Below are positions 1 through 64,000 of a stretch of 64,000 nt of DNA, in pieces; the stretch's first letter is position 1, and the number at the start of each line of letters is the position of its first letter. Source of the DNA: Phycisphaerae bacterium. GTDB taxonomy: Bacteria > Planctomycetota > Phycisphaerae > SM23-33. The position numbers and the translations under genes were made by a program. The stretch lies in NCBI GenBank assembly GCA_039683615.1, contig JBDKRA010000045.1:133704-197703 (forward strand), in the 5' to 3' direction. The notes below the pieces were generated by a model that was not told the DNA's origin, searched no databases, and was given only the letters and a program-made list of their open reading frames with translations.

Positions 1-1
1 G

Positions 2-727
2 CGCCTTAACAGTATCCTATTCGACCTGGGCGAGACTTTGCTGGACTTCGGCAAAGTGGATCTGCCCGGTCTCTTCCGCCAAGGCGCTGCCGCCGCGTAC
101 GAATACCTGCGCGAGCTGGGCCAGCCGCTGCCGCATTTCGGACGATTCCACCGGCTGATGCTCGGCCAGCTTCGCTGGCGGCTGGTAGCCAACCGCCTGC
201 TGCATCGCGATTTCGACGCAAGGGTCCTGCTCAAGCGACTCGGCGGACATCTCGGGCAAACGCTCACAGCCGCGCAACTCGATCAATTGGCCTGGCGATG
301 GTATCAGCCTCTCAGCGCCTGTGCGACCGTCGAACCCGGAACGCGCGAGATGCTGGAAGGTTTCCGCAACTGCGGCCTGAACCTGGCGGTGGTTTCCAAC
401 ACGTTTGTCCCCGGGCCAACGCTCGATCGGCACCTGGCGAGCGAAAATCTGCTGGACCTGCTTCCGCTGCGCGTCTACTCGTGCGACGTGTCGTACCGAA
501 AGCCCGATTCGCGCATCTTCCGCAAGGCCCTGGCGGCGCTGAACATACAACCCCAGCAGGCCATGTTCGTCGGCGACTCGCTCATTGCAGACGTCTGGGG
601 CGCCAATCGGCTGGGAATGATCTCGATCCTCAAGAGCCCCGCCGGACGCACCAGCCGCTGGATCCGCCCGCGGCACCGCATCCGGTCTCTGCTGGAACTG
701 CCCGCCCTGGTGGCGCGGTATCTGTGA
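2..727 (+). CDS. HAD-superfamily hydrolase (5' end outside window)
   Basis: Frame from nt 2 reads LNSILFDLGETLLDFG (HAD motif I DxG/DxT-like) before the first ATG at 38. C-terminal FVGDSLIADVWGANRLGM is HAD motif III/IV-like. Continuous ORF to stop at 727. Confidence 0.6.
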   Translation, partial: RLNSILFDLGETLLDFGKVDLPGLFRQGAAAAYEYLRELGQPLPHFGRFHRLMLGQLRWRLVANRLLHRDFDARVLLKRLGGHLGQTLTAAQLDQLAWRWYQPLSACATVEPGTREMLEGFRNCGLNLAVVSNTFVPGPTLDRHLASENLLDLLPLRVYSCDVSYRKPDSRIFRKALAALNIQPQQAMFVGDSLIADVWGANRLGMISILKSPAGRTSRWIRPRHRIRSLLELPALVARYL

Positions 728-990
728 AAACGGGGACCGTCCCGCCGTGCGGGACTGTCCCCATTTTCACCACCCGCGCGGGCGCCTACCTTGCCATTCG
801 AGCAACGACAATCAGCGCCGCAGCCGCCGCGGCGACGAAAATCGCCACTTCCGTCATGGCCGCCAAGATGTCGAATACCTTATTCATACCGACTCCACTT
901 CAGACGTGCAGTCGGCAGCGCCGTTGGTTACATCGGCTTGAAAGATTTGGAAACTTGACCGGAGATGGTTCCTGATTACCGGTTACTGAT

Positions 991-2001
991 TCACTGATTA
1001 CTGGCTACTATCAGCACGCCCGTGCCGTTGATGCGGTCGGCCTTGAGGTCCTGCAAGGCACGGTTGGCCTCGGCAAGAGGATACGTCGTGACATGCGGGC
1101 GGATGGGGATGGCCGCCGCTTCGGCCAGCAGCTCGCGCCCGTCCTGGCGCGTGTTGGCCGTCACCGAGCGAACGTCCCGCTCGAAGAACAGGCACTGCTG
1201 GTAGTCCATCTGCGGGATCGGCGTCATGTAGATGTCCGCCAGCGAAAGCGTTCCGCCTTTCTTGAGCCGCAACAGCGCCGCCGGCACCAGCTCGCCGGCC
1301 GGGGCGAAGACGATTGCGCTGTCGACCTTTTCCGGCATGTCGGCCGCGGATGCGCCCGCCCAAGCGGCCCCCATCTCGCGCGCAAGCTGCGCGTGCGAGA
1401 CGCCTCGCGTCACGACGAACACGCGGCAGCCCCGGTGCCGCGCGATCTGGAAGATCACATGCGCGCTGCTGCCGAATCCGTAGATCGCCAGCGTCCCGCC
1501 CCGTGGCAGATTGGCCCGCTGCAGCGCGCGGTAGCCGACGATCCCCGCGCACAGCAGCGGCGCGGCCTGGATGTCCTCAAAGCCGTCGGGAATCTCGTAG
1601 GCGAAATCCTCGTCCACCACGGCGTACTGCGCATAGCCGCCGTTCTCGTGATAGCCGGTGAATTGCTGGCTCGCGCAGAGATTCTCGCGGCCGGCCGAAC
1701 AGAACTCGCAATGCCCGCACGTGTGCCGCAGCCACGCCACGCCCACGCGCCGGCCGAGGGCCAACCGCGAGCAGCCCTCGCCCACCGCGTCGACGCGCCC
1801 GACGATCTGGTGGCCGGGAATGACAGGAAGCTTCTGCTGTGGCAACTCGCCTTCGATGACGTGCAGATCGGTGCGGCAGATCGCGCAGCAACTCACGCGC
1901 ACGCGCACTTGCCCGTGCAGCGGCTGGGGATCGGGCACATCCGCCAGGACCAGCGGGCTGCTCTCGATCGGCGCAATCGCGTTAAGCACCATCGCCTTCA
2001 T
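991..2001 (-). CDS. Zn-dependent alcohol dehydrogenase family oxidoreductase
   Basis: 336 aa. GHQIVGRVDAVGEGC, a structural-Zn Cys cluster CGHCEFC, and a Rossmann motif IYGFGSSAHV are typical of MDR/ADH_zinc_N enzymes. Confidence 0.7.
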   Translation of the reverse strand: MKAMVLNAIAPIESSPLVLADVPDPQPLHGQVRVRVSCCAICRTDLHVIEGELPQQKLPVIPGHQIVGRVDAVGEGCSRLALGRRVGVAWLRHTCGHCEFCSAGRENLCASQQFTGYHENGGYAQYAVVDEDFAYEIPDGFEDIQAAPLLCAGIVGYRALQRANLPRGGTLAIYGFGSSAHVIFQIARHRGCRVFVVTRGVSHAQLAREMGAAWAGASAADMPEKVDSAIVFAPAGELVPAALLRLKKGGTLSLADIYMTPIPQMDYQQCLFFERDVRSVTANTRQDGRELLAEAAAIPIRPHVTTYPLAEANRALQDLKADRINGTGVLIVASNQ

Positions 2002-2007
2002 ATTTGT

Positions 2008-2189
2008 GGCATGGGCGTCCCCAAGGGACAGGTCTCGCCCATGCTCCCCGAACCGGAGTCAGAGATCAGGGACACGCACAACGGAGTTGTGCGTGGCACC
2101 CATCTCGACTATCCATCCCTTACCCTGGAAATCCAAAAGCATGGCCGAGACGGCCATGCCACCTAAGAGCACGGGCGAGACGCCCGTGC
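2008..2189. repeat. cluster of four short palindromic REP-like hairpins (CATGGSCG-N-CGSCCATG family)
   Basis: 2008-2044 ggcatgggcg...cgcccatgc; 2072-2095 cacgcacaac-ggag-gttgtgcgtg; 2139-2159 gcatggccgagacggccatgc; 2169-2189 gcacgggcgagacgcccgtgc. Confidence 0.75.
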
Positions 2190-2200
2190 CACACAACCGC

Positions 2201-3025
2201 TCAGTCCTGCCGCCAGGTCGCCTTTTCGGGCTGATGGTGGTCTTCCATCGCCGCGCTGGGGCTGACCAGTCGACCGGACTGATGCTGCGTCTTGAGGAAC
2301 CGCCGGCGGATCGCCCGGTACGGCTTGGTGAACCGCCGGTGCAAGGCGTGCAGCCCGCTGCGCCAGCGTGAAAGTTCATCCTCCTCGGCCGTCAGTTCGC
2401 CGGGGCTCATCCGCCGCTTGTGCTTATATAAATGATAGATGTCTTTCCGCATGAAATAGTCAGCCGCGCGGTCGATCATCGCTCTCAGCGGCCAGGGCAA
2501 GTCGCTGCGGCGGCGGAAGGAGATCTGGTAGTCGATCAGGTACGGCTCGCCATCGGGGCCGACGAGCATGTTGGACCGCTTGTTGCCGTCGCTGTACGCC
2601 ACGCCACGGGCGTGCACGTCGTCGAGCAGGCGCCGCATTCGATCAAAATAGCCCGTCGGCGGGCTCTCGACGTGGTCCAGCGGCAGCCCCGGCACGTACT
2701 CGATGGCGTAGCCCCAGTCGCCCACCAGGCCCACCCACGCCGGCACGCCCGCCACGCCCGCCAGCGCCTTGTAGATCGCCTGCTCGTGCCCCCGCTGCCA
2801 TTGCCCCAGCGCCTGCAGCGGCAGCCCGCAAAACGGCTGCATGCGTCCGCACTTGACGACGATCTTGGGATAGCGAGCCTGCGCTGCGGCGGCCTCGTAC
2901 AGGCTCGTCATGGCGTAGAAATCGTGCTTGAAGACGCGCACAAGCCGATACCGCGCGCCGGCAACGTCAAGCTCCGCCGCCGGCGGGTCCTTCAGGGCAA
3001 ACAGTTGTGTATTACGTTTTGGCAT
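2201..3025 (-). CDS. Kdo/WaaP-type lipopolysaccharide kinase-like (protein-kinase fold) protein
   Basis: 274 aa. YLIDYQISF and a Lys-rich catalytic region resemble Kdo kinase/InaA/RIO-like kinases. Family-level call only. Confidence 0.4.
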   Translation of the reverse strand: MPKRNTQLFALKDPPAAELDVAGARYRLVRVFKHDFYAMTSLYEAAAAQARYPKIVVKCGRMQPFCGLPLQALGQWQRGHEQAIYKALAGVAGVPAWVGLVGDWGYAIEYVPGLPLDHVESPPTGYFDRMRRLLDDVHARGVAYSDGNKRSNMLVGPDGEPYLIDYQISFRRRSDLPWPLRAMIDRAADYFMRKDIYHLYKHKRRMSPGELTAEEDELSRWRSGLHALHRRFTKPYRAIRRRFLKTQHQSGRLVSPSAAMEDHHQPEKATWRQD

Positions 3026-3042
3026 CGGAGCAAGAAGATATC

Positions 3043-3122
3043 GCCACAGAGATCACAGAGAACGCAGAGAAGGAATGAAAAACTCTCTTTGTTTTCTCTG
3101 AGTTCTCTGTGATCTCTGTGGC
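3043..3122. repeat. 29-bp inverted repeat (CCACAGAG-type hairpin) between pyrF and the kinase-like gene
   Basis: gccacagagatcacagagaacgcagagaa ... ttctctgagttctctgtgatctctgtggc, with one mismatch and a 22-nt loop. Confidence 0.75.
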
Positions 3123-3131
3123 AAAGCTGAT

Positions 3132-4016
3132 TTACTTTCGTTTCACGGCCTCAGCGATTTCCTTGGCGAATTCGGTCGCGGCGTAGCCCACAGCGTCTTC
3201 CCAGGCGCCAGCCGTGTTCTTCTGGTACGCAAAGATGACAGACCGGCTGGCGTTGACGATCCCGCCGGTGCCGTCGGCCTTGAACGACGCGGCGCAGTCG
3301 GCCGCCGATGCGCCCTGGGCTCCGTAGCCGGGAATCAGCACGATCTGCTGGGGCATCACCTGCCGCAGCGCGCGGGCCTCGTCGGGGTACGTGGCCCCCA
3401 CCACCGCTCCGACGCAACTGTACCCGCGCCGCCCGACGCGCCCGTCAGAGCCGCCGAGCTTCGCCACCAGCCGCGCCATGTGATCGTAAACGGGCGTCTT
3501 CTGCTCGTCGCGAATGTCCTGCACCTGCGGGGCCGAGGGGTTGCTCGTGCGGACCAGCACGAAGATGCCCGCCCCGCCTGCCGCCGCCGCGGCAATGAAC
3601 GGCTCGATCCCGTCGCTGCCGAGGTAGCCGTTGACGGTGATCGCGTCGGCCGCATCCGGTCCGGCCAGGTGCCCGCGGGCATACGCTTCGGCGGTCGGGC
3701 CAATGTCGTTGCGCTTCACGTCGCCGATGGCGATGAGCCCCAGCTTGCGAGCCTGGGCCATCATCCGGAAGTAAACGCCCACGCCCGCCGCTCCCAGGGC
3801 TTCAAAGTACGCCGACTGAATCTTCACCGCCGGCACGAGAGGCGCGACGATCTGTAGCACGCGGCCACAGAACGTCTCCACCGCCTCGACAGGCCCCAGC
3901 GTCTTGAGCGGCGCCGGCAGGCGGTCGAAGACGGGGTCCAGGCCCACGCACACAGGCGAACCCTTGCGCTCGATGGCCTCCAGCAGTCGGTCGGCGAAGT
4001 TTTCAAGCATACGCAT
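3132..4016 (-). CDS. pyrF: orotidine 5'-phosphate decarboxylase (type 2)
   Basis: MRMLENFADRLLEAIERKGSPVCVGLDP onward matches PyrF type 2. The track ORF 3132..5123 is an N-terminal over-extension (GC artefact). ATG at 4016/4010. Confidence 0.7.
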   Translation of the reverse strand: MRMLENFADRLLEAIERKGSPVCVGLDPVFDRLPAPLKTLGPVEAVETFCGRVLQIVAPLVPAVKIQSAYFEALGAAGVGVYFRMMAQARKLGLIAIGDVKRNDIGPTAEAYARGHLAGPDAADAITVNGYLGSDGIEPFIAAAAAGGAGIFVLVRTSNPSAPQVQDIRDEQKTPVYDHMARLVAKLGGSDGRVGRRGYSCVGAVVGATYPDEARALRQVMPQQIVLIPGYGAQGASAADCAASFKADGTGGIVNASRSVIFAYQKNTAGAWEDAVGYAATEFAKEIAEAVKRK

Positions 4017-4145
4017 TCTCCGGCCGCTAGTGTATCGCCGGCCGAAGCGTTTTCCACTTCGAACTTCGATCTTCGAACTTCGAACTCTTCCACCGGCCGG
4101 CAAAATCTGCTTTAATGCGTGAAAGCTTTTACAGGAATTGCAGAC

Positions 4146-4703
4146 ATGGACAGAATCATCCGCGGCAAAGCGTTCGTCGTCGGCGATAATGTCGACACCG
4201 ACCAGATTATTCCCGCTGAGTACCTCAGCTACAATCCGTCCGACCCGGCCGAGCGCAAATACTTCGGCATGTACGCCATGAGCGGCGTGCCGCCGGTGCA
4301 GTCGGGCCTGCCCAAGGGCAACGTGCCCTTCGTCAAGAAGGGCGAGTTCACCAGCGAGTTCGCGGTGATCGTGGCCGGACGCAACTTCGGCTGCGGCTCC
4401 AGCCGCGAGCACGCCCCGCTGGCGATCGCCGAAGCGGGCGGCCGCGCCGTCGTCGCCGAAAGCTACGCCCGCATCTTCTATCGCAACAGCGTCAACGGCG
4501 CGTACGTGGTGCCCCTCGAAACGCAGCGCCGCCTCGTCGATCAGGTCGCCACCGGCGACGAAGTCGAGATCGACATCGCCGCCAACGTCCTGCGCAACCT
4601 GACCACCGGCCGTAATCACGAACTGGCCAGCCTGGGCGACGTGGCCGAGATCATCGAGGCCGGCGGCATCTTCCAATACGCCAAGCAGTCCGGGCGGCTG
4701 TAG
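4146..4703 (+). CDS. leuD: 3-isopropylmalate dehydratase small subunit-like (aconitase swivel domain, LeuD family)
   Basis: GDNVDTDQIIPAEYL and GCGSSREHAP are hallmark LeuD/aconitase small-subunit motifs. AGGA lies 10 nt before the ATG at 4146; alternative start 4119. No leuC is adjacent, so the exact paralogue is uncertain. Confidence 0.65.
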   Translation: MDRIIRGKAFVVGDNVDTDQIIPAEYLSYNPSDPAERKYFGMYAMSGVPPVQSGLPKGNVPFVKKGEFTSEFAVIVAGRNFGCGSSREHAPLAIAEAGGRAVVAESYARIFYRNSVNGAYVVPLETQRRLVDQVATGDEVEIDIAANVLRNLTTGRNHELASLGDVAEIIEAGGIFQYAKQSGRL

Positions 4704-4746
4704 ACGATAGCCGCGAACAACGCGAACTTCGCGAACCTGTGATGAG

Positions 4747-5052
4747 ATGAAGGGGATTGAACAACTCGACATTCGCGACGTCTCCGGCGGGTGCGTGATC
4801 GCCGTGAAGGCCGTGCCCGGCTCGTCGCGGGACAAGATCGTCGGCGTCCTGGGCGACGCCTTAAAAATTGCCACCTCCGCCCCGCCCGAGAAAGGCAAGG
4901 CCAATACGGCCGTGGCGGCCATTCTCGCCAAGGCTCTGGGCCTCGACCGCCGGGCGGTGACGCTGGTCAGCGGCCCGACGAATCCTCGCAAAGAGTTCCT
5001 GATCGCCGGTATGAGCCCACAGGCAGCGCGCGAGGCGTTGGCGGACGGTTGA
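4747..5052 (+). CDS. DUF167 (YggU-family) small protein
   Basis: 101 aa. VIAVKAVPGSSRDKIVG...LKIATSAPPEKGKANTAV is the DUF167/UPF0235 signature. Confidence 0.55.
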   Translation: MKGIEQLDIRDVSGGCVIAVKAVPGSSRDKIVGVLGDALKIATSAPPEKGKANTAVAAILAKALGLDRRAVTLVSGPTNPRKEFLIAGMSPQAAREALADG

Positions 5053-5094
5053 ATTGACAGCGTCTCCGCAGCGAGAAGTTCGCAGCCTGTAAAA

Positions 5095-6774
5095 TTGACG
5101 CACCCTATGCAATCGCCTATCATTGCGGCACAAATAAGGAGTCGGGATGGCCAGCCTCAGGAGGAACCCAAGCTTGGAATCGGCCTGCCTGCCGCTGCCG
5201 CGGAGCGCGCAGCCATGACAGAACCGTCCCTGGCCCAGAGCCGGCCGAACATCCTGATGATATTGGCCGACGACCTGTCCTATCGCGACCTGGGGTGCTT
5301 CGGCCAGCGGCAGTTCGACACGCCGGTCCTCGACGGGCTTTGCAGGCGAGGGCTGAAGTTCACGCAGGCCTACAGCGGCTCGCCCGAGTGCGCCCCCGCC
5401 CGGGCCAGCCTCATGACCGGCATGCACATGGGCCACTGCCGCGTCCGCACCAACGCGTCCGCCCGCGGGCAGGACCACCTTGAGAGGGCCGATGTGACGA
5501 TCGCCCAGACACTCAAGGCCGCCGGATATGCCACGTGCATGGTCGGCAAGTGGGGCATCGGCCTGCCGGGCACGGACGGGGCGCCGGAGAAGAAAGGTTT
5601 CGACGTCGCGTATGGGTTCTACGACCAGGCCAGCGCCCACACCTACTACCCGCATTACCTCTACGAGAACGGCCGGCCGGCGCCGATCCGCGGCAACTAC
5701 GGCTTCGACATGGACCATGCCTATCGCCACAACGGCGACGGGGAAGACAAGATACTCAACGCGTACGATGCCGCGGGCAAGCTGATCCCGCGCGGCGTCG
5801 CCAACGCGACCGCGGCACAGAATTCCGAGGACCTCTGCTATCAGCGGGCGATGGCGTTTCTGGACGCCACGGCCCGAGGCCAGGCGCCCTTCTTCCTCTA
5901 CTACGCCACTCAGATTCCGCACGGTCCGCTGATCACGCCGGACCTGGGGCGTTACCGGGACAAGCCCTGGCCGCAGAAGAACCGCGAGTGGGCGGCGATG
6001 ATCGACCACCTCGACCGCCACGTCGGCGGGCTGCTGGACACGCTCGCCGCGCAGGGGCGGCTGGACAACACGCTGGTGATCTTCGCCAGCGACAACGGCT
6101 ATTCGCATTGGGGCTACATGGGCCGACCGCGCTACGACGACGACCCGCTCTTTCACAACAAAGGCCCGTGGAAGGGCGGCAAGTTCATCTCCTGGGAAGG
6201 CGGCGTGCGCGTGCCGATGTTCATCACCTGGCCGGGGCGCGTCGCCCCCGGCACGACGGAGAACCTCACCGCACTGTACGATCTGCCGGCGACGCTGGCG
6301 GAACTGGCCGGCATACAGGAACCGCCCGCCACCGATGGCATCAGCATCGTGCCGCTGCTGCAAGGGCGACCCGACCGGCAGAAGGCGCACGAGTTTCTGT
6401 ACTGGGAAAGCGGCACGCACGCCCCGCACGCCCAGGCTGTCCGCATGGGCCGCTGGTTTGCCTGGCGCGAGCACCCGGACAACCCCGTGCTGCTTTGGGA
6501 CACGATCGACGATGTAGCGTCGCAGCGCGACGTGGCTGCGGCGCATCCGGACCTGGTGAATAAGGCCCTGGAGATCTTCCGCAGCCAGCACGTCGACAGC
6601 CGGTGGTACCTCAACCCCGGCCAGTCGGCCGCGACGTTCGAGGCCAAGAAGGCCCTCGCCAAGGCCGAAGGCACTATGCAGATCGACACGCGCGCCAACA
6701 GCGACTATCGCGGCGACGCCAACGCCCCGGCCTGGCCCAAGCCCCCGCGAGTGGACGGGGCGGTTCCCCCCTGA
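5095..6774 (+). CDS. Cys-type sulfatase (arylsulfatase family)
   Basis: NILMILADDL, sulfatase signature CAPARASLMTGMHMGH (C-x-P-x-R), and GKWGIG. No obvious signal peptide. Alternative start 5215 (MTEPS). Confidence 0.75.
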   Translation: MTHPMQSPIIAAQIRSRDGQPQEEPKLGIGLPAAAAERAAMTEPSLAQSRPNILMILADDLSYRDLGCFGQRQFDTPVLDGLCRRGLKFTQAYSGSPECAPARASLMTGMHMGHCRVRTNASARGQDHLERADVTIAQTLKAAGYATCMVGKWGIGLPGTDGAPEKKGFDVAYGFYDQASAHTYYPHYLYENGRPAPIRGNYGFDMDHAYRHNGDGEDKILNAYDAAGKLIPRGVANATAAQNSEDLCYQRAMAFLDATARGQAPFFLYYATQIPHGPLITPDLGRYRDKPWPQKNREWAAMIDHLDRHVGGLLDTLAAQGRLDNTLVIFASDNGYSHWGYMGRPRYDDDPLFHNKGPWKGGKFISWEGGVRVPMFITWPGRVAPGTTENLTALYDLPATLAELAGIQEPPATDGISIVPLLQGRPDRQKAHEFLYWESGTHAPHAQAVRMGRWFAWREHPDNPVLLWDTIDDVASQRDVAAAHPDLVNKALEIFRSQHVDSRWYLNPGQSAATFEAKKALAKAEGTMQIDTRANSDYRGDANAPAWPKPPRVDGAVPP

Positions 6775-6781
6775 GGCTGTC

Positions 6782-7654
6782 ATGCTGATCAACTGCTATT
6801 ACTATGCGCCGCATAATCACTGCCTGCTCCGGCGGCATATCGAGGCCGACCTGGAACAGATGAAATCCATCGGCACGCACGCCGTGTCGGTCTGCGTGCA
6901 GGAAGAGCAACTGACCAACTGGCACCACAAGCGGCTGGAGAACTTCATTCGCCAGGCCCATGGCTGCGGCCTGCAGGTGCATGCCGTGCCCAACCGCTGG
7001 GGCGGTCTGACGGCCGGCTGGCTTGACGGCTTTTCAAGCTGGACACTGGAGCATCGCGACCTGCCCATGGCCGGTCAGGAGCAGCAGGGCTGCTGCGACC
7101 CGGCCCGGCCTGAGCTGCGACGGCACTACGAAGAGACGCTGCGGCTGATGCTCACGATGTTTGAGTTCGACGGCTTGATCTGGGACGAGCCTCGCCCGCC
7201 GACGCAGTCGGTGATCGAGTTTCTCGACGAGATGAGCGCCCTGGCCAAGAGCCTGCGCCCGGCCCTGACGGTCAGCATGTTCGCCGAAGCCGGCGCCCTG
7301 CACCTGGCGGAGGTTTTCGCCCGCACGCGGCACATCGACTACCTCGGCGCCGACGGCCACCTGCGAGACCAGACGCACCAGATGCACCGCATGAAGAACA
7401 CGATCTTCCAGACTCACGCGGTCTTTCATCCGGTCTTGTCGGCCGCAGGCAAGAAGACCCTGTTCCTCCTGGAGGCCCAGCGCCACCGAAACGAGGACCT
7501 GGCCAACTACCTGTCCGTGGTCGACCGCGCCTTCGCCCTGCCGATGGACCACCTGATGTACTACTTCTCCGCGCACGAGATGTCGCTTGAGAATGAAGAG
7601 CAATTCAACCGCGCTACCTGGCAAGCCGTCTCTCACGCGGCAACCGTCACGTGA
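6782..7654 (+). CDS. hypothetical protein (possible TIM-barrel glycosidase-like), co-oriented and adjacent to the sulfatase
   Basis: 290-aa ORF starting 8 nt after the sulfatase stop. No motif I can name with confidence. Confidence 0.35.
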   Translation: MLINCYYYAPHNHCLLRRHIEADLEQMKSIGTHAVSVCVQEEQLTNWHHKRLENFIRQAHGCGLQVHAVPNRWGGLTAGWLDGFSSWTLEHRDLPMAGQEQQGCCDPARPELRRHYEETLRLMLTMFEFDGLIWDEPRPPTQSVIEFLDEMSALAKSLRPALTVSMFAEAGALHLAEVFARTRHIDYLGADGHLRDQTHQMHRMKNTIFQTHAVFHPVLSAAGKKTLFLLEAQRHRNEDLANYLSVVDRAFALPMDHLMYYFSAHEMSLENEEQFNRATWQAVSHAATVT

Positions 7655-7720
7655 ACGAGGCCGCAGCAGAGTTGGATTGCCCGCCATGGGAGACTTCATC
7701 GCACCCGGAATGATGCCGGG

Positions 7721-8605
7721 TTACTCCATGGCGACGCGGCGGTCGGCGAGGGCTTTGGCGATGGTTTGGTCGCGGCGGGTTTTGGCCTCGGCCAGAAAAT
7801 GCGCGATGCCCTGCGCGTCACCCAGGTCGATCAGGTCGCGCAGGCGCATGAGGTCGTGCTCGAAGGTCTCCATCGCCGCCAGAACCGCGGAGCGATTAGT
7901 CAGCAGGATGTCGCGCCACATCTCGACGTCGCCGCCGGCCAGGCGCGTCGCGTCGCGAAAACCGGTGGCCGCGATGTTCAAGTCCTTGTCATCGGGCAGC
8001 ATCATCAGCAGTCCCGCCAGCAGGTGAGGCAGGTGCGAGACGCGGGCAGCTGCGCGGTCGTGGGCGGCCGGGCTCATGCGGACCGTGCGCATCCCCAGGT
8101 CGCGCCAGAGTCGCTCGATGGTCCCAGCGGCCGCCGGCGGCGTGTCGGGCGTGGGCGTGATGATGCACGTGGCGTTGTGGAACAGGTCGCCGCGGGCAAA
8201 GGCCACGCCTCTGACCTCGCTGCCGGCCATCGGGTGGCTGCCGACGAAGGGTCCGCCCTTGCCAAGGATTCGCTGGGCAGTTCGGACGACCACGGCCTTG
8301 GTCGAGCCCACGTCAGTCACCAGGGCGCCTTTGCGCAGCGAGCGTTTCAGCGTGCGCAGGTGCCCTTCAAAGGCCCCCACCGGCGTGGCTAGAATCACCA
8401 GGTCCGTCCGCCCGGCCGGCTCGGCCAGGTCCATGTGTGCGGTGTCGATCGCCCCGACGCGCAATGCTTCGTCCAGGCTGGCTTGTCGCCGCCCGACGCC
8501 CGCGACGATCACGCGCGGATCGTGGGCCTTGATCGCCAGGGCGGCCGAGCCGCCCAGCAGGCCGACGCCGACGACGGTCACATGCTTGATGCCCTTCCGC
8601 GCCAT
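7721..8605 (-). CDS. tyrA: prephenate dehydrogenase
   Basis: VTVVGVGLLGGSAALAIK (NAD-binding motif), then HPMAGSE and a TyrA-family C-terminal domain. I prefer the start at MARKG (8605) because the 15 codons upstream translate an AT-rich repeat. Alternative start 8650. Confidence 0.7.
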   Translation of the reverse strand: MARKGIKHVTVVGVGLLGGSAALAIKAHDPRVIVAGVGRRQASLDEALRVGAIDTAHMDLAEPAGRTDLVILATPVGAFEGHLRTLKRSLRKGALVTDVGSTKAVVVRTAQRILGKGGPFVGSHPMAGSEVRGVAFARGDLFHNATCIITPTPDTPPAAAGTIERLWRDLGMRTVRMSPAAHDRAAARVSHLPHLLAGLLMMLPDDKDLNIAATGFRDATRLAGGDVEMWRDILLTNRSAVLAAMETFEHDLMRLRDLIDLGDAQGIAHFLAEAKTRRDQTIAKALADRRVAME

Positions 8606-8658
8606 GGCTTCAATATCCAATATGCGATATGCAATATCCACCAAAAACACGTACTCAG

Positions 8659-8740
8659 ACCTCGGGCTCCAGACTTCGGGCGCTCCCCGCAGCCACTGGC
8701 GGGCCTTAGGCCTGAGGTCCGAAGTCTGAGGTCCGAGGCC
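8659..8740. repeat. inverted repeat (CCTCGG-N-CAGACTTCGG type) in the tyrA/accA divergent region
   Basis: gacctcgggctccagacttcggg ... gaggtccgaagtctgaggtccgagg. Confidence 0.55.
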
Positions 8741-8863
8741 TGACGCCTGAAGCCGCCGCCGCGGCCGGATTTCGCTTGATTGCCCGCCCCGCGTGCGATA
8801 CGTTGAGGGGCAGGAAAATGGACCAGGACGCTCAGGGCGTCCTTTTTAGTAGCGGGTTTTCGC

Positions 8864-9865
8864 ATGGCTGACAATGACGGAATCGCCGGCGGCTACCAGT
8901 TGCCTTTCGAGAGGCCCATTCTCCGTCTGCACAAGCAGATCGAAGAGCTCGAGGCCGCCCAGGCCAAGTCCGGCCGCGATTACGTTTCCGAGATCCACCA
9001 GATCCGCGCCCAGCGCACGGGGCTGCTGCGCAAGACTTACGAAGCCTTGACGGCGTGGGAAACGGTGCAGGTGGCCCGCCACCCCGCCCGCCCGCTGGCC
9101 AAAGACTACATCGCCCAGATCGTCAAGAACTTCGTCGAGCTTCATGGCGACCGCCGCTTCGCTGACGACAAGGCCATCATCGCGGGCATCGGCTCGATCG
9201 GCACGGAGAAGGCCGTCATCATCGCCCAGCAAAAGGGCCGCGACACCAAGGAAAAGGTCGCCTGCAACTTCGGTTGTGCGCATCCGGAGGGCTTCCGCAA
9301 GGCCCTTCGCGTGATGCAACTGGCCCAGAAGTTCCACCTGCCGGTGGTGACGATGGTCGACACGCAGGGCGCCTATCCGGGCGTGGGCTCGGAGGAGCGC
9401 GGGGTGGCCGAGGCCATCGCCCGCAACCTGCTGGAGATGAGCCGCCTGGCCACGCCCATCGTTTGCGTGGTCATCGGCGAGGGCGGCAGCGGCGGCGCCC
9501 TTGGCGTGGCCGTCGGCGACCGCATCGCCATGCTCCGCTTCGCCTATTATTCCGTCATCTCGCCCGAGGGCTGCGCGAGCATCCTGTGGCGCACCGGCGA
9601 AAAGGCCCCCGAGGCCGCCGAGGCCCTCAAGCTCACCGCCCCCCAGCTCAAAGAGCTCGACGTGATCGACGACATCATCCCCGAGCCCCTGGGGGCCGCC
9701 CATCGCGACCCCGTCGAGGCGGCCGGTCACCTGGAGCGATACCTCGTCAAGAGCCTGCGCGAGCTCAAGCGGCTGACGCCCCAGACGCTCCTGGCCCAGC
9801 GCTACGCCCGCTGGCGCCGCATGGGCAAGGTGATGTACCTGACGCCGCAGTCAAGTCAGTTGTGA
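8864..9865 (+). CDS. accA: acetyl-CoA carboxylase carboxyltransferase subunit alpha
   Basis: 333 aa. LDFEKPI-like N-terminus, IAGIGSIG, VTMVDTQGAYPGVGSEERG and VVIGEGGSGGALG are diagnostic AccA motifs. Confidence 0.85.
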   Translation: MADNDGIAGGYQLPFERPILRLHKQIEELEAAQAKSGRDYVSEIHQIRAQRTGLLRKTYEALTAWETVQVARHPARPLAKDYIAQIVKNFVELHGDRRFADDKAIIAGIGSIGTEKAVIIAQQKGRDTKEKVACNFGCAHPEGFRKALRVMQLAQKFHLPVVTMVDTQGAYPGVGSEERGVAEAIARNLLEMSRLATPIVCVVIGEGGSGGALGVAVGDRIAMLRFAYYSVISPEGCASILWRTGEKAPEAAEALKLTAPQLKELDVIDDIIPEPLGAAHRDPVEAAGHLERYLVKSLRELKRLTPQTLLAQRYARWRRMGKVMYLTPQSSQL

Positions 9866-9887
9866 GTTGTGAGTTGTGAGTGGTGAG
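9862..9887. repeat. tandem heptamer repeat (GTGAGTT)x3 plus one variant, directly after the accA stop
   Basis: gtgagttgtgagttgtgagtggtgag. Confidence 0.8.
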
Positions 9888-9899
9888 CAATACAACTCA

Positions 9900-9993
9900 C
9901 CACAGAGGCTCAGAGAGAAACGAGGTAGAAGAACAGAGCCTGATTCCTGCTTTTGTTCTCGTCCTTGCCTCAGCGACCTCTGTGCCTCTGTGG
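9900..9993. repeat. CCACAGAG-type inverted repeat downstream of accA
   Basis: ccacagaggctcagagag ... cctctgtgcctctgtgg. The same motif recurs at 30966-30990. Confidence 0.6.
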
Positions 9994-10013
9994 TGATCCT
10001 TTCTGTCCCTGGC

Positions 10014-10051
10014 CTTCATTCGTCCCCATTCGTGTCATTCGTGTTCTCTCC
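10014..10051. repeat. CACGAATG-type element copy overlapping the PEP-CTERM gene stop codon
   Basis: cattcgtccccattcgtgtcattcgtgttctctcc. The TGA stop and last five codons of the PEP-CTERM gene lie inside it. Confidence 0.75.
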
Positions 10052-13000
10052 GCCCCCGCCGGCGCGCCAGGATCAAAAGCCCGCCGATAGACAGCAGGGC
10101 CATCGTCGCCGGCTCGGGCACCACAGAAATCGTGCCGCTGCTGTACAGGGCCGAGGTGTTCCAGTTCAGTCCTGGATCGCTGAAGGTCGGCAGGATCACG
10201 TCAAACGTACCGCTGATGCTGCCGCCAGCCAAGCTGAAGAGCGTGAATGTGTCGCCCAGGGAGCCTTCGAAACCGTCGTACCAGGACACATCCAGCGTCG
10301 CCCCGCTCTGCACCGTCAGCAGGCCCGGCAGGACCACCTGGTCGTACAGCGACTGGTCCGTACCACCTAGCTCCATAGCCAGGATGCTGCTGCCGCTGAG
10401 CGTCGTATCGTCCATAGTCATCACCCCGGGGCTGTGGCCGACGCTGACGTTGCCGTAGACAGTCGTGTTAACTACAGAACCGTTGCCGCGGATATCGCCG
10501 TAAACCACCAGGCCCGCGCCGGTCCCTAGCAGGCTGCCTTCATCGCCGGTGCTGCCCAGGTCGATGCCGGCCGAGCCGACCAGCACTTGGCCGTTGCCGG
10601 TGATCAGCGCCCCGGCGCCCATCGCCAATTCGGCGGCGCCGTGGATCAGGTACCCGCCGGCCAGTTCCACCGTACCGCCCGTGCCGCCGAAGGCAACCTG
10701 ATCGACGTTGAGGAACTTGCCCACCCCCACGGTGGCCTTGGCGCCATCAACCAGCGCCAGGACCGTTCCCGAGCCAAGCGTGGCATTGCCCGTGTTCCAA
10801 GTGGCCAAGGCGCCCTGTAAGGTCACACTGGCCGAGATCGTGCCGGGCATGCTGCTCAGCGCCCCGCCACTGACGACGATCGTGCCCAGGTCTTCGGTCA
10901 TCTGCAGGCGGGTGTCGCGAACGTACCCGTCGCCGAAGCGGATCTCGCCGCCGCGCAGGTAGAGGCGGTTCGCGCTGCCGGAGGCCAGGTCGCCCGTGGA
11001 CCCGAAATCGACGATTTGTCCGGCCGCCAGGTTGCGGTTGTGGTAGTTGGTCAGCGTGCCATCCACCACCAGCACACCGCCGTTCCATTCGGTCTGGGCG
11101 TGGAAGGTCGCCAGGTCGATCTCGCTGGTGAAGTGGATCTTGCCGCCGGCGCTGAGCACGTAGCGCCCGGTATCGTAGCTGCCGACATCGGCGATATAGG
11201 CGGCCGTGTCGGCCAAGACCAGTTCGCCGCCCGAGGCCACCGTCAGCAGGCTCGGCGCCAAAGCGCTGTTGCTGCGGCGGACGGCCACCGAGCCGGCCGT
11301 CACCGTCGAATCGGTAATCGTGGCGGTGGCGGCAGTCTGATCGGTAGTGCCGACGACCATGGCCGTCACGTCCACGGTGGCGTCGTCGACGGCCAGGTTG
11401 CCGCCGGCGCTACTGCCGCCGATGACGTTGACGTTGGTGTATCCAAAGCCCGATCCGGTCTTGATCGTGGTCGTGCCGCCAGAGACGTTCAACGTCGCAA
11501 TCGAGCCGGTGGCGCCGGCATTGAGGTTGGTCGTGCCGACGCTGTTGAACAGCGGAGTCGTCATCGCGCCGTCGATGCTCATCGTGCCGCCGCTGCGGAC
11601 CTCGACGCTCCGCCCGGCGTTCAGGCTACCAGCCGAGACAATGTTTACCCTGCTATCGGCGTTCTGGACGGTCAGGCACAGGACATCCTGGGCGGTATTG
11701 ACCTCGGAAACGCCGCCGTTCCAGACGCCGGCCATCGTATTGGAGGTCGGCAGCAGGCGGTCCCAGTTGCCCGTCACGTTCCACGAACCGCTGGCCGTGC
11801 TCCACAGCACCGGCAGGATGTTCGTCAACGTGATCGTGCCGTCGGTGTTGTAGTTCACCGTGCCGGTGGTGTCATACATCCACGACACCTCGCCAAAGGC
11901 CAGCGTGCTGAGATTCTGGCTGGCGATGCCTTGGTAGATCGTCATGGCCTCGGCGATGGGCTTGGTCGGATCGACGACCAGCTTGGCGTTAGCAATGGCG
12001 CCCAGGTAGCCGTTGCTGACGACCTTGTCGTAGCTGGTGGCGTCAACCGCTTCGACATACCACACCGCCCGGTCGCCCGAGGCGTTCTTGGCGAAGTCCA
12101 ACTGGGCGTTGGTGTTGGGCGCGACGGTCCAGTTGAACGTCAGCGTGCCGGCGCTGTTTCCGGGGCTGATGCCGCCGAAGGTGTTGGCGGCGTTGCGGGT
12201 GATGATAATCCGATCGCTGGTTTCGGTCAGTTGCACCGTACCCGTGCCGGCCAGGTTCTTGGTCAACTCCCAACGGTTGTTGGAGTTGTTATCGGTGAAC
12301 CGCAGGTATGCGCCGCCGGCGATGTTGACCGTGGCGCCGCTGCCGAGGTTCTCGCCCTTCCACGTTCCGCCGCTGGGGTTGCTCAGCGTCAGGTAGCCTT
12401 GCTGAATATCCCAATCGCCGGTGAACGTCGCGGCATTGTTGGAGATGCCGTTGAAGTACAACTGCCCGGCCCCGGTCTTGGTGATCGTCTCGCTGCCGGT
12501 GATCTTGCTCGACAGCCAGAACGAGTAGCCCGACCGGGTGGCCTGGATCGTCGAGGCATTGTCGACATAGATCATGCTGTTGGCGCTGTTGTCGCCGACG
12601 CGGTAGTCGGCGGCGCCGTCCAGCGACCGCAGCGTGCCGCCCTGGAGGCGCAACTCCTTGGCGATCCGGTCGCTGCCGTGATCCGCTTCGGCCACGCCGC
12701 CGGTCTGCACGAGCACCCGTCCGGTGGCGAAGCCCTCGCCCAGGCGCAGGAGCCCCGTCGGATTGTCGACCTCGATCGTGCCGCCTGATAGACCGGCGTT
12801 CTGGCCAATCCTCAGACTGCCTCCGGCAGCAATTCCGATGGTTCCGGAGTATGTGGTGCCCGCGACGGTATTGTTGAGCTGCACCCAGCCGGGACCGGTG
12901 ACGTTCAGGTCGCCGCTGCCGTTGAGCTGCGAGCCGATGTGCAGGTACCGCCCCGCATAGGACCCCTGCAATGTCGAGGTGCTGTCAACGTACAGCTTGG

Positions 13001-15473
13001 ACGTGGAGTTGTACGTTCCAACGTAATAGTCGGCGTTGCCGTTGTAGGACCGCAGCGTCCCGCCGTCGAGGCGCAGTTCCACAGCGTTGCGCCAATCGCT
13101 CAGGTCGGCTTCGGCCACGCCGCCGTCGTCAACGATCACCTTGCCGGTTGCCCAGCCTTCGCCCAGGCGGAAGAGGCCCTGGGTGAGCAGGATTGTGCCG
13201 CCGGAGAGAGCGTTGGCGTGGTTCATGCGCAGGTTGCCGTTGGCGGCCAGTTGAATCGTGCCGCTATACGTGGAACCGGCGACGTTGTTCTGAAGGTTCA
13301 CCCAGCCCGGGCCGTTAACGGTCAGTCCGCCGGCGCCCTGAAGTTGTGCGCCGATAGTCAAGGCTCCACTGGCATTAGGGGCCGTGATGGACGAGGCGCT
13401 GTCCACGTACAGCTTGGAGTTGGTGTTGTAGTGCCCAGCGTAGTAGGTTGCCGCGCCGTTGTACGCTCGCAGCGTGCCGCCATCGAGCCGCAGTTGCGCT
13501 GCCTGCCGCCAATCGGTCAGGTCGGCCTCCACTATCCCGCCCGCGGCGGCGACCACCTTGCCGTTGGCGAAACCTTCGCCCAACTGGAACAGACCGCTGC
13601 CGGTTCCGAGAGAAATCGTGCCGCCGGAGAGGCCGTTGGCATTTTCCATCCGCAGCTTGCTGCTGCCATCGACGCTGATCGTGCCGGTATAGGTCGTGCT
13701 CAGGGCGTTGTAGCCCAGCATGACGCCGGCGCCGCTGGTGGCACTGGTGATGTTCAGATCGGCCGAGCCGTTGAACTGCGAACGAATGTACAGCCAGTTG
13801 CCGCTGGTTACAGCCGCACTGGTGCCAATCGTCGAGGCGCTATCCACGTAGATCTTGCTGTTGGTCGAGTTGTTGCCGACGCGGGCATTGTTCGTGACGC
13901 CCCGCAGGGTGCCGCCTTTGAGGTACAGGGCATAAGCCGGAGCGCCGTCGCCGGTATTGTCCGCTTCGGCCACGCCGCCGGTGTTGACCTCGACCTTGCC
14001 GTTGAGGAAGCCCGACCCCAACTGGAACTGCCCGCTGGTGCCGTCCAGGCTGATCGTCCCGCCCGCCAGACCGTACTGATTGTTCATGCGCAGATGGCCA
14101 TCGGGCGCTACCGTGATGATTCCGCCGGCGTACGTGCTGGCGGCCAAACCATAGTTGAGCCCGACCCAGCCCGGACCGGTGACGTTCAGCCCGCCGCTGC
14201 CGTTGAGCTGCGCGGAGATGTACATGTACTGCCCGGCGACCTTACCCTGAAGCGTTGAGGCATTGTCGACATAGATCTTGCTGTTGGCCGTGCCGTCGCC
14301 GATGCTCCAATTGTTGTACCCGCGAACGGTTCCGCCCTGGAGGTGAAGATTGTAGACCGGCGCGTTGTTGTTGTCATTTTCGAGGATGCCGTTGGTCTTG
14401 ATGTTGACCGTGCCGCTGGTGAAGCCGTCGCCGACGTACATCAGGCCGGTGGCGTTCTCGACATTGATCGTGCCGCCCGAGAGCCCCAGGCGGTTGGCCA
14501 TCCTCAACGTGCCCCCCTCGGCGATAGTGATAATCCCGCTGTACGTGTTGCCCGCGAGGTTATTGTTGAGCCCCACCAGCCCAGGACCTACTACATTCAG
14601 GTTGCCAGCGCCGTTGAGCTGGGCATAGATGTACATGTACTGATTGGCCACCGAGCCCTTGAGGGTGGAATCATTGTCGACATAGATCTTGCTGGTGGAA
14701 CCGCCGTCGCCGATGTTCCAATTGTTGTAGCCCTGCAGCGTGCCGCCCTGCAGGCGAAGCGTGGACGTGCGGCCGGCGTTATTGGTATTGGTCGCCACCC
14801 CGCCAGTCAGGACCTTGACCGTACCGGAGTTGAAACTCGACAGGTCCAACTCATCGGCATCCACTTCCAACGACCCGCTGCCCAGAAACGTAGTGCTGTT
14901 CTCCAGGCGCACGCGCCCGCCGTTGATCGTCATCGTGCCTGCCCACGTGCCTCCGGTCTGCGCTCCATTAAGGATGAGCAGCCCGGAACCCGTCTTTTGC
15001 AGATTGCCGCTGCCGCCGACGCCGGCATTGACCTTGGTGTTCAACCGAAGCGTGCCACTGGCGTTGGCCACATGCAGGTACGATGTCGTCACGCCTTCGC
15101 CCGCGTCGGCGTCGTTGACCGAGATCTGCCCGGCGGTGTTGTAGATCTGCGTCTCGTCGGTCCGCACGTTCGCCAGTGTGCCGCCATTGAGGATCAGGTT
15201 TTGCGCGGCCACCCAGTTGTCATTGACGTTCAACTGGCCTTCGAGCGTCAGCGCGCCGTTAAAGTACGACCCGCCGCCATCGGTGACGGCCGTGAACCCG
15301 CTGCCGATGAGGAACGTGTCGCTGGCCCAGACGGGCGTGGGCGATTCGGGATCCCAGTTGCCAACGGTCCGCCAGTTCTGGTTGGCCCCGCCGGCATCCC
15401 ATGTGTAGCTGGTAGCCTGAGCGGACGCCACGGCCAGCGCAAGCAAGGTAAATGATAGGGCGACGTGTTTCAT
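10035..15473 (-). CDS. giant PEP-CTERM-anchored surface protein with about 7 tandem PATR-like (autotransporter-associated beta-strand) repeats
   Basis: Signal peptide MKHVALSFTLLALAVASAQA with GAGGAG 7 nt upstream of the ATG at 15473. C-terminus VPEPATMALLSIGGLLILARRRGRR is a PEP-CTERM sorting signal. Roughly 150-aa units (LRLxGGTLxxYNxxxxGDxxxNSKIYVDxxSTL...NTYSGTI...GGTLRM) repeat about 7 times. Confidence 0.7.
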   Translation of the reverse strand: MKHVALSFTLLALAVASAQATSYTWDAGGANQNWRTVGNWDPESPTPVWASDTFLIGSGFTAVTDGGGSYFNGALTLEGQLNVNDNWVAAQNLILNGGTLANVRTDETQIYNTAGQISVNDADAGEGVTTSYLHVANASGTLRLNTKVNAGVGGSGNLQKTGSGLLILNGAQTGGTWAGTMTINGGRVRLENSTTFLGSGSLEVDADELDLSSFNSGTVKVLTGGVATNTNNAGRTSTLRLQGGTLQGYNNWNIGDGGSTSKIYVDNDSTLKGSVANQYMYIYAQLNGAGNLNVVGPGLVGLNNNLAGNTYSGIITIAEGGTLRMANRLGLSGGTINVENATGLMYVGDGFTSGTVNIKTNGILENDNNNAPVYNLHLQGGTVRGYNNWSIGDGTANSKIYVDNASTLQGKVAGQYMYISAQLNGSGGLNVTGPGWVGLNYGLAASTYAGGIITVAPDGHLRMNNQYGLAGGTISLDGTSGQFQLGSGFLNGKVEVNTGGVAEADNTGDGAPAYALYLKGGTLRGVTNNARVGNNSTNSKIYVDSASTIGTSAAVTSGNWLYIRSQFNGSADLNITSATSGAGVMLGYNALSTTYTGTISVDGSSKLRMENANGLSGGTISLGTGSGLFQLGEGFANGKVVAAAGGIVEADLTDWRQAAQLRLDGGTLRAYNGAATYYAGHYNTNSKLYVDSASSITAPNASGALTIGAQLQGAGGLTVNGPGWVNLQNNVAGSTYSGTIQLAANGNLRMNHANALSGGTILLTQGLFRLGEGWATGKVIVDDGGVAEADLSDWRNAVELRLDGGTLRSYNGNADYYVGTYNSTSKLYVDSTSTLQGSYAGRYLHIGSQLNGSGDLNVTGPGWVQLNNTVAGTTYSGTIGIAAGGSLRIGQNAGLSGGTIEVDNPTGLLRLGEGFATGRVLVQTGGVAEADHGSDRIAKELRLQGGTLRSLDGAADYRVGDNSANSMIYVDNASTIQATRSGYSFWLSSKITGSETITKTGAGQLYFNGISNNAATFTGDWDIQQGYLTLSNPSGGTWKGENLGSGATVNIAGGAYLRFTDNNSNNRWELTKNLAGTGTVQLTETSDRIIITRNAANTFGGISPGNSAGTLTFNWTVAPNTNAQLDFAKNASGDRAVWYVEAVDATSYDKVVSNGYLGAIANAKLVVDPTKPIAEAMTIYQGIASQNLSTLAFGEVSWMYDTTGTVNYNTDGTITLTNILPVLWSTASGSWNVTGNWDRLLPTSNTMAGVWNGGVSEVNTAQDVLCLTVQNADSRVNIVSAGSLNAGRSVEVRSGGTMSIDGAMTTPLFNSVGTTNLNAGATGSIATLNVSGGTTTIKTGSGFGYTNVNVIGGSSAGGNLAVDDATVDVTAMVVGTTDQTAATATITDSTVTAGSVAVRRSNSALAPSLLTVASGGELVLADTAAYIADVGSYDTGRYVLSAGGKIHFTSEIDLATFHAQTEWNGGVLVVDGTLTNYHNRNLAAGQIVDFGSTGDLASGSANRLYLRGGEIRFGDGYVRDTRLQMTEDLGTIVVSGGALSSMPGTISASVTLQGALATWNTGNATLGSGTVLALVDGAKATVGVGKFLNVDQVAFGGTGGTVELAGGYLIHGAAELAMGAGALITGNGQVLVGSAGIDLGSTGDEGSLLGTGAGLVVYGDIRGNGSVVNTTVYGNVSVGHSPGVMTMDDTTLSGSSILAMELGGTDQSLYDQVVLPGLLTVQSGATLDVSWYDGFEGSLGDTFTLFSLAGGSISGTFDVILPTFSDPGLNWNTSALYSSGTISVVPEPATMALLSIGGLLILARRRGRREHE

Positions 15474-16071
15474 TACGTTTCTCCTCATAGGAAACGCTTT
15501 CCTGTTGGCGGCCAAAAACGCTAAAAGAACTGCCTCTTCCTTTTGCCGGGGAACTGATCCTCTGCCCGACGGGGAGTATGCTACCCGAAAATGCCCATTT
15601 TGACAAGTGTAATCCCTGGCCCCATTGACTTTTTTTTCCAGCGAATGAACAGCGGCCAGTCAGGCACAGGAACCCCGAGGGCATTCTTGCCCAATTGCGT
15701 CATAGCAGTTCGTCGGCGTGGTAAACCGCGGCAACAGGAAACTCCATAGAAAACAAAGAAGAAAAGTGATGTCCCGGCGGCACCCCCGACCGCATGCCGC
15801 CGGGACGTTGTTTCATGGCCCCCAACTGTCGGGAAACTTCCTGCTTATTCAAACCGTCTTGCTCTTCCGCGCTCGCGAGAGCAGATACAGGACCAACTGC
15901 TCCTGCCAGTGCAGCGTCGCCAGCAGGTCGTTGAGCTCTCCGGCAGTATCGGCCGAGAACGCCCGACGTGCGGGCAGAAGCGTTGCATTGCAGCGGGTTG
16001 TTCGCTTTTTCGTTTGTTTACCGGCCATTGGACGATATACTCCCCACTATGGTCTGGCACCTTCGCGATGG

Positions 16072-16086
16072 CGAACAATATATTCG
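16072..16086. promoter_or_regulatory. SOS-box-like imperfect palindrome upstream of the LexA/CI-like repressor gene
   Basis: CGAACAATATATTCG, 55 nt upstream of the ATG. Compare the GAAC-N4-GTTC Cheo-box class. Flanked by inverted 10-mers GACGATATAC (16031-16040) / GTATATCGTC (16094-16103) and a direct repeat TTTGCGTAT x2. Confidence 0.3.
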
Positions 16087-16140
16087 TCTTTGCGTATATC
16101 GTCAAACACAAAATTACGTCTTTACGAAAAATATTTGCGT

Positions 16141-17238
16141 ATGGCCGATGCCAATTCATGCCGAGACCCGATCTGCCTGCGAATTGCCCAGGTTCGCGCC
16201 GAATCCATGGGTCCTCGCGGTAAAGCTCGATTTGCCAAGGCCTTGTGCCTATCGCCGAGCACGTATGAATACTACGAGCGGTCGCGCGTGCCGCCGGCTT
16301 CGGTGCTGGTCAAGATCGCCCAGGTAGCGGGGGTAGACCTTCGGTGGCTGCTGACGGGCGAAGGGTCCGCTGCCGCAGCGGCACAGGCGGCCACAAACCA
16401 CCCCGCCCTGCAGCGAGCCGCCGCCCTGATAGGCGATTACCCTCATGCCGCGGGACCGCTGGCGGCGTTTCTGGACCTGCTGGCTGCCGCGATGGAGTTT
16501 CCGCAGAAGGAAGACGCCGGCGCGACAGAAGGCGCCAAGTCGCAATCGCCGGGCCGAATAGTCGCCCCAGCAGAAGGTTCTCCGCAAGTGGCGAATGCTA
16601 TCGCGGATCTTGTCGCTGAGGCGATTCCTGTTGCGGGGGACGAAACAATGAGCGTGGAGAGGATTGCGACTCTGCCCGCCGGTTCGGCGTTCAAGGACGT
16701 CCCCGCTCGGTCGTGGGTTCCCATCCTGGGACGCAGCGCCGCCGGCGTTCCGCAGTTCTGGGACGGGCGCGACCGTGCCGCCGGCGTTACCACGCTGAGC
16801 GACCTGATCGAGCGCCACGCGAAGGCTCCGGCAGTGATACACGAAGCCTCGACGCGCTGGGCTGATTCGCCGGCCGCCCCACAGACGGTGCAGATCATCA
16901 CGCTGACCGCCCCTGCCGACGAGGTCTCGCAGTTTGTGGCCGCCGCGGACATCAAGGCCCGCTATAGCGACGCCTTCGCCGTTCGCATCGATGGCGATTC
17001 GATGTCCCCCGACATTCGCCACGGCGATCTGGTGGTGCTGAGCCCGACGGAGCCGGCCCGGGACGGCAAGGCCGCCATCGTGCAACTCGATGGACAGATC
17101 GGCGTGACGTGCAAGCTCTACCGCCGCAGCGGCCTGAGCGTTCATCTGATCCCCATCAACGAACGCGTGCCCCACACGGTGGTAGCCGCCGAAGCGGTGC
17201 AATGGGCTCTGCGTGTTCTGGCGCTGGTGCGAGCGTAA
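16141..17238 (+). CDS. LexA/phage CI-like repressor (XRE-type HTH plus S24 peptidase domain)
   Basis: N-terminus FAKALCLSPSTYEYYERSRVPPASVLVKIAQVAGVDLRWLLTGEG is an XRE-type HTH. C-terminus IDGDSMSPDIRHGDLVVL...VTCKLY carries the S24 Ser/Lys dyad context. An Ala/Pro-rich linker of about 190 aa separates them. ATG at 16141 follows a roughly 600-bp AT-rich upstream region. The track start at 15718 is rejected. Confidence 0.6.
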   Translation: MADANSCRDPICLRIAQVRAESMGPRGKARFAKALCLSPSTYEYYERSRVPPASVLVKIAQVAGVDLRWLLTGEGSAAAAAQAATNHPALQRAAALIGDYPHAAGPLAAFLDLLAAAMEFPQKEDAGATEGAKSQSPGRIVAPAEGSPQVANAIADLVAEAIPVAGDETMSVERIATLPAGSAFKDVPARSWVPILGRSAAGVPQFWDGRDRAAGVTTLSDLIERHAKAPAVIHEASTRWADSPAAPQTVQIITLTAPADEVSQFVAAADIKARYSDAFAVRIDGDSMSPDIRHGDLVVLSPTEPARDGKAAIVQLDGQIGVTCKLYRRSGLSVHLIPINERVPHTVVAAEAVQWALRVLALVRA

Positions 17239-17243
17239 GAAAG

Positions 17244-17288
17244 AAGGACCCAAAGGACGACAAGGACGACAAGGACCGCAAGGACAGC
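17244..17288. repeat. tandem 9-mer repeat (AAGGACNNC)x5 in a convergent intergenic region
   Basis: aaggaccca aaggacgac aaggacgac aaggaccgc aaggacagc. Confidence 0.8.
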
Positions 17289-17323
17289 TGATTCAGTCTC
17301 CAGAAACCTTACAGTCCGCTTGG

Positions 17324-17857
17324 CTAGTAGCACACCCACTGCGTCACGGCGCGGGTCTCGTAGACGGCTGGGACCAGAACCTGAACCTGCTGCATCTGGT
17401 ACTGGGCGGGAACCAGGATCTGCTCGGTCCGCGCGGGGACTGTCACGGTGTGGGGGTTGCCCATCGAATCGTAGACGACTTCACATCCGCCGGGGATGTA
17501 CTGCGTCTCATAGTGTGCGGGGGCGACCATCACCTGCTGACACTGAACTTCATAGCGGGCGGGGCTGACCAGAACTTGCTGGTAGACCGTCTCGTAGTGT
17601 CCGGCCGGGGCGAGGATGGCGGCGCCGATGGCAAGTCCGATTCTCAGCCCGTCGTGCCGGCCGCCGTCACGATGATCGCCGTCACGGCGGTCGCGATCGT
17701 AGCGGAGCGCAACATGCGCCGAGGCCGGACGAGGCGCAGCCGCGGCGCGGCGGGGAGCTGGGGCCGGCCTGCGGTCGGCGGCCATCGCAAAGGCCGGGAA
17801 GATCAGGGTGGCGATTGTCAGGCTTGCCGCTGCGATCATCTTGCGATGGGTTGTCAT
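17324..17857 (-). CDS. small secreted protein with 14-residue YE(T/V)xxQQVxVxPA repeats
   Basis: AAAGGAGA sits 7 nt upstream of the ATG. Signal peptide MIAAASLTIATLIFPAFAMA. Repeats HYETVYQQVLVSPA / RYEVQCQQVMVAPA / ...QYQMQQVQVLVPA / VYETRAVTQWVCY. GC3-rich codon usage matches the genome. The overlapping + strand ORF 17213..17929 is rejected. Confidence 0.45.
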   Translation of the reverse strand: MTTHRKMIAAASLTIATLIFPAFAMAADRRPAPAPRRAAAAPRPASAHVALRYDRDRRDGDHRDGGRHDGLRIGLAIGAAILAPAGHYETVYQQVLVSPARYEVQCQQVMVAPAHYETQYIPGGCEVVYDSMGNPHTVTVPARTEQILVPAQYQMQQVQVLVPAVYETRAVTQWVCY

Positions 17858-18006
17858 GGCCGGTCTCCTTTATTCGATTATCACGGTTCAGCAGGTATGT
17901 CCATCGCCGGAGGCGGCGGGTTACATTAGGCGTCAAGAAATATTGCCCCAGCGCGCAACGCACAGCCGCCCGCCTTAGAATGAACTGTGAAGCGGAGAGA
18001 GCTCTT

Positions 18007-18993
18007 ATGAACGATTGGCTTGTGATCATCCCGCTGCTGGCGGCAGCGATGCTTGTGGCGGCATGCTCGCGCAGCTCGGGCGAGGCCCCGGCGCGGGCCG
18101 TGCCGGGAGCGTACCATTCCCCCGTAGGACCCATGCCGCCGCTGACGGCTGAGGAAAAAGAGGTCATCGTGAACAAGGGGACCGAGCGGTCCGGCAGCGG
18201 CAAATATCTGTCCACGACGGCCGAGGGCGTCTACCTTTGCCGCCAGTGCGGGGCTCCGCTGTATCTATCCGACAGCAAGTTCGCCTCCGACTGCGGTTGG
18301 CCGAGTTTTGACGACGAGATCGCCGGCGCCGTGAAGCGCCAAAGCGAGGGTCCGCGGACCGAGATCGTCTGTGCCAACTGCGGCGGGCATCTCGGCCACG
18401 TGTTCCAAGGCGAGGGACTCACCCCGCGCGACACGCGGCACTGCGTGAACTCGCTGTCGCTGACATTCGTGCCGCGGCAGAAGTGGCCGCTCGAGCGGGC
18501 GGTCTTCGCCGGCGGGTGCTTCTGGGGCGTCGAGCACCTGCTGCGCCAGACCAGCGGCGTCATCGCCGTCCGCTCCGGGTATACCGGCGGCACGACGCAG
18601 CGCCCGACGTATCAGCAGGTCTGCACCGGCCGCACCGGACACGCCGAGGCGGTGGAAGTTCTCTTCGACCCGGCCAAGGTCAGCTACGAGCAGCTTGCGC
18701 GGGAGTTCTTCGAGATCCACGACCCGACCACGCTCAATCGCCAGGGCCCTGACGCCGGCACGCAGTACCGTTCCGCTGTCTTCTGCACCACGCCCGCCCA
18801 GAAGGAAACCGTCGAGCGGTTGATCGCCTTGCTCAAGCAGCGCGGGTACAAGGTCGTGACGCAGGTCGAGCCGGCGGCGACCTTCTGGCCAGCCGAGGAC
18901 TATCACCAGGACTACCTGGGCAAGCATCCCGAGCGTCCGAGTTGCCACATCCCTGTCAATCGGTTCGGCGCGGCGACGCAACCGGTGCGATGA
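18007..18993 (+). CDS. msrBA: bifunctional peptide-methionine sulfoxide reductase MsrB-MsrA, predicted lipoprotein
   Basis: Lipobox LVAAC after MNDWLVIIPLLAAAM. MsrB Zn/catalytic motifs CRQCGAPLY...CGWPSF...CANCGGHLGHVF. MsrA motifs AVFAGGCFWGVEHL...YHQDYL. Confidence 0.8.
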   Translation: MNDWLVIIPLLAAAMLVAACSRSSGEAPARAVPGAYHSPVGPMPPLTAEEKEVIVNKGTERSGSGKYLSTTAEGVYLCRQCGAPLYLSDSKFASDCGWPSFDDEIAGAVKRQSEGPRTEIVCANCGGHLGHVFQGEGLTPRDTRHCVNSLSLTFVPRQKWPLERAVFAGGCFWGVEHLLRQTSGVIAVRSGYTGGTTQRPTYQQVCTGRTGHAEAVEVLFDPAKVSYEQLAREFFEIHDPTTLNRQGPDAGTQYRSAVFCTTPAQKETVERLIALLKQRGYKVVTQVEPAATFWPAEDYHQDYLGKHPERPSCHIPVNRFGAATQPVR

Positions 18994-19066
18994 GATTACC
19001 GATTACGAATTAATTGCCGCGTCACGATGATGACTGCGGCATCGGGATGACTTAGAATATCACTTC

Positions 19067-20446
19067 ATGAGGAAGCATTACGATTCCGCCAGTCCGGTCC
19101 ATGCCTTCCTGGTCGCTAGAGTGACCAGGCCGACGATGCTGGGGATGTGCGTGTGCGTTTTGCTTGCGGCGGCGGGGTGCAGGGATGTCAAGACCGAGGA
19201 TCAACGGCAGGTGTTGACGGTGGCGTACCACTTGGGCGGCAGCGAGGGGCGGCAGAAGCACTGGGATGCGTGGAAGGCCCGGTTCGAGCAGGACAATCCG
19301 CTCTGGCGGCTGGAGATGGTTCCTGTCGCCCCTGGCACGGCGCGTGGATCGTACATCGCCGCGGGCAACGCAGACGCCCTGCCCGACGTGATGCAACTCT
19401 TTGACCTGACGGAGTGGCTGGCCGAGGAGGGCTATGTTCAGCCGCTGCCGGCGGCGTTCATCCCCCGAGGTCACACCCCTGGCGAGAAGGTCTACGGCGC
19501 AGGCGGTGGCGTGCGGCTTTGCGGGATTGCCGTCAACGCGTCTCTGGCGTCGGCGGCCGGCATCCAAGCCCCGCCCGAGAACTGGACGCAGTTTCTGGGC
19601 TGTCTTCGCAAAATGCAGCAGTACCTGGCCGAGAGCGGCCGAGGCGCCAAGGGCTGCCGAGCCCTGATCTGGGGGTCGGACTGGTCGGTCCGGCTGCCGA
19701 TGGAGATGGCCGTCTGCGCCGATCTGTACACGCGCGATGCGGCCACGCCTTCCTGGGCCGCGTTGCGCGGCGACAACAAGGCATCGTTCGCTGCCGACAA
19801 GACCGCCGAGACTATCGCCGGCAACCTCGTCGAGCTGGTCCGTGAGTTCGTGTCCGAGCAGAAGCCCCCTGCCCTGACGTACGAAAAGCAACGCGAATTG
19901 TTCTTTCAGGGCAAGGCCGCCTTCTGGTTTGCCGGCACGTGGATCGGTTCGGATATTGCGGCCTTTGGCGGCGATGTCGAAGTGGACTTCTGGCCGATGC
20001 CTTCGATGGTAGGCCGTACCGGTACGTTTGTGGCCGCCGCTCGCGACGGCGGGTGGGGCCTGGCCCGCGGTCTCGATGGCGAGCGCCAGAAGACGGCGGT
20101 CAAGGCGCTCGAGGCGCTGCTGTCGATGGATGTGTACCAAGCCTATCTCGACGCCGAAGGGTGCATTGGCCAGACGTTCAATGCATCGGCGCGCATCCCC
20201 AGCACGGCCGGACGGACGGGGATATTCTATGAAAACGTGCGCCGCCGTTTCGCCATCTGCGGGGCGGCGGCAGGGTTGCATGCGTCGCAGCAGACGCCGC
20301 CAGGATTTGAAGGCGCGCTCGAACGCGCCTGCCACCGGATGATCGAGGATGCCCTGGCCAGAAGAGTGACCGACATTCCCGCCATGCTCACTCGACTGGA
20401 TGAAGCGTGGGATAAGGGGGAATCGCAGGCAGAGGAAGGACCGTAG
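19067..20446 (+). CDS. ABC transporter extracellular solute-binding protein (carbohydrate family), lipoprotein
   Basis: Lipobox LLAAAGC. SBP_bac_1-like length and composition (WFAGTWIG, FWPMPS). Alternative start 19136. Confidence 0.6.
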   Translation: MRKHYDSASPVHAFLVARVTRPTMLGMCVCVLLAAAGCRDVKTEDQRQVLTVAYHLGGSEGRQKHWDAWKARFEQDNPLWRLEMVPVAPGTARGSYIAAGNADALPDVMQLFDLTEWLAEEGYVQPLPAAFIPRGHTPGEKVYGAGGGVRLCGIAVNASLASAAGIQAPPENWTQFLGCLRKMQQYLAESGRGAKGCRALIWGSDWSVRLPMEMAVCADLYTRDAATPSWAALRGDNKASFAADKTAETIAGNLVELVREFVSEQKPPALTYEKQRELFFQGKAAFWFAGTWIGSDIAAFGGDVEVDFWPMPSMVGRTGTFVAAARDGGWGLARGLDGERQKTAVKALEALLSMDVYQAYLDAEGCIGQTFNASARIPSTAGRTGIFYENVRRRFAICGAAAGLHASQQTPPGFEGALERACHRMIEDALARRVTDIPAMLTRLDEAWDKGESQAEEGP

Positions 20447-20453
20447 AAACGGT

Positions 20454-20520
20454 AACCAGTAGCCTGTTGGGAATCGGCAATGTTCTTCCCGGCTACTGGC
20501 TACCGGCTACCGGCTACTTC
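20454..20520. repeat. GGCTACC/GGCTACT heptad-based inverted repeat overlapping a stop codon
   Basis: aaccagtagcc ... ggctactggctaccggctaccggctacttc. The stop of the 20500..21387 gene (complement of 20500-20502) lies inside. Confidence 0.65.
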
Positions 20521-21387
20521 TTCACCAATGGCAGCAAGCTGCTCAAGATAGACCGGGTCGATCAGTCCATTCGTCAGCGGAGGAACGTCCCATGTTACGA
20601 TGCCGCCGCTGCGGAGGAGATTGGCGGTCAGATCGACAACGGTCTGCGTGTCGTATCGCGGGTTGTTGGGGCGCGACAGCGAGGGTCCCCAGTTGAATCC
20701 CAGGAATGAGAGCATGTGCCATTGCAGGTCTTTGTCCGCCCAGCGACCCTGGCATCGGGCCTCAGGCGGGTACGGAGTGTCGCCGGCAGTGTAGTTCTCG
20801 TAGATCGAGTTCCGCTGGAACCCGTGCGGTTTGTTGAACGCCAGCAGGGCCTCGGCGTTGCCGGCCCGGCACGCGCGGGCGATGCGGCCGTTGATCGCCT
20901 CGTTGCCCTCGTTGCCGTCGATCCACCATCCGCGCACGGACTTGCCCCAGCGCAGCGAGAGTTCCTCCATCGTGTCGGTCCACCACGTCGGGACGCGGGG
21001 TTCGTCGCCTTGGGGTTCCTTGACGGCCGCGGGCGTGCCGTACGTGACGTACGCCATCAGCGTCAGTCGCTTCTTGTCCAGCGCCTCGGCCACGTCGGCA
21101 AGCAGGTCTCGCCGCGTGCATGCGGGGCGCTCGACGCGGGCGAATCGCTCGAACACGACGCTAGGCCCATTCAGTGGCGGCCACTGGGCCACCGTCAGCA
21201 GCAGATAGCCCGCCCCCACGTCGGCAAGTTGCCCGGCCAGCGCGTCGGCGTCGAAGGTATCGACGATCTCGTTCCACTGCCGCGGCGAGGCAACATTCAT
21301 GTACCGGCTGCCCGAGACGTAGTGGAACATCACGCCCCAGGCGCTCTTGAAGAGCCAATCGGTCTGATGCGAAGCGTTGTCGGTCAT
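20500..21387 (-). CDS. putative glycoside-hydrolase-like TIM-barrel protein (DUF4434-like)
   Basis: 295 aa. WWIDGNEGNE and a W/Y-rich composition. GGGAG 9 nt upstream of the ATG. Function assignment is weak. Confidence 0.4.
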   Translation of the reverse strand: MTDNASHQTDWLFKSAWGVMFHYVSGSRYMNVASPRQWNEIVDTFDADALAGQLADVGAGYLLLTVAQWPPLNGPSVVFERFARVERPACTRRDLLADVAEALDKKRLTLMAYVTYGTPAAVKEPQGDEPRVPTWWTDTMEELSLRWGKSVRGWWIDGNEGNEAINGRIARACRAGNAEALLAFNKPHGFQRNSIYENYTAGDTPYPPEARCQGRWADKDLQWHMLSFLGFNWGPSLSRPNNPRYDTQTVVDLTANLLRSGGIVTWDVPPLTNGLIDPVYLEQLAAIGEEVAGSR

Positions 21388-21455
21388 CGCGCATGCTCCC
21401 GCGGGTAAACGTCAGGGGGGTGCATATAATACCACGCGTTCTCCTGCTTTCTGAA

Positions 21456-21563
21456 GAGAACACGAATGACACGAATATAAGCGAATGGGGTCTAAGAAAG
21501 AGGACACTGCAAAGGCCTTTCCCTGTTTCCATTCGCCTCATTCGTGACATTCGTGTTCTCCCC
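21456..21563. repeat. 35-bp inverted-repeat pair of a CACGAATG-type element separated by a 38-bp spacer
   Basis: Forward copy 21456-21490, gagaacacgaatgacacgaatataagcgaatgggg. Reverse copy 21529-21563, ccattcgcctcattcgtgacattcgtgttctcccc. Confidence 0.8.
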
Positions 21564-21600
21564 GGCGGCGAGAAACGCTTCAAGGAATTACGGCAAAGGC

Positions 21601-23064
21601 ATGACACAAACACGCACCATTCGTTTCATTGAACCGATGACGCGGCCGGGGCGCCCTTACAACGCCTGGATCCAGCGCTGGCCGCTGCTGGGCCCGGTGA
21701 CGCTGGCGACGGTCCTCCACGCCAAAGGCTTTGACGCGGGAATCTGCAACGAGAACGTATCGGGCCCTGTCGAGCAGAATGCCCCAGCCTGGGCCGACAT
21801 CCGCAGCGCCGACGTGGTGGGCATCAGCATCATGACGCCCACCGCCAGCCGCGGGTACGCCATCGCCGACCGTCTGCGGGCCGAGGGCTGCCGCGCCACC
21901 ATCGTCCTGGGCGGCGTGCATGCGACGTTCATGTCAACCGAGGCCGCCGCCCACAGCGACGTGGTCGTCCAGGGCGAGGGAGAAAACGTGATCGAGGCCA
22001 TCGCTCGCGGCGACATCACGCACGGCATCGTTCCCTCGACGCCGGTGGCGGACCTGGATTCCATTCCGCCGCTGAACTACTTCCTGATGCACGACTTCGA
22101 GAAGCTCATCGCCACGCAGCGCCGTCGCGAGTTGTACGAACTGCCGATGGCCACGTCGCGCGGCTGTCCGTACGGCTGCACGTATTGCAGCGTGACGCGC
22201 ATGTTCGGGCGTAAAGTCCGGCGCCAGAGCGTCGACAAGGTGATCTCGGACCTGCGACACCATATCGCCCAGGGGTTTGAACGCGTGTTCTTTTACGACG
22301 ACAACTTCCTGGCCGACCGGGCCTGGGCGAGGGAGGTGCTGGAGCGCATGCGCCCGCTGAAGATGCGGTTCAACCTGCAAGGGCGCGTAGACTTTCACTG
22401 GACCAGCCCCGCCCGCAGCGAGCACGACCTGCCGCTGCTGCGGGCCATCCGCCGTGCCGGGCCCAACGTCATCTACGTCGGCTACGAGACCATCGATGAT
22501 GCCACCGCCAAGGCCTGGAACAAGGGCTACCGCGGCAACCGCCCGCTGGCGCAGCGACTGGCCGAGGACACGCGCGCCCTGCACGAGGCGGGGCTGTGGA
22601 TTCACGGCATGTTCGTGCTGGGCCCCCAGCACACGCAGCAGACAGCCGACGGGATCGTGCAATTCGCCCGCAGCCAGCAGATCGAGACCCTTCAGATCAC
22701 GATCCTGACGCCGTTTCCAGGAACGCCGCTACTGGGGCAGATGGCGCCCAACCTGATCGTGCAGGACTTTCCGCGCGACTGGGATTACTTCGACGGAGCG
22801 CACTGCGTATTCGGCAACAGCCGCATGGGCTTCGAGCGAATGCAGCAAGCGGTGTTCGAGGCGCACTGCCGCTTCTACCGCCTGGGCGGCTGGAGCGTGC
22901 GGCGCATCCGGGCGCTGCTGGAAGAACCGCTGAGCCTGCGCGACAAAGTGGCACGCCTCTGGGGCAACGCAAAGATCGCTCGCCCGACGCTGGCCAACTG
23001 GAAGACGGAGATCGCGGCCTACGTCGACTACGTTCGTGCCAAAACGAATCTGGCCAATCTGTGA
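21601..23064 (+). CDS. cobalamin-binding (class B) radical SAM protein
   Basis: N-terminal Rossmann-like B12-binding region (ADVVGISIMTPT...ATIVLGGVHAT). Radical-SAM cluster motif SRGCPYGCTYCSV (CxxxCxxC). 487 aa. AAGG lies before the ATG at 21601. The track ORF starts earlier inside a repeat. Confidence 0.75.
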   Translation: MTQTRTIRFIEPMTRPGRPYNAWIQRWPLLGPVTLATVLHAKGFDAGICNENVSGPVEQNAPAWADIRSADVVGISIMTPTASRGYAIADRLRAEGCRATIVLGGVHATFMSTEAAAHSDVVVQGEGENVIEAIARGDITHGIVPSTPVADLDSIPPLNYFLMHDFEKLIATQRRRELYELPMATSRGCPYGCTYCSVTRMFGRKVRRQSVDKVISDLRHHIAQGFERVFFYDDNFLADRAWAREVLERMRPLKMRFNLQGRVDFHWTSPARSEHDLPLLRAIRRAGPNVIYVGYETIDDATAKAWNKGYRGNRPLAQRLAEDTRALHEAGLWIHGMFVLGPQHTQQTADGIVQFARSQQIETLQITILTPFPGTPLLGQMAPNLIVQDFPRDWDYFDGAHCVFGNSRMGFERMQQAVFEAHCRFYRLGGWSVRRIRALLEEPLSLRDKVARLWGNAKIARPTLANWKTEIAAYVDYVRAKTNLANL

Positions 23065-23096
23065 ACCGACCGGGCCAGGGAAAAGGAATGAGTTAA

Positions 23097-24490
23097 TGTC
23101 AGCGTCCATCAAGAGCGCATACCGTGAGAACCTGTCCGGGTTGGCGTTTCGCGCTGGCGTCAAGGCCGCCGACCTGGCCATCCAAGTCCCCATGCTGCGG
23201 GGGTTCCTGATCGATCGGCTGCTGGAACGCCTGGGGAGGACCTACGACCAGTGCGAAAGCGATCCAAACATCCTGGAGCACGTCAAGTGGTTCGGCCGCC
23301 ACCTCGAAACGTTCCTGCGGCGGTTGCTGAACGAACGCCCCTCGGCCGCCCGGGCCATCCTGCGCTTCCTGGCGACGTGGGCGACGGACCTGCGCCGCCG
23401 CACCGATCGCAGCGATGTCGGGCGCGTCGCGCCGTGCACGGTGGTGATCGAGCCGACCGACCGCTGCAATCTGTCGTGCCCGGGCTGTTACGCCAAGAGC
23501 ACCGCCGACGGCGCCGACCTCACCTACGAGCAATTGTGCGGGATCGTCGAACAGGTGATCGAGATGGGCGTCACGCTGTTCACCGTCTCCGGTGGCGAGC
23601 CTTTTCTGCGAGAAACAACCGAGCGGGTGCTCACGCGGCTGGCGTTGCGCCACCCGGACCGGGGGTTTCTGACGTACACCAACGGCACGATGATCGACGA
23701 GGACATCGCCGACCGCCTGGCGGCCGTGGGCAACATCTTTCCCGCCATCAGCGTCGAGGGCTTCGAGCACCAGACCAACCGGCGTCGCGGCAGAGGCGTG
23801 TATGAGCAGAACCGCCGCGTGCGCCAGATGCTCTCCGACCGCGGGGTCATGTGCGGGTTCTCGGCCACCATGACACGCGAGAACGCCGAATCGATCTGCA
23901 CCGACGAGTTCATCGAGCTGCGAATCGCCGAGGGGGACATGTTCGGATGGTTCTTCCTGCTCCAGCCCATCGGGCGGGCGCCCCGGGCGGACCTGATGGT
24001 GACCGCCGATCAGCGGGCGCTGATGCGCGAGACGATCTACCGCTGGCGCCGCGAAGACCGTCCCATCTTCCTGGGCGACTTCTGGAACGACGGCCACCTC
24101 AGTGGCGGGTGCATCGGCGCGCGGCTGTACTTCCATATCTACGCCAATGGCGATATCAGCCCCTGCGTGTTCGCCCCCATCGCCGGCGAGAACATCTTCG
24201 ATATCATCGCCGGTCGCAGCCAATTCAAGAGCCTCGACGACTACGTGCAGAACAGCCCGCTGTTCAAGGCGTACCGTCATGAACAGGCCGGCGTGACCGA
24301 TCGAAACCGCCCCTGCATGTTGATCGATAATCCGCAGGCGTTCCAGCGCATCCGCTGCACCGAGAACTGCCGCGCGGGCAAGAACTTCCCGCCGGGCTAC
24401 GCCGACGGCGAAATCGCCGAAACGATCAAACAGGTTGCGCAGCAGTGGCAGGAGAAATGCACGCAGCTACCACCCGTGATACAAAAGTAG
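23097..24490 (+). CDS. radical SAM/SPASM-domain maturase with N-terminal (RRE-like) extension, sactisynthase-like architecture
   Basis: CxxxCxxC (EPTDRCNLSCPGCY) lies at residues 124-131, after a roughly 120-aa helical N-terminal domain. The C-terminus is Cys-rich (GGCIGARLY...SPCVF...RPCMLIDNP...IRCTENCRAG), typical of a SPASM twitch/auxiliary-cluster domain. AAGGAA 9 nt upstream. A 32-nt gap after the upstream rSAM gene indicates an operon. Confidence 0.75.
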
Positions 24491-24499
24491 ACCGGGTGG

Positions 24500-24529
24500 C
24501 ATGGCGACACGCGCAGCGGGTCGCCATGG
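24500..24529 (+). terminator. 9-bp perfect hairpin immediately after the SPASM gene stop (terminator-like, no U-tract)
   Basis: CATGGCGAC-acgcgcagcggg-GTCGCCATG, 10 nt after the TAG at 24488-24490. Resembles the CATGGSCG palindrome family. Confidence 0.4.
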
Positions 24530-24553
24530 GGGACGGGGCCGGGGAGAGCGGGA

Positions 24554-24916
24554 TTACGCGGATTGGGAAAAGATTAAGAGGATTGGGAAAGAGAATAAGA
24601 ATACAGGGAACGGCTGAGGGTGCCGTGGCGGGTAGCTCCGAAGGAGCGGACAGCCACGATCCCTGAACGCGCACTTCTTGAGTCCGTCGTGGCTGTCGTC
24701 CTTCGGACTCCCGCCACGGCACCCGTTGCCAGGCACGCACCAAGGCGACCCGCTAAGCGTGCCGACCATGATGACGTCGGCGGAATCGACCACAATCGGC
24801 TGGCGGAAGCCGAACTCGCGGAGTGAATTGGCCACGGCCTCGACCGCCTTGTCATTGCGCCGCGGGTTCTTGTCGTAGGGCTTGATCTTGTCGATGTTCC
24901 ATTGTTTAATTTTCAC
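24554..24916 (-). pseudogene. ParB/Srx-like N-terminal nuclease-domain fragment (probably truncated)
   Basis: GTG start with a perfect GGAGG 8 nt upstream. First about 55 aa, KIKQWNIDKIKPYDKNPRRNDKAVEAVANSLREFGFRQPIVVD, fit the ParBc N-terminal consensus. The rest is translated from a long inverted repeat and has no recognisable homology. Confidence 0.25.
24618..24724. repeat. long imperfect inverted repeat (about 35 paired bp, 27-nt loop)
   Basis: gggtgccgtggcggg[tagc]tccgaagga[gcg]gacagccacga ... tcgtggctgtcgtccttcggactcccgccacggcaccc. Confidence 0.8.
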
Positions 24917-24928
24917 GGAGATACCTCC

Positions 24929-25171
24929 ATGCAGTTCTGGTCTGCGATAAAGAAATTGGTTATGGCCAAACGGCCAAACAAGTGCCCCAATTGTGATTCG
25001 ACGCGGGTGGCACGCATTTTGTATGGGCTTCCGATCTTCGGTAAGAAGCTTAAACGTGATCTCGAAGCCGGAAAGGCTGTCCTTGGTGGATGCTGTATCA
25101 CCGGCGATGATCCTGAATGGCAATGCACAGCCTGCGGGCACAAGTGGGGACATTTCAGGCTTACTTGGTGA
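24929..25171 (+). CDS. 80-aa Cys-rich zinc-ribbon-like small protein, atypical low-GC codon usage
   Basis: GGAG 8 nt upstream of the ATG. MQFWSAIKKLVMAKRPNKCPNCDS...GGCCITGDDPEWQCTACGHKW gives CxxC...CxxC plus a CC pair. A/T-rich third positions contrast with neighbouring genes. Confidence 0.45.
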   Translation: MQFWSAIKKLVMAKRPNKCPNCDSTRVARILYGLPIFGKKLKRDLEAGKAVLGGCCITGDDPEWQCTACGHKWGHFRLTW

Positions 25172-26642
25172 GGACTTCCAGTAGCGTCAGGTCGGGTTCT
25201 TTGTCCGGATTCCCCAAAGCGCCGAAGGCATTTCGCACAATGCGGCGCTGGGCGTCGAACCAGTCGGCGTACTCGGTGCAGGGAGCAAAGGTGTCGCCGC
25301 GCTGGGCGAGCAGGCGCTGGAGCTGCGATTCCAGGTCGCGCCGCAGGTCCCTGGCGGCAGGAGCGTCAGCGAGGTTATTCATCTCAAGCGGGTCGGCCTG
25401 AAGATCGTACAGCACCGCGCGGCCATCGAGCCACCGGGCGTAGGAGTGGCGCCGCGTGCGCACGCCGCGCCATTCGTTGCCGCTGGTGAGGTACCCCGGC
25501 CAACCGGCGATGTAGTTCATCGTCAGCAGCGCCTCTTGCCGCGCCGCGCCCGGCCGCGCGAGCCACGTATCGGAAAGATCCATGCCCTCGACCGTGCGCG
25601 GGACCTTCACGCCGCACAGGCCGCAGAGGGTCGGGAAGAAATCCACCGGCGCTGTCAGGGCATCGCACTGCGCCGCGGCCGCGATGCGCCCGGGCCAGCG
25701 GGCGATCAACGGCACGTGAATGCTCTCTTGCCACGGGAGCATCTTCTCCCACGCGGCCTGTGCGGGGTTTCGCTCGGGCGGGGGGAGCTTGCTGAACCAA
25801 GGCTCATCGGCGTGGGCGCCCATCATGGTGCCGTGGTCGCTGGTGAAGACCACGATGGTGTTCTCCGCCAGGCCGCTGCGGTCGAGGTCGGCCATCAGGC
25901 GACCCATCATGTCATCCAGCGCCAAGGTCATCGCCAGGTAATGGCGGTATTGGGGGATCAACGCTTCAGTCGCGCCGGCTGAGACGTTGGCCGGCAGGGC
26001 CAGATGCCTGGGCAGGCGGGCGTAATACTCGTCGGGCGCGAACTTGCCGTACGTCCAGTGCGGCTGATGCGGCGAGACGAACAGGCAGAACGGTCTGCCC
26101 TGAGCGCAGTCGAAGGAGCGGTCTTCGGCACTGATGAACTGCTCGGCGTAGCCCGCCAGGCCGTCGGTCTCGTAGCCTTTCCACGGCTCGACGTGCCAGT
26201 CCTTCAGGTGCACGAAGCCGTCGAAGTATTCCATGTGGCAGTTGTACGCCCGCCAGTAATCAAAGCCGAGCCGGTCACGCCCCTCGGGCACGTAGTCGGG
26301 CCCGTGGCCGCTGAAGAATCCATCGTTGTGCAGGTGCCATTTGCCCACCCATCCGGTGCGGTATCCCGCGTGGGCGAAGGCGTCGGCGATGCTGATCTCG
26401 TCGTGCCGCGTGCGGACGTGGTTGAGCAGGTGCCCGGTCGTCTGCGGATGACGGCCGGTGACGAGCATCGAGCGGTACGGCGTGCAGACGGGGTAGGTCG
26501 AAATCGTGTTGGAGAAGGTCGTGCCTTGCGCGGCCAGCCGGTCCAGATGAGGCGTGGCGATCTGGTTGTTGCCGTACAGCGGCAGCGAGGCCGCGCGGAG
26601 CTGGTCGGCCAGCACGAACAGGATGTTCGGTCGTTGGGGCAT
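25161..26642 (-). CDS. Cys-type sulfatase
   Basis: MPQRPNILFVLADQLR, sulfatase signature CTPYRSMLVTGRHP, GKWHLH. ATG at 26642; the track ORF is over-extended to 26969. No signal peptide. Confidence 0.75.
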   Translation of the reverse strand: MPQRPNILFVLADQLRAASLPLYGNNQIATPHLDRLAAQGTTFSNTISTYPVCTPYRSMLVTGRHPQTTGHLLNHVRTRHDEISIADAFAHAGYRTGWVGKWHLHNDGFFSGHGPDYVPEGRDRLGFDYWRAYNCHMEYFDGFVHLKDWHVEPWKGYETDGLAGYAEQFISAEDRSFDCAQGRPFCLFVSPHQPHWTYGKFAPDEYYARLPRHLALPANVSAGATEALIPQYRHYLAMTLALDDMMGRLMADLDRSGLAENTIVVFTSDHGTMMGAHADEPWFSKLPPPERNPAQAAWEKMLPWQESIHVPLIARWPGRIAAAAQCDALTAPVDFFPTLCGLCGVKVPRTVEGMDLSDTWLARPGAARQEALLTMNYIAGWPGYLTSGNEWRGVRTRRHSYARWLDGRAVLYDLQADPLEMNNLADAPAARDLRRDLESQLQRLLAQRGDTFAPCTEYADWFDAQRRIVRNAFGALGNPDKEPDLTLLEVLTK

Positions 26643-26986
26643 GTTTCCAGTAACGGTTTTACTCACGCAGCAGCGGCGATTCCAGCAATTTAGGCACAAC
26701 CGGCGAAAGAAGATTGCAGATTTCCAAATGCGCGGTAGCATAAGGCCGCCGCGTTGAAACAGTTCGCCTGTGAGGTTTTGCCAGACGCGTTTCAGATCGA
26801 GCGTTTGCCGGCTTGCCAAGATGACAGCCACTGCCCCTCCGGTGCGTTTGACATGCCGCCGGAGGGAACGAATAGATCGCCGGTCGTTCTCCAAGGAAAG
26901 CGACCGGCGGTCTTTTTGTACCACAGGCAATCTTGCCGCCGGGCAACTGCGGATGTATAACCCCAACACCTCAACAGGAGTCCCCC

Positions 26987-29338
26987 ATGGCCAGGCACAG
27001 CATCGATCTTTGCGGCGTATGGCGATTTCAGCCGGATGTCTATGGCCAGGGACGGTCGGGCAACTGGTTCGCCGAGGATTTCGACCGGCGGTTCTGGCTC
27101 GAGGCCGCGGTGCCCATCACGTTCGACCGCTGCCACGTGGATCTGCCCAACTACGAAGGCCGTGGGTGGTTCGCGACACGCTTCGACGTTCCGGCCGACT
27201 GGCGCGGTCGGCGCGTCACGCTGCGGTTCGAGGGCATCTGCGCCCGCGCGAGCGTGTGGGTCAACGGCAAGGCCGCTGGCGACATTCCTGACAGCTACCT
27301 GCCCTTCGACCTGAGCGTGGGCGAACTCGTCGAGTACGGCAAGAGCAACATGCTGGTCGTCGAGGTCGACAATCGCCGGCGTAAAGACGAAGTGCCCGGC
27401 GAATGCTACGGTTGGCGGCCGGTCGGGGGCATCCTGCGCGAGGTGGTGCTGACGAGCAGCGATCCGCTGCGGATCGAGCAGGTTGCCACGACAGCTGCGG
27501 CGGATGGGGCGTTTACCGCGACGATCGAAGTGGCCAACGCCCGCGCATCGGGCGAGAGAGTTTCGTGCGAAGTCCTCGTCATCGCGCCCGATGGCAAAGA
27601 CGTGTTGCGAAGGACTTCCGCCGTCGCCGCCATCGCTGCCGGAGGCGGGGCGACACTTGAAGTGAAGGGAACTGTTTCGGCAGCGGCGTTGTGGTCGCCG
27701 CAGTCGCCGGAGCTATACAGCGTGCAGGTGCGACTGCTCAGCGGCGCCGAGTGCGTCGACGAGCGCGCGGTGCGAGTCGGGTTCCGGACGATCGCGACGC
27801 AAGGGACGAAACTAACGCTAAACGGCAAGCCGATCTTCCTGACCGGCTATAACCGCCACGAGGATTCGCCCCGCACCGACATGTGCCCCGACCGCGAAAC
27901 CACGCGACGCGACCTGGAGATGATGAAGTCGGCGGGCTGTAATTTCATCCGCCTGTGCCATTACCCGCACCACCCCTTCGAGCTGGACCTCTGCGACGAG
28001 ATGGGCCTGCTGGCGATGGGCGAGATCCCGCTGTACTGGGCGGGGACGACCAGCGAAGAGCCCGCCTCGGAGGCTATCGCGGCGGCGGCCGGGCGGCAAC
28101 TGGATCGCATGATCCGCCGCGACCGCAACCACCCCAGCGTGATCTTCTGGTCGGTCAGCAACGAGACGATGGAGGGCAAGCCTGCCGTCGTCGAGCTCAA
28201 CCGCAAGCTGATCGACCAGGCCAAGGGGGCGGACCCGACGCGCCTGGCCGTGCACGTGTCCAACTGCTGGAACGGCGGGGGCGACTTCGCCAACGACGAT
28301 GTCTGCTGCCTCAACGGCTATCCTACCTGGGGCGCCGTCGGCTGGGGCGGGCAGACCGTCCCCGACCACGCCGGCGCGACGGCGCGATTCGCCAAAGACC
28401 TCGAGACATTCCATCAGCGATATCCTGGCAAGCCGCTTTTGATCAGCGAGTTCGGCGGCACGTCGCTGGGCGGCGTGACCGGAGGGTTCCTGGGCGAGGA
28501 CGTTCACGCGGCTGTCATCACCTCTGAGCTTGCGGGCATCCGTCAGTGTGCCCATGCCTGCGGCGCGACGATCTGGTGCTGGGCCGATCACACATGGCCG
28601 GGCAACACCTGGATGGCCAACATGCACATCAGCCCCTTCGGCGCAGTGACGCGCACCCGCCGCGCCAAGGCTGCGTTCTATGCGGCGCAGAAGGCGTTTG
28701 TGGCGATTCAAAGCCAAGAGCATGGGCGGGACGCCCATGCCACGACAACGGCCCAGCCCCAAGCGGCGCCGGAGGAACCGGTGGCCGGGTGGGGCGTGAT
28801 GATGGTGCGCCTGCACATGAACGACATTCCGCAGGCGATCTTGCCCGAAGGGTACACGCTGCGCGGGATGCGCAGCGGCGATCAGGCGCTCTGGGTGGAT
28901 ATCTGGCGCGATGCCGAACCGTTCTTCCCCATTGGCGAGGACCTCTTCGAGGCGCAGTTCGGACTCGACACCGCCCTCTGGAATCGCCGATGTCTGCTGG
29001 TCTTCGATCCGCGCGGGCTGGCCGTAGCCACCACCAGCGCCTGGTGCAACCGCAACTTCCTGGGCCAAGACTACGGGCAGATCCATTGGGTCGCCACGCG
29101 ACGCGCGTATCAAGGCAAGGGCCTGGCCAAGGCCATGATGACCGAAGCGTGCAATCGCCTGGCCCAGTGGCACACCAAGGCGTTTCTCGCCACGCAGACC
29201 AAGCGAGTCGGCGCCATCCGCCTGTACCTCGACTACGGCTTCGTGCCGCTGATCCAGTCCGCCGACGACGAGCGCGCCTGGAACGCCGTGCGCCAGAACC
29301 TGGCGCACGCCGGACTGGATCGCGCGTATCGAGTGTAG
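26987..29338 (+). CDS. glycoside hydrolase family 2 protein fused to a C-terminal GNAT N-acetyltransferase domain
   Basis: AGGAG 7 nt upstream. GH2 N-terminal sugar-binding region, TIM-barrel motifs NGKPIFLTGYNRHED, WSVSNE (acid/base) and ISEFGG (nucleophile). After a linker, YQGKGLAKAMMTEACNRL (GNAT motif A) and RLYLDYGFVP (motif B). Single uninterrupted ORF. Confidence 0.7.
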   Translation: MARHSIDLCGVWRFQPDVYGQGRSGNWFAEDFDRRFWLEAAVPITFDRCHVDLPNYEGRGWFATRFDVPADWRGRRVTLRFEGICARASVWVNGKAAGDIPDSYLPFDLSVGELVEYGKSNMLVVEVDNRRRKDEVPGECYGWRPVGGILREVVLTSSDPLRIEQVATTAAADGAFTATIEVANARASGERVSCEVLVIAPDGKDVLRRTSAVAAIAAGGGATLEVKGTVSAAALWSPQSPELYSVQVRLLSGAECVDERAVRVGFRTIATQGTKLTLNGKPIFLTGYNRHEDSPRTDMCPDRETTRRDLEMMKSAGCNFIRLCHYPHHPFELDLCDEMGLLAMGEIPLYWAGTTSEEPASEAIAAAAGRQLDRMIRRDRNHPSVIFWSVSNETMEGKPAVVELNRKLIDQAKGADPTRLAVHVSNCWNGGGDFANDDVCCLNGYPTWGAVGWGGQTVPDHAGATARFAKDLETFHQRYPGKPLLISEFGGTSLGGVTGGFLGEDVHAAVITSELAGIRQCAHACGATIWCWADHTWPGNTWMANMHISPFGAVTRTRRAKAAFYAAQKAFVAIQSQEHGRDAHATTTAQPQAAPEEPVAGWGVMMVRLHMNDIPQAILPEGYTLRGMRSGDQALWVDIWRDAEPFFPIGEDLFEAQFGLDTALWNRRCLLVFDPRGLAVATTSAWCNRNFLGQDYGQIHWVATRRAYQGKGLAKAMMTEACNRLAQWHTKAFLATQTKRVGAIRLYLDYGFVPLIQSADDERAWNAVRQNLAHAGLDRAYRV

Positions 29339-29411
29339 CTTCCAGTGGCAGAGGCTTTTCAGCCTGTGATTCACGGCCTGGAAAGGCCGTGCGCCCAGTA
29401 ATCCGGATACT

Positions 29412-30824
29412 CTAGGGCAACATGCCGTTGTATGGCCGCCCGGCCACGAGGTTCCCGTCCTGGACAAACCCCTCGGGGCGGCTGCTGAGCGTCTCGATCA
29501 TCCGAGTGCGCCACTGCGCCAGGGCCGGCGATCGGTCACTCGAAAGATCGTGCAGTTCCCGCGGATCGGTCTGCAGATCGAACAGTTGTTCGCTGCCGTC
29601 TTGTGGACGCCAGATGTACTTACAGCGCCCGTCGGTGAGCATGTGAAATGCCTGTCGGGCGCTGTAACAGGGGGCGTGCTCGCCGTGCAGCACGTCGCGC
29701 ACGCGGGCGTTCGGCCGGCCCCGGAGCACGCCGACGAGGCTGCGCCCGTCGATGCCGACCGGGCAGTCGAGGCCTGCCAGCTCCAGCACCGTGGGCATGA
29801 GGTCTTCCAGGCAGACCGGCTGGTCGCACACCGCCCCGCGCGCCAGGGACAGCTTGCTCGATCCGCAGATCAGCATCGGGACGGCGGCGGAGCCCTCGTA
29901 GGGCTCGCACTTGCGGAACATGTGGTGGTCGCCGAGCAACTCGCCGTGGTCGGAGGTAAAGATGATGACCCAAGGCCGCGCCGCGGCGTGGCTCTTGCCC
30001 ATGAAGTCCTGCATGAGCCAGTAGATCTGGTCGTCGATGTGGTTGATCAGGCCGAAGTACCCCGCCTGGGCGCTGCGCAGCGCCTCGCCGGCGAGGTTGA
30101 CGTAGTGCGAGTCGATGCCCGCGCCCAGGCCGTCGTTGGGCGGCGGGCTGGCCCAGTCGCCGATGGCCGCCGGCGGCAGCGGCATGCGCAGATAGCGTTC
30201 CATGTAGAACGCCGGCGGGATCAGCGGCGGATGCGGCGCGTAGAACGAGCTGGTCAGAAAGAGCGGGCTGTCGCCATCATAGGCGGCCAGATAGTCGCGC
30301 GTCTTGCGGGCAACCCACGTGGTCGGGTGCAGGCGCTCGTCGAGATGGAACGGCCGCGCGGTCCAGCCGTTGTAGCTCATACCGGCCGCCGCCAGGCCGC
30401 CGGCGCCGGGGGCGCCTTGCTCGATGGCGATGGCAAGGTCGTCGTCATCTACATAAGACGAGCCGTGCGTGCGGGACTGGTAGCCGTAGTCCTTCTCGCT
30501 CGGGTGCTGGTGCATGTTGCGCCCGATGAGGGCGGTGCGGTATCCCGCATCGGCCAGCAGTTGCGGCAGCACCGGTCCGGTGGTCTCGTTGCCGCCGACA
30601 AAACCAACCATCCCATGCGTCGCAGGAAACTTGCCCGTCAGCAGACTTCGCCGCGCGGGGATGCACGAGGGGCAGGTCGAGTACGCGCGGCGAAAGAACG
30701 TGCCCTGCCCGCCGATCCAGTCGATGTTAGGCGTCAGCACGGCCGGGTGCCTCGCCAGCGAAAGACAATCCGCCCGCATCTGGTCGGGCATGATCAGCAG
30801 GATGTTCGGACGTGTGTCGCTCAT
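29412..30824 (-). CDS. Cys-type sulfatase
   Basis: MSDTRPNILLIMPDQMRAD, signature CIPARRSLLTGKFP, FTSDHGE. ATG at 30824; the track N-terminus up to 30911 translates a repeat element. Confidence 0.75.
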   Translation of the reverse strand: MSDTRPNILLIMPDQMRADCLSLARHPAVLTPNIDWIGGQGTFFRRAYSTCPSCIPARRSLLTGKFPATHGMVGFVGGNETTGPVLPQLLADAGYRTALIGRNMHQHPSEKDYGYQSRTHGSSYVDDDDLAIAIEQGAPGAGGLAAAGMSYNGWTARPFHLDERLHPTTWVARKTRDYLAAYDGDSPLFLTSSFYAPHPPLIPPAFYMERYLRMPLPPAAIGDWASPPPNDGLGAGIDSHYVNLAGEALRSAQAGYFGLINHIDDQIYWLMQDFMGKSHAAARPWVIIFTSDHGELLGDHHMFRKCEPYEGSAAVPMLICGSSKLSLARGAVCDQPVCLEDLMPTVLELAGLDCPVGIDGRSLVGVLRGRPNARVRDVLHGEHAPCYSARQAFHMLTDGRCKYIWRPQDGSEQLFDLQTDPRELHDLSSDRSPALAQWRTRMIETLSSRPEGFVQDGNLVAGRPYNGMLP

Positions 30825-30840
30825 GCGTCCAATCTTGTTC

Positions 30841-30870
30841 GGGGAGAACACGAATGTCACGAATAAAGAC
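30841..30870. repeat. CACGAATG-type element copy 17-46 nt upstream of the sulfatase start codon
   Basis: ggggagaacacgaatgtcacgaataaagac. Same orientation relative to the downstream gene as the 21529-21563 copy. Confidence 0.75.
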
Positions 30871-31004
30871 CTACCACTGAGACAACGAGAAAAGCTGAGG
30901 GGCAGAAACAAGATTCGTCATTTGTAGATTATCTTCACTTTCCGGTCTTGTTTCTTCGCTCAGTGCTCTCTGTGCCTCTGTGGCAAGTTTCTTTGGCGCT
31001 CGTG

Positions 31005-32261
31005 CTACTGGCGGATGTGGCCTTGGCCGGTCACGATCCATTTGTAGGTCGTCAGGTCTTCGGCGCCCATGGGGCCGCGGGCGTGGAGTTTGTCGGTGCT
31101 GATGCCCACCTCGGCGCCCAGGCCGTACTCGCCGCCGTCGCTGAATCGCGTCGAGGCGTTGACCATCACGCTGGCCGAATCGACCAGCGCGGTGAAGGTC
31201 TCCGCGGCCGCGATGTCGGCCGTGACGATCGCGTCGGTGTGCGCGCTGCCGTAGGTGTTGATGTGGTCGATGGCCTCGGCCAGGCCGTTGACGATCTTCA
31301 CGGCCAGGATCAGGTCGAGGTATTCCGCCCGCCAGTCGTCTTGGGTGGCGGGCTTCATGCCCGGCACGAGCTTGCGGCTGCGGTCGCACCCACGCAGTTC
31401 GACGCCTTGGGCGATTAAGAGTTCGGCCATGCGCGGCAGGAATTTCGGGGCGACGGCCGCGTCTACCAGCAGCGTTTCCACAGCATTGCACACGCCGGGG
31501 CGCTGGCACTTGGCGTTGAGGACGATCTTTTCGGCGGCGGCCTCGTCGGCGGCCGAGTGCACGTACACGTGGCAGTTGCCGGTGAAGTGCTTGATGACGG
31601 GGATGGTGGCGGCCTCGACGACGGCGCGGATGAGTCTCTCGCCGCCGCGGGGGATGATCAGGTCGATCAGGCCCTGCGCTTTGGCCATCGCGGTGACAAT
31701 CTCGTGGTCGGCCTTGTCGATCATGGCGATAGCGGCAGGGGGCAGGCCCGCGGAGGCCAGGCCCTCGCGCATGGCCGCGGCGATGGCGAGGTTGGAGTGC
31801 ATCGCCTCCTTGCCGCCGCGCAGGATGCAGGCGTTGCCGCTCTTGAGGCACAGGGCCGCGGCGTCGGCGGTGACATTGGGGCGCGACTCGAAAATGATGC
31901 CGATGACCCCGATGGGCACGCGGCGCTTCTCGACGCGCAGGCCGTTGGGCCGATTGTACGCCTCGATGGTCTTGCCGACGGGGTCGCTCTGGCGGGCGAT
32001 CTGCTCGATGGCCGCAGCCATCGCTTCGACGCGAGCGTCGGTCAGCCTCAAGCGGTCGACCATGGCGTCGGACAACGCCAGTTCATCCTTGCGGGCGATG
32101 TCGCGGGCATTGGCATCAAGCAGCGTCGCACGAGCGGCGCGAAGGGCGGCGGCGCAGGCCATCAGGGCCTGGTCGCGCTGGCTGCCTTTGGCGGCGGCGA
32201 GTGCGGCGGCGGCCTTGCGGGCCTGTCTGCCCAGGTCCTGGATGTACTGGGTTGCGTTCAT
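31005..32261 (-). CDS. proA: glutamate-5-semialdehyde dehydrogenase (gamma-glutamyl phosphate reductase)
   Basis: 418 aa, full-length ProA-like. Catalytic Cys context FTGNCHVYVH and an ALDH fold. Confidence 0.85.
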   Translation of the reverse strand: MNATQYIQDLGRQARKAAAALAAAKGSQRDQALMACAAALRAARATLLDANARDIARKDELALSDAMVDRLRLTDARVEAMAAAIEQIARQSDPVGKTIEAYNRPNGLRVEKRRVPIGVIGIIFESRPNVTADAAALCLKSGNACILRGGKEAMHSNLAIAAAMREGLASAGLPPAAIAMIDKADHEIVTAMAKAQGLIDLIIPRGGERLIRAVVEAATIPVIKHFTGNCHVYVHSAADEAAAEKIVLNAKCQRPGVCNAVETLLVDAAVAPKFLPRMAELLIAQGVELRGCDRSRKLVPGMKPATQDDWRAEYLDLILAVKIVNGLAEAIDHINTYGSAHTDAIVTADIAAAETFTALVDSASVMVNASTRFSDGGEYGLGAEVGISTDKLHARGPMGAEDLTTYKWIVTGQGHIRQ

Positions 32262-32276
32262 GGTTGCCGTTTTGTG

Positions 32277-32355
32277 GCATGGCCGTCTCGGCCATGCGTT
32301 CCACGGGCGTCTCGCCCGTGGTTCAGGTCAGGGAGCATGGGCGAGACGCCCATGC
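32277..32355. repeat. three tandem REP-like palindromes of the same family, immediately upstream of proA
   Basis: ggcatggccgtctcggccatgc, cacgggcgtctcgcccgtg, gcatgggcgagacgcccatgc. Confidence 0.75.
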
Positions 32356-32370
32356 CACGATTATCTCGCG

Positions 32371-33441
32371 TCAGGGTTGTTCGGTTGGCTCTTCGGTCCG
32401 CTGGCGCATCTTGAACTGCACTTTAGGAGCTGGTCCGACGACGTTCAACTGCAGATCGCCCAGGAATCGGATCCGCACGTCTTCGGTTTCCCAGCTCTTG
32501 ATGTCCTTTTTGTGCCGGTCATCGAGCACCACGTAGGCCTCGATCATCGATTCTGACACTTTGGCAATGTCGGTCTTGGAGCCGGTGACCTTGATCTTGG
32601 GTCTCCATTCGATGGGGTCTTTGCGGACGAGGGCGAATTTTTCCCACGTGCCGTCCTCGGCCCAAGTGACCGGGCAGAGCAGGGCGACGCTGACGGAGAG
32701 TTCCTTGGCGTCGGTGTATTGTCCGATGGTGGCTTTGACCTTAACCGAGGCGCCGGCGTCGCTGAGGGTCACCGGCTCGTCGGCGATCTGCGATTCGATC
32801 TTGACGTCCAGGTTAAGGGGCTGGCCCGGCATGTATGAGCGCAGATCCTGAGGCAAGGTCTTGATCGTGGGCTTGGTGTTGGTCTTGCTGAGGATTCGCT
32901 CCCACGTCGACCGCGTGCAGCGCACCGTCACGCGATTGGGCTCGATGGCGGCCTTGCCGTCCAGCTCGCGCCCGGAGGCCACGAATTCGACGGGCACCTC
33001 GTGGCTGGCCAGCGTTTCGATCGTAACCGGGATGGTATCGGGCGAAACCCACTGCACGGACAGGCCCATCTCGGCGAATTGCGGCACCTGCTGCACGATC
33101 GGCAGCGCTGGGATGCTGGTCGTGCCCGCGGGCGCCTTCGAGACGTCGAACCGCGTCAGGTCGTCGGTGCTGAACCGCTCGCGATAGATCTCGATATTGC
33201 GGCGACTGCCCATGATCTTGAAGGTGACTTTCTGCCGCGTGGGGGAGGTGATGGTGAGGTCGGGGTCGCTCGAGTACAGCACGATGACGGCCGTGAACTC
33301 GTGGCTTTCCGTGTGCTGCAGGTCGGCATAGATCCACACCAGCACCGACACCAGGAGGACCCAAAGCGCGTTGCGTCCGCGGTCGAACCACCAGTGCCGC
33401 GACAGGGCGCGCGACTCGTTGCCGCTCACTCGCCTGCTCAT
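32371..33441 (-). CDS. cdaR: YbbR-domain protein CdaR (regulator of diadenylate cyclase)
   Basis: N-terminal TM, then repeated YbbR-like beta domains. Sits immediately downstream of cdaA with a 4-nt overlap. Confidence 0.6.
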   Translation of the reverse strand: MSRRVSGNESRALSRHWWFDRGRNALWVLLVSVLVWIYADLQHTESHEFTAVIVLYSSDPDLTITSPTRQKVTFKIMGSRRNIEIYRERFSTDDLTRFDVSKAPAGTTSIPALPIVQQVPQFAEMGLSVQWVSPDTIPVTIETLASHEVPVEFVASGRELDGKAAIEPNRVTVRCTRSTWERILSKTNTKPTIKTLPQDLRSYMPGQPLNLDVKIESQIADEPVTLSDAGASVKVKATIGQYTDAKELSVSVALLCPVTWAEDGTWEKFALVRKDPIEWRPKIKVTGSKTDIAKVSESMIEAYVVLDDRHKKDIKSWETEDVRIRFLGDLQLNVVGPAPKVQFKMRQRTEEPTEQP

Positions 33442-34328
33442 GACGGTTCCCCCTTGGGGGCAGCGTGGCGGCGAAGCTTGGCCGTGGGATTCAAGAAGCT
33501 CGTGAGCATGGCCCGGAGGTTTTCCATTTCAAGACCGATGTACAACTGCCCGTCGCACGCCAGCGAGATGCGGCCGGTCTCTTCGCTGATGACCAGCACG
33601 ACGGCGTCGGATTCCTTGGCCAGGCCCAGCGCCGCGCGGTGGCGGCTGCCCAGCGACGGATCGACTTCTTCGCTCTCGGCGAGGGGGAACTGGACGCCGG
33701 CGGCCGCGATGCGCCCCTGGCTCACGATCACGCCCATGTCATGGAGGGGGCTGCCGGGATAGAAGATGGTGTTGAGCAACTGGGCGGAGATCTCGGCGTC
33801 GACCACCGTGCCGCTCCGGATCATGGTCGTCAGCCCGACGGAACGTTCGATCGCCACAACGGCGCCGATCTTGTTCCTGGCGAGAAAGGCCGCGGCTTCG
33901 AGGAGGCTCTCGATGATGACTTCGGCCTGACCGGACGGACCGCGGAAGAACTGGGCCTGCCCGATCTGAATGAGGGCGCGTCGCAGCTCCGGTTGAAACG
34001 CCACCAGCACCGCGCCGAAGACGAACAGGAGGAACCCGCCGTAGAGGAAGCGGATGCGTTCCCACTCCAGGCTCTCGGGCAAAGCCAGGACCACCACGTA
34101 TCCGGTCACCAGCAGGATCGCGACGCCCTTGATCAGCCTCGCCCCGCGCGTGCCCCGCAGAAAGCGCATGACCCACCAGACCACTGCCCCGATCAGCAGC
34201 AGCTCGATCAGCACCACGCCGCGGTTGTAGCTGGCGACGCGGTGCAGGTAGGTCGTAATGGCGTGAATCAGATCTTCCACGGCGGCGTCTTTTTGTCGGC
34301 TGTGCGCACGGTATCGCCTCCCGAACAA
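33438..34328 (-). CDS. cdaA: diadenylate cyclase CdaA (DisA_N domain)
   Basis: Three N-terminal TM helices, then DisA_N motifs HDMGVIVSQGRIAAAG, GSRHRAALGL and DAVVLVISEETGRISL. Confidence 0.8.
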   Translation of the reverse strand: MFGRRYRAHSRQKDAAVEDLIHAITTYLHRVASYNRGVVLIELLLIGAVVWWVMRFLRGTRGARLIKGVAILLVTGYVVVLALPESLEWERIRFLYGGFLLFVFGAVLVAFQPELRRALIQIGQAQFFRGPSGQAEVIIESLLEAAAFLARNKIGAVVAIERSVGLTTMIRSGTVVDAEISAQLLNTIFYPGSPLHDMGVIVSQGRIAAAGVQFPLAESEEVDPSLGSRHRAALGLAKESDAVVLVISEETGRISLACDGQLYIGLEMENLRAMLTSFLNPTAKLRRHAAPKGEPS

Positions 34329-34403
34329 AACGGGGCTGACATTACTGTATCGACGAAAGAGCGGCGATTGCTGAAGTTTTCCAAGGCCCGTTCTCTAGAC
34401 CTC

Positions 34404-35255
34404 TTACGCTGGGGATTTGGGCGGGTTCGCCAGACTCCGCCACACCGCCAGCGCCTGGCAGGTGGCAGCGACGTCATGAACGCGAAGGATGGTGGCCCCG
34501 CCGCCGGCGGCGTAGAGGGCGGCGGCCACGCTTCCGGCCTGGCGCGCGGAGGCGTCCTTTACGCCGCTGATCTCGCCGATGAAGCGTTTTCTCGACGCGC
34601 CGACCAGGATCGGACGGCCCAATTCGCGCAGCGACCCCAGCCCCCGCAGCAGCGCCAGGTTGTGATCGAGGCGCTTACCAAAGCCGATGCCCGGGTCGAC
34701 GATGATCTGCTCGGGCGCGACCCCGGCCGCGACGGCAGCGGCAATGCGCGAGGCCAGAAAATCGCGCACCTCGGCTACCACGTCGTCGTAGCGCGGGTCG
34801 CGCTGCATGGTGGCCGGATCGCCGAGCATGTGCATCAGCACCAGGCCGCAGCGGCGCTGGGCGGCCAGGGCGAAAATATCCGGATCGTCGCGCCCGGCCG
34901 AGATGTCGTTGATGATGCTTGCACCCTGATCGAGGGCGTAGGCGGCCACAATGGAACTGGTTGTGTCGATGCTGACCACAGCGCCGGCGCCCGCGCCGGC
35001 GGCGACTGCCGATGCCAGGCGGTCAATTTGATCAGAAGCGCTGATGCGGTCCGAACCGGAGCGCGTGGACTCGGCGCCGATGTCGATGATGTCGGCCCCG
35101 TCGGCCGCCATGGCGGCGGCACGGGCGGTAGCGGAGGGGGCGTCGAAGAACTTTCCGCCGTCGGAGAAACTGTCGGGCGTGATATTGAGAACTCCCATCA
35201 CAGCGGTCCGGCCGGTGCGATGGGAGCTCAGGATGTCCTGCAGCGATACGTTCAT
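34404..35255 (-). CDS. folP: dihydropteroate synthase
   Basis: MGVLNITPDSFSDGG, IIDIGAESTRSG, VSIDTTSS and DPGIGFGK are Pterin_bind/DHPS motifs. ATG at 35255; the track ORF is over-extended. Confidence 0.8.
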   Translation of the reverse strand: MNVSLQDILSSHRTGRTAVMGVLNITPDSFSDGGKFFDAPSATARAAAMAADGADIIDIGAESTRSGSDRISASDQIDRLASAVAAGAGAGAVVSIDTTSSIVAAYALDQGASIINDISAGRDDPDIFALAAQRRCGLVLMHMLGDPATMQRDPRYDDVVAEVRDFLASRIAAAVAAGVAPEQIIVDPGIGFGKRLDHNLALLRGLGSLRELGRPILVGASRKRFIGEISGVKDASARQAGSVAAALYAAGGGATILRVHDVAATCQALAVWRSLANPPKSPA

Positions 35256-35314
35256 GCGAGCATCATAGCCCGGTTCGCATGCATCGTTAACGGGTTCTTC
35301 GCCGATTCGTGGAT

Positions 35315-35656
35315 CTAAATGTTTGTGGGGGCGTCTCCGGGCGTGGTTGCCCTGTCGACGCTGCCCAACTGCACTGGCAGGTTTCCGCCGAATGCAGCGG
35401 CCATGCCCATCAGGAACGAGATCACAAGCAGGACCAGCATGAGAATCGAGAAGACGACCCAGACCGCATGACTCTGAATGACCAGGAAAGCGCCAAGAAT
35501 CATGGCGGCCGCCAGAGCGACGGCTCCGAGCCAGAACAAGATTGGGCGCTTGACCCTTTCGCTCCTGACTGCCAGGTACAGATAGAAGATGGTCAAGACG
35601 ATCCCGAAAAGCCCCAAGTGGTATCCGGCGGCATAGAAAGGCGCTACAGGCTCCAT
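35315..35656 (-). CDS. small integral membrane protein (3-4 TM helices), hypothetical
   Basis: AAGGAG 7 nt upstream of the ATG. Hydrophobic helices LGLFGIVLTIFYLYL, ILFWLGAVALAAAMILGAFLVI and VFSILMLVLLVISFLMGMAAAF. Confidence 0.45.
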   Translation of the reverse strand: MEPVAPFYAAGYHLGLFGIVLTIFYLYLAVRSERVKRPILFWLGAVALAAAMILGAFLVIQSHAVWVVFSILMLVLLVISFLMGMAAAFGGNLPVQLGSVDRATTPGDAPTNI

Positions 35657-35716
35657 GATGAATCTCCTTATCTTCGATCATGTCCTATCAGGGCAACGTG
35701 CCCTTTTCGACTGGCT

Positions 35717-37723
35717 CTAACCTGGATCGGGCAGCACGCGGCCGCGCAGCTTGACTGTCCCCTCCGCGGGCGATCCGCCGGTGTTGTTTTTCTCAAGCAG
35801 CAGCAAGTCGTCGACGGTGGGTTTATCCAGCGCGCGTCCATCGACGATCTGCTTGACCTCCTCGGCGGAGAGCGTTTCGTACTTGATCAGGGCCTTGGCG
35901 ATCTCATCGAGGCGATGGCTGTTTTCCTGGATGATCTTGCGGGTGGTCGCGCCGGCCTCGTCGATCAGCAGGCGCACTTCGGCGTCGACGGTTTCGGCGG
36001 TCTTCTCGGAATACTTCGATCCCGGCGGCAGCATGCCGTTGAACTGGTCGGGATCGTTGGCATAGTTGACGGCCCCGAGTCGCGGGCTCATGCCCCAGTC
36101 GAGCACCATCCTGCGCGCGAGCATGGTGGCCTGGGCGATATCGCTCTGGGCGCCGCTGGTGATGTCGCCGCAGAAGATTTCCTCGGCGACGCGCCCGCCG
36201 AAAAGCACGCACAATTGGGCCTTGCAGTACTTCAGGCTGAAGAGGTAGCGATCTTTCTCGGGCAGCGAGAAGGTGGCCCCGCCCATGTTGGCCCGGGGGA
36301 TGATCGAGACCTTGTGCAGCGGGTCGGCGTCGGGCGTCAGCAGTTGGGTCAGGGCGTGCCCGGCCTCGTGATAGGCGGTGACGCGTTTGTCCTTTTCGTC
36401 GATGACGCGGCTCTTTCGCGCTCGGCCCCATCGCACCTTGTCGCGGGCCTCTTCGAAGTCGGCCTGCTCGACATAGTCCTTGTTGGCCATGGTGGCGGCG
36501 ATGGCCGCCTCGTTGACCAGGGCCTCGAGGTCGGCGCCGCTGAACATCGGCGTGCCGCGGGCCATGCGCTGCAGGTCGACATCGTCGGCGCAGCGCACCT
36601 TGGCGGCGTAGATTTTCAGGATGGCCAACCGCCCGCCGACGTCCGGCAGCGGCACGATGATCTGGCGGTCGAAACGCCCCGGGCGCGTCAGGGCCGGGTC
36701 CAGCACGTCCATCCGGTTGGTCGCGGCGATCACGATGACCTGGTCGGAGGTGTCGAATCCGTCCATCTCCACCAGGATGGCGTTGAGGGTCTGCTCGCGT
36801 TCGTCGTGCCCGCCGCTGACGAACCCGTGGCCGCGGCGGCGTCCGACGGCGTCGATCTCGTCGAGGAAGATGATGCAGGGGGAGTTGTCCTTGGCCTGCT
36901 TGAACAGGTCGCGCACGCGGCTGGCGCCGACGCCAACGAACATCTCGACGAAGTCGCTGCCGGAGATGCTGAAGAAGGGCACGTTGGCCTCGCCGGCGAT
37001 GGCCTTGGCCAGCAGGGTCTTTCCGCATCCGGGCTCGCCCACCAGCAGCACGCCGCGCGGGATGCGGCCGCCGAGGCGGTGGAACTTCTTGGGGTTCTTG
37101 AGGAACTCGATGATCTCGCCGACTTCTTCCTTGGCCTCGTCGATTCCCGCGACGTTGTCGAAGGTCACGCTGGACTGCTCCTTGGTGGTGACCTTGTGGC
37201 GCGAGCGCCCGAAGTTGCCCAGGAAGCCCGCCCCGCCGCCGGCGGCGCCCATCCGCCGGAACACGAAGAACCAGATCAGGAAGAACAGCACCAGCATCAG
37301 CATCAGCGAGGGCAGCACGCCTTCCCACCAGCCGGTGAACTCGTATTCGTAGTCGATCGTACCGCCGCGGGCCTGGCCGGCCTTGAGGGCCTCCTGGAGA
37401 CGCTTGTCGAAATTATCCTCGGCAGCGAAGGCGTAATGCACCGTGAAGCGGGACGGTTCCGTCGCGGTGAGCCCTGGGGTGTTGGGTTTGAGCTCGCCCA
37501 GGATTTCCTTCTCGCGGACGATGATCTTGCCCGTGAGGTTTCCGTTGCGGGCGTACGTCCAGAAGGCGTCGGGCGTGATCGTCTTGGACCCGGGCATCCT
37601 GGCAAACGCCAGCAGCGCCAGCGCCAAGGCGATGGCCACTACCCAGCCCAACAGGGAACGGGTCAGGCGCGGCGGCATGGGGCCGCCCAGCCGTGGGGGT
37701 TTGTTCGGGGATTGATTATTCAT
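35717..37723 (-). CDS. ftsH: ATP-dependent zinc metalloprotease FtsH
   Basis: Walker [22 protein letters not shown] region, and the HEAGHAL zinc-binding motif. 668 aa. Confidence 0.9.
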
Positions 37724-37739
37724 ATCAGTATTGTATCTC

Positions 37740-38258
37740 TCACCACGGCTCCGCCATGTGTTCTACGACCATGCGCGCGGCCTTGTTGAGGACAGTTTCG
37801 CTCCCCTGATAGAAATCTTCCGTGTATGGCGAGAGCGGGATGTAGGTTCCCGAGACGGACAGGGCGTTGTTCCTGGCCAGTTCCTTGCCGCTGCGCAGGT
37901 CGGTCCAGACGAAGGACATGGTGATGACCAATTCAATTTCCCGTGCGGCGCCGGTCTTGGAGTCGTAGCTGAGCACCTGCTGGCTGATGGCGTCGATGCG
38001 ACCGGTCAGTTGCGTATCGGCCCGCAGTTTGTTGACCACCTTATACGGCGTCTCCAGCTCGATCTGCTTGATGACGGCCTCGGTCATGCGGAACTCGACC
38101 TCGCGGCGGTAGACGTCCTTGCCGCGAGACCACACCGGCACGGCCACGGTCTTGATTCCCGGGCGGTACTGGTCTTCCATCGTATAGCCGGTGCCGGTGC
38201 ATCCGGCCGCGACCAGTGCGGCCAATGGTATCGCCAGGAGAAGGTAAGCGGTCTTCAT
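37740..38258 (-). CDS. lipoprotein, LptE-like (LPS-assembly lipoprotein family) candidate
   Basis: Lipobox LVAAGC. Size and composition are compatible with LptE/RlpB; weak assignment. Confidence 0.4.
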   Translation of the reverse strand: MKTAYLLLAIPLAALVAAGCTGTGYTMEDQYRPGIKTVAVPVWSRGKDVYRREVEFRMTEAVIKQIELETPYKVVNKLRADTQLTGRIDAISQQVLSYDSKTGAAREIELVITMSFVWTDLRSGKELARNNALSVSGTYIPLSPYTEDFYQGSETVLNKAARMVVEHMAEPW

Positions 38259-39445
38259 TTTGGTTTTCCGGTCGGGTTATCGCCAGACGCCTTGGGCAGC
38301 ATCCCCTCCTCCGACGGCGGAGGGGGCGGCACAAACCGCTTATGATAGCGTCCTTCGGTGGGAGTTACCACCACTGTTGCCGTAGAAGCATCGCTGGGCG
38401 CCGCAGGCACCACCCCGCCCAGCAGCCCCAACGACTGGCGGGCCTGGCCGGCCCAGTTCGTGTCGGGAAAGCGGGAGATGACCTGACCGTAATAGTACGC
38501 CGCCGCGTCCAGCCGGCTGGTGCGTTTGTAGAATTCGGCGCTGTCGTAAAGTTTCTGGGCTCGCAGCTCGGCGATCTGCCTGAGCGTATCGGCCACGCCT
38601 TCGCGCTTGGCGGCCTTGGGGTAACGCTCCGTGAAGGTCTTGTACCGCTGGTGGGCCTCGAGCAGGGGCGTTTCGTCGAACTCGATGCCGCCGTACTGCG
38701 AGTGCGTCGCGCGGGCCCCCTGGAGCATGGCGTACTCGACGTCCGGGTCGTTCTTGAACAGATCGATATAGCTGTCGTAGGCGTCGACGGCCTCGGTCCA
38801 CTCCCCGGCTCGGTAGTGATAGTCGCCGATGCGCATGACGGACTTGCGGGCCAGGTCGCTGCCGGGGGAGTGCTTGACGATCTTGGAGAGGATCTCTAGC
38901 CCGTCGTCCTTGGCCGGCAGCCAGAACATGCCGAAGGCCAGGCGCTTCTTGCCGGCCAGGAAAGCCTCGGCCACGGCGTACTCGCGGTCGAGTGCCCGCT
39001 GGAAGAATTTGCCGCCGGGGAACTTGGCGAGTTGCTTTTCGTACCACTCGAAGCCCTGAAAATAGTGCTCGCGCCCGACCTCGGCCTCGCCGGCCAGGAA
39101 CATCGCCTCTTCGCAGTCGTCGTCGAGGGGGTTGCTCTTGACGAACTTCTCGGCCTTGGAAAGGGCCGTGCCCCAGCTCTTCTTGGTCAGCAAGTCGCGA
39201 ATTTCGGTGATCCCAGCCGAGAGCGACCCCGCCGGCGCCGCGGCCTTGCGGACCCACTTGCCGCCCTTCCACTCAAACTCGCCCGTGCCCGGCGCAGCAC
39301 CGGTAGCCGCGCCCCCGCCGGCAGCAGGCTGGCTGGCCGGGCCATTGCCGGCCTCGTCTGCCCACGCGCAGCGTGCGCAGAGCAACAACGCGCCAAGCGT
39401 CGCGAGAGTCAGAATGTTTTTCGGAGTTGCCATAGGTTTGGCCAT
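38255..39445 (-). CDS. TPR-repeat outer-membrane-associated lipoprotein, BamD-like
   Basis: Signal/lipobox LLLCARCAWA. Multiple TPR-like helical repeats (YYYGQVISRFPDTNWAGQA etc.). Alternative start 39472. Confidence 0.45.
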   Translation of the reverse strand: MAKPMATPKNILTLATLGALLLCARCAWADEAGNGPASQPAAGGGAATGAAPGTGEFEWKGGKWVRKAAAPAGSLSAGITEIRDLLTKKSWGTALSKAEKFVKSNPLDDDCEEAMFLAGEAEVGREHYFQGFEWYEKQLAKFPGGKFFQRALDREYAVAEAFLAGKKRLAFGMFWLPAKDDGLEILSKIVKHSPGSDLARKSVMRIGDYHYRAGEWTEAVDAYDSYIDLFKNDPDVEYAMLQGARATHSQYGGIEFDETPLLEAHQRYKTFTERYPKAAKREGVADTLRQIAELRAQKLYDSAEFYKRTSRLDAAAYYYGQVISRFPDTNWAGQARQSLGLLGGVVPAAPSDASTATVVVTPTEGRYHKRFVPPPPPSEEGMLPKASGDNPTGKPK

Positions 39446-39490
39446 AAAAGCCCCCCACAGACAGGGGGTCAATTATACACGGCAGTGGGA

Positions 39491-39555
39491 GCAGTAGCCA
39501 GTAGCCAGTAGTCGAGGATTCCCTCCGGGTACCGGCTACTGGCTACCGGCTACTC
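39491..39555. repeat. GGCTAC heptad hairpin overlapping the recO stop codon
   Basis: gcagtagccagtagccagtag ... ctactggctaccggctactc. Confidence 0.7.
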
Positions 39556-40315
39556 TTCCCACCACATGCCTTGCCATTTTGGGCCAATGATTGATCTGCT
39601 GGGCGATGTGGTAGCACAGGAGGCGATTGACTTTTCGGGCTTGGGGTTCTTCCAGGGCAGGGCGTTTGGTGCTGCGGCTGGCGGTCAGGGCGGCGATGCC
39701 GGCCAGGGCGGGTGCGTCTACCGCAATGGCTTCCTTGGCCGTCATTCGGCAGCGGGTGCAGATGAGCCCGCCCATCGTGGAGCTGAAGAAGACTTCCTGC
39801 CGACCTTTGGGCGCTGGCGCTGCGGCGATCAGCGGGGTCTGGCAGCCCTGGCAGAGCCGCAGATCGCCCAGCAGGCCCAGGTGGCCGAGCAATCGCCATT
39901 GAAAGAACGCCAGCACGGCCTGCACCGGCGCGTCGGCCTGGCCGAGGCGCGCCAGGGCGTTGTGCAGAAGGTCGAAGACCTCCACGTGCACGTCTGCCTC
40001 GCTGACCGTGGCCGCGACGATCTCGATCATGTACAGCCCCGCGTTGAGCCGCCGCAGATCCTTGCGCAGGGCCGAATGCGAGTCGCTTTCGGTGTACTCG
40101 ATCAGCGTGGCGAGGCTTTCCCCGCGGCCGGTGGAGTAGATCAGTTCGCCCTCGCTGAACATGTCAACGAGCCCGCCGGACTTGCTCTTGGGCCGCTTGG
40201 TGCCCTTGCCCAGCGCCCGCACGGCCCCGCCCGAGCGCGTGAGGAAATGCAGGACCTGCGAGGTCTCGCTGTAGTCGTAAGCACGCAGGCAGATTGCCAA
40301 CTCGCGGTGGCGCAT
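39536..40315 (-). CDS. recO: DNA repair protein RecO
   Basis: N-terminal OB fold (AICLRAYDYSETSQVLHFLT), zinc-binding CQGC...CTRC. ATG at 40315. Confidence 0.7.
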   Translation of the reverse strand: MRHRELAICLRAYDYSETSQVLHFLTRSGGAVRALGKGTKRPKSKSGGLVDMFSEGELIYSTGRGESLATLIEYTESDSHSALRKDLRRLNAGLYMIEIVAATVSEADVHVEVFDLLHNALARLGQADAPVQAVLAFFQWRLLGHLGLLGDLRLCQGCQTPLIAAAPAPKGRQEVFFSSTMGGLICTRCRMTAKEAIAVDAPALAGIAALTASRSTKRPALEEPQARKVNRLLCYHIAQQINHWPKMARHVVGRVAGSQ

Positions 40316-40346
40316 GCCGAGGATAGTAACCGCTAGCCCGCAAGAA

Positions 40347-40415
40347 CAGTAGCCCGTAGCCGGCAAAAGCATCAGGTTCCGCCTGTTGTCACGGGCTACC
40401 GGCTACCGGCTACTG
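40347..40415. repeat. GGCTAC heptad hairpin between recO start and the histidine-kinase stop codon
   Basis: cagtagcccgtagccgg ... cgggctaccggctaccggctactg. Confidence 0.7.
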
Positions 40416-41229
40416 CTGCTGCTCGCGAGTGCATCGCGCGCACGGGGATGGCCGGTAGAAGCATGCTCATGGCGCAGCCCTTTCCGGGGCGGCTCTCGAC
40501 GGTGATAAAGCCCCCGCTCTGGCGAACGAATCTGCAGACCATCGTCAACCCAAGGCCCGTTCCCTGGCCGGGCGGCTTGGTCGTGAAGAATGGCTGAAAG
40601 AGCTGCCCCAGCGTCTGCTTGTCCATTCCGACGCCGTCGTCCTTGACCGTCAGCATGACGAACCGTCCCGGCTGGGCCGGGGCGTGCCGCTGCGCTTCCT
40701 GGCGGTCCACCAGCACGTGCTGCACGGTGATTCCAACGTTGCCCGACGACGCCACCGCGTCGCGCGCATTCATCAGCAGATTGAGGATCGCCTGCTGGAG
40801 CTGCGCCGGATCGGTCTTGACCCACGCCGGGGCCGGCGAAAGCCGCAGCGACAACGACACGTACTTGCCCAGCATCCGGTCCAGCGCGTCGGCCATCTCC
40901 GTCAGAGACTCCCCCACGTTCACCAGCGCCACTTGGGCAATCTCGCGGCGGCTGGCCTTGAGCAGGCGCTGGCACAGATCGTTCGCGCGGTCGGCGGCCT
41001 GGAGCACCTGCTCGATCAGGCGCCGGTCTTCCTTGTCGCGCCCGCGGCGGCGCATGAGCATCTGCCCGTAGCCGCTGACCAGCGAGAGCTGGTTTCGAAA
41101 ATCATGGGCGACATTGCCCACCAGCAGGCCCATGGCCTCGATCTTCTGCATCTGGAGGAATTGCCGCTGCAGGGTCGCGTCATTGGCCTTGGCGGCGCTG
41201 CTCGGCAGTTGCTGCGATTCGTCCAGCAT
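40396..41229 (-). CDS. soluble sensor histidine kinase (HisKA plus HATPase_c, no sensor domain)
   Basis: H-box VAHDFRNQLSLVSGY, N-box LLMNARDAV, G-boxes DDGVGMD and GTGLGLTMV. Confidence 0.7.
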   Translation of the reverse strand: MLDESQQLPSSAAKANDATLQRQFLQMQKIEAMGLLVGNVAHDFRNQLSLVSGYGQMLMRRRGRDKEDRRLIEQVLQAADRANDLCQRLLKASRREIAQVALVNVGESLTEMADALDRMLGKYVSLSLRLSPAPAWVKTDPAQLQQAILNLLMNARDAVASSGNVGITVQHVLVDRQEAQRHAPAQPGRFVMLTVKDDGVGMDKQTLGQLFQPFFTTKPPGQGTGLGLTMVCRFVRQSGGFITVESRPGKGCAMSMLLPAIPVRAMHSRAAAVAGSR

Positions 41230-41265
41230 GGTGATGGTCTCCGGTAAGGGGCGCCGCCGGGGTTC

Positions 41266-41688
41266 TCAAGCCGCCGGTCGCCGCCCTAACGCGCGCACGG
41301 CCAGGTCCAGCAGCGCCTCCAGGGAAAACGGCTTGTATAGCACCGCGAGCTCCTCGGCGGCCAGGCGCTGGCGGGTTTGGGGGTCGTAGCGCCGGCCTGT
41401 CAGGACGATCGTATGATCGAGCGCCTCGGGGGCGTCTTGTCGCATGAAGTCGAGAATCTCCCATCCATCGGGATGAGGCATGCCCAGGTCCAGGATGAGC
41501 AGATCGTAGGGCTGGGCGGAAAGTAGCTGGATGGCCTGGTAGCCGTCAGTGACGGCCTCGACCTGCGCCCCGGACTGGCTGAGAATCTCGGAGATCAGCG
41601 AGGTGACTTCCGGCCAATCGTCAACGACCAGGACTCGTTTGCCTCGCAGGCGGGAGGGGACGGAGGATGGACTCTTTTGCCGGTACAT
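41266..41688 (-). CDS. single-domain response regulator (CheY-like receiver)
   Basis: VLVVDDWPEV...LLILDLGMP...LTGRRY...LYKPF carries the conserved Asp and Lys positions of the REC domain. Confidence 0.7.
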   Translation of the reverse strand: MYRQKSPSSVPSRLRGKRVLVVDDWPEVTSLISEILSQSGAQVEAVTDGYQAIQLLSAQPYDLLILDLGMPHPDGWEILDFMRQDAPEALDHTIVLTGRRYDPQTRQRLAAEELAVLYKPFSLEALLDLAVRALGRRPAA

Positions 41689-42060
41689 AATTGGCCCTCG
41701 GAAAATTACGGGCGCTGACCGGTGCGAACGTCCATGTCGTAGCCACGGGGGTCAACTGGGTCGGAAAGGTCATCTGCTCCGGCCGCAGAGTCCCGGCGAA
41801 CCGTCCATGTGTAAGAAGCACGCCACAAGGTATTCGGACTTGTCCTTCTCACGCATTAAGGTATTTCACTCAATAGAGAGATTTTTTTGCAGGGCACCGC
41901 ACCCGTGCACCGCCGCACGATGGCCGGTCGGGCGCCATGGCGGCCGTTGTCCCGCCGCCACGTCCCCGACTGTCCCTGGCCAACTCGGCGACTGCGTGCC
42001 GTTCCCTGTCGCCTTGACCCCCGCTCCCCCCGCCGATAGACTTCGGTCATGCCCCTTCGC

Positions 42061-42133
<73 letters not shown>

Positions 42134-42193
42134 ATGATTTGCGAACGCCGGCCTCTGCATTAGCAAGCCCTGTCGTGGGTGAGGAAGATATCG

Positions 42194-44287
42194 ATGGAAC
42201 TGGACGATGCTATTGGGATCCTGCTTAAGATCGCAGAGTCCGCCTACAAATCCGAGGCGATAGACAAGTTCTGCGGGCGGATTCTGCCTGACATCGTCAA
42301 GATGGCTGAAGCATCTGGCGCGTTCTTCTATGTTGCTGCCGGCCCTCGTACGGCGGGGCCTTACTTCTTCGTGCACGGTTTGGATGGTGCCGCAGGTTCC
42401 CATTTGGAGGAGTTCTGCCGCGATGAGTGCCAAAAGGCGGGCGATCGCGCCGAGCCGCACTGTGCAGTTCTGCCGCTGTCATCATCGAATGTTTCTGGTC
42501 CCAGCGGCGATGATTGCAGGTTCAGTGCTGTGATCCTCCCGATGGTGTCTTGCGGCCGCTGCCTGGGCATTCTAGGTTATGCGCATCCAGGAGAGAGCGC
42601 TGCCGGTATTCCTTCATGGGCAGGCGATCTGGCGCGTCTTGTTGGCAGTGCAACCGAGTTCCAGTTGGCGCAATACGACCGGGATCGCGAAATCCGCTAT
42701 CTCAATGCTTATCTGAACGTCAGTTCGCTGCTTGCTCAATCGATGGGATTGAGCGAATTGGTCGAGAAGGCGTTGTACTCCTGCATGGAGGTGGTCTCAG
42801 CTGAGGCTGCTTCCGTGATGCTTCTGGACCACGACCACAGCAATTTCAGTTTCTATGTAACTGAGGGGCCGGCGAAGGGACTCCTGACGCAGATGGGATT
42901 GCCGGCCGACAAGGGGGTGGCGGGCCACGTCTTGCGCACGCAGCAGTCCGAAATTGTAAACGACGTGACCACCGACCCGCGATTCTACGGCAAGATCGAC
43001 TCGGAGTCGGGCTTCCATACCCGCAACTTGATAGCCATTCCGTTGACTGCCGGTGAAGAACGAGTTGGGGTTCTCGAAGTCTTGAACAAGGCCAACGGGG
43101 ATAGGTTCACGGAGCAGGAATGCGCCCTGCTTGTTTCCATCGCGGAAGAAATCGCCTTTGCCATCCGCAATGCCCGTGTCTTCGAGTATGTCGTCGACAC
43201 CTACTGTAAACAGCGGCAGGGACAGAAGACATGCCGAGGGTGCCGCCGGCCGTTGCGCTCCTGGACTCCGTGCGTGCGGTATCGGGAAGCGGAGCTTTCA
43301 ACGATTCCAACGGCGCACGGCGACAGCGAATTGGACCGGGAAAAGGCGATGCGGTTCGAACGTCCCCAGAATATTCCAATCGTCATGGGGCTGGCCCCGG
43401 CGCTCTGGAGCCGCCATCGCGAAAAGCTCGAAGACCTGGTTATGCGCCACCCCGTTATCTTTGGTCCTCACAAGCGCGGCAGCAGGGACTTTGATGCCGT
43501 TGAGCCCTTGACGGGGCCCGATGGCAAGGCTGGCGAATACGTTGATGTCTGGGGTTGCGTCTGGAGCCGGGCGCCGGGCGGGGAGGCCGCATACGTAAGC
43601 AAGCATCCGTTTCCCGATCGCGAGATGGTGCAGAACCTGAAGCCCCCGCAGCCCGGGGATGGATTGCCGCACGGTTGCATGTTCCTGCGCCTGACGTATC
43701 TGCGCGGCTATGAGGAGGCAATGATAGACTTCTTCGAGGAGCCGCCGGAACTGAATCGGCTTATCGACACCGTTCTCGAATACAACCTCTCAGAATTGCG
43801 GGAGATTCTGCGCGACAAGCCCAAAATCGTGGAGATAGCGGACGATCTCGGTACGCAGCGGGCTCTCCCTATCTCGCCGCAGACGTGGCGGAAGCATCTC
43901 AAGCCCTGCTATGCCAAGCTGTTTGGCGCCTGCCGCGAGGCGGGTGCGGCTGTTTTGATGCAAACTGACGGCCACATAGTTCCGATTATCCGCGACCTGG
44001 CGGAATGCGGGGCTGACGTCCTCAGCGTCCAGATCGGTCCCAATGGCCTCGACCAGCTGGCTGAAGAATGCCGGGGCCGGCTGTGCTTGAGTCCGAGCAT
44101 TGACGGACAGTTCCTCGCCTCCGCTCAACCGGCGCAGATCGATGAGTGCGTGGCCGAAATTGCACGGAAGATCGCTGTCCCGCAAGGCGGCCTGTGGTTC
44201 CGCGCCGAGTGCGACGGGGATGTTCCACTTGAGAACATCGAGGCGCTCTGCCAGGCTTTCGAGCGATACCGGACTTGCCCGCAGTAG
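42194..44287 (+). CDS. GAF-domain protein fused to a C-terminal uroporphyrinogen-decarboxylase (URO-D/MtaA)-like domain
   Basis: GAGGAAG 8 nt before the ATG at 42194. Two GAF-like regions (GVAGHVLRTQQSEIVNDVTTDPRFYGKIDSESGFHTRNLIAIPL...VGVLEVLNK). A CxxC...CxxC knuckle (YCKQRQGQKTCRGCRRPLRSWTPC). C-terminal about 300 aa carry URO-D-family features (ADDLGTQRALPISPQTWRKHLKPCYAKLF, GHIVPIIRDLAECGADVLSVQ). Confidence 0.5.
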   Translation: MELDDAIGILLKIAESAYKSEAIDKFCGRILPDIVKMAEASGAFFYVAAGPRTAGPYFFVHGLDGAAGSHLEEFCRDECQKAGDRAEPHCAVLPLSSSNVSGPSGDDCRFSAVILPMVSCGRCLGILGYAHPGESAAGIPSWAGDLARLVGSATEFQLAQYDRDREIRYLNAYLNVSSLLAQSMGLSELVEKALYSCMEVVSAEAASVMLLDHDHSNFSFYVTEGPAKGLLTQMGLPADKGVAGHVLRTQQSEIVNDVTTDPRFYGKIDSESGFHTRNLIAIPLTAGEERVGVLEVLNKANGDRFTEQECALLVSIAEEIAFAIRNARVFEYVVDTYCKQRQGQKTCRGCRRPLRSWTPCVRYREAELSTIPTAHGDSELDREKAMRFERPQNIPIVMGLAPALWSRHREKLEDLVMRHPVIFGPHKRGSRDFDAVEPLTGPDGKAGEYVDVWGCVWSRAPGGEAAYVSKHPFPDREMVQNLKPPQPGDGLPHGCMFLRLTYLRGYEEAMIDFFEEPPELNRLIDTVLEYNLSELREILRDKPKIVEIADDLGTQRALPISPQTWRKHLKPCYAKLFGACREAGAAVLMQTDGHIVPIIRDLAECGADVLSVQIGPNGLDQLAEECRGRLCLSPSIDGQFLASAQPAQIDECVAEIARKIAVPQGGLWFRAECDGDVPLENIEALCQAFERYRTCPQ

Positions 44288-44458
44288 TCGCTCGCGTGGG
44301 AGAGTGATGTCCCAAGCTATTGTTGAGCGATACCTCAAGACAGGTTCAGCGCGCCTCTGCCAAACGCCATTTCCGGTAGAGACCGTTCAGTAGCCAGCAG
44401 CACAAGCCCCAGTCTTCGTTCGCCGCCTGTGGCGAGCGAAGACTGTCATGGCGAAGCG

Positions 44459-45553
44459 TCATAAGGAATACGGAATCGATTTTTGAAGCGACTCCAGCAG
44501 CTGCCGGCCCTCTTCCAGGGACGGCGCCGACGTGGACATGATGATGTTCCGTTTCCGGGGCCACTCGCCCCGGAGCAGGCGGGCGACCTGGGGGCTGCTG
44601 CCGTCGAACGAAGCCACCAGGACCACGCGCGCCGGCGTGCGGTCGCAGAGCTCGAAGAAATCGTGCCGCCCGACGTCGATGTCCAGCCCCGTCAGCGCGG
44701 GAATCTTCAGAAAGTCATCGATGACCGCGCCGGTGATCCCGCAATAGTGCATGCGGCCGCCGCCGATGGTCTGGAGGAATCGCACGTCGCGCGGCAGGAC
44801 GTGGCGGCGGTACAGCTCCGGCGAGATCAACTGCATCGTACAGTTGCTGATACGCGCGGCGCCTTTCCACATCGAGCCCCAGTCGAAGAACCACTGCCGG
44901 TCGTCGCTGATGGCGGCCTTGACGTGCCGCGTGACGGCCAGCATGAAATCGGTCACCTTGTCCAGTAGCAGGTCGAGTTCGGCTGGGTGGTCGAAGAAGT
45001 CCGTCAGGATGTCGTTGCCGCGGATCAGATGGGCCGAGTTGAACGCGCTCTGGATGTCGGGGTGCTGAATGTGCACGCCCGGCGGGAGATTGGCTTTCCA
45101 GACGTCCGTCCACTGCGCCAGCTTGCCATACCATCCGGCGTCGAGAGGTGGAATCTCCAGACCGTACACATCCTCCGCGCGGGCCAGCACACTGCTGCCG
45201 GCCGCAGGCGGACTGTCTTCGTTGATGTGCATTCGACAGCCGAAGGCGGCCGCCACCTGGGCGGTTCCGAACTGCACGCGCACGGTAGGCACGCGGTCGT
45301 CGCCGACGTTCAGGTGCGGGCGGATCGCGTCCAGCTCCGATTGCAGCATGATCAGCGGATCGGCCAGGCGCTGCTGCCACGAGGGCGTGGGCGGCAGCGG
45401 CGTGTTGACGATGATCATCGGCCGGCAGCCGTCCGGGTCTTCGTACAGCCGCCGATACCGCGCATACATGTCCTCAAACCGCCGCAGTTGGGCGCCGTCG
45501 ATCGCGAGATAGTCCGTCAGAGTCATCCGGTTCTTCCTGTCATCCGCGCCCAT
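44459..45553 (-). CDS. uroporphyrinogen-decarboxylase (URO-D)-family protein, function unknown
   Basis: 364 aa. HYCGITGAVIDDFLKIPALTGLDIDV and overall length resemble URO-D/MtaA-like enzymes. Convergent with the GAF-URO-D gene. Confidence 0.45.
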   Translation of the reverse strand: MGADDRKNRMTLTDYLAIDGAQLRRFEDMYARYRRLYEDPDGCRPMIIVNTPLPPTPSWQQRLADPLIMLQSELDAIRPHLNVGDDRVPTVRVQFGTAQVAAAFGCRMHINEDSPPAAGSSVLARAEDVYGLEIPPLDAGWYGKLAQWTDVWKANLPPGVHIQHPDIQSAFNSAHLIRGNDILTDFFDHPAELDLLLDKVTDFMLAVTRHVKAAISDDRQWFFDWGSMWKGAARISNCTMQLISPELYRRHVLPRDVRFLQTIGGGRMHYCGITGAVIDDFLKIPALTGLDIDVGRHDFFELCDRTPARVVLVASFDGSSPQVARLLRGEWPRKRNIIMSTSAPSLEEGRQLLESLQKSIPYSL

Positions 45554-45707
45554 GGTAATACGCGGCGGCAGAAAGGAAAAGCCCGGGCCGCCCCGAGAGC
45601 CAGCGGGCGGCGGTCCCCGATACCGCCACGATCACTCGCTGTCAGACGGGTCAAAAATCCCCAATCGCGCGGGGCGGTCTGCTATACTGGCGGCCGTTCT
45701 CTTATCC

Positions 45708-48700
45708 ATGCGATGGGTCCACACAATCCGCAAGCATCTGCCGCGCCGCAAGAGGTTGTGGCGCTATGTCTCGCTGCGCCGCCAAGGGGCAGGGCTGCTG
45801 ATCTGGCTGGCGATGATCGCCATGATCTACGGCTACTGGCGCGTCACCAACAACGACCGCGTCTGCAAGCAGGCCGCCGCCTACCTTCGCAAAATCACCG
45901 GCGCGCACGTCACCATCGACTCGGCCGAGTTCAACCTCTTCGGTCCCATCGAGCTCAACGGCGTGCGGATCTTCACGCGCGATCCGGCCGGCAACGAATC
46001 GTCGCAGCCGCTGCTGGCGGCGGCCAGCGTCGTGCTCCAGCACCGCCCGTGGCCGCTGCTGTTCCAGGGGCGCGTCAGCCCCAGCGAGATCCGCTTCGTC
46101 GAGCCGCCGGACATCGTCATCGAGCACTACAGCGACGTCAAGGCGCCCCGTGCGGCGTACAACTTTCAACGCCTCGGTCCCGAGACCGGCCAGACCGACG
46201 CGTCGACCCCGACGGTCCTGGGCGAGGATTTCCCAAGGATCTACATCAGCGACTGCCACCTGCGCGTCATGGAAGTCACCGGCAACAGCCGCGTGACCAT
46301 GAAGCAGACGCGCTGGAACATCGCCATCGAGCCCCGGAACAACAGCCAATTGACCGTCACTATCGAGCCGCACCGCGACGCCGTCGAGCAGGTCCTCAAC
46401 CGCCTGCACCAGGGCGGATTGACGCCCCGGCAGACGGCGGCCTTTCTCGCCCTGCCGCACGATCAGCGCGGCCGCGAGACGGACCTTCTCTCGCGCGGAC
46501 GCAGCGAGTTGGCGCCGATCCTGACCGAGTTAGACCAGGCGTATGAGGCCGCCCACGGCGGGGTTCTTTCCATCGCCGTGGATGTCTCCAACGGCGCCTT
46601 TCGTCCGCTGCCGGGCTCGGGGGCGTGGATCCCCTCGCTCGTCGACGCCCTGCCCAAGAAGTACCAGGAACTGCGCGAGCAGTTCGCGGTGGAGGGGCGG
46701 CTGCAGGTGCGATCCAGTTCCGGGCGGCCGGATGAGGAAGACCTCGAGATCGAGCTGCTGGGCGCGTCGCTGCAGATTCCCAGCGCCCCTGCCCAGGCGT
46801 CCACGGCGCCGGCGTCGCGAAAGCCCACCCCACCCCTGCTGACGCTGCGAAACGTTCGCGGCGTGCTCAAGTTCGACGCCAAAGGCCTGAGCTTCCAGGA
46901 CGTCACCGGCCAGATTCGCGAGGCCGGCGACGGGCGGTTCAGACTCTCCGGGCGCTACGGCGGTTTTGAACTCAACAGCCCCTTTCACGTGAACATCGAG
47001 GCCCAGGACATCCAGGTGCCGCGAGATCTGCCCGGCGACAACGCCCTGTCCGATCTGACGGCGATGATCCAGAAATGGTACGCCCCCATCGGCACGATGA
47101 ACCTGGAGATGCGCATGGAGCGTCCGGCTGGCGGATCCATCGCCGTCAACGGCTCGCTGGCGCCCAGGAACATGTCGTTCCAGCACCTTTACTTTCCCTA
47201 CCGGGCCGAGAAGGCCAACGGGACCATTGAGTTCAACAACTCTACTGTGCGCATGAAGAACATCACCTGCCAGCGCAACGGCGGGCGCACGGTCATCAAC
47301 GGCACGGCGAATCTCCTGTCGCAGGGGCGCGAGTACGACGTGACCATCCAGTCGGAAGAGGTGCCCTGCGATGCCGATCTGCGCGAGGCGCTGCCGCGGT
47401 CGTGGCGTGAGTTCTGGGGGCTGTTCAGCCCGCAGGGCCTGGTCGCCACCCGCGTGCGCGTGCACCAGACGATGGAAGACCCCGGCGAGCAGATCGAGGT
47501 GGACATCAACGCCGACGGACGCGTGTCGATGGAGTACGGCGGGTTCCCCTACCGCCTGGACAACCTCATCGGCAGCATCCACGCCAAGGGCGGCGACATC
47601 ATGATCGAACACCTGCGAGGGCGGCGCGGCAAGATGCAGTGCCGCATCAGCGGGTTCATCACCGGCGCCGGCGGCAGCGATCCGCAGATCGATGTCGCCG
47701 CACGAACCATCGAAGGCTATCCGATGGCGCTGGATGCGGCCTTGCTCAACGCCCTGAGCCCCCACTCCCGCGCGCTGGCACGCGGCCTGAACCTGACGGG
47801 CTCGTTCGACGCCGCCATCCGCGCCCGGCGCGAGAGCGGCCAGCCGCTGCACTACAGCGTCAGCGGCGATCTGTCCAACGCCGCCGTCAAGCCCGAGGCC
47901 TTCCCCTATGCCATCTCGCAGATTTCGGCGCACGTCGAGATCGGACCGGACACGATGGTCATCTCCGATTTCCAGGGCCGCCACGGCGAGGCCCCCATCA
48001 CGCTGGCGAAACCGGCGACGGTCTACCTGACGGAAAAGCCCGGCGCGTCGCTGGAGGTCGCCACCGGACAGTTGCCGCTGGACATGGACCTCTACACCGC
48101 CCTGCCGCCGGCGGCGGCCAGGATCTGGGACTACTTCTCCCCCGCCGGCCAGGCAGCGATGAGCCTGTCGCTGCGGTACAACACGCCCATGAACCCCGGC
48201 GCGACGGACTACGCCTTGACGATCGTCCCGCGCGGAGGGCGGGCGCTGTGCCGCGACTTCCCCGCGCCCCTGAGCGACATCAGCGGGCAGATCGTCGCGG
48301 CCCCCGGACGCATCGTCCTGAACAACGTCGCCGCCCGCAGCGGCAGCGGGCACGGCAGCGTCAATGTCAACGGCACGGTCACTTACAACGACCGCTCGAC
48401 CGAGGCGGCCCTTTCGGTCCAGGCGCAGGGCATCGATCTGACGGCGTCGGTGCTGGCGGCGATGCCGCGGGGGCTGGGCAAACTGGCCGGGCAACTCCAT
48501 CCCGGTGGAACGGTCAGCGCGAATCTGTCGAAGCTGAATGTGACGATGGCCGCGCCGCCGGCGGCGGCGGGAAAAACCTCGCCCGCCGCAGCGCAGCAGC
48601 TGACGGAATGGTCGGCCGCCGGAGCGATGAGCTTCCAGAACGCCCTGATCCAGATGGGTCTGCAGGACCGCCACTTCAGCGGGGGGCTCAGCGGCTCGGC

Positions 48701-49487
48701 GTCGTATAGCGCCAAGGGCCTGAGCCTGGACACGCAGATGTCGGTCGACCGCCTGCTGGTGGGGTCGCGTGAGATCACCAACGTCCAGGCCCGCCTGATG
48801 AAGAACGCCGCGACGCCGCTGGTGCAGCTCAAGGATTTCTGCGGCGAGGCGTATGGCGGGAAGATGGCCGGCCAGGCCGAGATCAAGCTGGCCGACTCCG
48901 CGCAGTACGCCGTGAGCCTCTCGGTCGAGGATGTGCGTCTCGAGGACCTCGTGCGCATCGAGACGCCTCAGGGGCGCGAGGCGCCGGACGTGGCCGGGCT
49001 GCTGACGGGCAATATCCAGGTCACCGGCGAGCTCAACAACGAGACCGCCACGCAGGCCTCCGGCGTCGTGCGCATCAGCAAGGCCAAGATCCTTAAACTG
49101 CCCGTCATGCTCGGGCTGCTGCGGGTCATCACGCTCAACCTGCCCGGGGAGTCGGCCTTTACCGATGGCAACGTCGTCTACCGCCTCAAGGGCAAGCAGC
49201 TCGTCTTCGACGAGATCTACCTCAGCGGACCGGCCATGACGATCGTCGGCTCGGGCAGGCTGAACATGGAGACGCGGGCCTTGAAGCTGCGGTTCCTCTC
49301 GGGCCCGCACCGCAACCTGCCGCGCCTGCAGTTCCTCGAGGGATTCTTCAAAGGCATGATGGGCGATACCGGCGAGATCGACATCGACGGGACCATCGAC
49401 CGTCCGGAAATCAAAACCATCCCCATGCGCAGTCTCGACACGTTCATCAAACAACTCCTCCGCCCCGACCATCGCGACGGCGAGTGA
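45708..49487 (+). CDS. large N-terminally membrane-anchored AsmA/TamB-like protein
   Basis: 1259 aa. One N-terminal TM (LLIWLAMIAMIYGYW), long beta-rich body, and a C-terminal region resembling the AsmA C-terminus. Start at MRWV (45708) is preferred over the track start 45552, which overlaps the upstream gene. Confidence 0.4.
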   Translation: MRWVHTIRKHLPRRKRLWRYVSLRRQGAGLLIWLAMIAMIYGYWRVTNNDRVCKQAAAYLRKITGAHVTIDSAEFNLFGPIELNGVRIFTRDPAGNESSQPLLAAASVVLQHRPWPLLFQGRVSPSEIRFVEPPDIVIEHYSDVKAPRAAYNFQRLGPETGQTDASTPTVLGEDFPRIYISDCHLRVMEVTGNSRVTMKQTRWNIAIEPRNNSQLTVTIEPHRDAVEQVLNRLHQGGLTPRQTAAFLALPHDQRGRETDLLSRGRSELAPILTELDQAYEAAHGGVLSIAVDVSNGAFRPLPGSGAWIPSLVDALPKKYQELREQFAVEGRLQVRSSSGRPDEEDLEIELLGASLQIPSAPAQASTAPASRKPTPPLLTLRNVRGVLKFDAKGLSFQDVTGQIREAGDGRFRLSGRYGGFELNSPFHVNIEAQDIQVPRDLPGDNALSDLTAMIQKWYAPIGTMNLEMRMERPAGGSIAVNGSLAPRNMSFQHLYFPYRAEKANGTIEFNNSTVRMKNITCQRNGGRTVINGTANLLSQGREYDVTIQSEEVPCDADLREALPRSWREFWGLFSPQGLVATRVRVHQTMEDPGEQIEVDINADGRVSMEYGGFPYRLDNLIGSIHAKGGDIMIEHLRGRRGKMQCRISGFITGAGGSDPQIDVAARTIEGYPMALDAALLNALSPHSRALARGLNLTGSFDAAIRARRESGQPLHYSVSGDLSNAAVKPEAFPYAISQISAHVEIGPDTMVISDFQGRHGEAPITLAKPATVYLTEKPGASLEVATGQLPLDMDLYTALPPAAARIWDYFSPAGQAAMSLSLRYNTPMNPGATDYALTIVPRGGRALCRDFPAPLSDISGQIVAAPGRIVLNNVAARSGSGHGSVNVNGTVTYNDRSTEAALSVQAQGIDLTASVLAAMPRGLGKLAGQLHPGGTVSANLSKLNVTMAAPPAAAGKTSPAAAQQLTEWSAAGAMSFQNALIQMGLQDRHFSGGLSGSASYSAKGLSLDTQMSVDRLLVGSREITNVQARLMKNAATPLVQLKDFCGEAYGGKMAGQAEIKLADSAQYAVSLSVEDVRLEDLVRIETPQGREAPDVAGLLTGNIQVTGELNNETATQASGVVRISKAKILKLPVMLGLLRVITLNLPGESAFTDGNVVYRLKGKQLVFDEIYLSGPAMTIVGSGRLNMETRALKLRFLSGPHRNLPRLQFLEGFFKGMMGDTGEIDIDGTIDRPEIKTIPMRSLDTFIKQLLRPDHRDGE

Positions 49488-49616
49488 TTCTCGTCGTCAG
49501 GTTTTTCCCCTCATCGTCCTGGGTTCTTGAGGACGACGATGAGGACGCGTACGAAACAACAATTCCATCATCAGGTTTTGCTCGTTATCATGTCCGCACC
49601 TTAAGGAGATTCTTCC

Positions 49617-50489
49617 ATGGCGAAAGTCGGCATTATCGGCGGTAGCGGGCTCGGCGACGCTTTGCTGGGACAGACGAAAGGCACATCGGTCGAGATGGAC
49701 ACGCCTTTCGGCAAACCCTCCGACGCGATCGTGCAGACGGCGTGGCAGGGCGTCGATATCGCCATCATCAACCGCCACGGCAGCGGGCACATGATCAATC
49801 CCTCGCGCGTGAACTACCGCGCTAACATTTACGCCCTCAAGGCCCTGGGCTGCACGCACGTGATCGCCTCGGGGGCCGTCGGCTCGCTGCGCGAACAGAT
49901 CGCCCCCAAGCACCTGGTCATCCCCGACCAGGTCATCGACAAGACCTTCCGCCGCGAGCAGACGTTCTACGACGATCTGGCCGCGCACCTGGAGTTTGCC
50001 GCGCCCTTCTGCCCCGTGCTGCGAAAGCACCTGCTGGGCTGCGCCCCCGCCGTCAAGACCACCGTGCACGACGGCGGCTGCTACGTGTGCATGGAGGGCC
50101 CGGCGTTTTCGACCCGCGCTGAAAGCGAGATGCACCGGCTCTGGGGCGGCGACCTGATCGGCATGACGGCCATGCCCGAAGCCAAGCTCGCCCGCGAAGC
50201 GGAAATGGCCTACGCGCTGGTGTGCCTGCCCAGCGACTACGACTGCTGGCGCCCGGCCCCGCAGGCCTTGGACAAGCACGAGTTGCTCAAGGAAATCATC
50301 GGCAACCTGACGCAGGCCACCGCCAACGCCATCGAGCTGATCAAGGCCGCGGTCGCGTCCTTCAAGACTATCGCCGACATCCCCTCGCCCTCGCACACTG
50401 CGATGGAAATGGCCGTCTGGTCCGACCGATCGAGGATCTCGCCCGAGGCGCGCAAGCGGTATGGTGTGCTGATCGGGAGGTACTTATAA
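49617..50489 (+). CDS. mtnP: S-methyl-5'-thioadenosine phosphorylase
   Basis: AAGGAG upstream. MAKVGIIGGSGL, NRHGSGH and the PNP/MTAP family 2 fold throughout. Confidence 0.8.
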   Translation: MAKVGIIGGSGLGDALLGQTKGTSVEMDTPFGKPSDAIVQTAWQGVDIAIINRHGSGHMINPSRVNYRANIYALKALGCTHVIASGAVGSLREQIAPKHLVIPDQVIDKTFRREQTFYDDLAAHLEFAAPFCPVLRKHLLGCAPAVKTTVHDGGCYVCMEGPAFSTRAESEMHRLWGGDLIGMTAMPEAKLAREAEMAYALVCLPSDYDCWRPAPQALDKHELLKEIIGNLTQATANAIELIKAAVASFKTIADIPSPSHTAMEMAVWSDRSRISPEARKRYGVLIGRYL

Positions 50490-50535
50490 CGAGCACGACT
50501 GATCGTGCTCGTACTTCCTCGCCACCGGGCCGGCG

Positions 50536-50832
50536 TTACCTGGCCCGGTATCCGTATCCGGGCGTATACGTGTAGCCGTTATTGAAGGTATTGATCTGGA
50601 GCGAGGCGGAGGGCAGAGCCGTCGCGCCGCCGTTGTAGACGCCAACGGTGGACGTACGCGGCGCCGGCGGCGCTGTGGTAACTTGCGAAAGGGACGTTCC
50701 GACCCGCTGGGCGGTAACCTGTGGAGCCGTCACCTGCTGGGCGACAACCTGCTGGCCTTGCGCCGCGGCGGGAGCAATCAAAATCAGTGCCAGGATCGAA
50801 CCCGCCACGCTGTAAACCAGGATATTCTTCAT
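50536..50832 (-). CDS. small secreted protein (signal peptide, QQV-rich, Tyr/Gly C-terminus), hypothetical
   Basis: AGGA 8 nt and TATAAT about 28 nt upstream of the ATG. Signal peptide MKNILVYSVAGSILALILIAPAAA. Mature part QGQQVVAQQVTAPQVTAQRV...YTYTPGYGYRAR. Confidence 0.45.
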   Translation of the reverse strand: MKNILVYSVAGSILALILIAPAAAQGQQVVAQQVTAPQVTAQRVGTSLSQVTTAPPAPRTSTVGVYNGGATALPSASLQINTFNNGYTYTPGYGYRAR

Positions 50833-50835
50833 CGT

Positions 50836-50866
50836 ACTGTCCTTTGCCCCTCTTAAGATATTATAG
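50836..50866 (-). promoter_or_regulatory. putative sigma-70-type promoter (-10 TATAAT) and SD for the small secreted protein gene
   Basis: Minus-strand sequence gtccTATAATatcttaagaggggcaaAGGAcagtacgATG. The -10 hexamer is the complement of 50860-50865. Confidence 0.4.
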
Positions 50867-50956
50867 GACTTCTGCCTGAGACGGCCACGGAAATTGTCTT
50901 CTGCCTGCCACGGGCCTCTGTGCCGCCGGCCACAAATGTGCTATGCTTGACCGACC

Positions 50957-52387
50957 ATGTTTGAGTCACTAACAGAACGGCTTACCGGCGTTATCCGCAA
51001 GATGTCGGGGCGCGGGCGCATTACCGAGGCCAACGTCTCCGAGGCCATGCGCGACGTCCGCCGCGCGCTGCTGGAAGCCGACGTGCACTACAAGGTCGCC
51101 ACCGACTTCTGCGAAAGCGTTCAGGCCAAGGCCGTCGGCACCGAGGTGCTCCAGAGCCTCCACCCCGGCCAACTCATGGTCAAGATCGTCCACGACGAGT
51201 TGGTGTCCCTGATGGGCCCCGTCGACACGCGCATCTATTACGTCAGCCCGCCCCCCACCGTCATCATGATGGCCGGCCTGCAGGGCTCGGGCAAAACCAC
51301 CACCTGCGGCAAGCTCGCGCGGTTCATCCTCGCCCAGGGCAAACACCCGTTGCTGGTGGCGTGCGACCTGCAGCGCCCGGCGGCCGTGGACCAGTTGTCC
51401 GTCGTCGCCGAGCAGGTGGGCGTGCCGTGCTTCAAGATCGAGGGCGAAAAGAACCCCGTCAAGGTCGCCCGCAAGAGCCTCGACTGGGCCTTGGCCAACG
51501 AACGCGACGTGGTGATCGTCGACACGGCCGGGCGCCTGCACATCGACGAAGAGATGATGCAGCAGGCCGCCGACATCGCCAAGGCCGTCAACCCCCACCA
51601 GATCTATCTCGTCTGCGACGCGATGACCGGGCAGGACGCCGTCAACTCCGCCAAGGAGTTCAACGAGCGCCTCGAACTCGACGGCGTGATTCTGACCAAG
51701 TTCGACTCCGACGCCCGCGGCGGCGCGGCGCTGTCGGTCAAGGCCGTCACCGGCAAGCCCATCAAGTTCATCGGCGTGGGCGAGAAGCTCGACCGCCTCG
51801 AAGAGTTCCACCCCGACCGGATGGCCGGGCGCATCCTGGGCATGGGCGACGTCGTCACGCTGGTCGAAAAGGCCCAGCAGCAGTTCGACGCCGAACAGGC
51901 CGCCAAGATGCAGGAGAAGATGGCCAAGGGCCGCTTCACCCTGACGGACTTCCTGGCCCAGATCAAGCAGATGCAGAAGATGGGTCCGCTGAAGGAACTG
52001 CTCAAGATGATGCCCGGTATGGGCGAGCAGATGGAAGCGATGCAGATGGACGGGGACGAGTTGGCGTCGATGGAGGCGATTATCCACTCGATGACCGTCA
52101 AGGAGCGGGAAGACCCCAGCACGATCGAAGCCTCGCGCCGCCGCCGCATCGCTCGAGGGTCCGGCACCGACCCACAGGACGTCTCCGGTCTGGTCAAGAG
52201 CTTTGAACAGGCTGCCGCCATGATGAAACAGATGGCGGGCAAAGATCAGGCGGGGCGCATGAAGATGGCGCAGCAGTTCTCCCAAATCGCCGGCGCCGGC
52301 GGGGTTCCGCGATTCAAGGTCAAGCAGCGCTCCAAGCGTCTGACCAAGAAGGATCGCGAAAAACGAAACAAACGCAAACGCCGGTAG
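50957..52387 (+). CDS. ffh: signal recognition particle protein Ffh
   Basis: GLQGSGKTTTCGKLA (GTPase P-loop), DTAGRL, and a Met-rich M-domain (MQKMGPLKELLKMMPGMG). Confidence 0.9.
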   Translation: MFESLTERLTGVIRKMSGRGRITEANVSEAMRDVRRALLEADVHYKVATDFCESVQAKAVGTEVLQSLHPGQLMVKIVHDELVSLMGPVDTRIYYVSPPPTVIMMAGLQGSGKTTTCGKLARFILAQGKHPLLVACDLQRPAAVDQLSVVAEQVGVPCFKIEGEKNPVKVARKSLDWALANERDVVIVDTAGRLHIDEEMMQQAADIAKAVNPHQIYLVCDAMTGQDAVNSAKEFNERLELDGVILTKFDSDARGGAALSVKAVTGKPIKFIGVGEKLDRLEEFHPDRMAGRILGMGDVVTLVEKAQQQFDAEQAAKMQEKMAKGRFTLTDFLAQIKQMQKMGPLKELLKMMPGMGEQMEAMQMDGDELASMEAIIHSMTVKEREDPSTIEASRRRRIARGSGTDPQDVSGLVKSFEQAAAMMKQMAGKDQAGRMKMAQQFSQIAGAGGVPRFKVKQRSKRLTKKDREKRNKRKRR

Positions 52388-52404
52388 GCGCCGATTCTTC
52401 CGGT

Positions 52405-52440
52405 AAAAGCCCCTGGGTTGTAACCCAGGGGCTTTTGATG
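52405..52440 (+). terminator. rho-independent terminator after ffh
   Basis: AAAAGCCCCTGGG-ttgtaa-CCCAGGGGCTTTT. A perfect 13-bp stem with the A/U flank included, followed by TTTTG. Confidence 0.6.
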
Positions 52441-52471
52441 TAATCTCACGCCCACCTCAGGAGCAGGCACA

Positions 52472-53359
52472 ATGAAAATCGGCGTGATGGTTGAATCATT
52501 CCGCGAAGGTCTCGACGGCGGACTCTACGCCGCCGCGGACATCGGCGCGCAAGGCGTGCAGATGTACGCCACCGCCGGCGAGACGCATCCGCGCACGCTC
52601 AAGGGAACCAGAAGGCGCGACCTGCTCAAGAAGACGCAGGACTTGGGTCTCGAGTTCGCGGCGATCTGCGGCGACTTCGGCGGGCACGGGTTCGAGATCG
52701 CACAAGACAACGCCAGACGCGTCGACGACTCGCGCCGCGTCGCGGAACTCGCCCTGGACCTGAGTTGCCGCGTCGTCACCACGCACATCGGTGTGCTGCC
52801 GACGGTCGGCATGCCCCGCCCCGACCGAGAACCGGATCGCAAGAACCCGCGATGGGGCGTCATGCTCGACGCCTGCCGCAAGCTAGCTGCCGCCGGAAAA
52901 GACATGGGCGCCACCTTCGCCATCGAGACCGGCCCCGAACCCGCGGCGGTTCTCAAAAGCTTTCTCGACGAAGTCGCCGTCGGCGGGGGCATCAGCGTAA
53001 ACTTCGACCCGGCGAATCTGGCGATGGTCATCGCCGAGGACATTCCCGCCGCGACGACGACCCTGGGGCCCTATATCGTCCACACGCACGCCAAGGACGG
53101 GCTCAACCTCAAGCCCTGCGACGCCGAAGCACTCTACGGCGCATTCGCCGAGGCGGGCATCGCGGCATTCGATGTCAGCGAGTTTATCCGCGAAGTGCCG
53201 CTGGGCCAGGGGGCAGTGCCGTGGGCGGCGTACCTGGCCGCGCTGAAAGCGGCAAAGTACGATTACTATTTGACCGTCGAACGCGAGGTCGGCCGCGAAC
53301 CGCGAACCGACATCGAACTGGCCGTCAAGTTTCTGACCGACCTGCTCAAGAATTCGTAA
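52472..53359 (+). CDS. sugar phosphate isomerase/epimerase (xylose-isomerase-like TIM barrel)
   Basis: 295 aa. AP_endonuc_2-like pattern with metal-binding H/D/E positions (THIG..., FDPANL, HTHAKD). Confidence 0.65.
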   Translation: MKIGVMVESFREGLDGGLYAAADIGAQGVQMYATAGETHPRTLKGTRRRDLLKKTQDLGLEFAAICGDFGGHGFEIAQDNARRVDDSRRVAELALDLSCRVVTTHIGVLPTVGMPRPDREPDRKNPRWGVMLDACRKLAAAGKDMGATFAIETGPEPAAVLKSFLDEVAVGGGISVNFDPANLAMVIAEDIPAATTTLGPYIVHTHAKDGLNLKPCDAEALYGAFAEAGIAAFDVSEFIREVPLGQGAVPWAAYLAALKAAKYDYYLTVEREVGREPRTDIELAVKFLTDLLKNS

Positions 53360-53386
53360 GACCGACAGCAAACGAAAGAGGATTCT

Positions 53387-54463
53387 ATGGACAAGATCAA
53401 GATCGGCGTTATCGGCACCGGCACGATGGGCAACTGCCACGCGGGCAATTTCTCCCAGTATCCTGACTTCCAGCTCACCGCCCTGTGCGACATCGATAAA
53501 GCCGCACTGCAGCGCACGGCCGAAAAGTACAACATCACGCAGACCTACACAGACTACCGAAAGCTCCTGAGCAGCGCCGATGTGGACGCCGTGGTCGTCC
53601 CCCTGCCCAACTATCTCCACGCCCCGGTGACGATCGCCGCCCTGGAGGCGGGCAAGCACGTCCTGTGCGAAAAGCCGATGACCGTCTCGGTCGCCGACGC
53701 CAAGGCGATGGTCGCCGCGGCCGTCAGGGCGCGTCGGAAAGGCTTGGCCCTGCAGATCGGCGTGGTCTGGCGTCAGGACGGCCGTGCGATGACGATCAAG
53801 AAGCTCATCGACAGCGGCAAGCTGGGCGAGATCTATCACGTCCGCGCCACGCTGATCCGCCGGCGCGGGATCCCGGGCCTGGGCGGGTGGTTCACGACGC
53901 TCAAGAAGTCCGGCGGCGGCGCCGTGATGGATATCGGCGTGCACTGGATCGACCTGGCGATGTACGTCTCGGGCCTGTGGAAGGCCACCGCCGTCAGCGC
54001 CGCCAACTACGCCAAGTTCGGCCCGCTGATGAAGGGCTATCACTTTGGCGGCATGTGGGCGGGTCCGCCGCGCTACGACGGCACGTTCGACGTGGAAGAT
54101 TACACCACCGGCTTGGTGCGTTTCGGCAAGAGCGCCACGCTGAACTTCAACATCGCCTGGGCGGTCAACGGTCCCGATGCGGGCTTCATCGAGTTCAACG
54201 GCACCAAGGGCGGAGCCGTCTTCACCCCCGGCGGCGACAAGGTCACGATCTTCACCGAGCAGAAGAATCAGCCCGCCAACGTCGAAGTGCCCGTGATCTC
54301 CACCGAAGAATTTTTCACGCGCCAGGCGCGCCTGTTCGCGGCCGCCTGCCGCGGCAAAGGCCAGGTGCCCGCCACGCCCGAGCAAGGCCTCGACGTCGTG
54401 CGCGTGCTGACGGCCATCAACGCCTCCGCCAAGGCCGGCAAGGAAGTGTCCCCCGCCAGGTAA
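53387..54463 (+). CDS. Gfo/Idh/MocA-family NAD(P)-dependent oxidoreductase
   Basis: MDKIKIGVIGTGTMGNCHA (Rossmann), EKP motif (LCEKPM), and a C-terminal alpha/beta domain. Confidence 0.75.
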   Translation: MDKIKIGVIGTGTMGNCHAGNFSQYPDFQLTALCDIDKAALQRTAEKYNITQTYTDYRKLLSSADVDAVVVPLPNYLHAPVTIAALEAGKHVLCEKPMTVSVADAKAMVAAAVRARRKGLALQIGVVWRQDGRAMTIKKLIDSGKLGEIYHVRATLIRRRGIPGLGGWFTTLKKSGGGAVMDIGVHWIDLAMYVSGLWKATAVSAANYAKFGPLMKGYHFGGMWAGPPRYDGTFDVEDYTTGLVRFGKSATLNFNIAWAVNGPDAGFIEFNGTKGGAVFTPGGDKVTIFTEQKNQPANVEVPVISTEEFFTRQARLFAAACRGKGQVPATPEQGLDVVRVLTAINASAKAGKEVSPAR

Positions 54464-54475
54464 CCGGCGCGGGGC

Positions 54476-57400
54476 TCAGAGCTCTTTTCCCTGGAGCGTG
54501 CCTTGGGGTTGCTTTCCCCGTCGGCGCCAGGTGCGCAGGCGTTCAAATAACAGATAGAAGACCGGCGTGACGTAGAGCGTCAGGGTTTGGCTGAATATCA
54601 GCCCGCCGACGACGGCGATGCCGAGCGGGCGGCGGCTGTCGGCGCCGATCCCGCCGCCCAGGGCGATGGGCAGTCCGGCCATCAGGGCCGCCACCGTCGT
54701 CATCATAATCGGGCGAAAGCGGATCAGGCAGGCCTCGTAGATCGCGTCGTGGGGGCTCTTTCCCTCGCGGCGCTGGGCCTCGATGGCGAAGTCGATCATC
54801 ATGATCCCGTTCTTCTTCACCAGGCCCACCAGCATGATGATGCCCACGAACGCATAGAGCGACAGGTCGGTCCCCGTCAGCGCCAGGGCGGCCAGCGCGC
54901 CGAAGCCCGCAAACGGCAAGGCCGTCAGAATCGTGATGGGGTGGATGAAGCTCTCGTACAAGATGCCCAGCACGAGGTAGATCACCAAGACCGCCACGGC
55001 GATCAGCAGCAGCATGCCCGACTGCGACGACTGGAACGCCTGCGCCGTCCCCTGGAAACTCGTGGACATCGTCGCCGGCAGGTCGCTGGCCAGCCGCTGC
55101 ACCTCCGCCACGGCCGGGCCCAGCGAACTTCCCGGCGGGAGGTTGAACGAGATCGTCACCGAGGGCAATTGCCCGAGGTGGTTGATCGTCAGCGGGCCCA
55201 CGCCCTCGGTGAGCGTCGCGACGGCCGACAGCGGCACCAGCGGCCCGTTGGACGAGCGAGTATAGATCAGGCGCAGGTCGCTGGGGTACTGCTGGTACGG
55301 GATCAGCGATTCGAGAATCACCTGGTACTGGTTGTTGGGCGCCAGGATGGTCGAGATCTGGCGCGAGGCGTAGGCGTTGAACAGCGTCGTCTCGATCTGC
55401 CGGGCGTTGAGGCCGTACGCGCGGGCCTTGTCGCGGTCGATCTGCACGGTGACCTGCGGATTCTTGATCTGCAGGTCGCTGGTGACATCCTGGAACCCGG
55501 GGCGTCCGCGCAGGCGGGCCTCGAGCTTCTGGGCGTACTGGTACAGGGCGGTGGTGTCGGGGCCCTGGATCGTGTACTGGTACTGGCTCTTGGTGAGCTG
55601 CCCGCCGACGGAGATGATCGGCGGATTCTGGGGAAAGACCTCGACCCCCGGAACGTCCGACAGCGAGCGGCGAAGCACCTGGACGATCTGGTCGGCCGAC
55701 GCCTCGCGTTGGCTGGGCGGCTTGAGGCGGATGAAGATGAATCCGGTGTTGAGCGCGCCGAAGCCCCCTCGCCCGCCGGCGCTGGACATGAAGGAGTCGA
55801 CGAAACTGAACTGCTGGATGGCGTCGTTGACGGCCTGCTGGTGGGCGAACATCGACTCGTACGAGATGCCCTCGGACGCCTGCACGTAGCAGAACACCTG
55901 CGAGCGGTCTTCGCTGGGCAGGAAGCCCTTGGGCACGGCCACAAACAGCCAGAAGGTGCCCGCCAGCACCGCCAGCGAGACCAGCACGGTGATCAGGCGG
56001 TGGGCCAGCACCGGCCTGAGCGTGCGTCCGTAGAGGCCGACGATGCGTTCGAAGGCCCGCTCGCCGGCGGCGTACAGGCGGCCGCGGCGACCGCTCTGCG
56101 GCGGGCGCAGGAAGCGGCTGCACATCATCGGCGTCAGCGTCAGCGAGACGAACCCGGAGATCAGCACAGCCGCGCCGATGGTGACGGCGAACTCGCGGAA
56201 CAGCCGCCCGACGATACCGCCCATGAACAACACGGGGATGAAGACCGCCGAGAGCGAGATGGTCATCGAGATGATGGTGAAGCCGATTTCTCGCGAGCCC
56301 TCCAGCGCCGCCTGCAGGCGGGGCTTGCCCATCTCCATGTGGCGGACGATATTTTCGAGCATGACGATGGCGTCGTCGACGACGAACCCCACCGACAGCG
56401 TCAGGGCCATCAGCGAGAGGTTGTCCAGGCTGTAGTTCAGCAGGTACATCACGGCGAAGGTCGCGATGATGGACATCGGCAGCGTCAGGCTGGGAATGAT
56501 CGTCGCGGCGACGCTGCGCAGGAACAGGAAGATCACCGCCACCACCAGAGCCAGCGTCAGCAGCAGCGTGACCTGCACGTCGTTGGCCGATGCCTCGACC
56601 GCCTGCGAGCGGTCATACAGCATGTGCAGCGAGACGGAGGTGGGCAGTTGCGCCTGGAAGGTCGGCAGCAGTTTCTTGACGGCGCCGGCCACCTCGACCG
56701 TGTTGGTGCCCGGCTGGCGCTGGATCGCCAGGATCACAGACCGCTGCTGGCTTTGGCGCGTGCAGTACCAGGCGGCGGTCGTGTCGTTCTCGACGCTGTC
56801 GAAGACCGTGGCGACGTCTTGCAGCCGCACGACGGCGCCGCCGCGATACGCGACGATCAGCGGTCGGTAGGCGGCCGCGTCGTTGAGCTGCCCGGTGGCC
56901 TCGATGGTGAAGGCCTTGTGCGGACCGTAGAGCACGCCGGTGGGCAGCGTGACGTTTCCCTCCTGCACCGCCTGGGCGACTTCGTCGATGCTCAGGTTGA
57001 TGTTGGCCAGCAGCGAGGGATTCGCGCGGATGCGGACGGCGTATTTCTGCGCGCCGAAAACCACCACCTGCGCCACGCCGGAGATGGTGCTGATGCGCTG
57101 GGCCATCAGCGTCTCGCCGTATTCGTCCAGCGTCCAGACCGGCAGCGTCGGGCTGGTCAGGGCGATGTAGAGGATCGGTTGATCCGCCGGGTTGACCTTG
57201 CGGAACGAGGGCGGATTGGGCAGCTCGGGCGGGAGTTGGCCCCCGGCCTGCGAAATAGCCGCCTGCACGTCCAGCGCCGCCGCGTCGATGCTGCGAGACA
57301 GGTCGAACTGCAGCGTGATCTGCGTGCTGCCCAGTTGGCTCGATGAGGACATCGACGCCAGCCCCGCGATGGTGGTGAACTGCTTTTCGAGCGGCGTGGC

Positions 57401-57589
57401 GACCGCCGAGGCCATGGTCTCGGGGCTGGCCCCGGGCAACGCGGCGGAAACCAGGATGGTGGGGAAATCGACGTTGGGCAAGTCGCTGACGGGCAGGTCG
57501 CGGTAGCTGATCACGCCCACCAGCAGCAGTCCGGCCATCATCAGCGTGGTCATCACCGGCCGGCGGATGCACAGCTCGGGCAGGTTCAT
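54476..57589 (-). CDS. RND efflux transporter permease (AcrB/HAE1-like)
   Basis: 1037 aa with 12 TM helices. N-terminus MNLPELCIRRPVMTTLMMAGLLLVG is typical of ACR_tran. Confidence 0.85.
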   Translation of the reverse strand: MNLPELCIRRPVMTTLMMAGLLLVGVISYRDLPVSDLPNVDFPTILVSAALPGASPETMASAVATPLEKQFTTIAGLASMSSSSQLGSTQITLQFDLSRSIDAAALDVQAAISQAGGQLPPELPNPPSFRKVNPADQPILYIALTSPTLPVWTLDEYGETLMAQRISTISGVAQVVVFGAQKYAVRIRANPSLLANINLSIDEVAQAVQEGNVTLPTGVLYGPHKAFTIEATGQLNDAAAYRPLIVAYRGGAVVRLQDVATVFDSVENDTTAAWYCTRQSQQRSVILAIQRQPGTNTVEVAGAVKKLLPTFQAQLPTSVSLHMLYDRSQAVEASANDVQVTLLLTLALVVAVIFLFLRSVAATIIPSLTLPMSIIATFAVMYLLNYSLDNLSLMALTLSVGFVVDDAIVMLENIVRHMEMGKPRLQAALEGSREIGFTIISMTISLSAVFIPVLFMGGIVGRLFREFAVTIGAAVLISGFVSLTLTPMMCSRFLRPPQSGRRGRLYAAGERAFERIVGLYGRTLRPVLAHRLITVLVSLAVLAGTFWLFVAVPKGFLPSEDRSQVFCYVQASEGISYESMFAHQQAVNDAIQQFSFVDSFMSSAGGRGGFGALNTGFIFIRLKPPSQREASADQIVQVLRRSLSDVPGVEVFPQNPPIISVGGQLTKSQYQYTIQGPDTTALYQYAQKLEARLRGRPGFQDVTSDLQIKNPQVTVQIDRDKARAYGLNARQIETTLFNAYASRQISTILAPNNQYQVILESLIPYQQYPSDLRLIYTRSSNGPLVPLSAVATLTEGVGPLTINHLGQLPSVTISFNLPPGSSLGPAVAEVQRLASDLPATMSTSFQGTAQAFQSSQSGMLLLIAVAVLVIYLVLGILYESFIHPITILTALPFAGFGALAALALTGTDLSLYAFVGIIMLVGLVKKNGIMMIDFAIEAQRREGKSPHDAIYEACLIRFRPIMMTTVAALMAGLPIALGGGIGADSRRPLGIAVVGGLIFSQTLTLYVTPVFYLLFERLRTWRRRGKQPQGTLQGKEL

Positions 57590-58809
57590 TTCTCGCCTCC
57601 GCCTGCCGGCGCCGGCAGGCTCGATGCCGCCGCAGACGACGCTGCCCGGCTGGAGGCGCCGGGCCGGCTGGCGGCGCCCTGGGGCATCACCTCGGGCAGG
57701 ATCCGCACAGTCAAGCCGTCAACCAGGCGCAACTGCCCGTCGACTACGACCGTCTCTCCGCCGGAGAGACCCTTGGCGATGATGCTCTGATCGTCCTGCG
57801 TGCGGTCCACCTCGACCGGTTGCATGCGGGCCTTGAGACGGCTGTCGATGACGAACACGAACGTGCCGTTCTGGCCGGCCTGGACCGCCCGCGAGGGAAC
57901 CAGCACGGCGCCGGGCTGGACCGTCAGCGTCAGCGCCACGTCCACGAACTGACCGGGCCAGAGGCGGTTGTCGGTGTTGGCGAAGGTCCCCTTGAGCAGG
58001 ATGGTTCCCGTGGCCGGATCGACCGTGTTGTTGATGAACGTCAGCGCCCCCAGCGACGGCGGCTGCGTGCGGTCGGCCATGTACGCCTGCAGCGGCAGGG
58101 CGCCGCTGGAGTGCTGGTAGCGGCGGATTTCATCGAGATGCCGCTGCGCCAAGGTGAAGGTGACATAGATCGGATGGATCTGGTTAAGCGTCAGCAGCGC
58201 CGTGTCGTGGATCGCCACGACGTTGCCGGTCTTGATCGTCACCTCGCCGGCGACCCCCTCGATGGGGGCATAGATGTAGCAGTACGCCAGTTGCAGCTTG
58301 GCGCTTTCCACGGCCGCCTGGTCCACCTTGGTGGAATCGGTCAGCGTGCGCACGGCGGTCTTGGCGGTATCGACCTCATCCAGCGTGGCCGCCCCCTTCT
58401 GATTCATCAAGACTGTGCGCTGCAACTCACGTTTGGCGAACTCCAATTGTCCGCTGTCCTTGGCCAATGCCGCCTGCGCCTGGGCCAGCGACGCCTGCGC
58501 CGGACGCGGGTCGACCCCGAAGAGCAGTTGCCCCTTGTCGACCAGCGATCCCTCGACGACGTGCACCTCGACAATCGGCCCGGCGATCTGCGAGCGGACC
58601 ACCACCGACGAATACGCCGTAACCGTGCCGATGGTGTGCACCTGCACGGGCGTGTCGGCCACCATGACCGTGGCCACGCTGACCGGCACGGCCGGCGGCG
58701 GCGACGGCGCCTGGCGAGGACTGCATCCTGCCGCGGCCAGGACGGCTGCGGTCACAAGTCCGCCGACATGCAAGCGCAGCCCGCCGCAAAGAAGTTTCTT
58801 CCGACGCAT
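57586..58809 (-). CDS. RND efflux periplasmic adaptor (membrane-fusion protein), lipoprotein
   Basis: Lipobox LAAAGC. Coiled-coil/HlyD-like middle region. 4-nt overlap with the permease gene. Confidence 0.75.
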   Translation of the reverse strand: MRRKKLLCGGLRLHVGGLVTAAVLAAAGCSPRQAPSPPPAVPVSVATVMVADTPVQVHTIGTVTAYSSVVVRSQIAGPIVEVHVVEGSLVDKGQLLFGVDPRPAQASLAQAQAALAKDSGQLEFAKRELQRTVLMNQKGAATLDEVDTAKTAVRTLTDSTKVDQAAVESAKLQLAYCYIYAPIEGVAGEVTIKTGNVVAIHDTALLTLNQIHPIYVTFTLAQRHLDEIRRYQHSSGALPLQAYMADRTQPPSLGALTFINNTVDPATGTILLKGTFANTDNRLWPGQFVDVALTLTVQPGAVLVPSRAVQAGQNGTFVFVIDSRLKARMQPVEVDRTQDDQSIIAKGLSGGETVVVDGQLRLVDGLTVRILPEVMPQGAASRPGASSRAASSAAASSLPAPAGGGEK

Positions 58810-58875
58810 ATAAGCTCCTACCTATTTTAGTCGCCGCCGTAATAGGTCACACACTCTTCCCACCGCGGCGCTATT

Positions 58876-59352
58876 ATGGATACAATGTCGCAGCCATTTG
58901 AAAGGACACGCATGAATCTGCCGCAATACATCACGCCCGAGGAAGTCGCCAGCGTCTGCAGGCAGTTGAAGATCCGCGACTGGACCACCATCGCCGACGG
59001 AAGAGTGACCCTCGACGAGGCCCGCATCATCCTGGGCGAGATGCGCGTCGAAGAGCGCATCGACCCGGAAGACTTCCGCCGCGGGCTGGAAGTCGAGCTC
59101 GAACACGGCACGCGATTCCCCGACGCCAACGTCACCAACAACCACCCCATCCTCACCGGCAAGATCGTGCTGGCCCACCTCAAGGAAACGCTCGACTACT
59201 ACAGCCGACTCGAGATCGCCGAACTCGAGGGCGACTTGATGAAGTCGATCACGGCCGCCGGCGCCGCCAAACTGCAGGATTATTCCATGCGCCTCGCCCA
59301 GGCCCGGATCGACCTGGCCCAGCGCGAAGCCAAGAAGCTGTCCAACGGATAA
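58876..59352 (+). CDS. hypothetical protein
   Basis: 158-aa ORF with no recognisable motif; GC3-rich and consistent with the genome. Confidence 0.35.
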   Translation: MDTMSQPFERTRMNLPQYITPEEVASVCRQLKIRDWTTIADGRVTLDEARIILGEMRVEERIDPEDFRRGLEVELEHGTRFPDANVTNNHPILTGKIVLAHLKETLDYYSRLEIAELEGDLMKSITAAGAAKLQDYSMRLAQARIDLAQREAKKLSNG

Positions 59353-59466
59353 AGTCGCGTCCACGAGGGGTGCCCTGGCGGCCGTTCCCCAACCGCCATC
59401 TCGCGGAAAGCTTCGGGGACACGGCGGCTGCGCGCCGGCCGCCATGGCGCCCAGGTGACATAAGCC

Positions 59467-60492
59467 ATGCGCCCGACTCAAACATCGCGAAAGCTGGTCG
59501 ATCTGCGAAGCCTGCTGGCGGGCAAGACTTCGCTGATGATCGTCCTGCAGGACAACCCCGACCCCGACGCCCTGGCCGCGGCGATGGCGCTGCGGAAGCT
59601 CGGGCATCACCTCGCCAACGTGCAGTGCACGCTGACCAGCGGCGGCAGCGTCGGCCGGGCGGAGAACCGCGCCCTGATGCGATACCTCGACGCCAACGTG
59701 CGCCCCATCGCGCAGATCGAGCCCTCGCGATTCGACGTCATCGCCACCGTCGACACGCAGCCGGGCCTGGGCAACAACTCCCTGCCCCAGGGCATCGTCC
59801 CCCAGATCGTCATCGACCACCATCCCCTGCACGACGAAACGCGACGCGCCCGGTTCTTCGATATCCGAAGCCGTTACGGCGCCTCCTCCACCATCCTCTG
59901 GGAATATCTCAAGGCCGCCGGTCTGACCCCCGAGGCCCCGCTGGCCACGGCATTGCTGTACGGGATCCAGAGCGACACCCAAGACTTCGGCCGCGAGGCC
60001 ACCGCAGCGGACAAACTCGCCTATGGCGAGTTGTACCCCCTGGCCAACAAGCGCATCCTGGGCACCATCCAGCGCGGCGAGGAGCCCACCGAATACTACC
60101 GCGTGCTGGTGACGGCGCTGGCCGGGGCGAACCTGGCCGGCAAGTGCATCTACAGCAATCTCGGAACGGTCGACAACGCCGACATGATCGCCGAAGTGGC
60201 CGACCTGCTCCTGCGCCACGAACAGGCCGAGTGGTCGCTGTGCTGGGGATACGATGGCTCGCGAGTGCTGCTGAGTCTTCGCACGATCCTGCCCGACGGC
60301 CGCGCCGATGTCGTCATTCGCCACATCGTCCTGCACAAGGGCACCGGCGGCGGGCATCGCAGCATGGCCGGCGGGCAGATTGCCATGCCCTTGCCCGAGG
60401 GCACGGCGCAGAGCAAACTCGACCGCCTCATCGTCCGGCGTTTCCTGCATGCCACCGGCAATGATAAGGCCCCTGTGCACAAGTTGTTGTGA
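59467..60492 (+). CDS. DHH/DHHA1-family phosphoesterase (NrnA-like oligoribonuclease/pAp phosphatase)
   Basis: DHH motifs (IVLQDNPDPDALAAAMAL, VIDHHP), DHHA1 motif GGGH near the C-terminus. Confidence 0.7.
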   Translation: MRPTQTSRKLVDLRSLLAGKTSLMIVLQDNPDPDALAAAMALRKLGHHLANVQCTLTSGGSVGRAENRALMRYLDANVRPIAQIEPSRFDVIATVDTQPGLGNNSLPQGIVPQIVIDHHPLHDETRRARFFDIRSRYGASSTILWEYLKAAGLTPEAPLATALLYGIQSDTQDFGREATAADKLAYGELYPLANKRILGTIQRGEEPTEYYRVLVTALAGANLAGKCIYSNLGTVDNADMIAEVADLLLRHEQAEWSLCWGYDGSRVLLSLRTILPDGRADVVIRHIVLHKGTGGGHRSMAGGQIAMPLPEGTAQSKLDRLIVRRFLHATGNDKAPVHKLL

Positions 60493-60584
60493 TCCTCCGA
60501 TCAAGTTGGTCGTATGAAGACGCCCGGAATTTTCTGAGATGAACATAGGGGCGTGTATACAATTTTGGAAAGTTTGTACGTTGT

Positions 60585-62231
60585 ATGCGAAGGAATGCTA
60601 TGCCTACCCCTAACCGAGGCAGGCCTAAGACCCGGAAAGGGGAGGTCCGAGCAGGCCGCAAAACCGAATCAGGCCAAGACCTCGCGTCGCTGCGCCGCCA
60701 GTCGCGCACCCTGGAGGGGTTCTTTGGGCATTCACCGACGCCGCTGGTGATCCTCGATCGCGATTTCAATTTCGTCCGCGTCAACGACGCCTACGCCCAC
60801 GCCTGTCAGAAAGATGTGGAGGATTTTGCCGGACTCAACCACTTCGCCCTTTACCCGCACCAGGAGAACGAGGCGATCTTCCGCGACGTCGTCCGCACCG
60901 GCCGGCCCTTCCGCACCGACGCCAAGCCGTTCGACTTTCCCGACCATCCCGAGTGGGGCACGACGTACTGGAACTGGACGCTCACGCCGCTGATCGACCA
61001 GCGCGGACAGGTGGAACTGCTGTTGTTCGCCTTGGAAGACGTCACGCGCCTCCACCAGGCCCAGCGCCAGTTGGCCGCTCTCAACTGCCAGCTCCACTGC
61101 CGCGCAGGCCATCTCCAGGCGATGGCCCTGGAGGTTCACCAGTCCGAGCAGCGTGAACGCCGCCGCCTGGCGGTCCTCCTTCATGACAACCTCCAGCAGG
61201 CCCTCGTCGGGGCCAAGCTCAGCCTGACGGCCGCGCGAAACCGCGCCCACGACCGGCCCGTCAAAGACGCTCTCTCGCAGGTCGACGCCCTCCTGGCCCA
61301 TTCGATCGAGGCCTCGCGCGTCCTGGCGATGGATCTCAGCCCGCTCATCGTTTACGAAGCCGATCTGGCGGCGGCTTTGGGGTGGCTCGCCCGCCAGATG
61401 CAGACCATGCATGGCGTCGACGTGCAGGTTCGCGCCGATGGCGTTCTGGCCGAGCCCATCGAGCCGCTACGGGTCTTTCTGTTCACGGCCGCACGCGAAC
61501 TGCTGCTCAACGTCGCGCGGCACTCGCAGGCCCAGCAGGCCGACGTCTCGCTGCGAAGCACCGGGGACGTCATCATGGTCACCGTCACCGACCGGGGCGT
61601 CGGGTTCGATGTCGCCGCCACACGCGCCGCCGGCGGTTCGACGGGCGGGTTCGGTCTTTTCAGCATCGCCCAGCGCATCGAACTGCTGGGCGGCTCGCTG
61701 ACCATCGACAGCTCGCCCGGCCGCGGCAGTACCGTCGTGCTGACCGCCCCGCTGGCCAAGAACCCCGCCGCCAAGGTCGTGGTTTCGCCAACCTCGGCGG
61801 CGCCTCAGACGTCGACCCTGGCGCAGCGCCAGGGCAAGCGCATCACCGTGCTGCTGGTCGACGATCACAAGGTCATGCGCGAAGGCCTGGCCGCCCTGCT
61901 GGGCGAAGAGCCCGATATCGAAATCGTCGGCGAGGCCGCCGACGGCAAGACCGCTATCGAACTGGCCCAAAGCGCGCGTCCCGACGCGATCATCATGGAC
62001 ATATCGATGCCCGGCATGAACGGCATCGAGGCCACCGCCGAGATCATCGCCCATCAGCCGGAGATCTGCATCATCGGCCTGTCGATGCACGATGAGTCGG
62101 ATATGGCCGCCAAGATGCGCCACGCCGGCGCCAAGGCCTACGTCAGCAAAGGCGGTCCAGCCGAAGACCTCTTAGCCGCCATCCGCGCCAACGTCGTCAA
62201 GACCTCAGGCAGTGCGATATTGGAGGATTAA
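60585..62231 (+). CDS. hybrid sensor histidine kinase (PAS + HisKA_3 + HATPase_c + C-terminal receiver)
   Basis: PAS-like LVILDRDFNFVRVNDAY. HisKA_3 H-box RRRLAVLLHDNLQQ. HATPase GGFGLFSI. Receiver ITVLLVDDHKVMREGL...IIMDISMPGMNG...KAYVSK. Confidence 0.7.
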   Translation: MRRNAMPTPNRGRPKTRKGEVRAGRKTESGQDLASLRRQSRTLEGFFGHSPTPLVILDRDFNFVRVNDAYAHACQKDVEDFAGLNHFALYPHQENEAIFRDVVRTGRPFRTDAKPFDFPDHPEWGTTYWNWTLTPLIDQRGQVELLLFALEDVTRLHQAQRQLAALNCQLHCRAGHLQAMALEVHQSEQRERRRLAVLLHDNLQQALVGAKLSLTAARNRAHDRPVKDALSQVDALLAHSIEASRVLAMDLSPLIVYEADLAAALGWLARQMQTMHGVDVQVRADGVLAEPIEPLRVFLFTAARELLLNVARHSQAQQADVSLRSTGDVIMVTVTDRGVGFDVAATRAAGGSTGGFGLFSIAQRIELLGGSLTIDSSPGRGSTVVLTAPLAKNPAAKVVVSPTSAAPQTSTLAQRQGKRITVLLVDDHKVMREGLAALLGEEPDIEIVGEAADGKTAIELAQSARPDAIIMDISMPGMNGIEATAEIIAHQPEICIIGLSMHDESDMAAKMRHAGAKAYVSKGGPAEDLLAAIRANVVKTSGSAILED

Positions 62232-62527
62232 ACAAAGAAATCTAACGAGACGTTGAAGGACGCTCTGCATTGAGTTGAAGATTCATCAAAAGACCGACAC
62301 TCCCCGCCGCTCTCCCCGCGACATGCGCGCAAAAAAGCAGCCAAGGTGGATTAGGACTGACCAAGTTTTACCTTGATCAACCGAGGAGAACCTTGGCCTC
62401 GTGGAAACAGGTGCTTGAGATCGATCCTCATGTGAATGAGGGGTCGATTTCCCTCCCTCTTTCACCTGCTCCATTACTATCATAGGATCGCACGGCGCCA
62501 TTCTCAAATCGGCCCGGCGGAAATTAT

Positions 62528-64000
62528 TCATGGCATCTCGCACAGGTCGCCGTCGCAGAAGCGCGCTTCGAGTTCCTGCTCGTGATCGAGATCTCCCCGC
62601 AGCGGGCGCAGGCCGCCGGCGATGCGCTCATACTGGCTGCGGGTGATCTGCTCATACGGCGGCTGCTGGTACCCGTGCCCGCGCGAAGGCAGGAACACGA
62701 CGGCCTTGAGGCGGTTTTCGTAGTCATGCAGCAGGCCGGGCAGTTGCCCGCCCTCGCGATCGGGGTCGAACTCGGCGGTGATGCTCACCTGGTTGTCTGA
62801 CCAGAACCGCTGCATCTGCGCGGCCAGGTCGACCTTCTCCAGCAGCGGCACGTCGCTCTTGCAGCGGCCCAGCCGCTCGACGTGAACCGGAAACGACACC
62901 ACCACGGTGTTCTGCGAATACACGTCGTCTTCAACGTGATAGCCGCTGCGGCGGCACATCTCCACCAGCGGGTGGCCCATCGTCACGCGGACGCGGCGGA
63001 TGTAATACGGCGCGTGCTCCCAGTGGACCCCCGGCGTCGCCCCCGCCAGCAGGCTCACCGTGCCCGAGGGCTTGACCGACGTGAGCTTGATCGACCGCGG
63101 CACGGCAAGGGCGGCCGAATGCTCCTCGTCCAGCCGCCGCAAGAACGCATATGCCCGGTCGCACCAGCGGAAGAACTCCCCGTAGCCGAACTTGTCGATG
63201 GCCTGCACCACGCCGGTCATCGAGCAGCCCAGGCGGCGGTTGCGCAGCATGACGGCGTTGGTGGCGGCGTCTTCAGTCTCCACCAGCGTGACGGCCTTGG
63301 CGTACCTGTACGCCACGGCCAGCGTCCGCTGGTAGTCCTCGAAGCTCTCGTGGTGGGCGGGAAAGGTCTCGACGAGGCAGCACAGCTCGCGGTCCCACAG
63401 CGTCTGCTCGACGCAAGGGTTCGATCCCTCGGCCGCCGCGTCGAGCCAGTTGGGCTCGTCGCCCATGCGGCCGTACGCTCGGGCGTTCTCCAGCCACATG
63501 TACCCCGGCTCGCCGGTGGCCACCGTTCGCCGCACCGCCGCCGAGTAGTCCATCCCCGCGCTGGCGAAGATGGAGTTGTTCGACGCCCAGCGATACTCCA
63601 GGACCTTGTTGCGGTCCTGCTTGAGGTCCATGAACTCTTCGTCGTCGGCCTCGCCGAAGGCGATCTGCGCCGAGCGGCGGATGCCGCCGGCCACCACGCA
63701 GCGCCCGATGAGATTCATCGCGTCGACGATCAAGCGCGAGTCGACCCTTCGGCCGGCGTAGCTGCCCAGCAGCGTCTGCAGGTCGGCGAGCATTCTCGAC
63801 AGAGGCCCCGGTCCGCTGGCGAATCCGCCGAAGCTGCGCAGGGCGGACCCGTGCGGGCGGATCTGCGAAAAATCCCAGCCGGCCGGCAGTGAGCCTTTCC
63901 CCACGTACGCGTTGAGCAGGCGTCCGAGGGCGCCGGCCCAGCCTTCGCGGCTGTCGCCGATGATGTGTACGTCCTGGGCGACCCGCGCGGCAACAATGGC
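62528..64000 (-). CDS. nrdJ: adenosylcobalamin-dependent (class II) ribonucleotide reductase, C-terminal part (gene continues past the window end)
   Basis: Active-site motif SNPCVEQTL (NPC-x-E) and KPSGTVSLLAG. The reading frame is open to nt 64000 with no start, so the 5' end is off-window. Confidence 0.7.
   Translation of the reverse strand, partial: AIVAARVAQDVHIIGDSREGWAGALGRLLNAYVGKGSLPAGWDFSQIRPHGSALRSFGGFASGPGPLSRMLADLQTLLGSYAGRRVDSRLIVDAMNLIGRCVVAGGIRRSAQIAFGEADDEEFMDLKQDRNKVLEYRWASNNSIFASAGMDYSAAVRRTVATGEPGYMWLENARAYGRMGDEPNWLDAAAEGSNPCVEQTLWDRELCCLVETFPAHHESFEDYQRTLAVAYRYAKAVTLVETEDAATNAVMLRNRRLGCSMTGVVQAIDKFGYGEFFRWCDRAYAFLRRLDEEHSAALAVPRSIKLTSVKPSGTVSLLAGATPGVHWEHAPYYIRRVRVTMGHPLVEMCRRSGYHVEDDVYSQNTVVVSFPVHVERLGRCKSDVPLLEKVDLAAQMQRFWSDNQVSITAEFDPDREGGQLPGLLHDYENRLKAVVFLPSRGHGYQQPPYEQITRSQYERIAGGLRPLRGDLDHEQELEARFCDGDLCEMP

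Follow-up and report, generated by a model that had tools for sequence, protein, structure and literature searches.

The CATTCGTG copies in the window (the whole 64,000-nucleotide stretch of DNA analysed here) are not a common switch for sulfatase, glycosidase and radical-SAM genes. With moderate confidence, we read them as parts of a non-autonomous palindromic element resembling MITEs or REPINs, with putative protein-recognition sites arrayed along its arms. The elements are dispersed and multi-copy, occur in every type of intergenic region and are often jammed against a stop codon or overlap it, and in two other lineages they were gained as whole units in the tiny gaps of conserved gene pairs. 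The repeat family defined in this way has a fixed modular design that recurs in uncultured bacteria of several phyla. A false lead is thereby removed, as the motifs are unfit for inferring a sulfatase, glycosidase or radical-SAM regulon.

Copies of the repeat in the window

The window was searched with the 22-mer CATTCGTGWCATTCGTGTTCTC, tolerating up to three mismatches, and the chance level was taken from shuffled sequence. Four matches were found, at 10027–10048 (plus strand), 21456–21477 (minus strand), 21539–21560 (plus strand) and 30844–30865 (minus strand), and the window held no further copies of the repeat beyond these. The motif ATTCGTG[A/T]CATTCGTGTTCTC occurred four times against a mean of 0.01 in the shuffles, which confirms the dispersed repeat family CATTCGTG reported in a first-pass annotation. 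Its count of four copies holds for arm matches but not for independent copies: copies 2 and 3 form the opposite arms of a single 105-nt palindrome, and the window therefore contains three loci, one each in a convergent, a divergent and a tandem intergenic region. The parts of the element are as follows.

10017–10048, plus strand: solo arm (module) of the CACGAAT family (copy 1), with nonamer units CATTCGTCCC, CATTCGTGT and CATTCGTGTTCTC
21456–21560, unstranded: complete palindromic element, 105 nt (copies 2 and 3)
21456–21488: left arm of the palindrome, GAGAACACGAATGACACGAATATAAGCGAATGG
21489–21528: loop of the palindrome
21529–21560: right arm of the palindrome, CCATTCGCCTCATTCGTGACATTCGTGTTCTC
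30844–30864, minus strand: arm of the CACGAAT family (copy 4), ATTCGTGACATTCGTGTTCTC on the minus strand
30913–30927, minus strand: degenerate partner arm of copy 4, TACAAATGACGAAT on the minus strand, within the loop of the neighbouring CCACAGAG-family hairpin

The 3′ ends of accA and a PEP-CTERM gene (10035–15515, minus strand) converge on copy 1, whose outer GTTCTC end is directed at the PEP-CTERM gene. That this copy spans the stop codon of the gene was rightly seen before: the TGA at 10035–10037 falls within the arm, and the protein ends in ...LARRRGRREHE*, of which the repeat encodes EHE*. Open reading frames translated through the repeats had been called artefacts, and we agree; these frames are by-products of the repeat, as are C-terminal extensions like the EHE* of the PEP-CTERM protein. 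The complete palindrome, with a predicted fold of −52.7 kcal/mol (z = −6.6), is flanked by a divergent fucosidase-like gene (start 21387) and a B12 radical-SAM gene (start 21601). Copy 4 lies upstream of the sulfatase ATG (30824), 19 nt away, and downstream of the aldehyde-dehydrogenase stop (31005) on its other side. The distances from GTTCTC end to ATG (19, 40 and 68 nt) agree with the range of 17–80 nt given earlier.

Copies 1 and 4 are each part of a larger composite. Hairpins of a second family adjoin both copies, and a related hairpin and a heptamer array were also found.

9900–9993, unstranded: second-family hairpin with CACAGAG-type arm units, CCACAGAGGC...GCCTCTGTGG; adjoins copy 1 directly
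30874–30983, unstranded: second copy of the CCACAGAG-family hairpin, CCACTGAGAC...CTCTGTGCCTCTGTGG; adjoins copy 4 directly
3043–3122, unstranded: related hairpin with CACAGAGAN nonamer arms (29 nt, 97% complementary); like architecture, different unit
9858–9887, plus strand: heptamer array GTTGTGA x4, filling the remainder of the accA / PEP-CTERM intergenic region

The hairpins at 9900–9993 and 30874–30983 are homologous, and the CCACAGAG-family hairpin plus CACGAAT arm at 30 kb forms the same composite as 9900–10048. The composite repeat unit proposed from the first reading is thus borne out at both sites; of the two CCACAGAG-type hairpins then placed beside the copies, the one at 9900–9993 stands, and the other lies at 30874–30983 rather than at 30930–30990. 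The first TGA of the GTTGTGA array (9863–9865) is the accA stop codon.

Architecture and distribution of the element

Each arm is a module of three to four nonamer units, made up of the 7-nt core CACGAAT and two free nucleotides. From the outside inward, the units are GAGAA-CACGAAT, n-A-CACGAAT, a degenerate third unit (purine-rich plus CGAAT) and a restored fourth CACGAAT. Two modules are inverted, with their GAGAAC ends outward, around a loop of 1 to >80 nt that can contain other repeats, and the element measures 62–152 nt with inverted arms of 20–40 nt. Adjacent module pairs faced outward in 25 cases and the opposite way in 3 (p = 3e-5). A partner arm was present within 170 nt in about 35 of the non-coding instances, and solo arms are common among the public instances. 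In right arms the core was kept in 5 of 49 third units versus 22 of 29 fourth units (p = 5e-9), and unselected left arms gave the same picture (7 of 24 versus 16 of 20, p = 1e-3). This fixed unit order is retained across GC contents of 35–71%. No covariation between the arms was detected: variable positions paired at about 25%, no better than with arms of unrelated elements (shuffled partners), and the conserved feature is therefore the core sequence, not the pairing. The apparent 522-nt loop of one locus (L070) has a small membrane-protein ORF inside.

A 21-mer of the element matched 23 genome loci and 68 metagenome loci in public assemblies (GC 35–71%). About 8–10 of the 91 were left out as unrelated coding matches (N/T/G-rich repeat proteins in rumen contigs, plus L013, L017/L085 and L062). 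The approximately 65 non-coding instances come from Planctomycetota, a WOR-3-like lineage, Zixibacteria, Nitrospirota and others. Several dispersed copies per genome are found not only in the window, with its three loci in 64 kb, but also in the Phycisphaerae MAG E05-017, which has eight exact matches on seven contigs, and at L036 and L021, with two hairpins each. Identical composites of 190–230 nt recur beside unrelated genes, and two lineages have an amplified unit that exceeds the hairpin in size, so that the CACGAAT arms are not its termini there. These elements are likely break points and sources of chimeras in metagenome assembly, and are useful as strain markers. A scan of viral contigs for the element returned no matches, and BLAST of the full hairpin against plasmids and phages gave no real match. 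A string search of the literature for unit dimers found no match, and such arrays are not mentioned in a REP survey (PMC12306157).

The public loci occupy about 25 tandem, 8 convergent and 3–8 divergent regions. Of 57 ends directed at a 3′ gene end, 23 are no more than 25 nt from the stop codon, with several overlapping it. Elements in tandem regions are as often closer to the downstream start as to the upstream stop.

Filled and empty sites

In a WOR-3-like lineage (L047/L049, GC 0.35), the gene order is acs, MFS, a 148-nt element and malic enzyme. The MFS-malic enzyme gap is 183 nt there, while it is 16–31 nt, with no element, at five loci of relatives (85–87% identity). In a member of the Planctomycetota (L041), an insert of about 200 nt occupies the gap-pgk spacer, which measures 9 nt in relatives (91% and 85% identity). 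Both mapped insertions lie within co-directional gene pairs, and the element inserts cleanly between the stop codon and the next ribosome-binding site, even in gap-pgk. The nearest database relative of the window genome is about 64% identical, and these filled/empty comparisons come from other lineages. Neither the filled sites nor the window copies displayed a direct repeat that could be a target-site duplication, the junctions being blurred (the empty-site genomes diverge by 9–15% at the protein level). The genes beside the copies included no transposase or other cognate gene, nor was a Y1-transposase-like gene noticed among the loci.

A probable mobile palindromic element

The reading as a mobile element is supported by the excess of copies over the shuffles, the matches in public assemblies, the inverted-pair unit, the mixed gene contexts without a recurrent neighbouring family, the filled and empty sites, the composites beside unrelated genes, the position-specific unit pattern and the lack of covariation between arms. 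The conserved cores may be recognition sites for a trans-acting DNA-binding protein, putatively a transposase or RAYT-like enzyme responsible for copying the element. Insertions that follow a stop codon would be tolerated because genes are not broken. Effects on neighbours would then be by-products: a transcript that contains an RNA hairpin, a PEP-CTERM protein lengthened by a few codons and a hairpin directly beside the −35 box of the fucosidase-like gene.

Other observations weigh against this reading. No target-site duplication is visible and no transposase accompanies any copy, the element lacks a sharp outer boundary, the amplified unit of two lineages does not end in the CACGAAT arms, and the evidence for mobility stems from lineages other than that of the window. 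MITEs are normally confined to close relatives, unlike this family, which spans phyla. The numerous additional 7- and 9-nt arrays of the same genomes might reflect a general array-generating process instead of one transposase.

We compared the element with known systems. Like MITEs, it is small (80–200 nt) and non-coding, has inverted terminal arms around a variable interior, is present in several dispersed intergenic copies that are present or absent at orthologous sites (in two other lineages), and occurs in nested and composite forms. It differs from MITEs in that neither a target-site duplication nor an autonomous IS sharing its ends was seen, each arm is itself built as an array of nonamer sub-repeats, several phyla carry the family, and the hairpin of some lineages is an inner part of a larger amplified unit. 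The REP, REPIN and BIME extragenic palindromes of Enterobacteria and Pseudomonas are mobilised by RAYT transposases. The present element shares with them the extragenic location, the inverted doublet as the unit with solo halves as remnants, mosaics with other repeat families, frequent placement just past stop codons and within operons, and independence from neighbour gene function. However, a REP sequence is a short imperfect palindrome with a GTAG-type 5′ tetranucleotide, and REP families are lineage-specific, whereas the arms here are direct CACGAAT arrays that are not self-complementary and lack GTAG, in a family found in several phyla.

Integron attC sites carry R″/R′ boxes (RYYYAAC ... 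GTTRRRY) and are organised in cassette arrays. The element resembles them in having an imperfect hairpin whose ...AAC / GTT... base is conserved, whose centre pairs weakly and whose terminal loop varies greatly in length, in often overlapping the stop codon of the preceding ORF, and in occurring in many phyla. We rejected an attC identity on the GAGAAC ... GTTCTC ends, which have pyrimidines after GTT where an R′ box requires GTTRRRY, and on the lack of cassette organisation. In addition, the stems have about twice the length and a conserved sequence, and the neighbours are housekeeping genes in any orientation; the window copies lie about 10 kb apart, in mixed orientations, beside accA, the sulfatase and similar genes. 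Of the DnaA box, parS, LexA sites, the ArgR box, the Spo0A box, NarL heptamers, MuA sites and IS5 ends, none is known to fit the unit or to explain convergent copies.

Intergenic heptamer arrays, namely cyanobacterial STRR, the TAACTGA repeats of Beggiatoaceae, Cyanobacteria and Bacteroidetes (PMC4679880) and the GGGAATC / GGGGAYT repeats of Xanthomonas and Nostoc (PMC4692102), resemble the arms in being short-unit direct arrays confined to intergenic DNA near the end of the upstream ORF, in spreading across phyla without a known transfer mechanism and in having neighbours without functional pattern; true heptamer arrays are present in the window too. The arms also share the head-to-tail arrangement of 6–9-nt units that marks intergenic long-unit SSRs and STRR-type arrays. 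Here, in contrast, the unit is 9 nt (7 + 2), only two to four units occur, and they stand in a position-specific order and in outward-facing inverted pairs, which exceeds a plain SSR; whole-unit insertion was also shown in other lineages.

Many other 7- and 9-nt arrays with differing units are present in the carrier genomes. TRF detected period-9 arrays of two to four units, and 24 of 66 other period 8–10 arrays had C[A/G]C-purine nonamer units, against 6.8% expected. As a tentative and rather doubtful extension, CACGAAT and the C[A/G]C-purine arrays (CACAGAG, CACAAAG, CACAGAT, CACGGAA, CGCAGAT) might be recognition arrays of one horizontally spreading DNA- or RNA-binding system, with a RAYT-like enzyme or another domesticated mobilising enzyme among the candidates. 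Such a system would be common to Planctomycetota, WOR-3/Latescibacteria-like bacteria, Zixibacteria, Nitrospirota, Chloroflexota and Bacteroidota and would both populate and shape their intergenic DNA, the 2 + 1/2 + 1 pattern being its binding footprint. If a cognate protein exists, the family would be a tractable case of a repeat and an enzyme travelling across phyla, with a bearing on the old question of how STRR, TAACTGA and similar short-unit intergenic arrays are maintained.

Alternative explanations

The main selected role could lie at the RNA level, in a 3′-end or inter-cistronic stem-loop that acts as a terminator, mRNA stabiliser or RNase III site; this is unlikely, though it is compatible with a mobile origin. 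RNA stem-loop roles have been proposed for REP/BIME and cyanobacterial STRR. The stability of the window palindrome, the many 3′-facing ends close to or overlapping stop codons, and the location of both mapped insertions in co-directional pairs, where they would be co-transcribed, argue for such a role. It is at odds with the lack of covariation and of a consistent U-tract, since the bases after GTTCTC are not consistently T-rich and a terminator scan was negative at the elements. Solo arms are common, one copy lies in a divergent region (21456–21560), and the even division of tandem copies between downstream starts and upstream stops also speaks against it. No Rfam family matched the element: a gathering-threshold scan of the whole window returned tRNA-Met only, and a permissive scan of 21380–21640 gave only chance-level matches. 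Neither Rfam nor covariation thus points to a structured RNA family.

Quite unlikely is a second explanation, in which the arms are arrays of sites bound by a protein of the chromosome (a nucleoid-associated protein, for instance, or gyrase, in the manner of BIMEs) and are selected for chromosome organisation and not for control of neighbours. Conserved 7-nt cores with free 2-nt spacers, the 2 + 1/2 + 1 unit pattern fixed across phyla, arms that do not covary and the recurrence of C[A/G]C-purine units in other arrays would all suit such a protein, but no candidate is known, a loop of such variable length (1 to >80 nt) misfits a rigid symmetric complex, and presence or absence at orthologous sites means that the element is locally dispensable.

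It is highly improbable that the elements are long-unit simple-sequence repeats made in place by replication slippage and template switching, with neither recognition factor nor mobility. In favour of this, short 7- and 9-nt arrays with differing units abound in the genome, and polymerase slippage has been proposed for the intergenic heptamer repeats that are over-represented near upstream ORFs in Xanthomonas and Nostoc (PMC4692102). Slippage does not account for complex palindromes of 150–200 nt in gaps of 9–31 nt without a seed sequence, for a unit order that is constant from 35 to 71% GC, or for identical composites beside unrelated genes.

Gene context and the regulon question

The first-pass annotation had reported a consistent orientation of copies upstream of starts, which would suit a cis-regulatory element, and three of the four arms do face a gene start 19–68 nt away. 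In addition, a promoter scan found one sigma-70-like promoter (TTCAGA, 18-nt spacer, TGgTATTAT), which abuts the outer end of copy 2 and is not within the element. However, copy 1 lies between two converging 3′ ends, and across the approximately 65 non-coding public instances the outer end faced 3′ gene ends 31 times and 5′ ends 25 times (p = 0.5). The position-relative-to-gene statistics suggested as a check therefore reveal no enrichment 5′ of genes, a result that the annotation itself had said would count against its claim. Its other check, for a functional regulon, gave no recurrent protein family among 194 neighbouring proteins. The element was absent upstream of three radical-SAM homologues (L093, L094 and L096; 60–64% identity), and in other phyla it is inserted in gap-pgk and MFS-malic enzyme operons. 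Neither sites placed 5′ of regulated genes nor related neighbours and conservation upstream of orthologues, as a transcription-factor operator would have, were observed. Based on the context statistics, the neighbour families and the three radical-SAM homologue loci, we reject as extremely improbable an operator or promoter element tying the sulfatase, glycosidase and radical-SAM genes together. The uniform orientation of the window copies arises because the unit is an inverted pair with outward ends, whose outer end faces whichever gene adjoins.

Copies of the element in the window and in other genomes

The first-pass annotation had described a dispersed element of about 35 bp, and this repeat was confirmed, with four matches to CATTCGTGWCATTCGTGTTCTC in the window against a mean of 0.01 in dinucleotide-preserving shuffles; looser searches returned no additional copies in the window.

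10027-10048, + strand, CATTCGTGWCATTCGTGTTCTC match, copy 1
21456-21477, - strand, CATTCGTGWCATTCGTGTTCTC match, copy 2
21539-21560, + strand, CATTCGTGWCATTCGTGTTCTC match, copy 3
30844-30865, - strand, CATTCGTGWCATTCGTGTTCTC match, copy 4

Every copy reads as a short head-to-tail array of the 9-nt unit CATTCGTGN (7-nt core CACGAAT), terminated by GTTCTC on one side and degenerate on the other. Copies 2 and 3 form opposite arms of a single palindrome (21456-21560), the RNA fold of which reached -52.7 kcal/mol versus -29.4 kcal/mol for shuffled sequence (z = -6.6). The four matches therefore occupy three loci and are not four independent sites.

We then scanned species-representative genomes, metagenome contigs and viral contigs for exact ATTCGTGNCATTCGTGTTCTC, which gave 23, 68 and zero loci, respectively; about one match was expected by chance in the genome collection, as estimated from its size, and ~8-10 loci were left out as unrelated coding matches. 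Plasmid and phage records also held no match to the element. The 23 genome loci were mainly from Phycisphaerae MAGs, and the others were labelled Nitrospirota, Zixibacteriota, Anaerolineae, Bacteroidales and others. The GC content of the flanking DNA ranged from 35% (one locus, a WOR-3/Latescibacteria-like organism) to 71%, with one Planctomycetota locus at 51%. The spread of the family across lineages is real, and single-contig MAG labels may be wrong. No Rfam family matched the element, and dimers of the unit were found in no paper of the literature library searched.

Arm and hairpin design

The unit of the element is an inverted pair of arrays. Among opposite-orientation modules no more than 300 nt apart, 25 of 28 pairs were ordered CACGAAT-array ... 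ATTCGTG-array (p = 3e-5), so that the GAGAAC/GTTCTC ends point outward. The loops between them were 1-82 nt, occasionally longer, and may contain other palindromes. Numbering units from the outer end inward, right arms kept the core GTG in 5/49 cases in unit 3 versus 22/29 in unit 4 (p = 5e-9). Left arms, which were not selected by the search pattern, kept CAC in 27/35, 23/31, 7/24 and 16/20 cases in units 1, 2, 3 and 4, respectively (p = 1e-3 for unit 3 against unit 4). The 2 nt separating the cores were free.

At these free positions and in the variable part of unit 3, arm-to-arm pairing in 17 hairpins was no better than pairing with the arms of unrelated elements. The ability to form a hairpin is thus due wholly to the conserved 7-nt cores, and there is no sign of selection on pairing as such. 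A role of the CACGAAT hairpins as RNA stem-loops in transcripts is compatible with a mobile origin but unlikely, as neither covariation nor terminator features support it.

Gene context

Flanking genes in the window were named via Pfam. Copy 1 lies in a convergent region, between the 3' ends of two genes.

8864-9865, + strand, accA, 3' end bordering the copy 1 region
10035-15515, - strand, PEP-CTERM protein gene (1826 aa), 3' end bordering the copy 1 region

The reported overlap of one copy with the PEP-CTERM stop codon was borne out: the repeat contains the TGA, and the C-terminus of the protein reads ...LARRRGRREHE*. The palindrome 21456-21560 occupies a divergent region, flanked by the starts of a fucosidase-like gene (21387) and a B12-binding radical-SAM gene (21601), and copy 4 a tandem region from an aldehyde dehydrogenase stop (31005) to a sulfatase ATG (30824); the three loci thus represent one region of each type.

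Around the loci in other assemblies, genes were called with a simple GC3-guided caller. The ~65 unique non-coding instances included ~25 in tandem, ~8 in convergent and 3-8 in divergent regions. The first-pass annotation had named a lack of enrichment 5' of genes as refuting its regulatory reading, and by this standard that reading fails: of the selected outer ends, 31 faced the 3' end of a gene and 25 a 5' end (p = 0.5). Where 3' ends were faced, 23/57 ends were no more than 25 nt from the stop codon, with overlap in several cases; in tandem regions the element was roughly equally often closer to the downstream start. A shared function of neighbouring genes also found no support, since an all-against-all comparison of 194 neighbouring proteins revealed no recurrent family. 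The element was absent from all three radical-SAM homologue loci examined; the protein database contains no close relative of the window genome (top radical-SAM homologue 64% identical). The consistent orientation upstream of starts holds as an orientation, which arises because the ends point outward, and loses its regulatory sense. Together with copy 1, which cannot be a promoter element between two converging gene ends, these results led us to reject a regulon of sulfatase, glycosidase and radical-SAM genes; the element is indifferent to neighbouring gene function.

A sigma-70-like promoter (21426-21455, - strand; TTCAGA, 18-nt spacer, TG-extended TATTAT) abuts the outer end of the palindrome and is directed at the fucosidase-like gene; the palindrome may have inserted immediately upstream of a pre-existing -35 box. 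The PEP-CTERM gene contains internal ~420-nt repeats of 60-75% identity (12546-14759), indicating a repetitive extracellular protein. At 21601-24490 and 25161-30824, the B12-binding radical-SAM gene is accompanied downstream by another radical-SAM gene that has a Fer4_12 match and possibly encodes a sulfatase-maturase-like enzyme, and the neighbourhood also includes two sulfatase genes and a family-2 glycoside hydrolase. These genes plausibly form a sulfated-glycan utilisation cluster unconnected with the repeats.

Filled and empty sites

Filled and empty sites could be compared at two positions among the loci (L numbers) found in public assemblies. L047/L049 conserve the order acs, MFS transporter, malic enzyme, and their 183-nt MFS-malic enzyme gap holds a 148-nt CACGAAT hairpin, located between the stop codon and the GGAGG that precedes the following gene; five related loci (85-87% protein identity) carry these genes too, with gaps that measure 16-31 nt and lack the element. 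At L041, the gap-pgk spacer carries a ~200-nt insert (922-1120) with the CACGAAT hairpin inside, whereas in relatives (91% and 85% identity) the two genes are 9 nt apart, and alignment is regained precisely at TATGGAGAAAAAGATG. L041, L025 and L046, from one Planctomycetota lineage, all hold the hairpin within a ~200-nt composite that has outer inverted ends of its own (GCCTYGTCAA), and L025 and L046 share the same 190-nt composite beside unrelated genes. A distinct 230-nt composite is common to L011, L036 and L026. At all these sites, in lineages other than that of the window, the element was acquired as a whole unit and not by in-place array growth. No target duplication was visible at filled sites, for which the empty-site genomes have diverged 9-15% at the protein level, and no transposase lay beside any copy.

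In the three loci with the 230-nt composite, whose flanking genes are unrelated, a conserved stretch of ~60 nt, GTGTGGAAACCGTGGGCG.GTTCACTGTTCGAACATTGTTGCGGTCCGC, follows the hairpin; a nested palindrome, CCTGCCTTCC/GGAAGGCAGG, upstream of it is present in two and missing from the third.

L011, approximately 4504-4565, GTGTGGAAACCGTGGGCG.GTTCACTGTTCGAACATTGTTGCGGTCCGC stretch
L036, approximately 9355-9415, GTGTGGAAACCGTGGGCG.GTTCACTGTTCGAACATTGTTGCGGTCCGC stretch
L026, approximately 6327-6385, GTGTGGAAACCGTGGGCG.GTTCACTGTTCGAACATTGTTGCGGTCCGC stretch

Nature of the element

The CACGAAT element is dispersed and multicopy, and it belongs with extragenic palindromic and MITE-like repeats. On balance, the data best fit a non-autonomous palindromic element of the MITE or REPIN type with arms that are putative arrays of protein recognition sites. 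The conservation of the cores, the freedom of the spacers and the fixed order of units suggest sites for a candidate protein; a trans-acting enzyme and the mechanism of insertion are inferred. The closest described repeats are bacterial MITEs, REP/REPIN/BIME elements and intergenic heptamer arrays (STRR, TAACTGA, GGGAATC / GGGGAYT). TAACTGA repeats form cross-phylum intergenic heptamer arrays (PMC4679880), and GGGAATC / GGGGAYT arrays lie close to where upstream ORFs end (PMC4692102). The main points of note are the fixed modular design, the cross-phylum spread and the two clean filled-versus-empty sites.

Other repeats

Directly next to copy 1, and likewise next to copy 4, is a hairpin from a second family made of CACAGAG-type units, and the two composites align in their outer parts, which bears out the composite unit suggested previously.

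3043-3122, third, related hairpin (shared architecture, another unit)
9900-9993, CACAGAG-type hairpin adjoining copy 1
30874-30983, CACAGAG-type hairpin adjoining copy 4

The intergenic DNA of this genome is dense in other 7- and 9-nt arrays. In the fetched loci, 24/66 non-CACGAAT arrays of period 8-10 had units of C[A/G]C followed by purines, versus 6.8% expected (p = 4e-12); being one variant of a constrained superfamily may thus explain why the exact 21-mer recurs across phyla.

Heptamer arrays at 9858-9887, 20489-20518, 39525-39554 and 40385-40414 provide stop codons of neighbouring genes. For accA, the stop codon is the initial TGA in the (GTTGTGA)x4 array at 9858-9887, and three minus-strand genes (20500-21387, 39536-40372 and 40396-41229) stop at the first TAG of GGCTACC/GGCTACT arrays that start 11 nt ahead of the ORF end. 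When a heptamer includes a stop triplet, three units suffice to close every reading frame, and all ~14 heptamer units checked by eye in the fetched loci had such a triplet on one strand. At 39490-39553, (CAGTAGC)x3 ... (GGCTACY)x4 form a hairpin between co-directional genes, with the inverted-pair architecture of the nonamer elements and a 7-nt unit. A further dispersed hairpin family, GCATGGGCGAGACGCCCATGC, is G+C-rich and REP-like and has no sequence relationship with the CACGAAT elements.

2137-2164, GCATGGGCGAGACGCCCATGC hairpin
2167-2194, GCATGGGCGAGACGCCCATGC hairpin
28718-28745, GCATGGGCGAGACGCCCATGC hairpin
32265-32300, GCATGGGCGAGACGCCCATGC hairpin
32333-32360, GCATGGGCGAGACGCCCATGC hairpin

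Follow-up and report, generated by a model that had tools for sequence, protein, structure and literature searches.

A probable copy of a dispersed family of heptad-built intergenic palindromes between a fucosidase-like gene and a radical-SAM operon of a Phycisphaerae bacterium

Does the inverted pair of short word arrays found between two divergent genes of this Phycisphaerae bacterium serve both genes as a common operator, or is it one copy of a repeat that is dispersed over many genomes? The pair lies within a 213-nt intergenic region (positions 21388-21600 of the 64-kb stretch of DNA analysed as a whole, hereafter the window), which separates a minus-strand gene of 295 aa from a plus-strand pair of radical-SAM genes. 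The product of the former (20500-21387, minus strand) gave a weak match to Alpha_L_fucos (GH29-like; E = 1.7e-6, 28.1 bits with a cut-off of 25.2), and we will refer to this gene as fucosidase-like. On the other side, a B12-binding radical SAM gene (21601-23064, plus strand) is the first of a two-gene unit that spans 21601-24490, and is followed by another radical SAM gene, which bears a Fer4_12 domain (23096-24490, plus strand), both of them identified by domain match and gene call. Genes were called with a simple codon-model caller, which reproduced the database gene calls of the window; the sequence of the window is also contained, without differences, in assembly GCA_021371965.1.

An inverted-repeat search delimited the whole element as an imperfect palindrome of 105 bp (21456-21560, with no strand assigned), in which two word arrays of opposite orientation are separated by a loop. 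Its ungapped core arms, GAGAACACGAATGACACGAAT (21456-21476) and ATTCGTGACATTCGTGTTCTC (21540-21560), are complementary at 20 of 21 positions, and when one 1-nt gap is allowed, the segments 21456-21488 and 21529-21560 match in 29 of 33 columns, leaving between them a loop of 40 nt (21489-21528) that shows no conservation among the members of the family described below. The left arm (21456-21488, plus strand) starts with a GAGAA cap, followed by the words CACGAATGA, CACGAATATA, and AGCGAATGG at positions 21463, 21472, and 21482, spaced by 9 and 10 nt, and contains the exact 21-mer of the family. The right arm (21529-21560, minus strand) reads in reverse complement as GAGAA followed by CACGAATGT, CACGAATGAG, and GCGAATGG, with its words at positions 21531, 21540, and 21549, spaced by 9 and 9 nt. 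Hence, both arms carry here three (C/G)ACGAAT-type words each, behind GAGAA. No inverted repeat was found inside either arm, the sequence GAGAACACGAATGACACGAAT being a direct array of words and not a stem-loop. In contrast, each strand of the element as a whole folds as a single hairpin, with energies of -52.7 kcal/mol (z = -6.9) for the plus strand and -58.6 kcal/mol (z = -8.0) for the minus strand.

A previous sequence-only reading of this region had described a perfect 35-bp inverted pair between the divergent genes. The pair is real, and it is neither perfect nor of 35 bp, as the core and gapped alignments above show. The 31 of 35 matching bases claimed for 21456-21490 against 21529-21563 were in fact 11 of 35, with 22 of 35 in the best ungapped register; the coordinates given for the right arm were 3 nt out of register, and the proposed 38-bp spacer corresponds to the loop of 40 nt in the gapped alignment. 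The presence of three half-sites per arm at 9-10 nt was correct, except for the second word of the left arm, which is ACGAATA and not ACGAATG. The element does not fill the divergent region, as it occupies 105 of its 213 nt, and the distances to the start codons, reported as about 45 and about 80 nt, measured 40 nt from the right arm (radical-SAM side) and 68 nt from the left arm (fucosidase-like side).

Regarding signals for transcription around the locus, a TATAAT hexamer is present at 21425-21430, as had been pointed out, and a better promoter-like site overlaps it on the opposite strand. This is a sigma-70-like match for the fucosidase-like gene (21455-21426, minus strand), composed of TTCAGA, an 18-nt spacer, and TATTAT, with TG in front; the scan around the locus returned this one site versus 0.2 expected, as a consensus match alone. 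Its -35 hexamer TTCAGA is immediately adjacent to the left arm, on the outer side of the latter, and the site (21426-21455) is context, placed outside the repeat proper. No terminator-like sites were found in 21200-21800, and the stem of the element is not followed by a U-tract.

The element is not alone in the window. The 21-mer GAGAACACGAATGWCACGAAT had four matches along the 64 kb, versus 0.00 in 100 shuffles, two of them corresponding to the arms of 21456-21560. The second copy consists of a single three-word arm (10018-10048, minus strand, with the 21-mer at 10028-10048) without a CACGAAT partner arm, which overlaps the 3' end of a 1812-aa PEP-CTERM-type gene and provides its final codons and its stop (..R-E-H-E-stop). 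The third copy is a single two-word arm (30844-30864, plus strand) located 19 nt upstream of the ATG of a sulfatase gene (29412-30824, minus strand), the start of which it faces; its only partner is a degenerate one, ATTCGTCATTTGT, about 70 nt inward. Arms made of other tandem short words (CACAGAGA, CACAGAGG, CAGTAGC, and others) were also observed in at least six further intergenic hairpins of the window; across the wider data set, arrays of the CACAGA type came next in frequency after those of ACGAAT. The CACGAAT element may be one member of a broader and undescribed style of word-built hairpins.

A search for the same 21-mer in species-representative genomes (one per species) identified 20 loci, 14 of them labelled as Phycisphaerae or Planctomycetota and the remaining ones in bins labelled as Anaerolineae, Nitrospirota, Zixibacteria, Bacteroidales, and Robiginitalea. 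When the two spacer bases were freed, the motif was detected in at least 120 metagenomic contigs, and one match was found among viral contigs. The G+C content of the carrier contigs ranged from about 30 to 70%. The match in Bacteroidales is genuine, as the neighbouring protein is 83-92% identical to proteins from Bacteroidaceae and Prevotellaceae MAGs, and a core of 19-21 nt is identical in genomes of at least two phyla. In another sample, a high-copy variant was located among housekeeping genes, adjoining an HU-HIG protein. The density of the arms is uneven, with four in the 64-kb window and only seven exact ones throughout the representative MAG E05-017. Three of the metagenomic matches (L088, L093, and L110) turned out to be coding repeats (GENTNPTNP) and were left out of the family. 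REP or MITE families are not usually so widely conserved as this 19-21-nt core, which spans at least two phyla and a G+C range of 35-70%, and a host function could instead be the reason for it.

Blastn gave no match for the element in the mobile DNA of isolates, among 72,556 plasmids or 50,697 phages. When the window and 16 loci were compared with Rfam 15, only tRNAs reached the gathering score, and the region itself produced only sub-threshold matches to generic miRNA-hairpin models. Furthermore, in the literature searched we found no paper that carried the arm sequence or described palindromic repeats of Phycisphaerae.

A total of 162 arms was collected, 148 of them unique, and an inverted partner was present for 90 of the 162. 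The elements are mostly 66-143 nt long, with two to five words per arm, most often four (three at 21456-21560), and CACGAAT as the consensus word. The general pattern of an arm is an outer (GA)GAA cap followed by (CACGAATNN){2,5}, with a word spacing mostly of 9 nt (range 8-11), and this spacing coincided between the two arms of an element in 48 of the 54 comparisons made. The arms have a sharp outer limit: in a logo of the 148 unique arms, which begin with GAGAAC, only a weak A was detected beyond it at positions -1 and -2, and no conserved tetranucleotide was present outside the arm. As for the interior, the loops of 81 paired elements had no sequence in common, even within one genome.

Because the query arm is of fixed sequence in an exact-match search, the conservation of the words was judged only from the partner arms and the inner words. 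In the partner arms, the words were nearly invariant, whereas standard pairing of the two spacer bases was limited to about half of the elements. Nevertheless, both spacer nucleotides were complementary in 19 of 70 elements, versus 6 expected (permutation p <= 5e-5), with a weak covariation that was reached by 30 of 500 shuffles. This combination of near-invariant words with spacers that are half-paired, yet paired above random, indicates that conservation acts on the words themselves and that the two arms of one element are correlated.

The genomic context of the elements showed no preference for any type of intergenic region. There were 55 elements between tandem genes, 15 between divergent genes, and 12 between convergent genes, versus 262, 95, and 61 in the baseline (chi-square p = 0.62), which comprised the intergenic regions of at least 40 nt within the same loci. 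In all, 62 arms faced gene starts and another 62 faced gene ends. Many arms were located 0-50 nt from a start or a stop codon, with some of them overlapping stop codons, several lying only 4-27 nt from start codons, and many copies placed 0-40 nt after stop codons. The 148 neighbouring proteins analysed matched 182 different Pfam families, none of them more than three times, and no transposase appeared among the 25 most frequent families. Twenty neighbours checked by hand were all different housekeeping or catabolic genes, and those found beside the arms include arginase, threonine synthase, DnaX, NuoF, rhomboid, TldD, NIF3, GH130, and HerA. The sequences between the end of the arm and the start codon carry ordinary, unrelated SD sequences (ribosome-binding sites) or promoters. 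A fixed distance to the start codon was rejected, given that the 15 of 62 arms that cluster at 38-50 nt share no motif. A promoter inside the arm was also discarded, as no geometry compatible with TTGACA/TATAAT was present, and so was a tiny ORF or translational coupling through GGAG-N7-ATGA, for which the G of the ATG is found in only 33% of the arms.

Several observations bear on how these elements spread and persist. Target-site duplications were not detected in 36 well-bounded pairs, in which direct flank identity was at or below expectation for k = 1-8, and the flanking DNA scanned, about 770 kb in total, yielded neither an arm-gene-arm unit nor a transposase-encoding element with matching ends. 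In a pair of MAGs with 83% identity over 6.6 kb, an arm, degenerate in one of the two, has been retained at the same gene end, from which it follows that the element can be old and vertically inherited. No orthologous pair of filled and empty sites was found; the comparison of L081 with L133 was ambiguous, with the contig ending at the element. On the other hand, one genome (L044) contained two copies of 114 nt with 96% identity, and sample JAEIGA01 contained a high-copy composite family with a conserved interior, although interior sequence was not common to the copies within the window genome or within MAG E05-017, which is not what a recent burst of a MITE would leave. In addition, arms lay at 200 nt or less from the contig end in 20 of 63 whole contigs, versus 10.3 expected (p = 0.003), an enrichment that is typical of multi-copy repeats. 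This excess at contig ends, the duplicates in L044, and the composite family point to copying or homogenisation.

Taking these data together, we lean towards the view that 21456-21560 is one copy of a dispersed family of non-coding, hairpin-forming intergenic repeats, and not a gene-specific operator. In such a case, it would behave in a similar way to REPINs or MITEs, as a short palindrome whose copying or homogeneity would depend on a protein acting in trans. This putative protein would recognise the CACGAAT heptads on their 9-nt period, and not base-pairing alone; that the words themselves are read is suggested by their being letter-perfect while the 2-nt spacers are free and are paired in about half of the elements. 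Between the two divergent genes of this locus, such an element would simply occupy space. If transcription of the radical-SAM operon started before the right arm, the leader of the mRNA would contain a hairpin of -53 to -59 kcal/mol, whole or in part, with possible incidental effects on mRNA stability or as an insulator between the two genes. The consequences that can be argued at the locus itself are thus incidental only, namely the promoter-like site at the edge of the element and the leader hairpin 40 nt before the start codon.

Among the repeats already known, a generic REPIN/MITE-like palindromic repeat is the reading that we consider best, with moderate confidence, despite the absence of several features that define REPs and MITEs. 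The sequence-only reading had contemplated a generic MITE or REP too, and what holds of it is the dispersed intergenic palindrome with enrichment at contig ends, whereas the classical defining features were not found. A REP unit is an imperfect palindrome of 20-40 bp (stem of 5-13 bp and loop of 2-20 nt) with an unpaired GTAG or CGTC tag (PMC3733652). As in REPINs, REP doublets, and BIMEs (PMC3337134, PMC3116915, PMC3733652), two inverted intergenic units surround a spacer, over about 100 nt, and form a long hairpin. Also as in REPINs and BIMEs, there are tens or more copies per genome with largely vertical inheritance and no target-site duplication, and the elements are located near gene ends, sometimes overlapping coding ends, and form mosaics with other small hairpins. 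However, the arms of the CACGAAT element are non-palindromic tandem arrays of heptads devoid of a GTAG/CGTC tag. The RAYT (Y1/HUH transposase) gene that is cognate to a REP family typically has the repeats on both sides, and neither a RAYT nor any other Y1 transposase was seen near the CACGAAT element. Moreover, REP families are usually specific to a species or genus, whereas the CACGAAT core is common to two phyla.

MITEs such as the Correia/NEMIS elements of Neisseria are about 100-150 bp long, have terminal inverted repeats, are located in intergenic regions near genes, and are co-transcribed as hairpins; MITEs of high copy number break assemblies. The CACGAAT element resembles them in these traits, including terminal inverted repeats, which in its case have a sharp outer limit, and differs in showing no target-site duplication and no autonomous IS with matching ends in the DNA scanned, in having interiors that are unrelated among the copies of the window genome and of MAG E05-017, and in inverted repeats that are internally repetitive, in units of 9 nt.

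The alternative that survives best, although we consider it rather unlikely, is that these are host cis-elements, the CACGAAT arrays being putative sites for a conserved nucleoid-associated or architectural DNA-binding protein, or for an RNA-binding protein, that would oligomerise over two to five sites with a period of 9 nt. The paired arrays would then be a generic intergenic punctuation, acting for instance as topological or transcriptional insulators or in the protection of mRNA 3' or 5' ends, and not selfish DNA. The letter-perfect words, in contrast to the free spacers, loops, and flanks, speak in favour of such sites, and the conservation of the core at 30-70% GC in both Phycisphaerae and Bacteroidales, the vertical retention of an arm at an orthologous site, and the lack of a transposition footprint or a transposase partner in the DNA examined argue in the same direction. 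Lone arms are also common (58 of the 129 arms with enough sequence lack a partner), suggesting that a single array can stand alone. Nonetheless, no candidate protein was found, the arms have no positional preference relative to genes, and their density is very uneven, as shown by the window and MAG E05-017. Furthermore, the enrichment at contig ends and the near-identical copies within a genome resemble the dynamics of repeats and not fixed sites, and closely related genomes that bear the radical-SAM genes have no arrays in 13-21 kb.

As for the way in which a protein could read the arms, the best mechanistic analogy is that of ribbon-helix-helix proteins, the operators of which include those of omega from pSM19035 (WATCACW heptads, direct or inverted), the met-boxes of MetJ, and the ParG sites. 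These are contiguous arrays of 2-10 short words with a period of 7-8 bp, located at specific promoters or at the centromeres of one replicon. The CACGAAT arrays resemble them in being built from short words, both direct and inverted, in the variable number of units, and in the putative recognition of the word and not of a long palindrome, and differ in their 9-10-nt period, in their free spacers, and in their presence in all types of intergenic regions and in many genomes. Two further classes of repeats are comparable: the STRR heptamer repeats of cyanobacteria, which are perfect head-to-tail heptamers without spacers, and the DUS/USS uptake sequences, single words that appear about once per kb, also inside genes, and whose inverted pairs double as terminators. 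All of them have in common with the present family short conserved intergenic words over a broad taxon, often in inverted pairs that form hairpins. Unlike DUS/USS, CACGAATG is essentially confined to the arrays (six of its seven occurrences in the window), and a role as an uptake sequence was rejected, the word not being over-represented outside arrays.

Less probable still is that selection acts on a transcribed stem-loop, as a bidirectional terminator, as a structure stabilising the 3' end of mRNAs, or as a processing site for RNase III, and we regard this explanation as improbable. On this view, the words would be nothing more than whatever sequence makes up the stem. The folds of both strands of the element are certainly very stable, and the mean MFE of 65 members of the family was -38.7 kcal/mol; the arms are kept in register, with a complementarity of the spacers above random, and many copies are found shortly after stop codons, as described above. 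In elements between co-directional genes, extra G-U pairs were found on the sense strand in 18 cases versus 8 on the antisense one, but this asymmetry was not significant over the 30 co-directional elements (Wilcoxon p = 0.21 for MFE; sign test p = 0.076 for G-U pairs). Sequence identity between phyla would not be maintained by structure alone, pairing is missing at half of the spacer positions, and there is little covariation. Compared with an intrinsic terminator, the element lacks a U-tract after the stem, with no terminator-like site at the locus, and shows no 3'-end bias, as neither gene 3' ends nor convergent regions are enriched in the family. A terminator role is not obvious for the 15 of 82 elements that lie between divergent genes, and no Rfam family was matched.

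The bidirectional operator suggested by the sequence-only reading, through which a winged-helix or OmpR-type regulator, bound to the direct repeats of the two arms, would control the radical-SAM operon together with the fucosidase-like gene, perhaps within a sulfated-glycan regulon that included the sulfatase gene at 29412-30824, is very unlikely in view of these results. It is true that the genes towards whose starts three of the four arms of the window are directed are glycan-related (GH29-like, radical-SAM pair, and sulfatase), that the left arm abuts a promoter-like -35 hexamer, and that tandem direct repeats are the classic binding geometry of response regulators. However, the fourth arm of the window is located at the stop codon of a gene unrelated to these, and arrays elsewhere flank genes as unrelated as those for arginase, DnaX, or NuoF, also between convergent genes, in a dispersed family that is not biased towards promoters (p = 0.62, with as many arms directed to starts as to ends) and whose adjoining genes are functionally unrelated. 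The period of the words, mostly 9 nt, does not correspond to the 10-11 nt typical of OmpR/PhoB sites, and arms at 4-27 nt from start codons leave no room for a promoter. In addition, the five closest radical-SAM orthologue loci available (60-64% identity) have no CACGAAT array upstream of the gene or anywhere in 13-21 kb, in a test that is only moderately strong, given that synteny is not conserved there. The sulfated-glycan regulon was itself dropped after annotation of the neighbours in 20, and then in 148, further cases.

Finally, a small RNA gene or stand-alone non-coding RNA, of which the word hairpin would be the conserved part, has hardly any likelihood: in L012, L031, and L097, where the flanking genes cannot be aligned, a hairpin-containing module of about 250 nt is kept at 72-83% identity, but this module is absent from the copies of the window, no Rfam match and no conserved promoter or terminator flanking the arms were found, and members of the family extend into the ends of coding sequences or lie as close as 4-27 nt to a start codon. 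Other known sites were also compared with the arms and rejected. The ends GAGAAC...GTTCTC correspond to GTTYYY, and not to the GTTRRRY core of integron attC sites, and the contexts are not those of cassette arrays, while DnaA-box clusters, LexA/Cheo boxes, and CRP-like or Fur-like sites showed no fit to their consensuses by eye.

In conclusion, the analysis of the dispersed repeat removes a tempting but wrong inference, that of a shared dedicated operator for the radical-SAM operon and the fucosidase-like gene, and documents a family of unusual build, with arms made of tandem heptads on a 9-nt period, that is described neither by a curated RNA family nor by any of the papers searched. In the annotation of MAGs of Phycisphaerae or Bacteroidales, such elements are to be expected at contig ends, in 5' leaders, and at the ends of genes, to which they can contribute the stop codon. 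Beyond this, we propose tentatively, as a conjecture that we hold to be doubtful, that the CACGAAT arrays, and perhaps the sibling CACAGAG, CACAGAT, CACAAAG, and CACGGAT arrays beside them, could be the putative cis-sites of an undescribed and widely conserved protein-nucleic-acid system of Phycisphaerae and Bacteroidota, the protein of which would assemble into oligomers along heptads placed every 9 nt, either in the DNA or in the folded transcript, so as to mark or organise intergenic regions. If true, the arrays would represent a new kind of genome "punctuation" and not a selfish repeat, and, if a protein partner exists, they would provide a sequence-defined handle for finding it in these poorly studied lineages.

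Three of the contigs fetched from public collections shared a module of about 250 nt with 72–83% identity (approximate coordinates 4330–4600 in L012, 6160–6400 in L031, and 9190–9420 in L097), whose flanking genes could not be aligned. This module comprised 70 nt of upstream sequence and two hairpins, the first of them the word hairpin, whose small inner stem shows covariation. It may represent a mobile unit of larger size or else a gene for a non-coding RNA. In addition, sample JAEIGA01 presented a high-copy composite variant of 170–340 nt (L040, L047, L071, L081, L087, L100, L104, L133, L143, and others) with a conserved interior (CCATGCGGGAT.., GCCATCCGGATGGTATTCGTG, GCGCGACCTTCGGTTCGTG) and flanks in which conservation reached past GAGAAC. 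This variant belongs to a genome of low GC, where it frequently occupies contig ends and has neighbours of Bacteroidota type (HU-HIG).

A recurrent mini-hairpin of the CCCCCTTTG(A/C)AAAAGGGGGAG..AGGGGGATT type was found beside or inside CACGAAT elements of several low-GC contigs (in loops adjoining the arms in L042, L068, L082, L096, and L128), and is a further small dispersed motif. Loci L088, L093, and L110 were rejected as copies of the element, as the 21-mer core of the family lies there within coding tandem repeats (G-E-N-T-N-P-T-N-P).

The window also showed G+C-rich, REP-like palindromes of the form GTGGCATGG(C/G)CGTCTCG(C/G)CCATGCCAC at 2002–2200 and 32,262–32,370, with two to three copies per intergenic region; these are a repeat family distinct from the CACGAAT element. 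Tandem short words formed the arms of further intergenic hairpins or arrays as well: CACAGAGA words (3043–3122; three per arm, arms 97% complementary), CAGACYTCGG words (8655–8743), CACAGAGG words (9897–9996), CAGTAGC heptamers (39,485–39,562), and GTAGCC words (40,333–40,429), together with three GTTGTGA units (9866–9890) and four direct units of GACAAGGAC (17,239–17,323). Among the loci fetched, CACAGA-type words were the second commonest in such arrays. The gene at 16,141–17,238, 4 kb from the CACGAAT element between the divergent genes, encodes a 365-aa LexA/CI-like protein (HTH_3 + Peptidase_S24), and a comparable gene was located near a radical SAM orthologue in L023/L024; no link to the element was found.

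Regarding single contexts, word hairpins were located on both sides of a tRNA-Pro gene (9949–10,023) in L062 (9859–10,136). The only viral match to the element, L027 (IMG/VR contig IMGVR_UViG_3300021431_000209), carried one three-word arm (7240–7260) between two co-directional genes, ending 8 nt ahead of the downstream ATG. Textbook promoters (TTGACA-17/18-TAGAAT/TATAAT) were detected in L032 (about 9350–9396) and L130 (about 5630–5710); as both stop 6 nt ahead of the ATG, their sequences suggest leaderless mRNAs in these low-GC organisms.

Finally, the CACGAAT element can furnish a coding sequence with its end. The ..R-E-H-E-stop of the 1812-aa PEP-CTERM-type gene falls within the first word of the arm that forms the second copy in the window (10,035–10,048), and a DeoC-like gene of two related MAGs showed the same type of ending, EHE-stop and QHK-stop (L016 104–124; L002 about 6540–6600), at an arm that is orthologous between both MAGs and partly degenerate.

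Follow-up and report, generated by a model that had tools for sequence, protein, structure and literature searches.

A REP element lies in frame in the interdomain linker of a conserved GH2-GNAT fusion protein in Planctomycetaceae

The stretch of DNA analysed here (the window, 64,000 nucleotides in all) contains a single gene that encodes both a GH2 glycosidase and a GNAT acetyltransferase and that stands between two sulfatase genes. We delineated the following features at this locus:

25161-26642, minus strand: divergent upstream sulfatase with Sulfatase and SGSH_C domains (Pfam and gene call)
26987-29338, plus strand: GH2-GNAT coding sequence, 783 aa plus stop codon
26987-28723, plus strand: GH2 region, aa 1-579 (Pfam, PDB sequence search, structure/fold search)
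28720-28743, minus strand: REP element of family 1, GTAG-19-like (GTGG tag, 9-bp stem and 3-nt loop)
28724-28795, plus strand: interdomain linker, about aa 580-603 (alignment and structure model)
28796-29335, plus strand: GNAT region, aa 604-783, of which about 90 aa form an N-terminal extension (Pfam, alignment, structure)
29345-29395: degenerate inverted doublet of a second REP family, GTGG-CACRGSCT-ttcc-AGSCYGTG (folding and pattern search)
29412-30824, minus strand: convergent downstream sulfatase with Sulfatase and SGSH_C domains (gene call)

The GH2-GNAT reading frame ends at 29338 on the plus strand and could start at either 26933 (TTG) or 26987 (ATG); the length of 783 residues is counted from the ATG, which agrees with the public gene call and with the N-termini of orthologues. 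The encoded protein is identical to a public sequence (P0001) from the MAG 'Planctomycetaceae bacterium' GCA_021371965.1. Pfam searches assigned Glyco_hydro_2_N (aa 39-156), Glyco_hydro_2 (aa 164-267) and the Glyco_hydro_2_C TIM barrel (aa 272-495, E = 5e-35) to the N-terminal part, all three above their gathering cut-offs, and Acetyltransf_1 (aa 665-752, E = 1.5e-10) to the C-terminal part. The GH2 region comprises sugar-binding, Ig-like and TIM-barrel domains in a beta-glucuronidase-like fold, with E393 and E488 as the catalytic residues. The NE acid/base motif is N392-E393 and the EFG nucleophile motif is E488-F489-G490. E393, E488 and G490 are invariant in both of our homologue alignments (18 and 63 sequences), N392 and F489 are nearly so in the larger of them, and each glutamate falls opposite a catalytic Glu of the solved GH2 structure 6ed2. 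GNAT motif A reads Q709-G-K-G712-L-A714, with G712 invariant. An AlphaFold model of the full-length protein is confident (mean pLDDT 91.6, pTM 0.85), a model of the GNAT part on its own has a pLDDT of 95.5 and matches GNAT structures, and the sole segment of the full-length model with pLDDT below 50 (aa 584-592) falls within the linker, which varies in both length and sequence across the GH2-GNAT family. The original prediction had described one 783-aa frame with a complete GH2 domain, a linker and a complete GNAT domain, and had named the acid/base, nucleophile and motif A signatures; the reading frame, Pfam matches and alignments agree with all of this. Its proposal that the protein might be a genuine two-domain enzyme is supported by the many invariant residues in both halves and by the confident full-length model.

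The linker-encoding DNA contains the palindrome GCATGGGCG-gga-CGCCCATGC at 28720-28740, with 9-bp arms that are 100% complementary and a 3-nt loop. As originally described, this 21-bp palindrome lies in the linker and encodes EHGRDAHAT (E578-T586, nt 28718-28744). The plus strand of the complete in-frame element reads GCATGGGCGGGACGCCCATGCCAC, translated as (E)HGRDAHAT, and stop codons are absent from all six frames of the 24-mer. As RNA, the element is predicted to form a hairpin of -16.7 kcal/mol (z = -3.6 compared to shuffles), with no T-tract beside it on the sense strand. We considered this hairpin as a candidate terminator and rejected it, as only two terminator-like calls were made, both antisense, compared to 1.6 +/- 1.4 in shuffles. 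An Rfam search of the whole window at gathering thresholds returned a tRNA at 42061-42133 as its sole match, and the palindrome does not correspond to any curated RNA family.

We searched the window for GTGGCAYGGSCGTCYCGSCCRTGC with up to 3 mismatches, taking the expectation from 100 shuffles, and found six matches where 0.00 were expected. A seventh copy has its loop expanded to 18 nt. The seven copies of this family (family 1) are distributed as follows:

2006-2192: intergenic group, with the expanded-loop variant at 2006-2044 (plus strand) and a tandem pair at 2139-2162 and 2169-2192 (both minus strand)
28720-28743, minus strand: the copy within the GH2-GNAT gene
32274-32358: intergenic cluster of three REPs at 32274-32297 (plus strand), 32298-32321 (plus strand) and 32335-32358 (minus strand) (consensus search, folding)

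All but one of the seven are intergenic. The tetranucleotide GTGG (CCAC on the opposite strand) adjoins the stem in five of the six consensus matches and also tags the 18-nt-loop variant, while the degenerate copy at 32298 has GTTC in its place. The copy at about 32335-32358 differs from the copy in the reading frame by one loop base, and the spacing of the tandem pair at 2139/2169 is 30 nt. The three-REP cluster sits between an Aldedh gene (31005-32261, minus strand) and a hypothetical gene (32371-33441, minus strand) and can fold as a single long hairpin of -62.9 kcal/mol. The family-2 doublet follows the GH2-GNAT stop codon, within the 73 nt that separate that codon from the convergent sulfatase gene. 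With six further copies in the window and none expected, the palindrome does belong to an intergenic family, and the 'REP-type' label originally given to it stands.

REPs are small palindromes that cannot move by themselves and depend on a RAYT (REP-associated tyrosine transposase) for mobilisation. Using a search pattern that included CCAC, we located the family-1 element elsewhere, in at least 113 stretches of other genomes whose flanks are unrelated and where it frequently forms head-out inverted doublets, and found the identical 24-mer in MAGs labelled as several phyla. Across the loci that we fetched, 31% of REP copies fall in long open stretches compared to 60% of random positions; this stop-free-span statistic picks shadow frames and was used only for the contrast between coding and non-coding DNA. 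A notable share of family-1 copies is intragenic. Frame usage, taken only from Pfam-validated ORFs, shows that in other MAGs the element interrupts DnaE, AlaRS, ValRS, PurL, Lnt and CstA in frame, with Pfam-matched parts on either side. At two loci from other genomes, L039 and L089, family-1 REPs stand on both sides of a RAYT gene: the L039 gene (6145-6597) lies between REPs at 6012-6035 (minus strand) and 6640-6663 (plus strand), and the L089 protein scores 94.7 bits on the NCBIfam model REP_Tyr_transpos (NF047646), whose cut-off is 80. When the L089 RAYT served as a tblastn query, L089 and L039 alone were positive among the fetched loci, and no RAYT was found in the 64-kb window. Separately, we observed a RAYT in frame in ValRS.

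We conclude that the linker palindrome is a genuine REP, associated with a RAYT in two other genomes. It belongs to a multi-copy and predominantly extragenic family of short GC-rich stem-loops that carry a GT[A/G]G-type tag, occur as dimers and clusters, and are RAYT-associated at related loci. A closely similar family, GTAG-19, has been described in Opitutus terrae (Di Nocera, De Gregorio and Rocco, 2013, BMC Genomics 14:522; PMC3733652). According to that report, GTAG-19 occurs as single copies and dimers, has in-frame copies in many genes, a GH2 and a GH20 among them, and encodes HGRDARAT, GTGVSPV/GTGVPPV, TGGTPVP, WHGRLAR and VARASRP in its intragenic copies; a tag degenerated to GTGG is described there for an O. 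terrae REP family. The window element shares with GTAG-19, as it is described there, a short palindrome, a tag of the GTAG superfamily and a host in the PVC superphylum, and when we computed its frames, the intragenic GTAG-19 peptides proved to be six-frame translations of the window 24-mer. The copy in the reading frame is the CATGGGCG (T) variant and encodes HGRDAHAT, where the GTAG-19 peptide listed in that report is HGRDARAT. The two differ in the host, here a Planctomycetaceae MAG, and in the insertion site, here a GH2-GNAT interdomain linker. That the window REP is a member of the GTAG-19 family is strongly indicated by this agreement, which is with the encoded peptides and not with the published DNA consensus.

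The element also resembles REP/REPIN-RAYT systems (Nunvar et al, 2010, PMC2817692; Bertels and Rainey, 2011, PMC3116915), with which it shares a GC-rich palindrome of 20-40 nt, a 5' GT[A/G]G-type tag, inverted doublets and a REP-flanked RAYT (in L039 and L089). Those systems are described as mostly vertically inherited and lineage-specific, unlike an element whose identical 24-mer spans several labelled phyla and which has a notable intragenic share. Rickettsia palindromic elements (RPEs), as cited in PMC3733652, are inserted in frame in protein-coding genes and, like the REP described here, are selfish palindromic repeats translated within apparently functional, even essential, proteins.

We compared the best 120 homologues of the protein, which are 43-76% identical and represent a family of at least 120 members at 90% clustering. 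All 120 are full-length fusions of 760-810 aa with 98-100% query coverage and with both GH2 and GNAT Pfam domains, and their source names include Planctomycetota, Anaerolineae, Armatimonadota and Brocadiaceae. REP-derived peptides are present only in P0001 and P0002; the other 118, among them the fused homologue P0003, lack them. Between F571 and M606 lie 34 residues in the window protein and 46 in P0002, the protein of the sister genome, compared to 25 in 32 of 63 sequences; the P0002 DNA has two canonical REP copies, 30 nt apart, at the insertion site seen in the window. Among the best 120 homologues, the fusion is conserved without the REP and the REP is found in two close relatives only. 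In the sister MAG GCA_021372275.1, which was independently assembled, the element lies in frame at the equivalent position, and the two genomes agree in its position, orientation and reading frame. As assembled, the window has one 30-nt unit and the sister genome two. The sole difference in the REP itself is a synonymous loop change, CGA to CGG, with the stem perfectly retained.

The fusion is old and the REP a later insertion, because the fused homologues are REP-free and the REP is limited to two relatives. We consider it very likely that an old GH2-GNAT fusion later acquired a tolerated in-frame REP insertion in its linker DNA; the REP did not create the fusion. In this mechanism, a REP would have landed in linker-encoding DNA in the lineage of the Planctomycetaceae MAG and the sister genome. 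The added unit, of about 27-30 nt and a multiple of three, would be translated as the nine-residue peptide given above, since the 24-mer is free of stops in six frames and the unit adds whole codons. The insert would lengthen a disordered linker in which additional residues are tolerated; in the AlphaFold model, it falls in the segment predicted with low confidence. The copy number would thereafter have shifted by one 30-nt unit between the two genomes. We infer that there was one ancestral insertion followed by duplication or loss, and that the insertion was selectively near-neutral. In-gene insertion of a REP is a kind of event already described, in O. terrae and Rickettsia. RPEs are longer, at roughly 100-150 bp, and are not known to have a dedicated transposase, unlike the RAYT-associated unit of 24-30 nt found here.

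The original prediction favored a different history, in which adjacent GH2 and GNAT genes merged by read-through across an intergenic REP; in the form considered here, the merger would be recent, a stop codon would have been lost and the REP would be a fusion scar. The mainly intergenic location of the REP family (six of seven window copies) would suit such a merger, as would the many stand-alone homologues of the GNAT half (175-205 aa), several of which begin with a methionine that aligns with the invariant M606. We judge it very improbable, however, as the fusion is present in 120 of the best 120 homologues, down to 43% identity and in several labelled phyla, 118 of these carry no REP-derived peptide and the usual linker has 25 residues, and the REP is confined to two close relatives that differ in its copy number. 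The comparison of orthologues, named beforehand as the test that could refute the read-through history, turned up the fusion without the palindrome and refutes that history for a recent merger. Because Met1 of several stand-alone GNATs aligns with M606, the alignments suggest that the family probably arose by fusion of a separate GNAT gene, long ago. The further concern that the palindrome marked a frameshift or assembly problem was not borne out either. The source is a MAG, and assemblers can be misled by repeats, so that a frameshift, a collapsed repeat or a chimeric join could in principle disguise two genes as one; yet the frame runs unbroken through the element with homologous sequence to either side, both flanks are collinear with orthologues from more than 100 independent assemblies and keep their frame, a second MAG has an equal in-frame element at the same place, and the element is only 24 nt long, with the linker growing in whole codons. 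An artefact of this kind is scarcely credible. For annotation, the locus is one real gene, neither two genes nor a frameshift, so the palindrome is no ground for splitting the ORF.

Two further readings accept the insertion and differ in its number or its consequence. Separate REP insertions into the same linker in the two sister genomes seem unlikely to us: REPs are mobile, a linker is among the few tolerant sites, the two copies are 23/24 identical despite an overall nucleotide identity of 79%, and the sister genome has further REPs in this gene and its neighbors, none of them at these sites in the window; against this, the two genomes share the position, orientation and reading frame of the element, and the intergenic array at 2139/2169 shows a 30-nt tandem spacing as well, a recurrence that suggests local duplication of a unit. 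The 23/24 identity by itself would fit an old shared insertion, recent independent ones or homogenisation. It is also improbable, by a wider measure, that the element has been co-opted, either as a 9-10-residue unit that tunes linker length or charge, or as an mRNA/ssDNA hairpin that pauses ribosomes between the domains or supports separate production of the GNAT part from M605/M606. The perfectly retained stem with only a synonymous change in its loop, the unequal copy number in the sister genomes, the invariance of M606 and the stability of the hairpin relative to shuffles would all be compatible with such a role. However, 118 homologues do without the REP, and the element is scattered in unrelated proteins and intergenic DNA, as predicted for a selfish insertion filtered by tolerance. 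Its conservation is unexceptional within the gene, where 12% of 8-codon windows reach an equal level of identity between the two genomes, and the sense strand has no T-tract and terminator-like calls do not exceed those in shuffles. The late, tolerated insertion that we favor offers a two-genome example of how a selfish REP survives within a gene, through a disordered linker, six open frames, growth in whole codons and a change in copy number. It extends the intragenic-REP phenomenon of Opitutus terrae and Rickettsia to Planctomycetaceae, and does not overturn current understanding.

The GH2-GNAT family is large, conserved and uncharacterised: it has at least 120 members at 90% clustering, in several labelled phyla, and its glycosidase is without the glucuronidase signature. 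The GH2 part has a GUS-like fold, with TM-scores of 0.83-0.89, normalised to the targets, for E. coli GUS (3k46) and gut-microbial structures (6ed2, 6u7j and 6ncy). In GUS, a GNKKG segment carries the N-x-K motif, which recognises the glucuronate carboxylate. The template GNKKG aligns with a family-conserved HISPFG in our protein. The protein is like GH2 beta-glucuronidases in its three-domain fold and its conserved acid/base and nucleophile Glu residues, and unlike them in its missing N-x-K motif, in its NCBIfam score and in its C-terminal GNAT domain. The best NCBIfam match is to the GUS model NF007538, at 220.8 bits compared to a cut-off of 544, and on this score and the missing motif we rejected membership in the GUS subgroup. 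No NCBIfam equivalog was reached at cut-off by either half.

The top structural neighbors of the GNAT part are 5kf1, a glucosamine/glucosaminide N-acetyltransferase from Clostridium acetobutylicum, and the mycothiol synthase MshD (1ozp and 2c27), with E-values of 1e-8 to 3e-8 and query-normalised TM-scores (TMq) of 0.62-0.66. Both enzymes acetylate the amino group of a glucosamine moiety. They are tandem-GNAT proteins with only 16-20% identity to the window GNAT, whose acceptor may be an amino sugar. Further neighbors include GNA1 and the GNAT region of RmNag, and similarity of GNAT folds is not specific; a PDB sequence search with the GNAT half gave a single marginal match, 1wwz at 2e-3. RmNag (Qin et al, 2015, PMC4680927; PDB 4zm6) is a fungal protein in which a GH3 beta-N-acetylglucosaminidase is joined to a GNAT region of the glucosamine N-acetyltransferase type. 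Like the window protein, it has an N-terminal glycoside hydrolase and a C-terminal GNAT, and 4zm6 ranks 32 among the GNAT neighbors; it differs in being GH3, tandem-GNAT and eukaryotic, and the likeness seen is a structural one.

These neighbors point, tentatively, to a function that we regard as possible though not probable, in which the GH2 domain would cut a beta-linked sugar other than a canonical glucuronide and the GNAT domain would N-acetylate an amino sugar of the same glycan or product, as part of sulfated-glycan breakdown in this lineage. Such 'cleave and re-acetylate' logic is analogous to that of GlmA/NagZ in peptidoglycan recycling, and to the acetyl-CoA:glucosaminide N-acetyltransferase step in lysosomal heparan-sulfate breakdown. 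The broader joint reading, of a widespread bifunctional family for glycan salvage of this kind whose linker is being actively remodelled by RAYT-driven gain and loss of REPs, is doubtful; were it true, REPs would be a source of linker-length variation in proteins. The neighborhoods of four distant orthologues (L117-L120) share no common operon, only assorted carbohydrate-active genes, and a stand-alone GNAT homologue (P0255, at L121) has no adjoining GH2 gene. The sulfatase flanks are specific to the lineage of the window, and in the sister genome the orthologue of the upstream sulfatase contains an in-frame family-2 REP, translated as PQAGKPVP.

The GH2-GNAT gene is a single open frame on the forward strand that starts at 26933 (TTG) or 26987 (ATG) and ends at 29338. 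The ATG is the start in the public gene call and agrees with orthologue N-termini; the resulting 783-aa ORF carries the GH2 core and GNAT domain originally predicted, with all domains scoring above their Pfam gathering cut-offs:

aa 39-156, first GH2 domain
aa 164-267, second GH2 domain
aa 272-495, third GH2 domain
aa 665-752, GNAT domain

The predicted motifs were all found, as an N392-E393 acid/base pair, an E488-F489-G490 nucleophile motif and GNAT motif A (Q709-G-K-G712-L-A). E393, E488 and G490 never vary across the 18- and 63-homologue alignments, and N392 and F489 hardly vary in the larger one; the two glutamates line up with the catalytic glutamates in one solved GH2. Positions 28720-28740 hold the palindrome GCATGGGCG-gga-CGCCCATGC, whose 9-bp arms pair perfectly and which encodes EHGRDAHAT (E578-T586); the original description holds in every detail. 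The 3' CCAC, which the opposite strand shows as a 5' GTGG, brings the element to 24 nt.

In a homologue search across 5.8 billion proteins, all 120 listed homologues are 760-810 aa long, cover 98-100% of the query at 43-76% identity, and contain both GH2 and GNAT domains; their source names include Planctomycetota, Anaerolineae, Armatimonadota and Brocadiaceae. The original prediction had proposed looking for orthologues in which GH2 and GNAT are separate genes, and this comparison returned the fusion in 120/120. Among these proteins, REP-derived peptides of any kind are limited to the window protein (P0001) and P0002, the protein nearest to it (76-78% identical). Since all listed homologues are fused and only these two carry the peptide, this sequence comparison shows that the fusion is much older than the REP and refutes the proposed recent merger of two genes across it. 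The REP is instead an in-frame insertion that this lineage acquired in an existing fusion, with its copy number later changing by one unit. Between F571 and the invariant M606, 32 of 63 aligned sequences have a linker of 25 residues, against 34 in the window protein and 46 in P0002. The DNA encoding P0002 (locus L001, from the independently assembled MAG GCA_021372275.1) contains two canonical copies, GCATGGGCGAGACGCCCATGCCAC, 30 nt apart, a spacing also seen in the window's intergenic tandem at 2139/2169. Both copies share the site, orientation and frame of the window copy, and encode EHGRDAHATQEHGRDAHAT. It had also been suggested that a frameshift or assembly artefact at the palindrome conceals two true genes. 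We consider this extremely improbable: to either side of the element the frame is collinear with over 100 orthologues that were assembled independently, the arrangement is repeated in the second MAG, and the linker has been lengthened by whole codons.

The GNAT half has many stand-alone homologues (175-205 aa, 33-49% identity). M606 (28802-28804), where the GNAT region starts, is present in all 63 homologues and lines up with Met1 in the stand-alone proteins P0252, P0270, P0296, P0319 and P0334. The GH2-GNAT family thus probably arose by gene fusion at a much deeper level, with M606 a probable relic of the ancestral GNAT start codon. That ancestral fusion is unconnected with the window's REP.

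Searching the window with the consensus GTGGCAYGGSCGTCYCGSCCRTGC at up to 3 mismatches gave 6 matches, versus 0.00 expected from 100 shuffles. A seventh copy of this family (family 1), at 2006-2044 (+), keeps the usual GTGG tag and stems, but its loop, tccccaagggacaggtct, has 18 nt in place of the usual 3; this variant is 5 nt away from the start codon of an alcohol-dehydrogenase-like gene (991-2001, -), on its upstream side. Both family-1 clusters (2006-2192 and 32274-32358) fall between genes, which leaves the linker copy as the window's sole copy in coding sequence; a single loop base separates it from the copy at 32335-32359. Rfam holds no family for the palindromic element, and at gathering thresholds the window's sole Rfam match is a tRNA gene at 42061-42133 (+; 73.6 bits).

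Di Nocera et al. 2013 (PMC3733652) describe GTAG-tagged REPs in the PVC superphylum, report that intragenic GTAG REPs are most numerous in Opitutus terrae, and list HGRDARAT, GTGVSPV/GTGVPPV, TGGTPVP, WHGRLAR and VARASRP as residues encoded by the O. terrae "GTAG-19" element (Additional file 3). These are translations of the window's 24-mer in its different frames, a likeness at the level of peptides. Based on this match, the label "REP-type" was right, and the element is a member of, or very close to, a published family with known in-frame intragenic copies. In-frame insertions are described in the same paper for this very type of element in O. terrae and for Rickettsia RPEs, and the GH3-GNAT fusion RmNag (PMC4680927) is a characterised precedent for joining a glycosidase to a GNAT domain; the window locus therefore belongs to known kinds.

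Scanning one genome per species for the exact degenerate 24-mer, we found it in at least 113 stretches. The matches listed are mostly Planctomycetota MAGs (Phycisphaerae, Tepidisphaerales, Humisphaera, Planctomycetaceae), and others come from records labelled Verrucomicrobiota, Acidobacteriota, Armatimonadota, Myxococcota, Sumerlaeota, Hydrogenedentota and Spirochaetia; some sit on contigs of 0.3-5.9 Mb. Flanks of these loci are unrelated, so conservation is limited to the hairpin and tag. Head-out inverted doublets are common in other genomes. In the Armatimonadia locus L039, a homologue of the REP-associated tyrosine transposase (RAYT; 6145-6597) lies between REP copies at 6012-6035(-) and 6640-6663(+), and in the Planctomycetota locus L089 a protein segment scoring 94.7 bits against the NCBIfam model "REP-associated tyrosine transposase" (REP_Tyr_transpos; cut-off 80) is flanked by REP-encoded peptides. 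These two loci tie the 24-nt element to its transposase. MAGs with labels from many phyla share the identical 24-nt REP GCAYGGSCGAGACGSCCRTGCCAC (loci L004-L116; counts are lower bounds). The usual account of REPIN-RAYT systems is that they are inherited vertically and confined to particular lineages.

The sister genome carries a second hairpin family, GTGG-CACAGSCT-ttcc-AGSCTGTG, with these REPs in L001:

294-318, second-family REP
8983-9007, second-family REP
10758-10808, second-family REP
14513-14590, second-family REP

An in-frame inverted doublet of this family encodes 14 aa, FPGCAAQAGKPVPR, in the GH2 Ig-like domain of P0002, and one in-frame copy in the neighbouring sulfatase encodes PQAGKPVP in place of the window's SFDCAQGR. 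A called hypothetical gene of L001 (328 aa) contains three copies. The window's only member is a degenerate doublet at 29345-29395, right after the GH2-GNAT stop codon.

The family-1 24-mer has zero stop codons across its six frames. A structure predicted from the 63-sequence alignment (mean pLDDT 91.6, pTM 0.85) has a single segment below 50 pLDDT, aa 584-592, and in this model the last GH2 helix (562-579) ends within the REP peptide (aa 578-586), which continues into this disordered linker. In other MAGs, family-1 REPs lie in frame with Pfam-matched host parts on each side:

L004:1184-3538, DnaE finger domain, doublet in frame
L010:2-2488, AlaRS, in frame
L041:327-3419 and L091:2837-5782, PurL, one site shared by both genomes, with three copies in L091
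L043:4999-7308, Lnt, two copies in frame
L044:5128-7347(-), GH20, directly after the catalytic domain
L057:11-2899(-), CstA, four copies in frame
L089, ValRS, in frame

Several of these hosts are normally essential genes. Long stop-free stretches hold 31% of fetched copies versus 60% of random positions; coding DNA is therefore depleted of the element but not free of it.

Outside the window, the most unusual sighting beside the main finding is a whole REP-RAYT-REP unit in frame within valyl-tRNA synthetase (L089:2-2836 (+), Planctomycetota MAG JADFNO010000039.1). The complete RAYT lies between ValRS segments "...SDQWYVKVTDD...RAL" and "...FPARYAKT...DWCISRQLWWGHRIP", flanked by a REP-encoded SGTGI-type peptide upstream and PHGRDARAT downstream. 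At least five divergent sequences, among them L089, P0122, P0123, P0160 and P0170, carry the insertion at one conserved site, which in ordinary ValRSs is a short loop; five divergent ValRS-RAYT sequences are 32-57% identical to L089. Our literature search found no published description of a RAYT in frame inside ValRS. Close RAYT homologues P0124-P0126, P0129, P0131, P0138, P0181, P0194 and P0218 each share one predicted protein with unrelated host domains (SAM methyltransferase, DUF1156, Ham1/ITPase, ThiE and PF20143 in this set); these may be genuine insertions in frame, or may reflect read-through by the gene caller where GC-rich DNA has few stops.

By sequence and fold, the GH2 half is nearest to microbial beta-glucuronidases and beta-galacturonidases (PDB sequence E-values about 1e-48; Foldseek TM-scores 0.83-0.89, normalised to targets). 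It fails the NCBIfam beta-glucuronidase equivalog (220.8 bits vs cut-off 544), and the template's "GNKKG", which we take to carry the N-x-K carboxylate-recognition signature, is matched in the alignment by "HISPFG", in which S, P and G vary little or not at all across the family. We therefore regard the protein as GUS-like in fold, though not as a canonical beta-glucuronidase. The GNAT half is modelled at pLDDT 95.5; its nearest structural neighbours are MAB_4324, mycothiol synthase MshD, the C. acetobutylicum glucosamine N-acetyltransferase and GNA1, with the GNAT region of RmNag at rank 32. An amino-sugar acceptor would fit these neighbours, which agree with it but are no proof. A sulfatase with an SGSH_C domain lies upstream in both the window and the sister genome, with a second one downstream in the window; more distant orthologues have unrelated, CAZyme-rich neighbourhoods. 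We tentatively suggest, as a possibility somewhat short of even, a glycan-salvage enzyme that removes a beta-linked sugar and N-acetylates an amino sugar of the same substrate or product. At L118 (10491-11588) and L120 (10372-11469), both loci of distant orthologues, the gene directly after GH2-GNAT and in the same orientation encodes a 365-aa protein with no Pfam match that may be a conserved partner.
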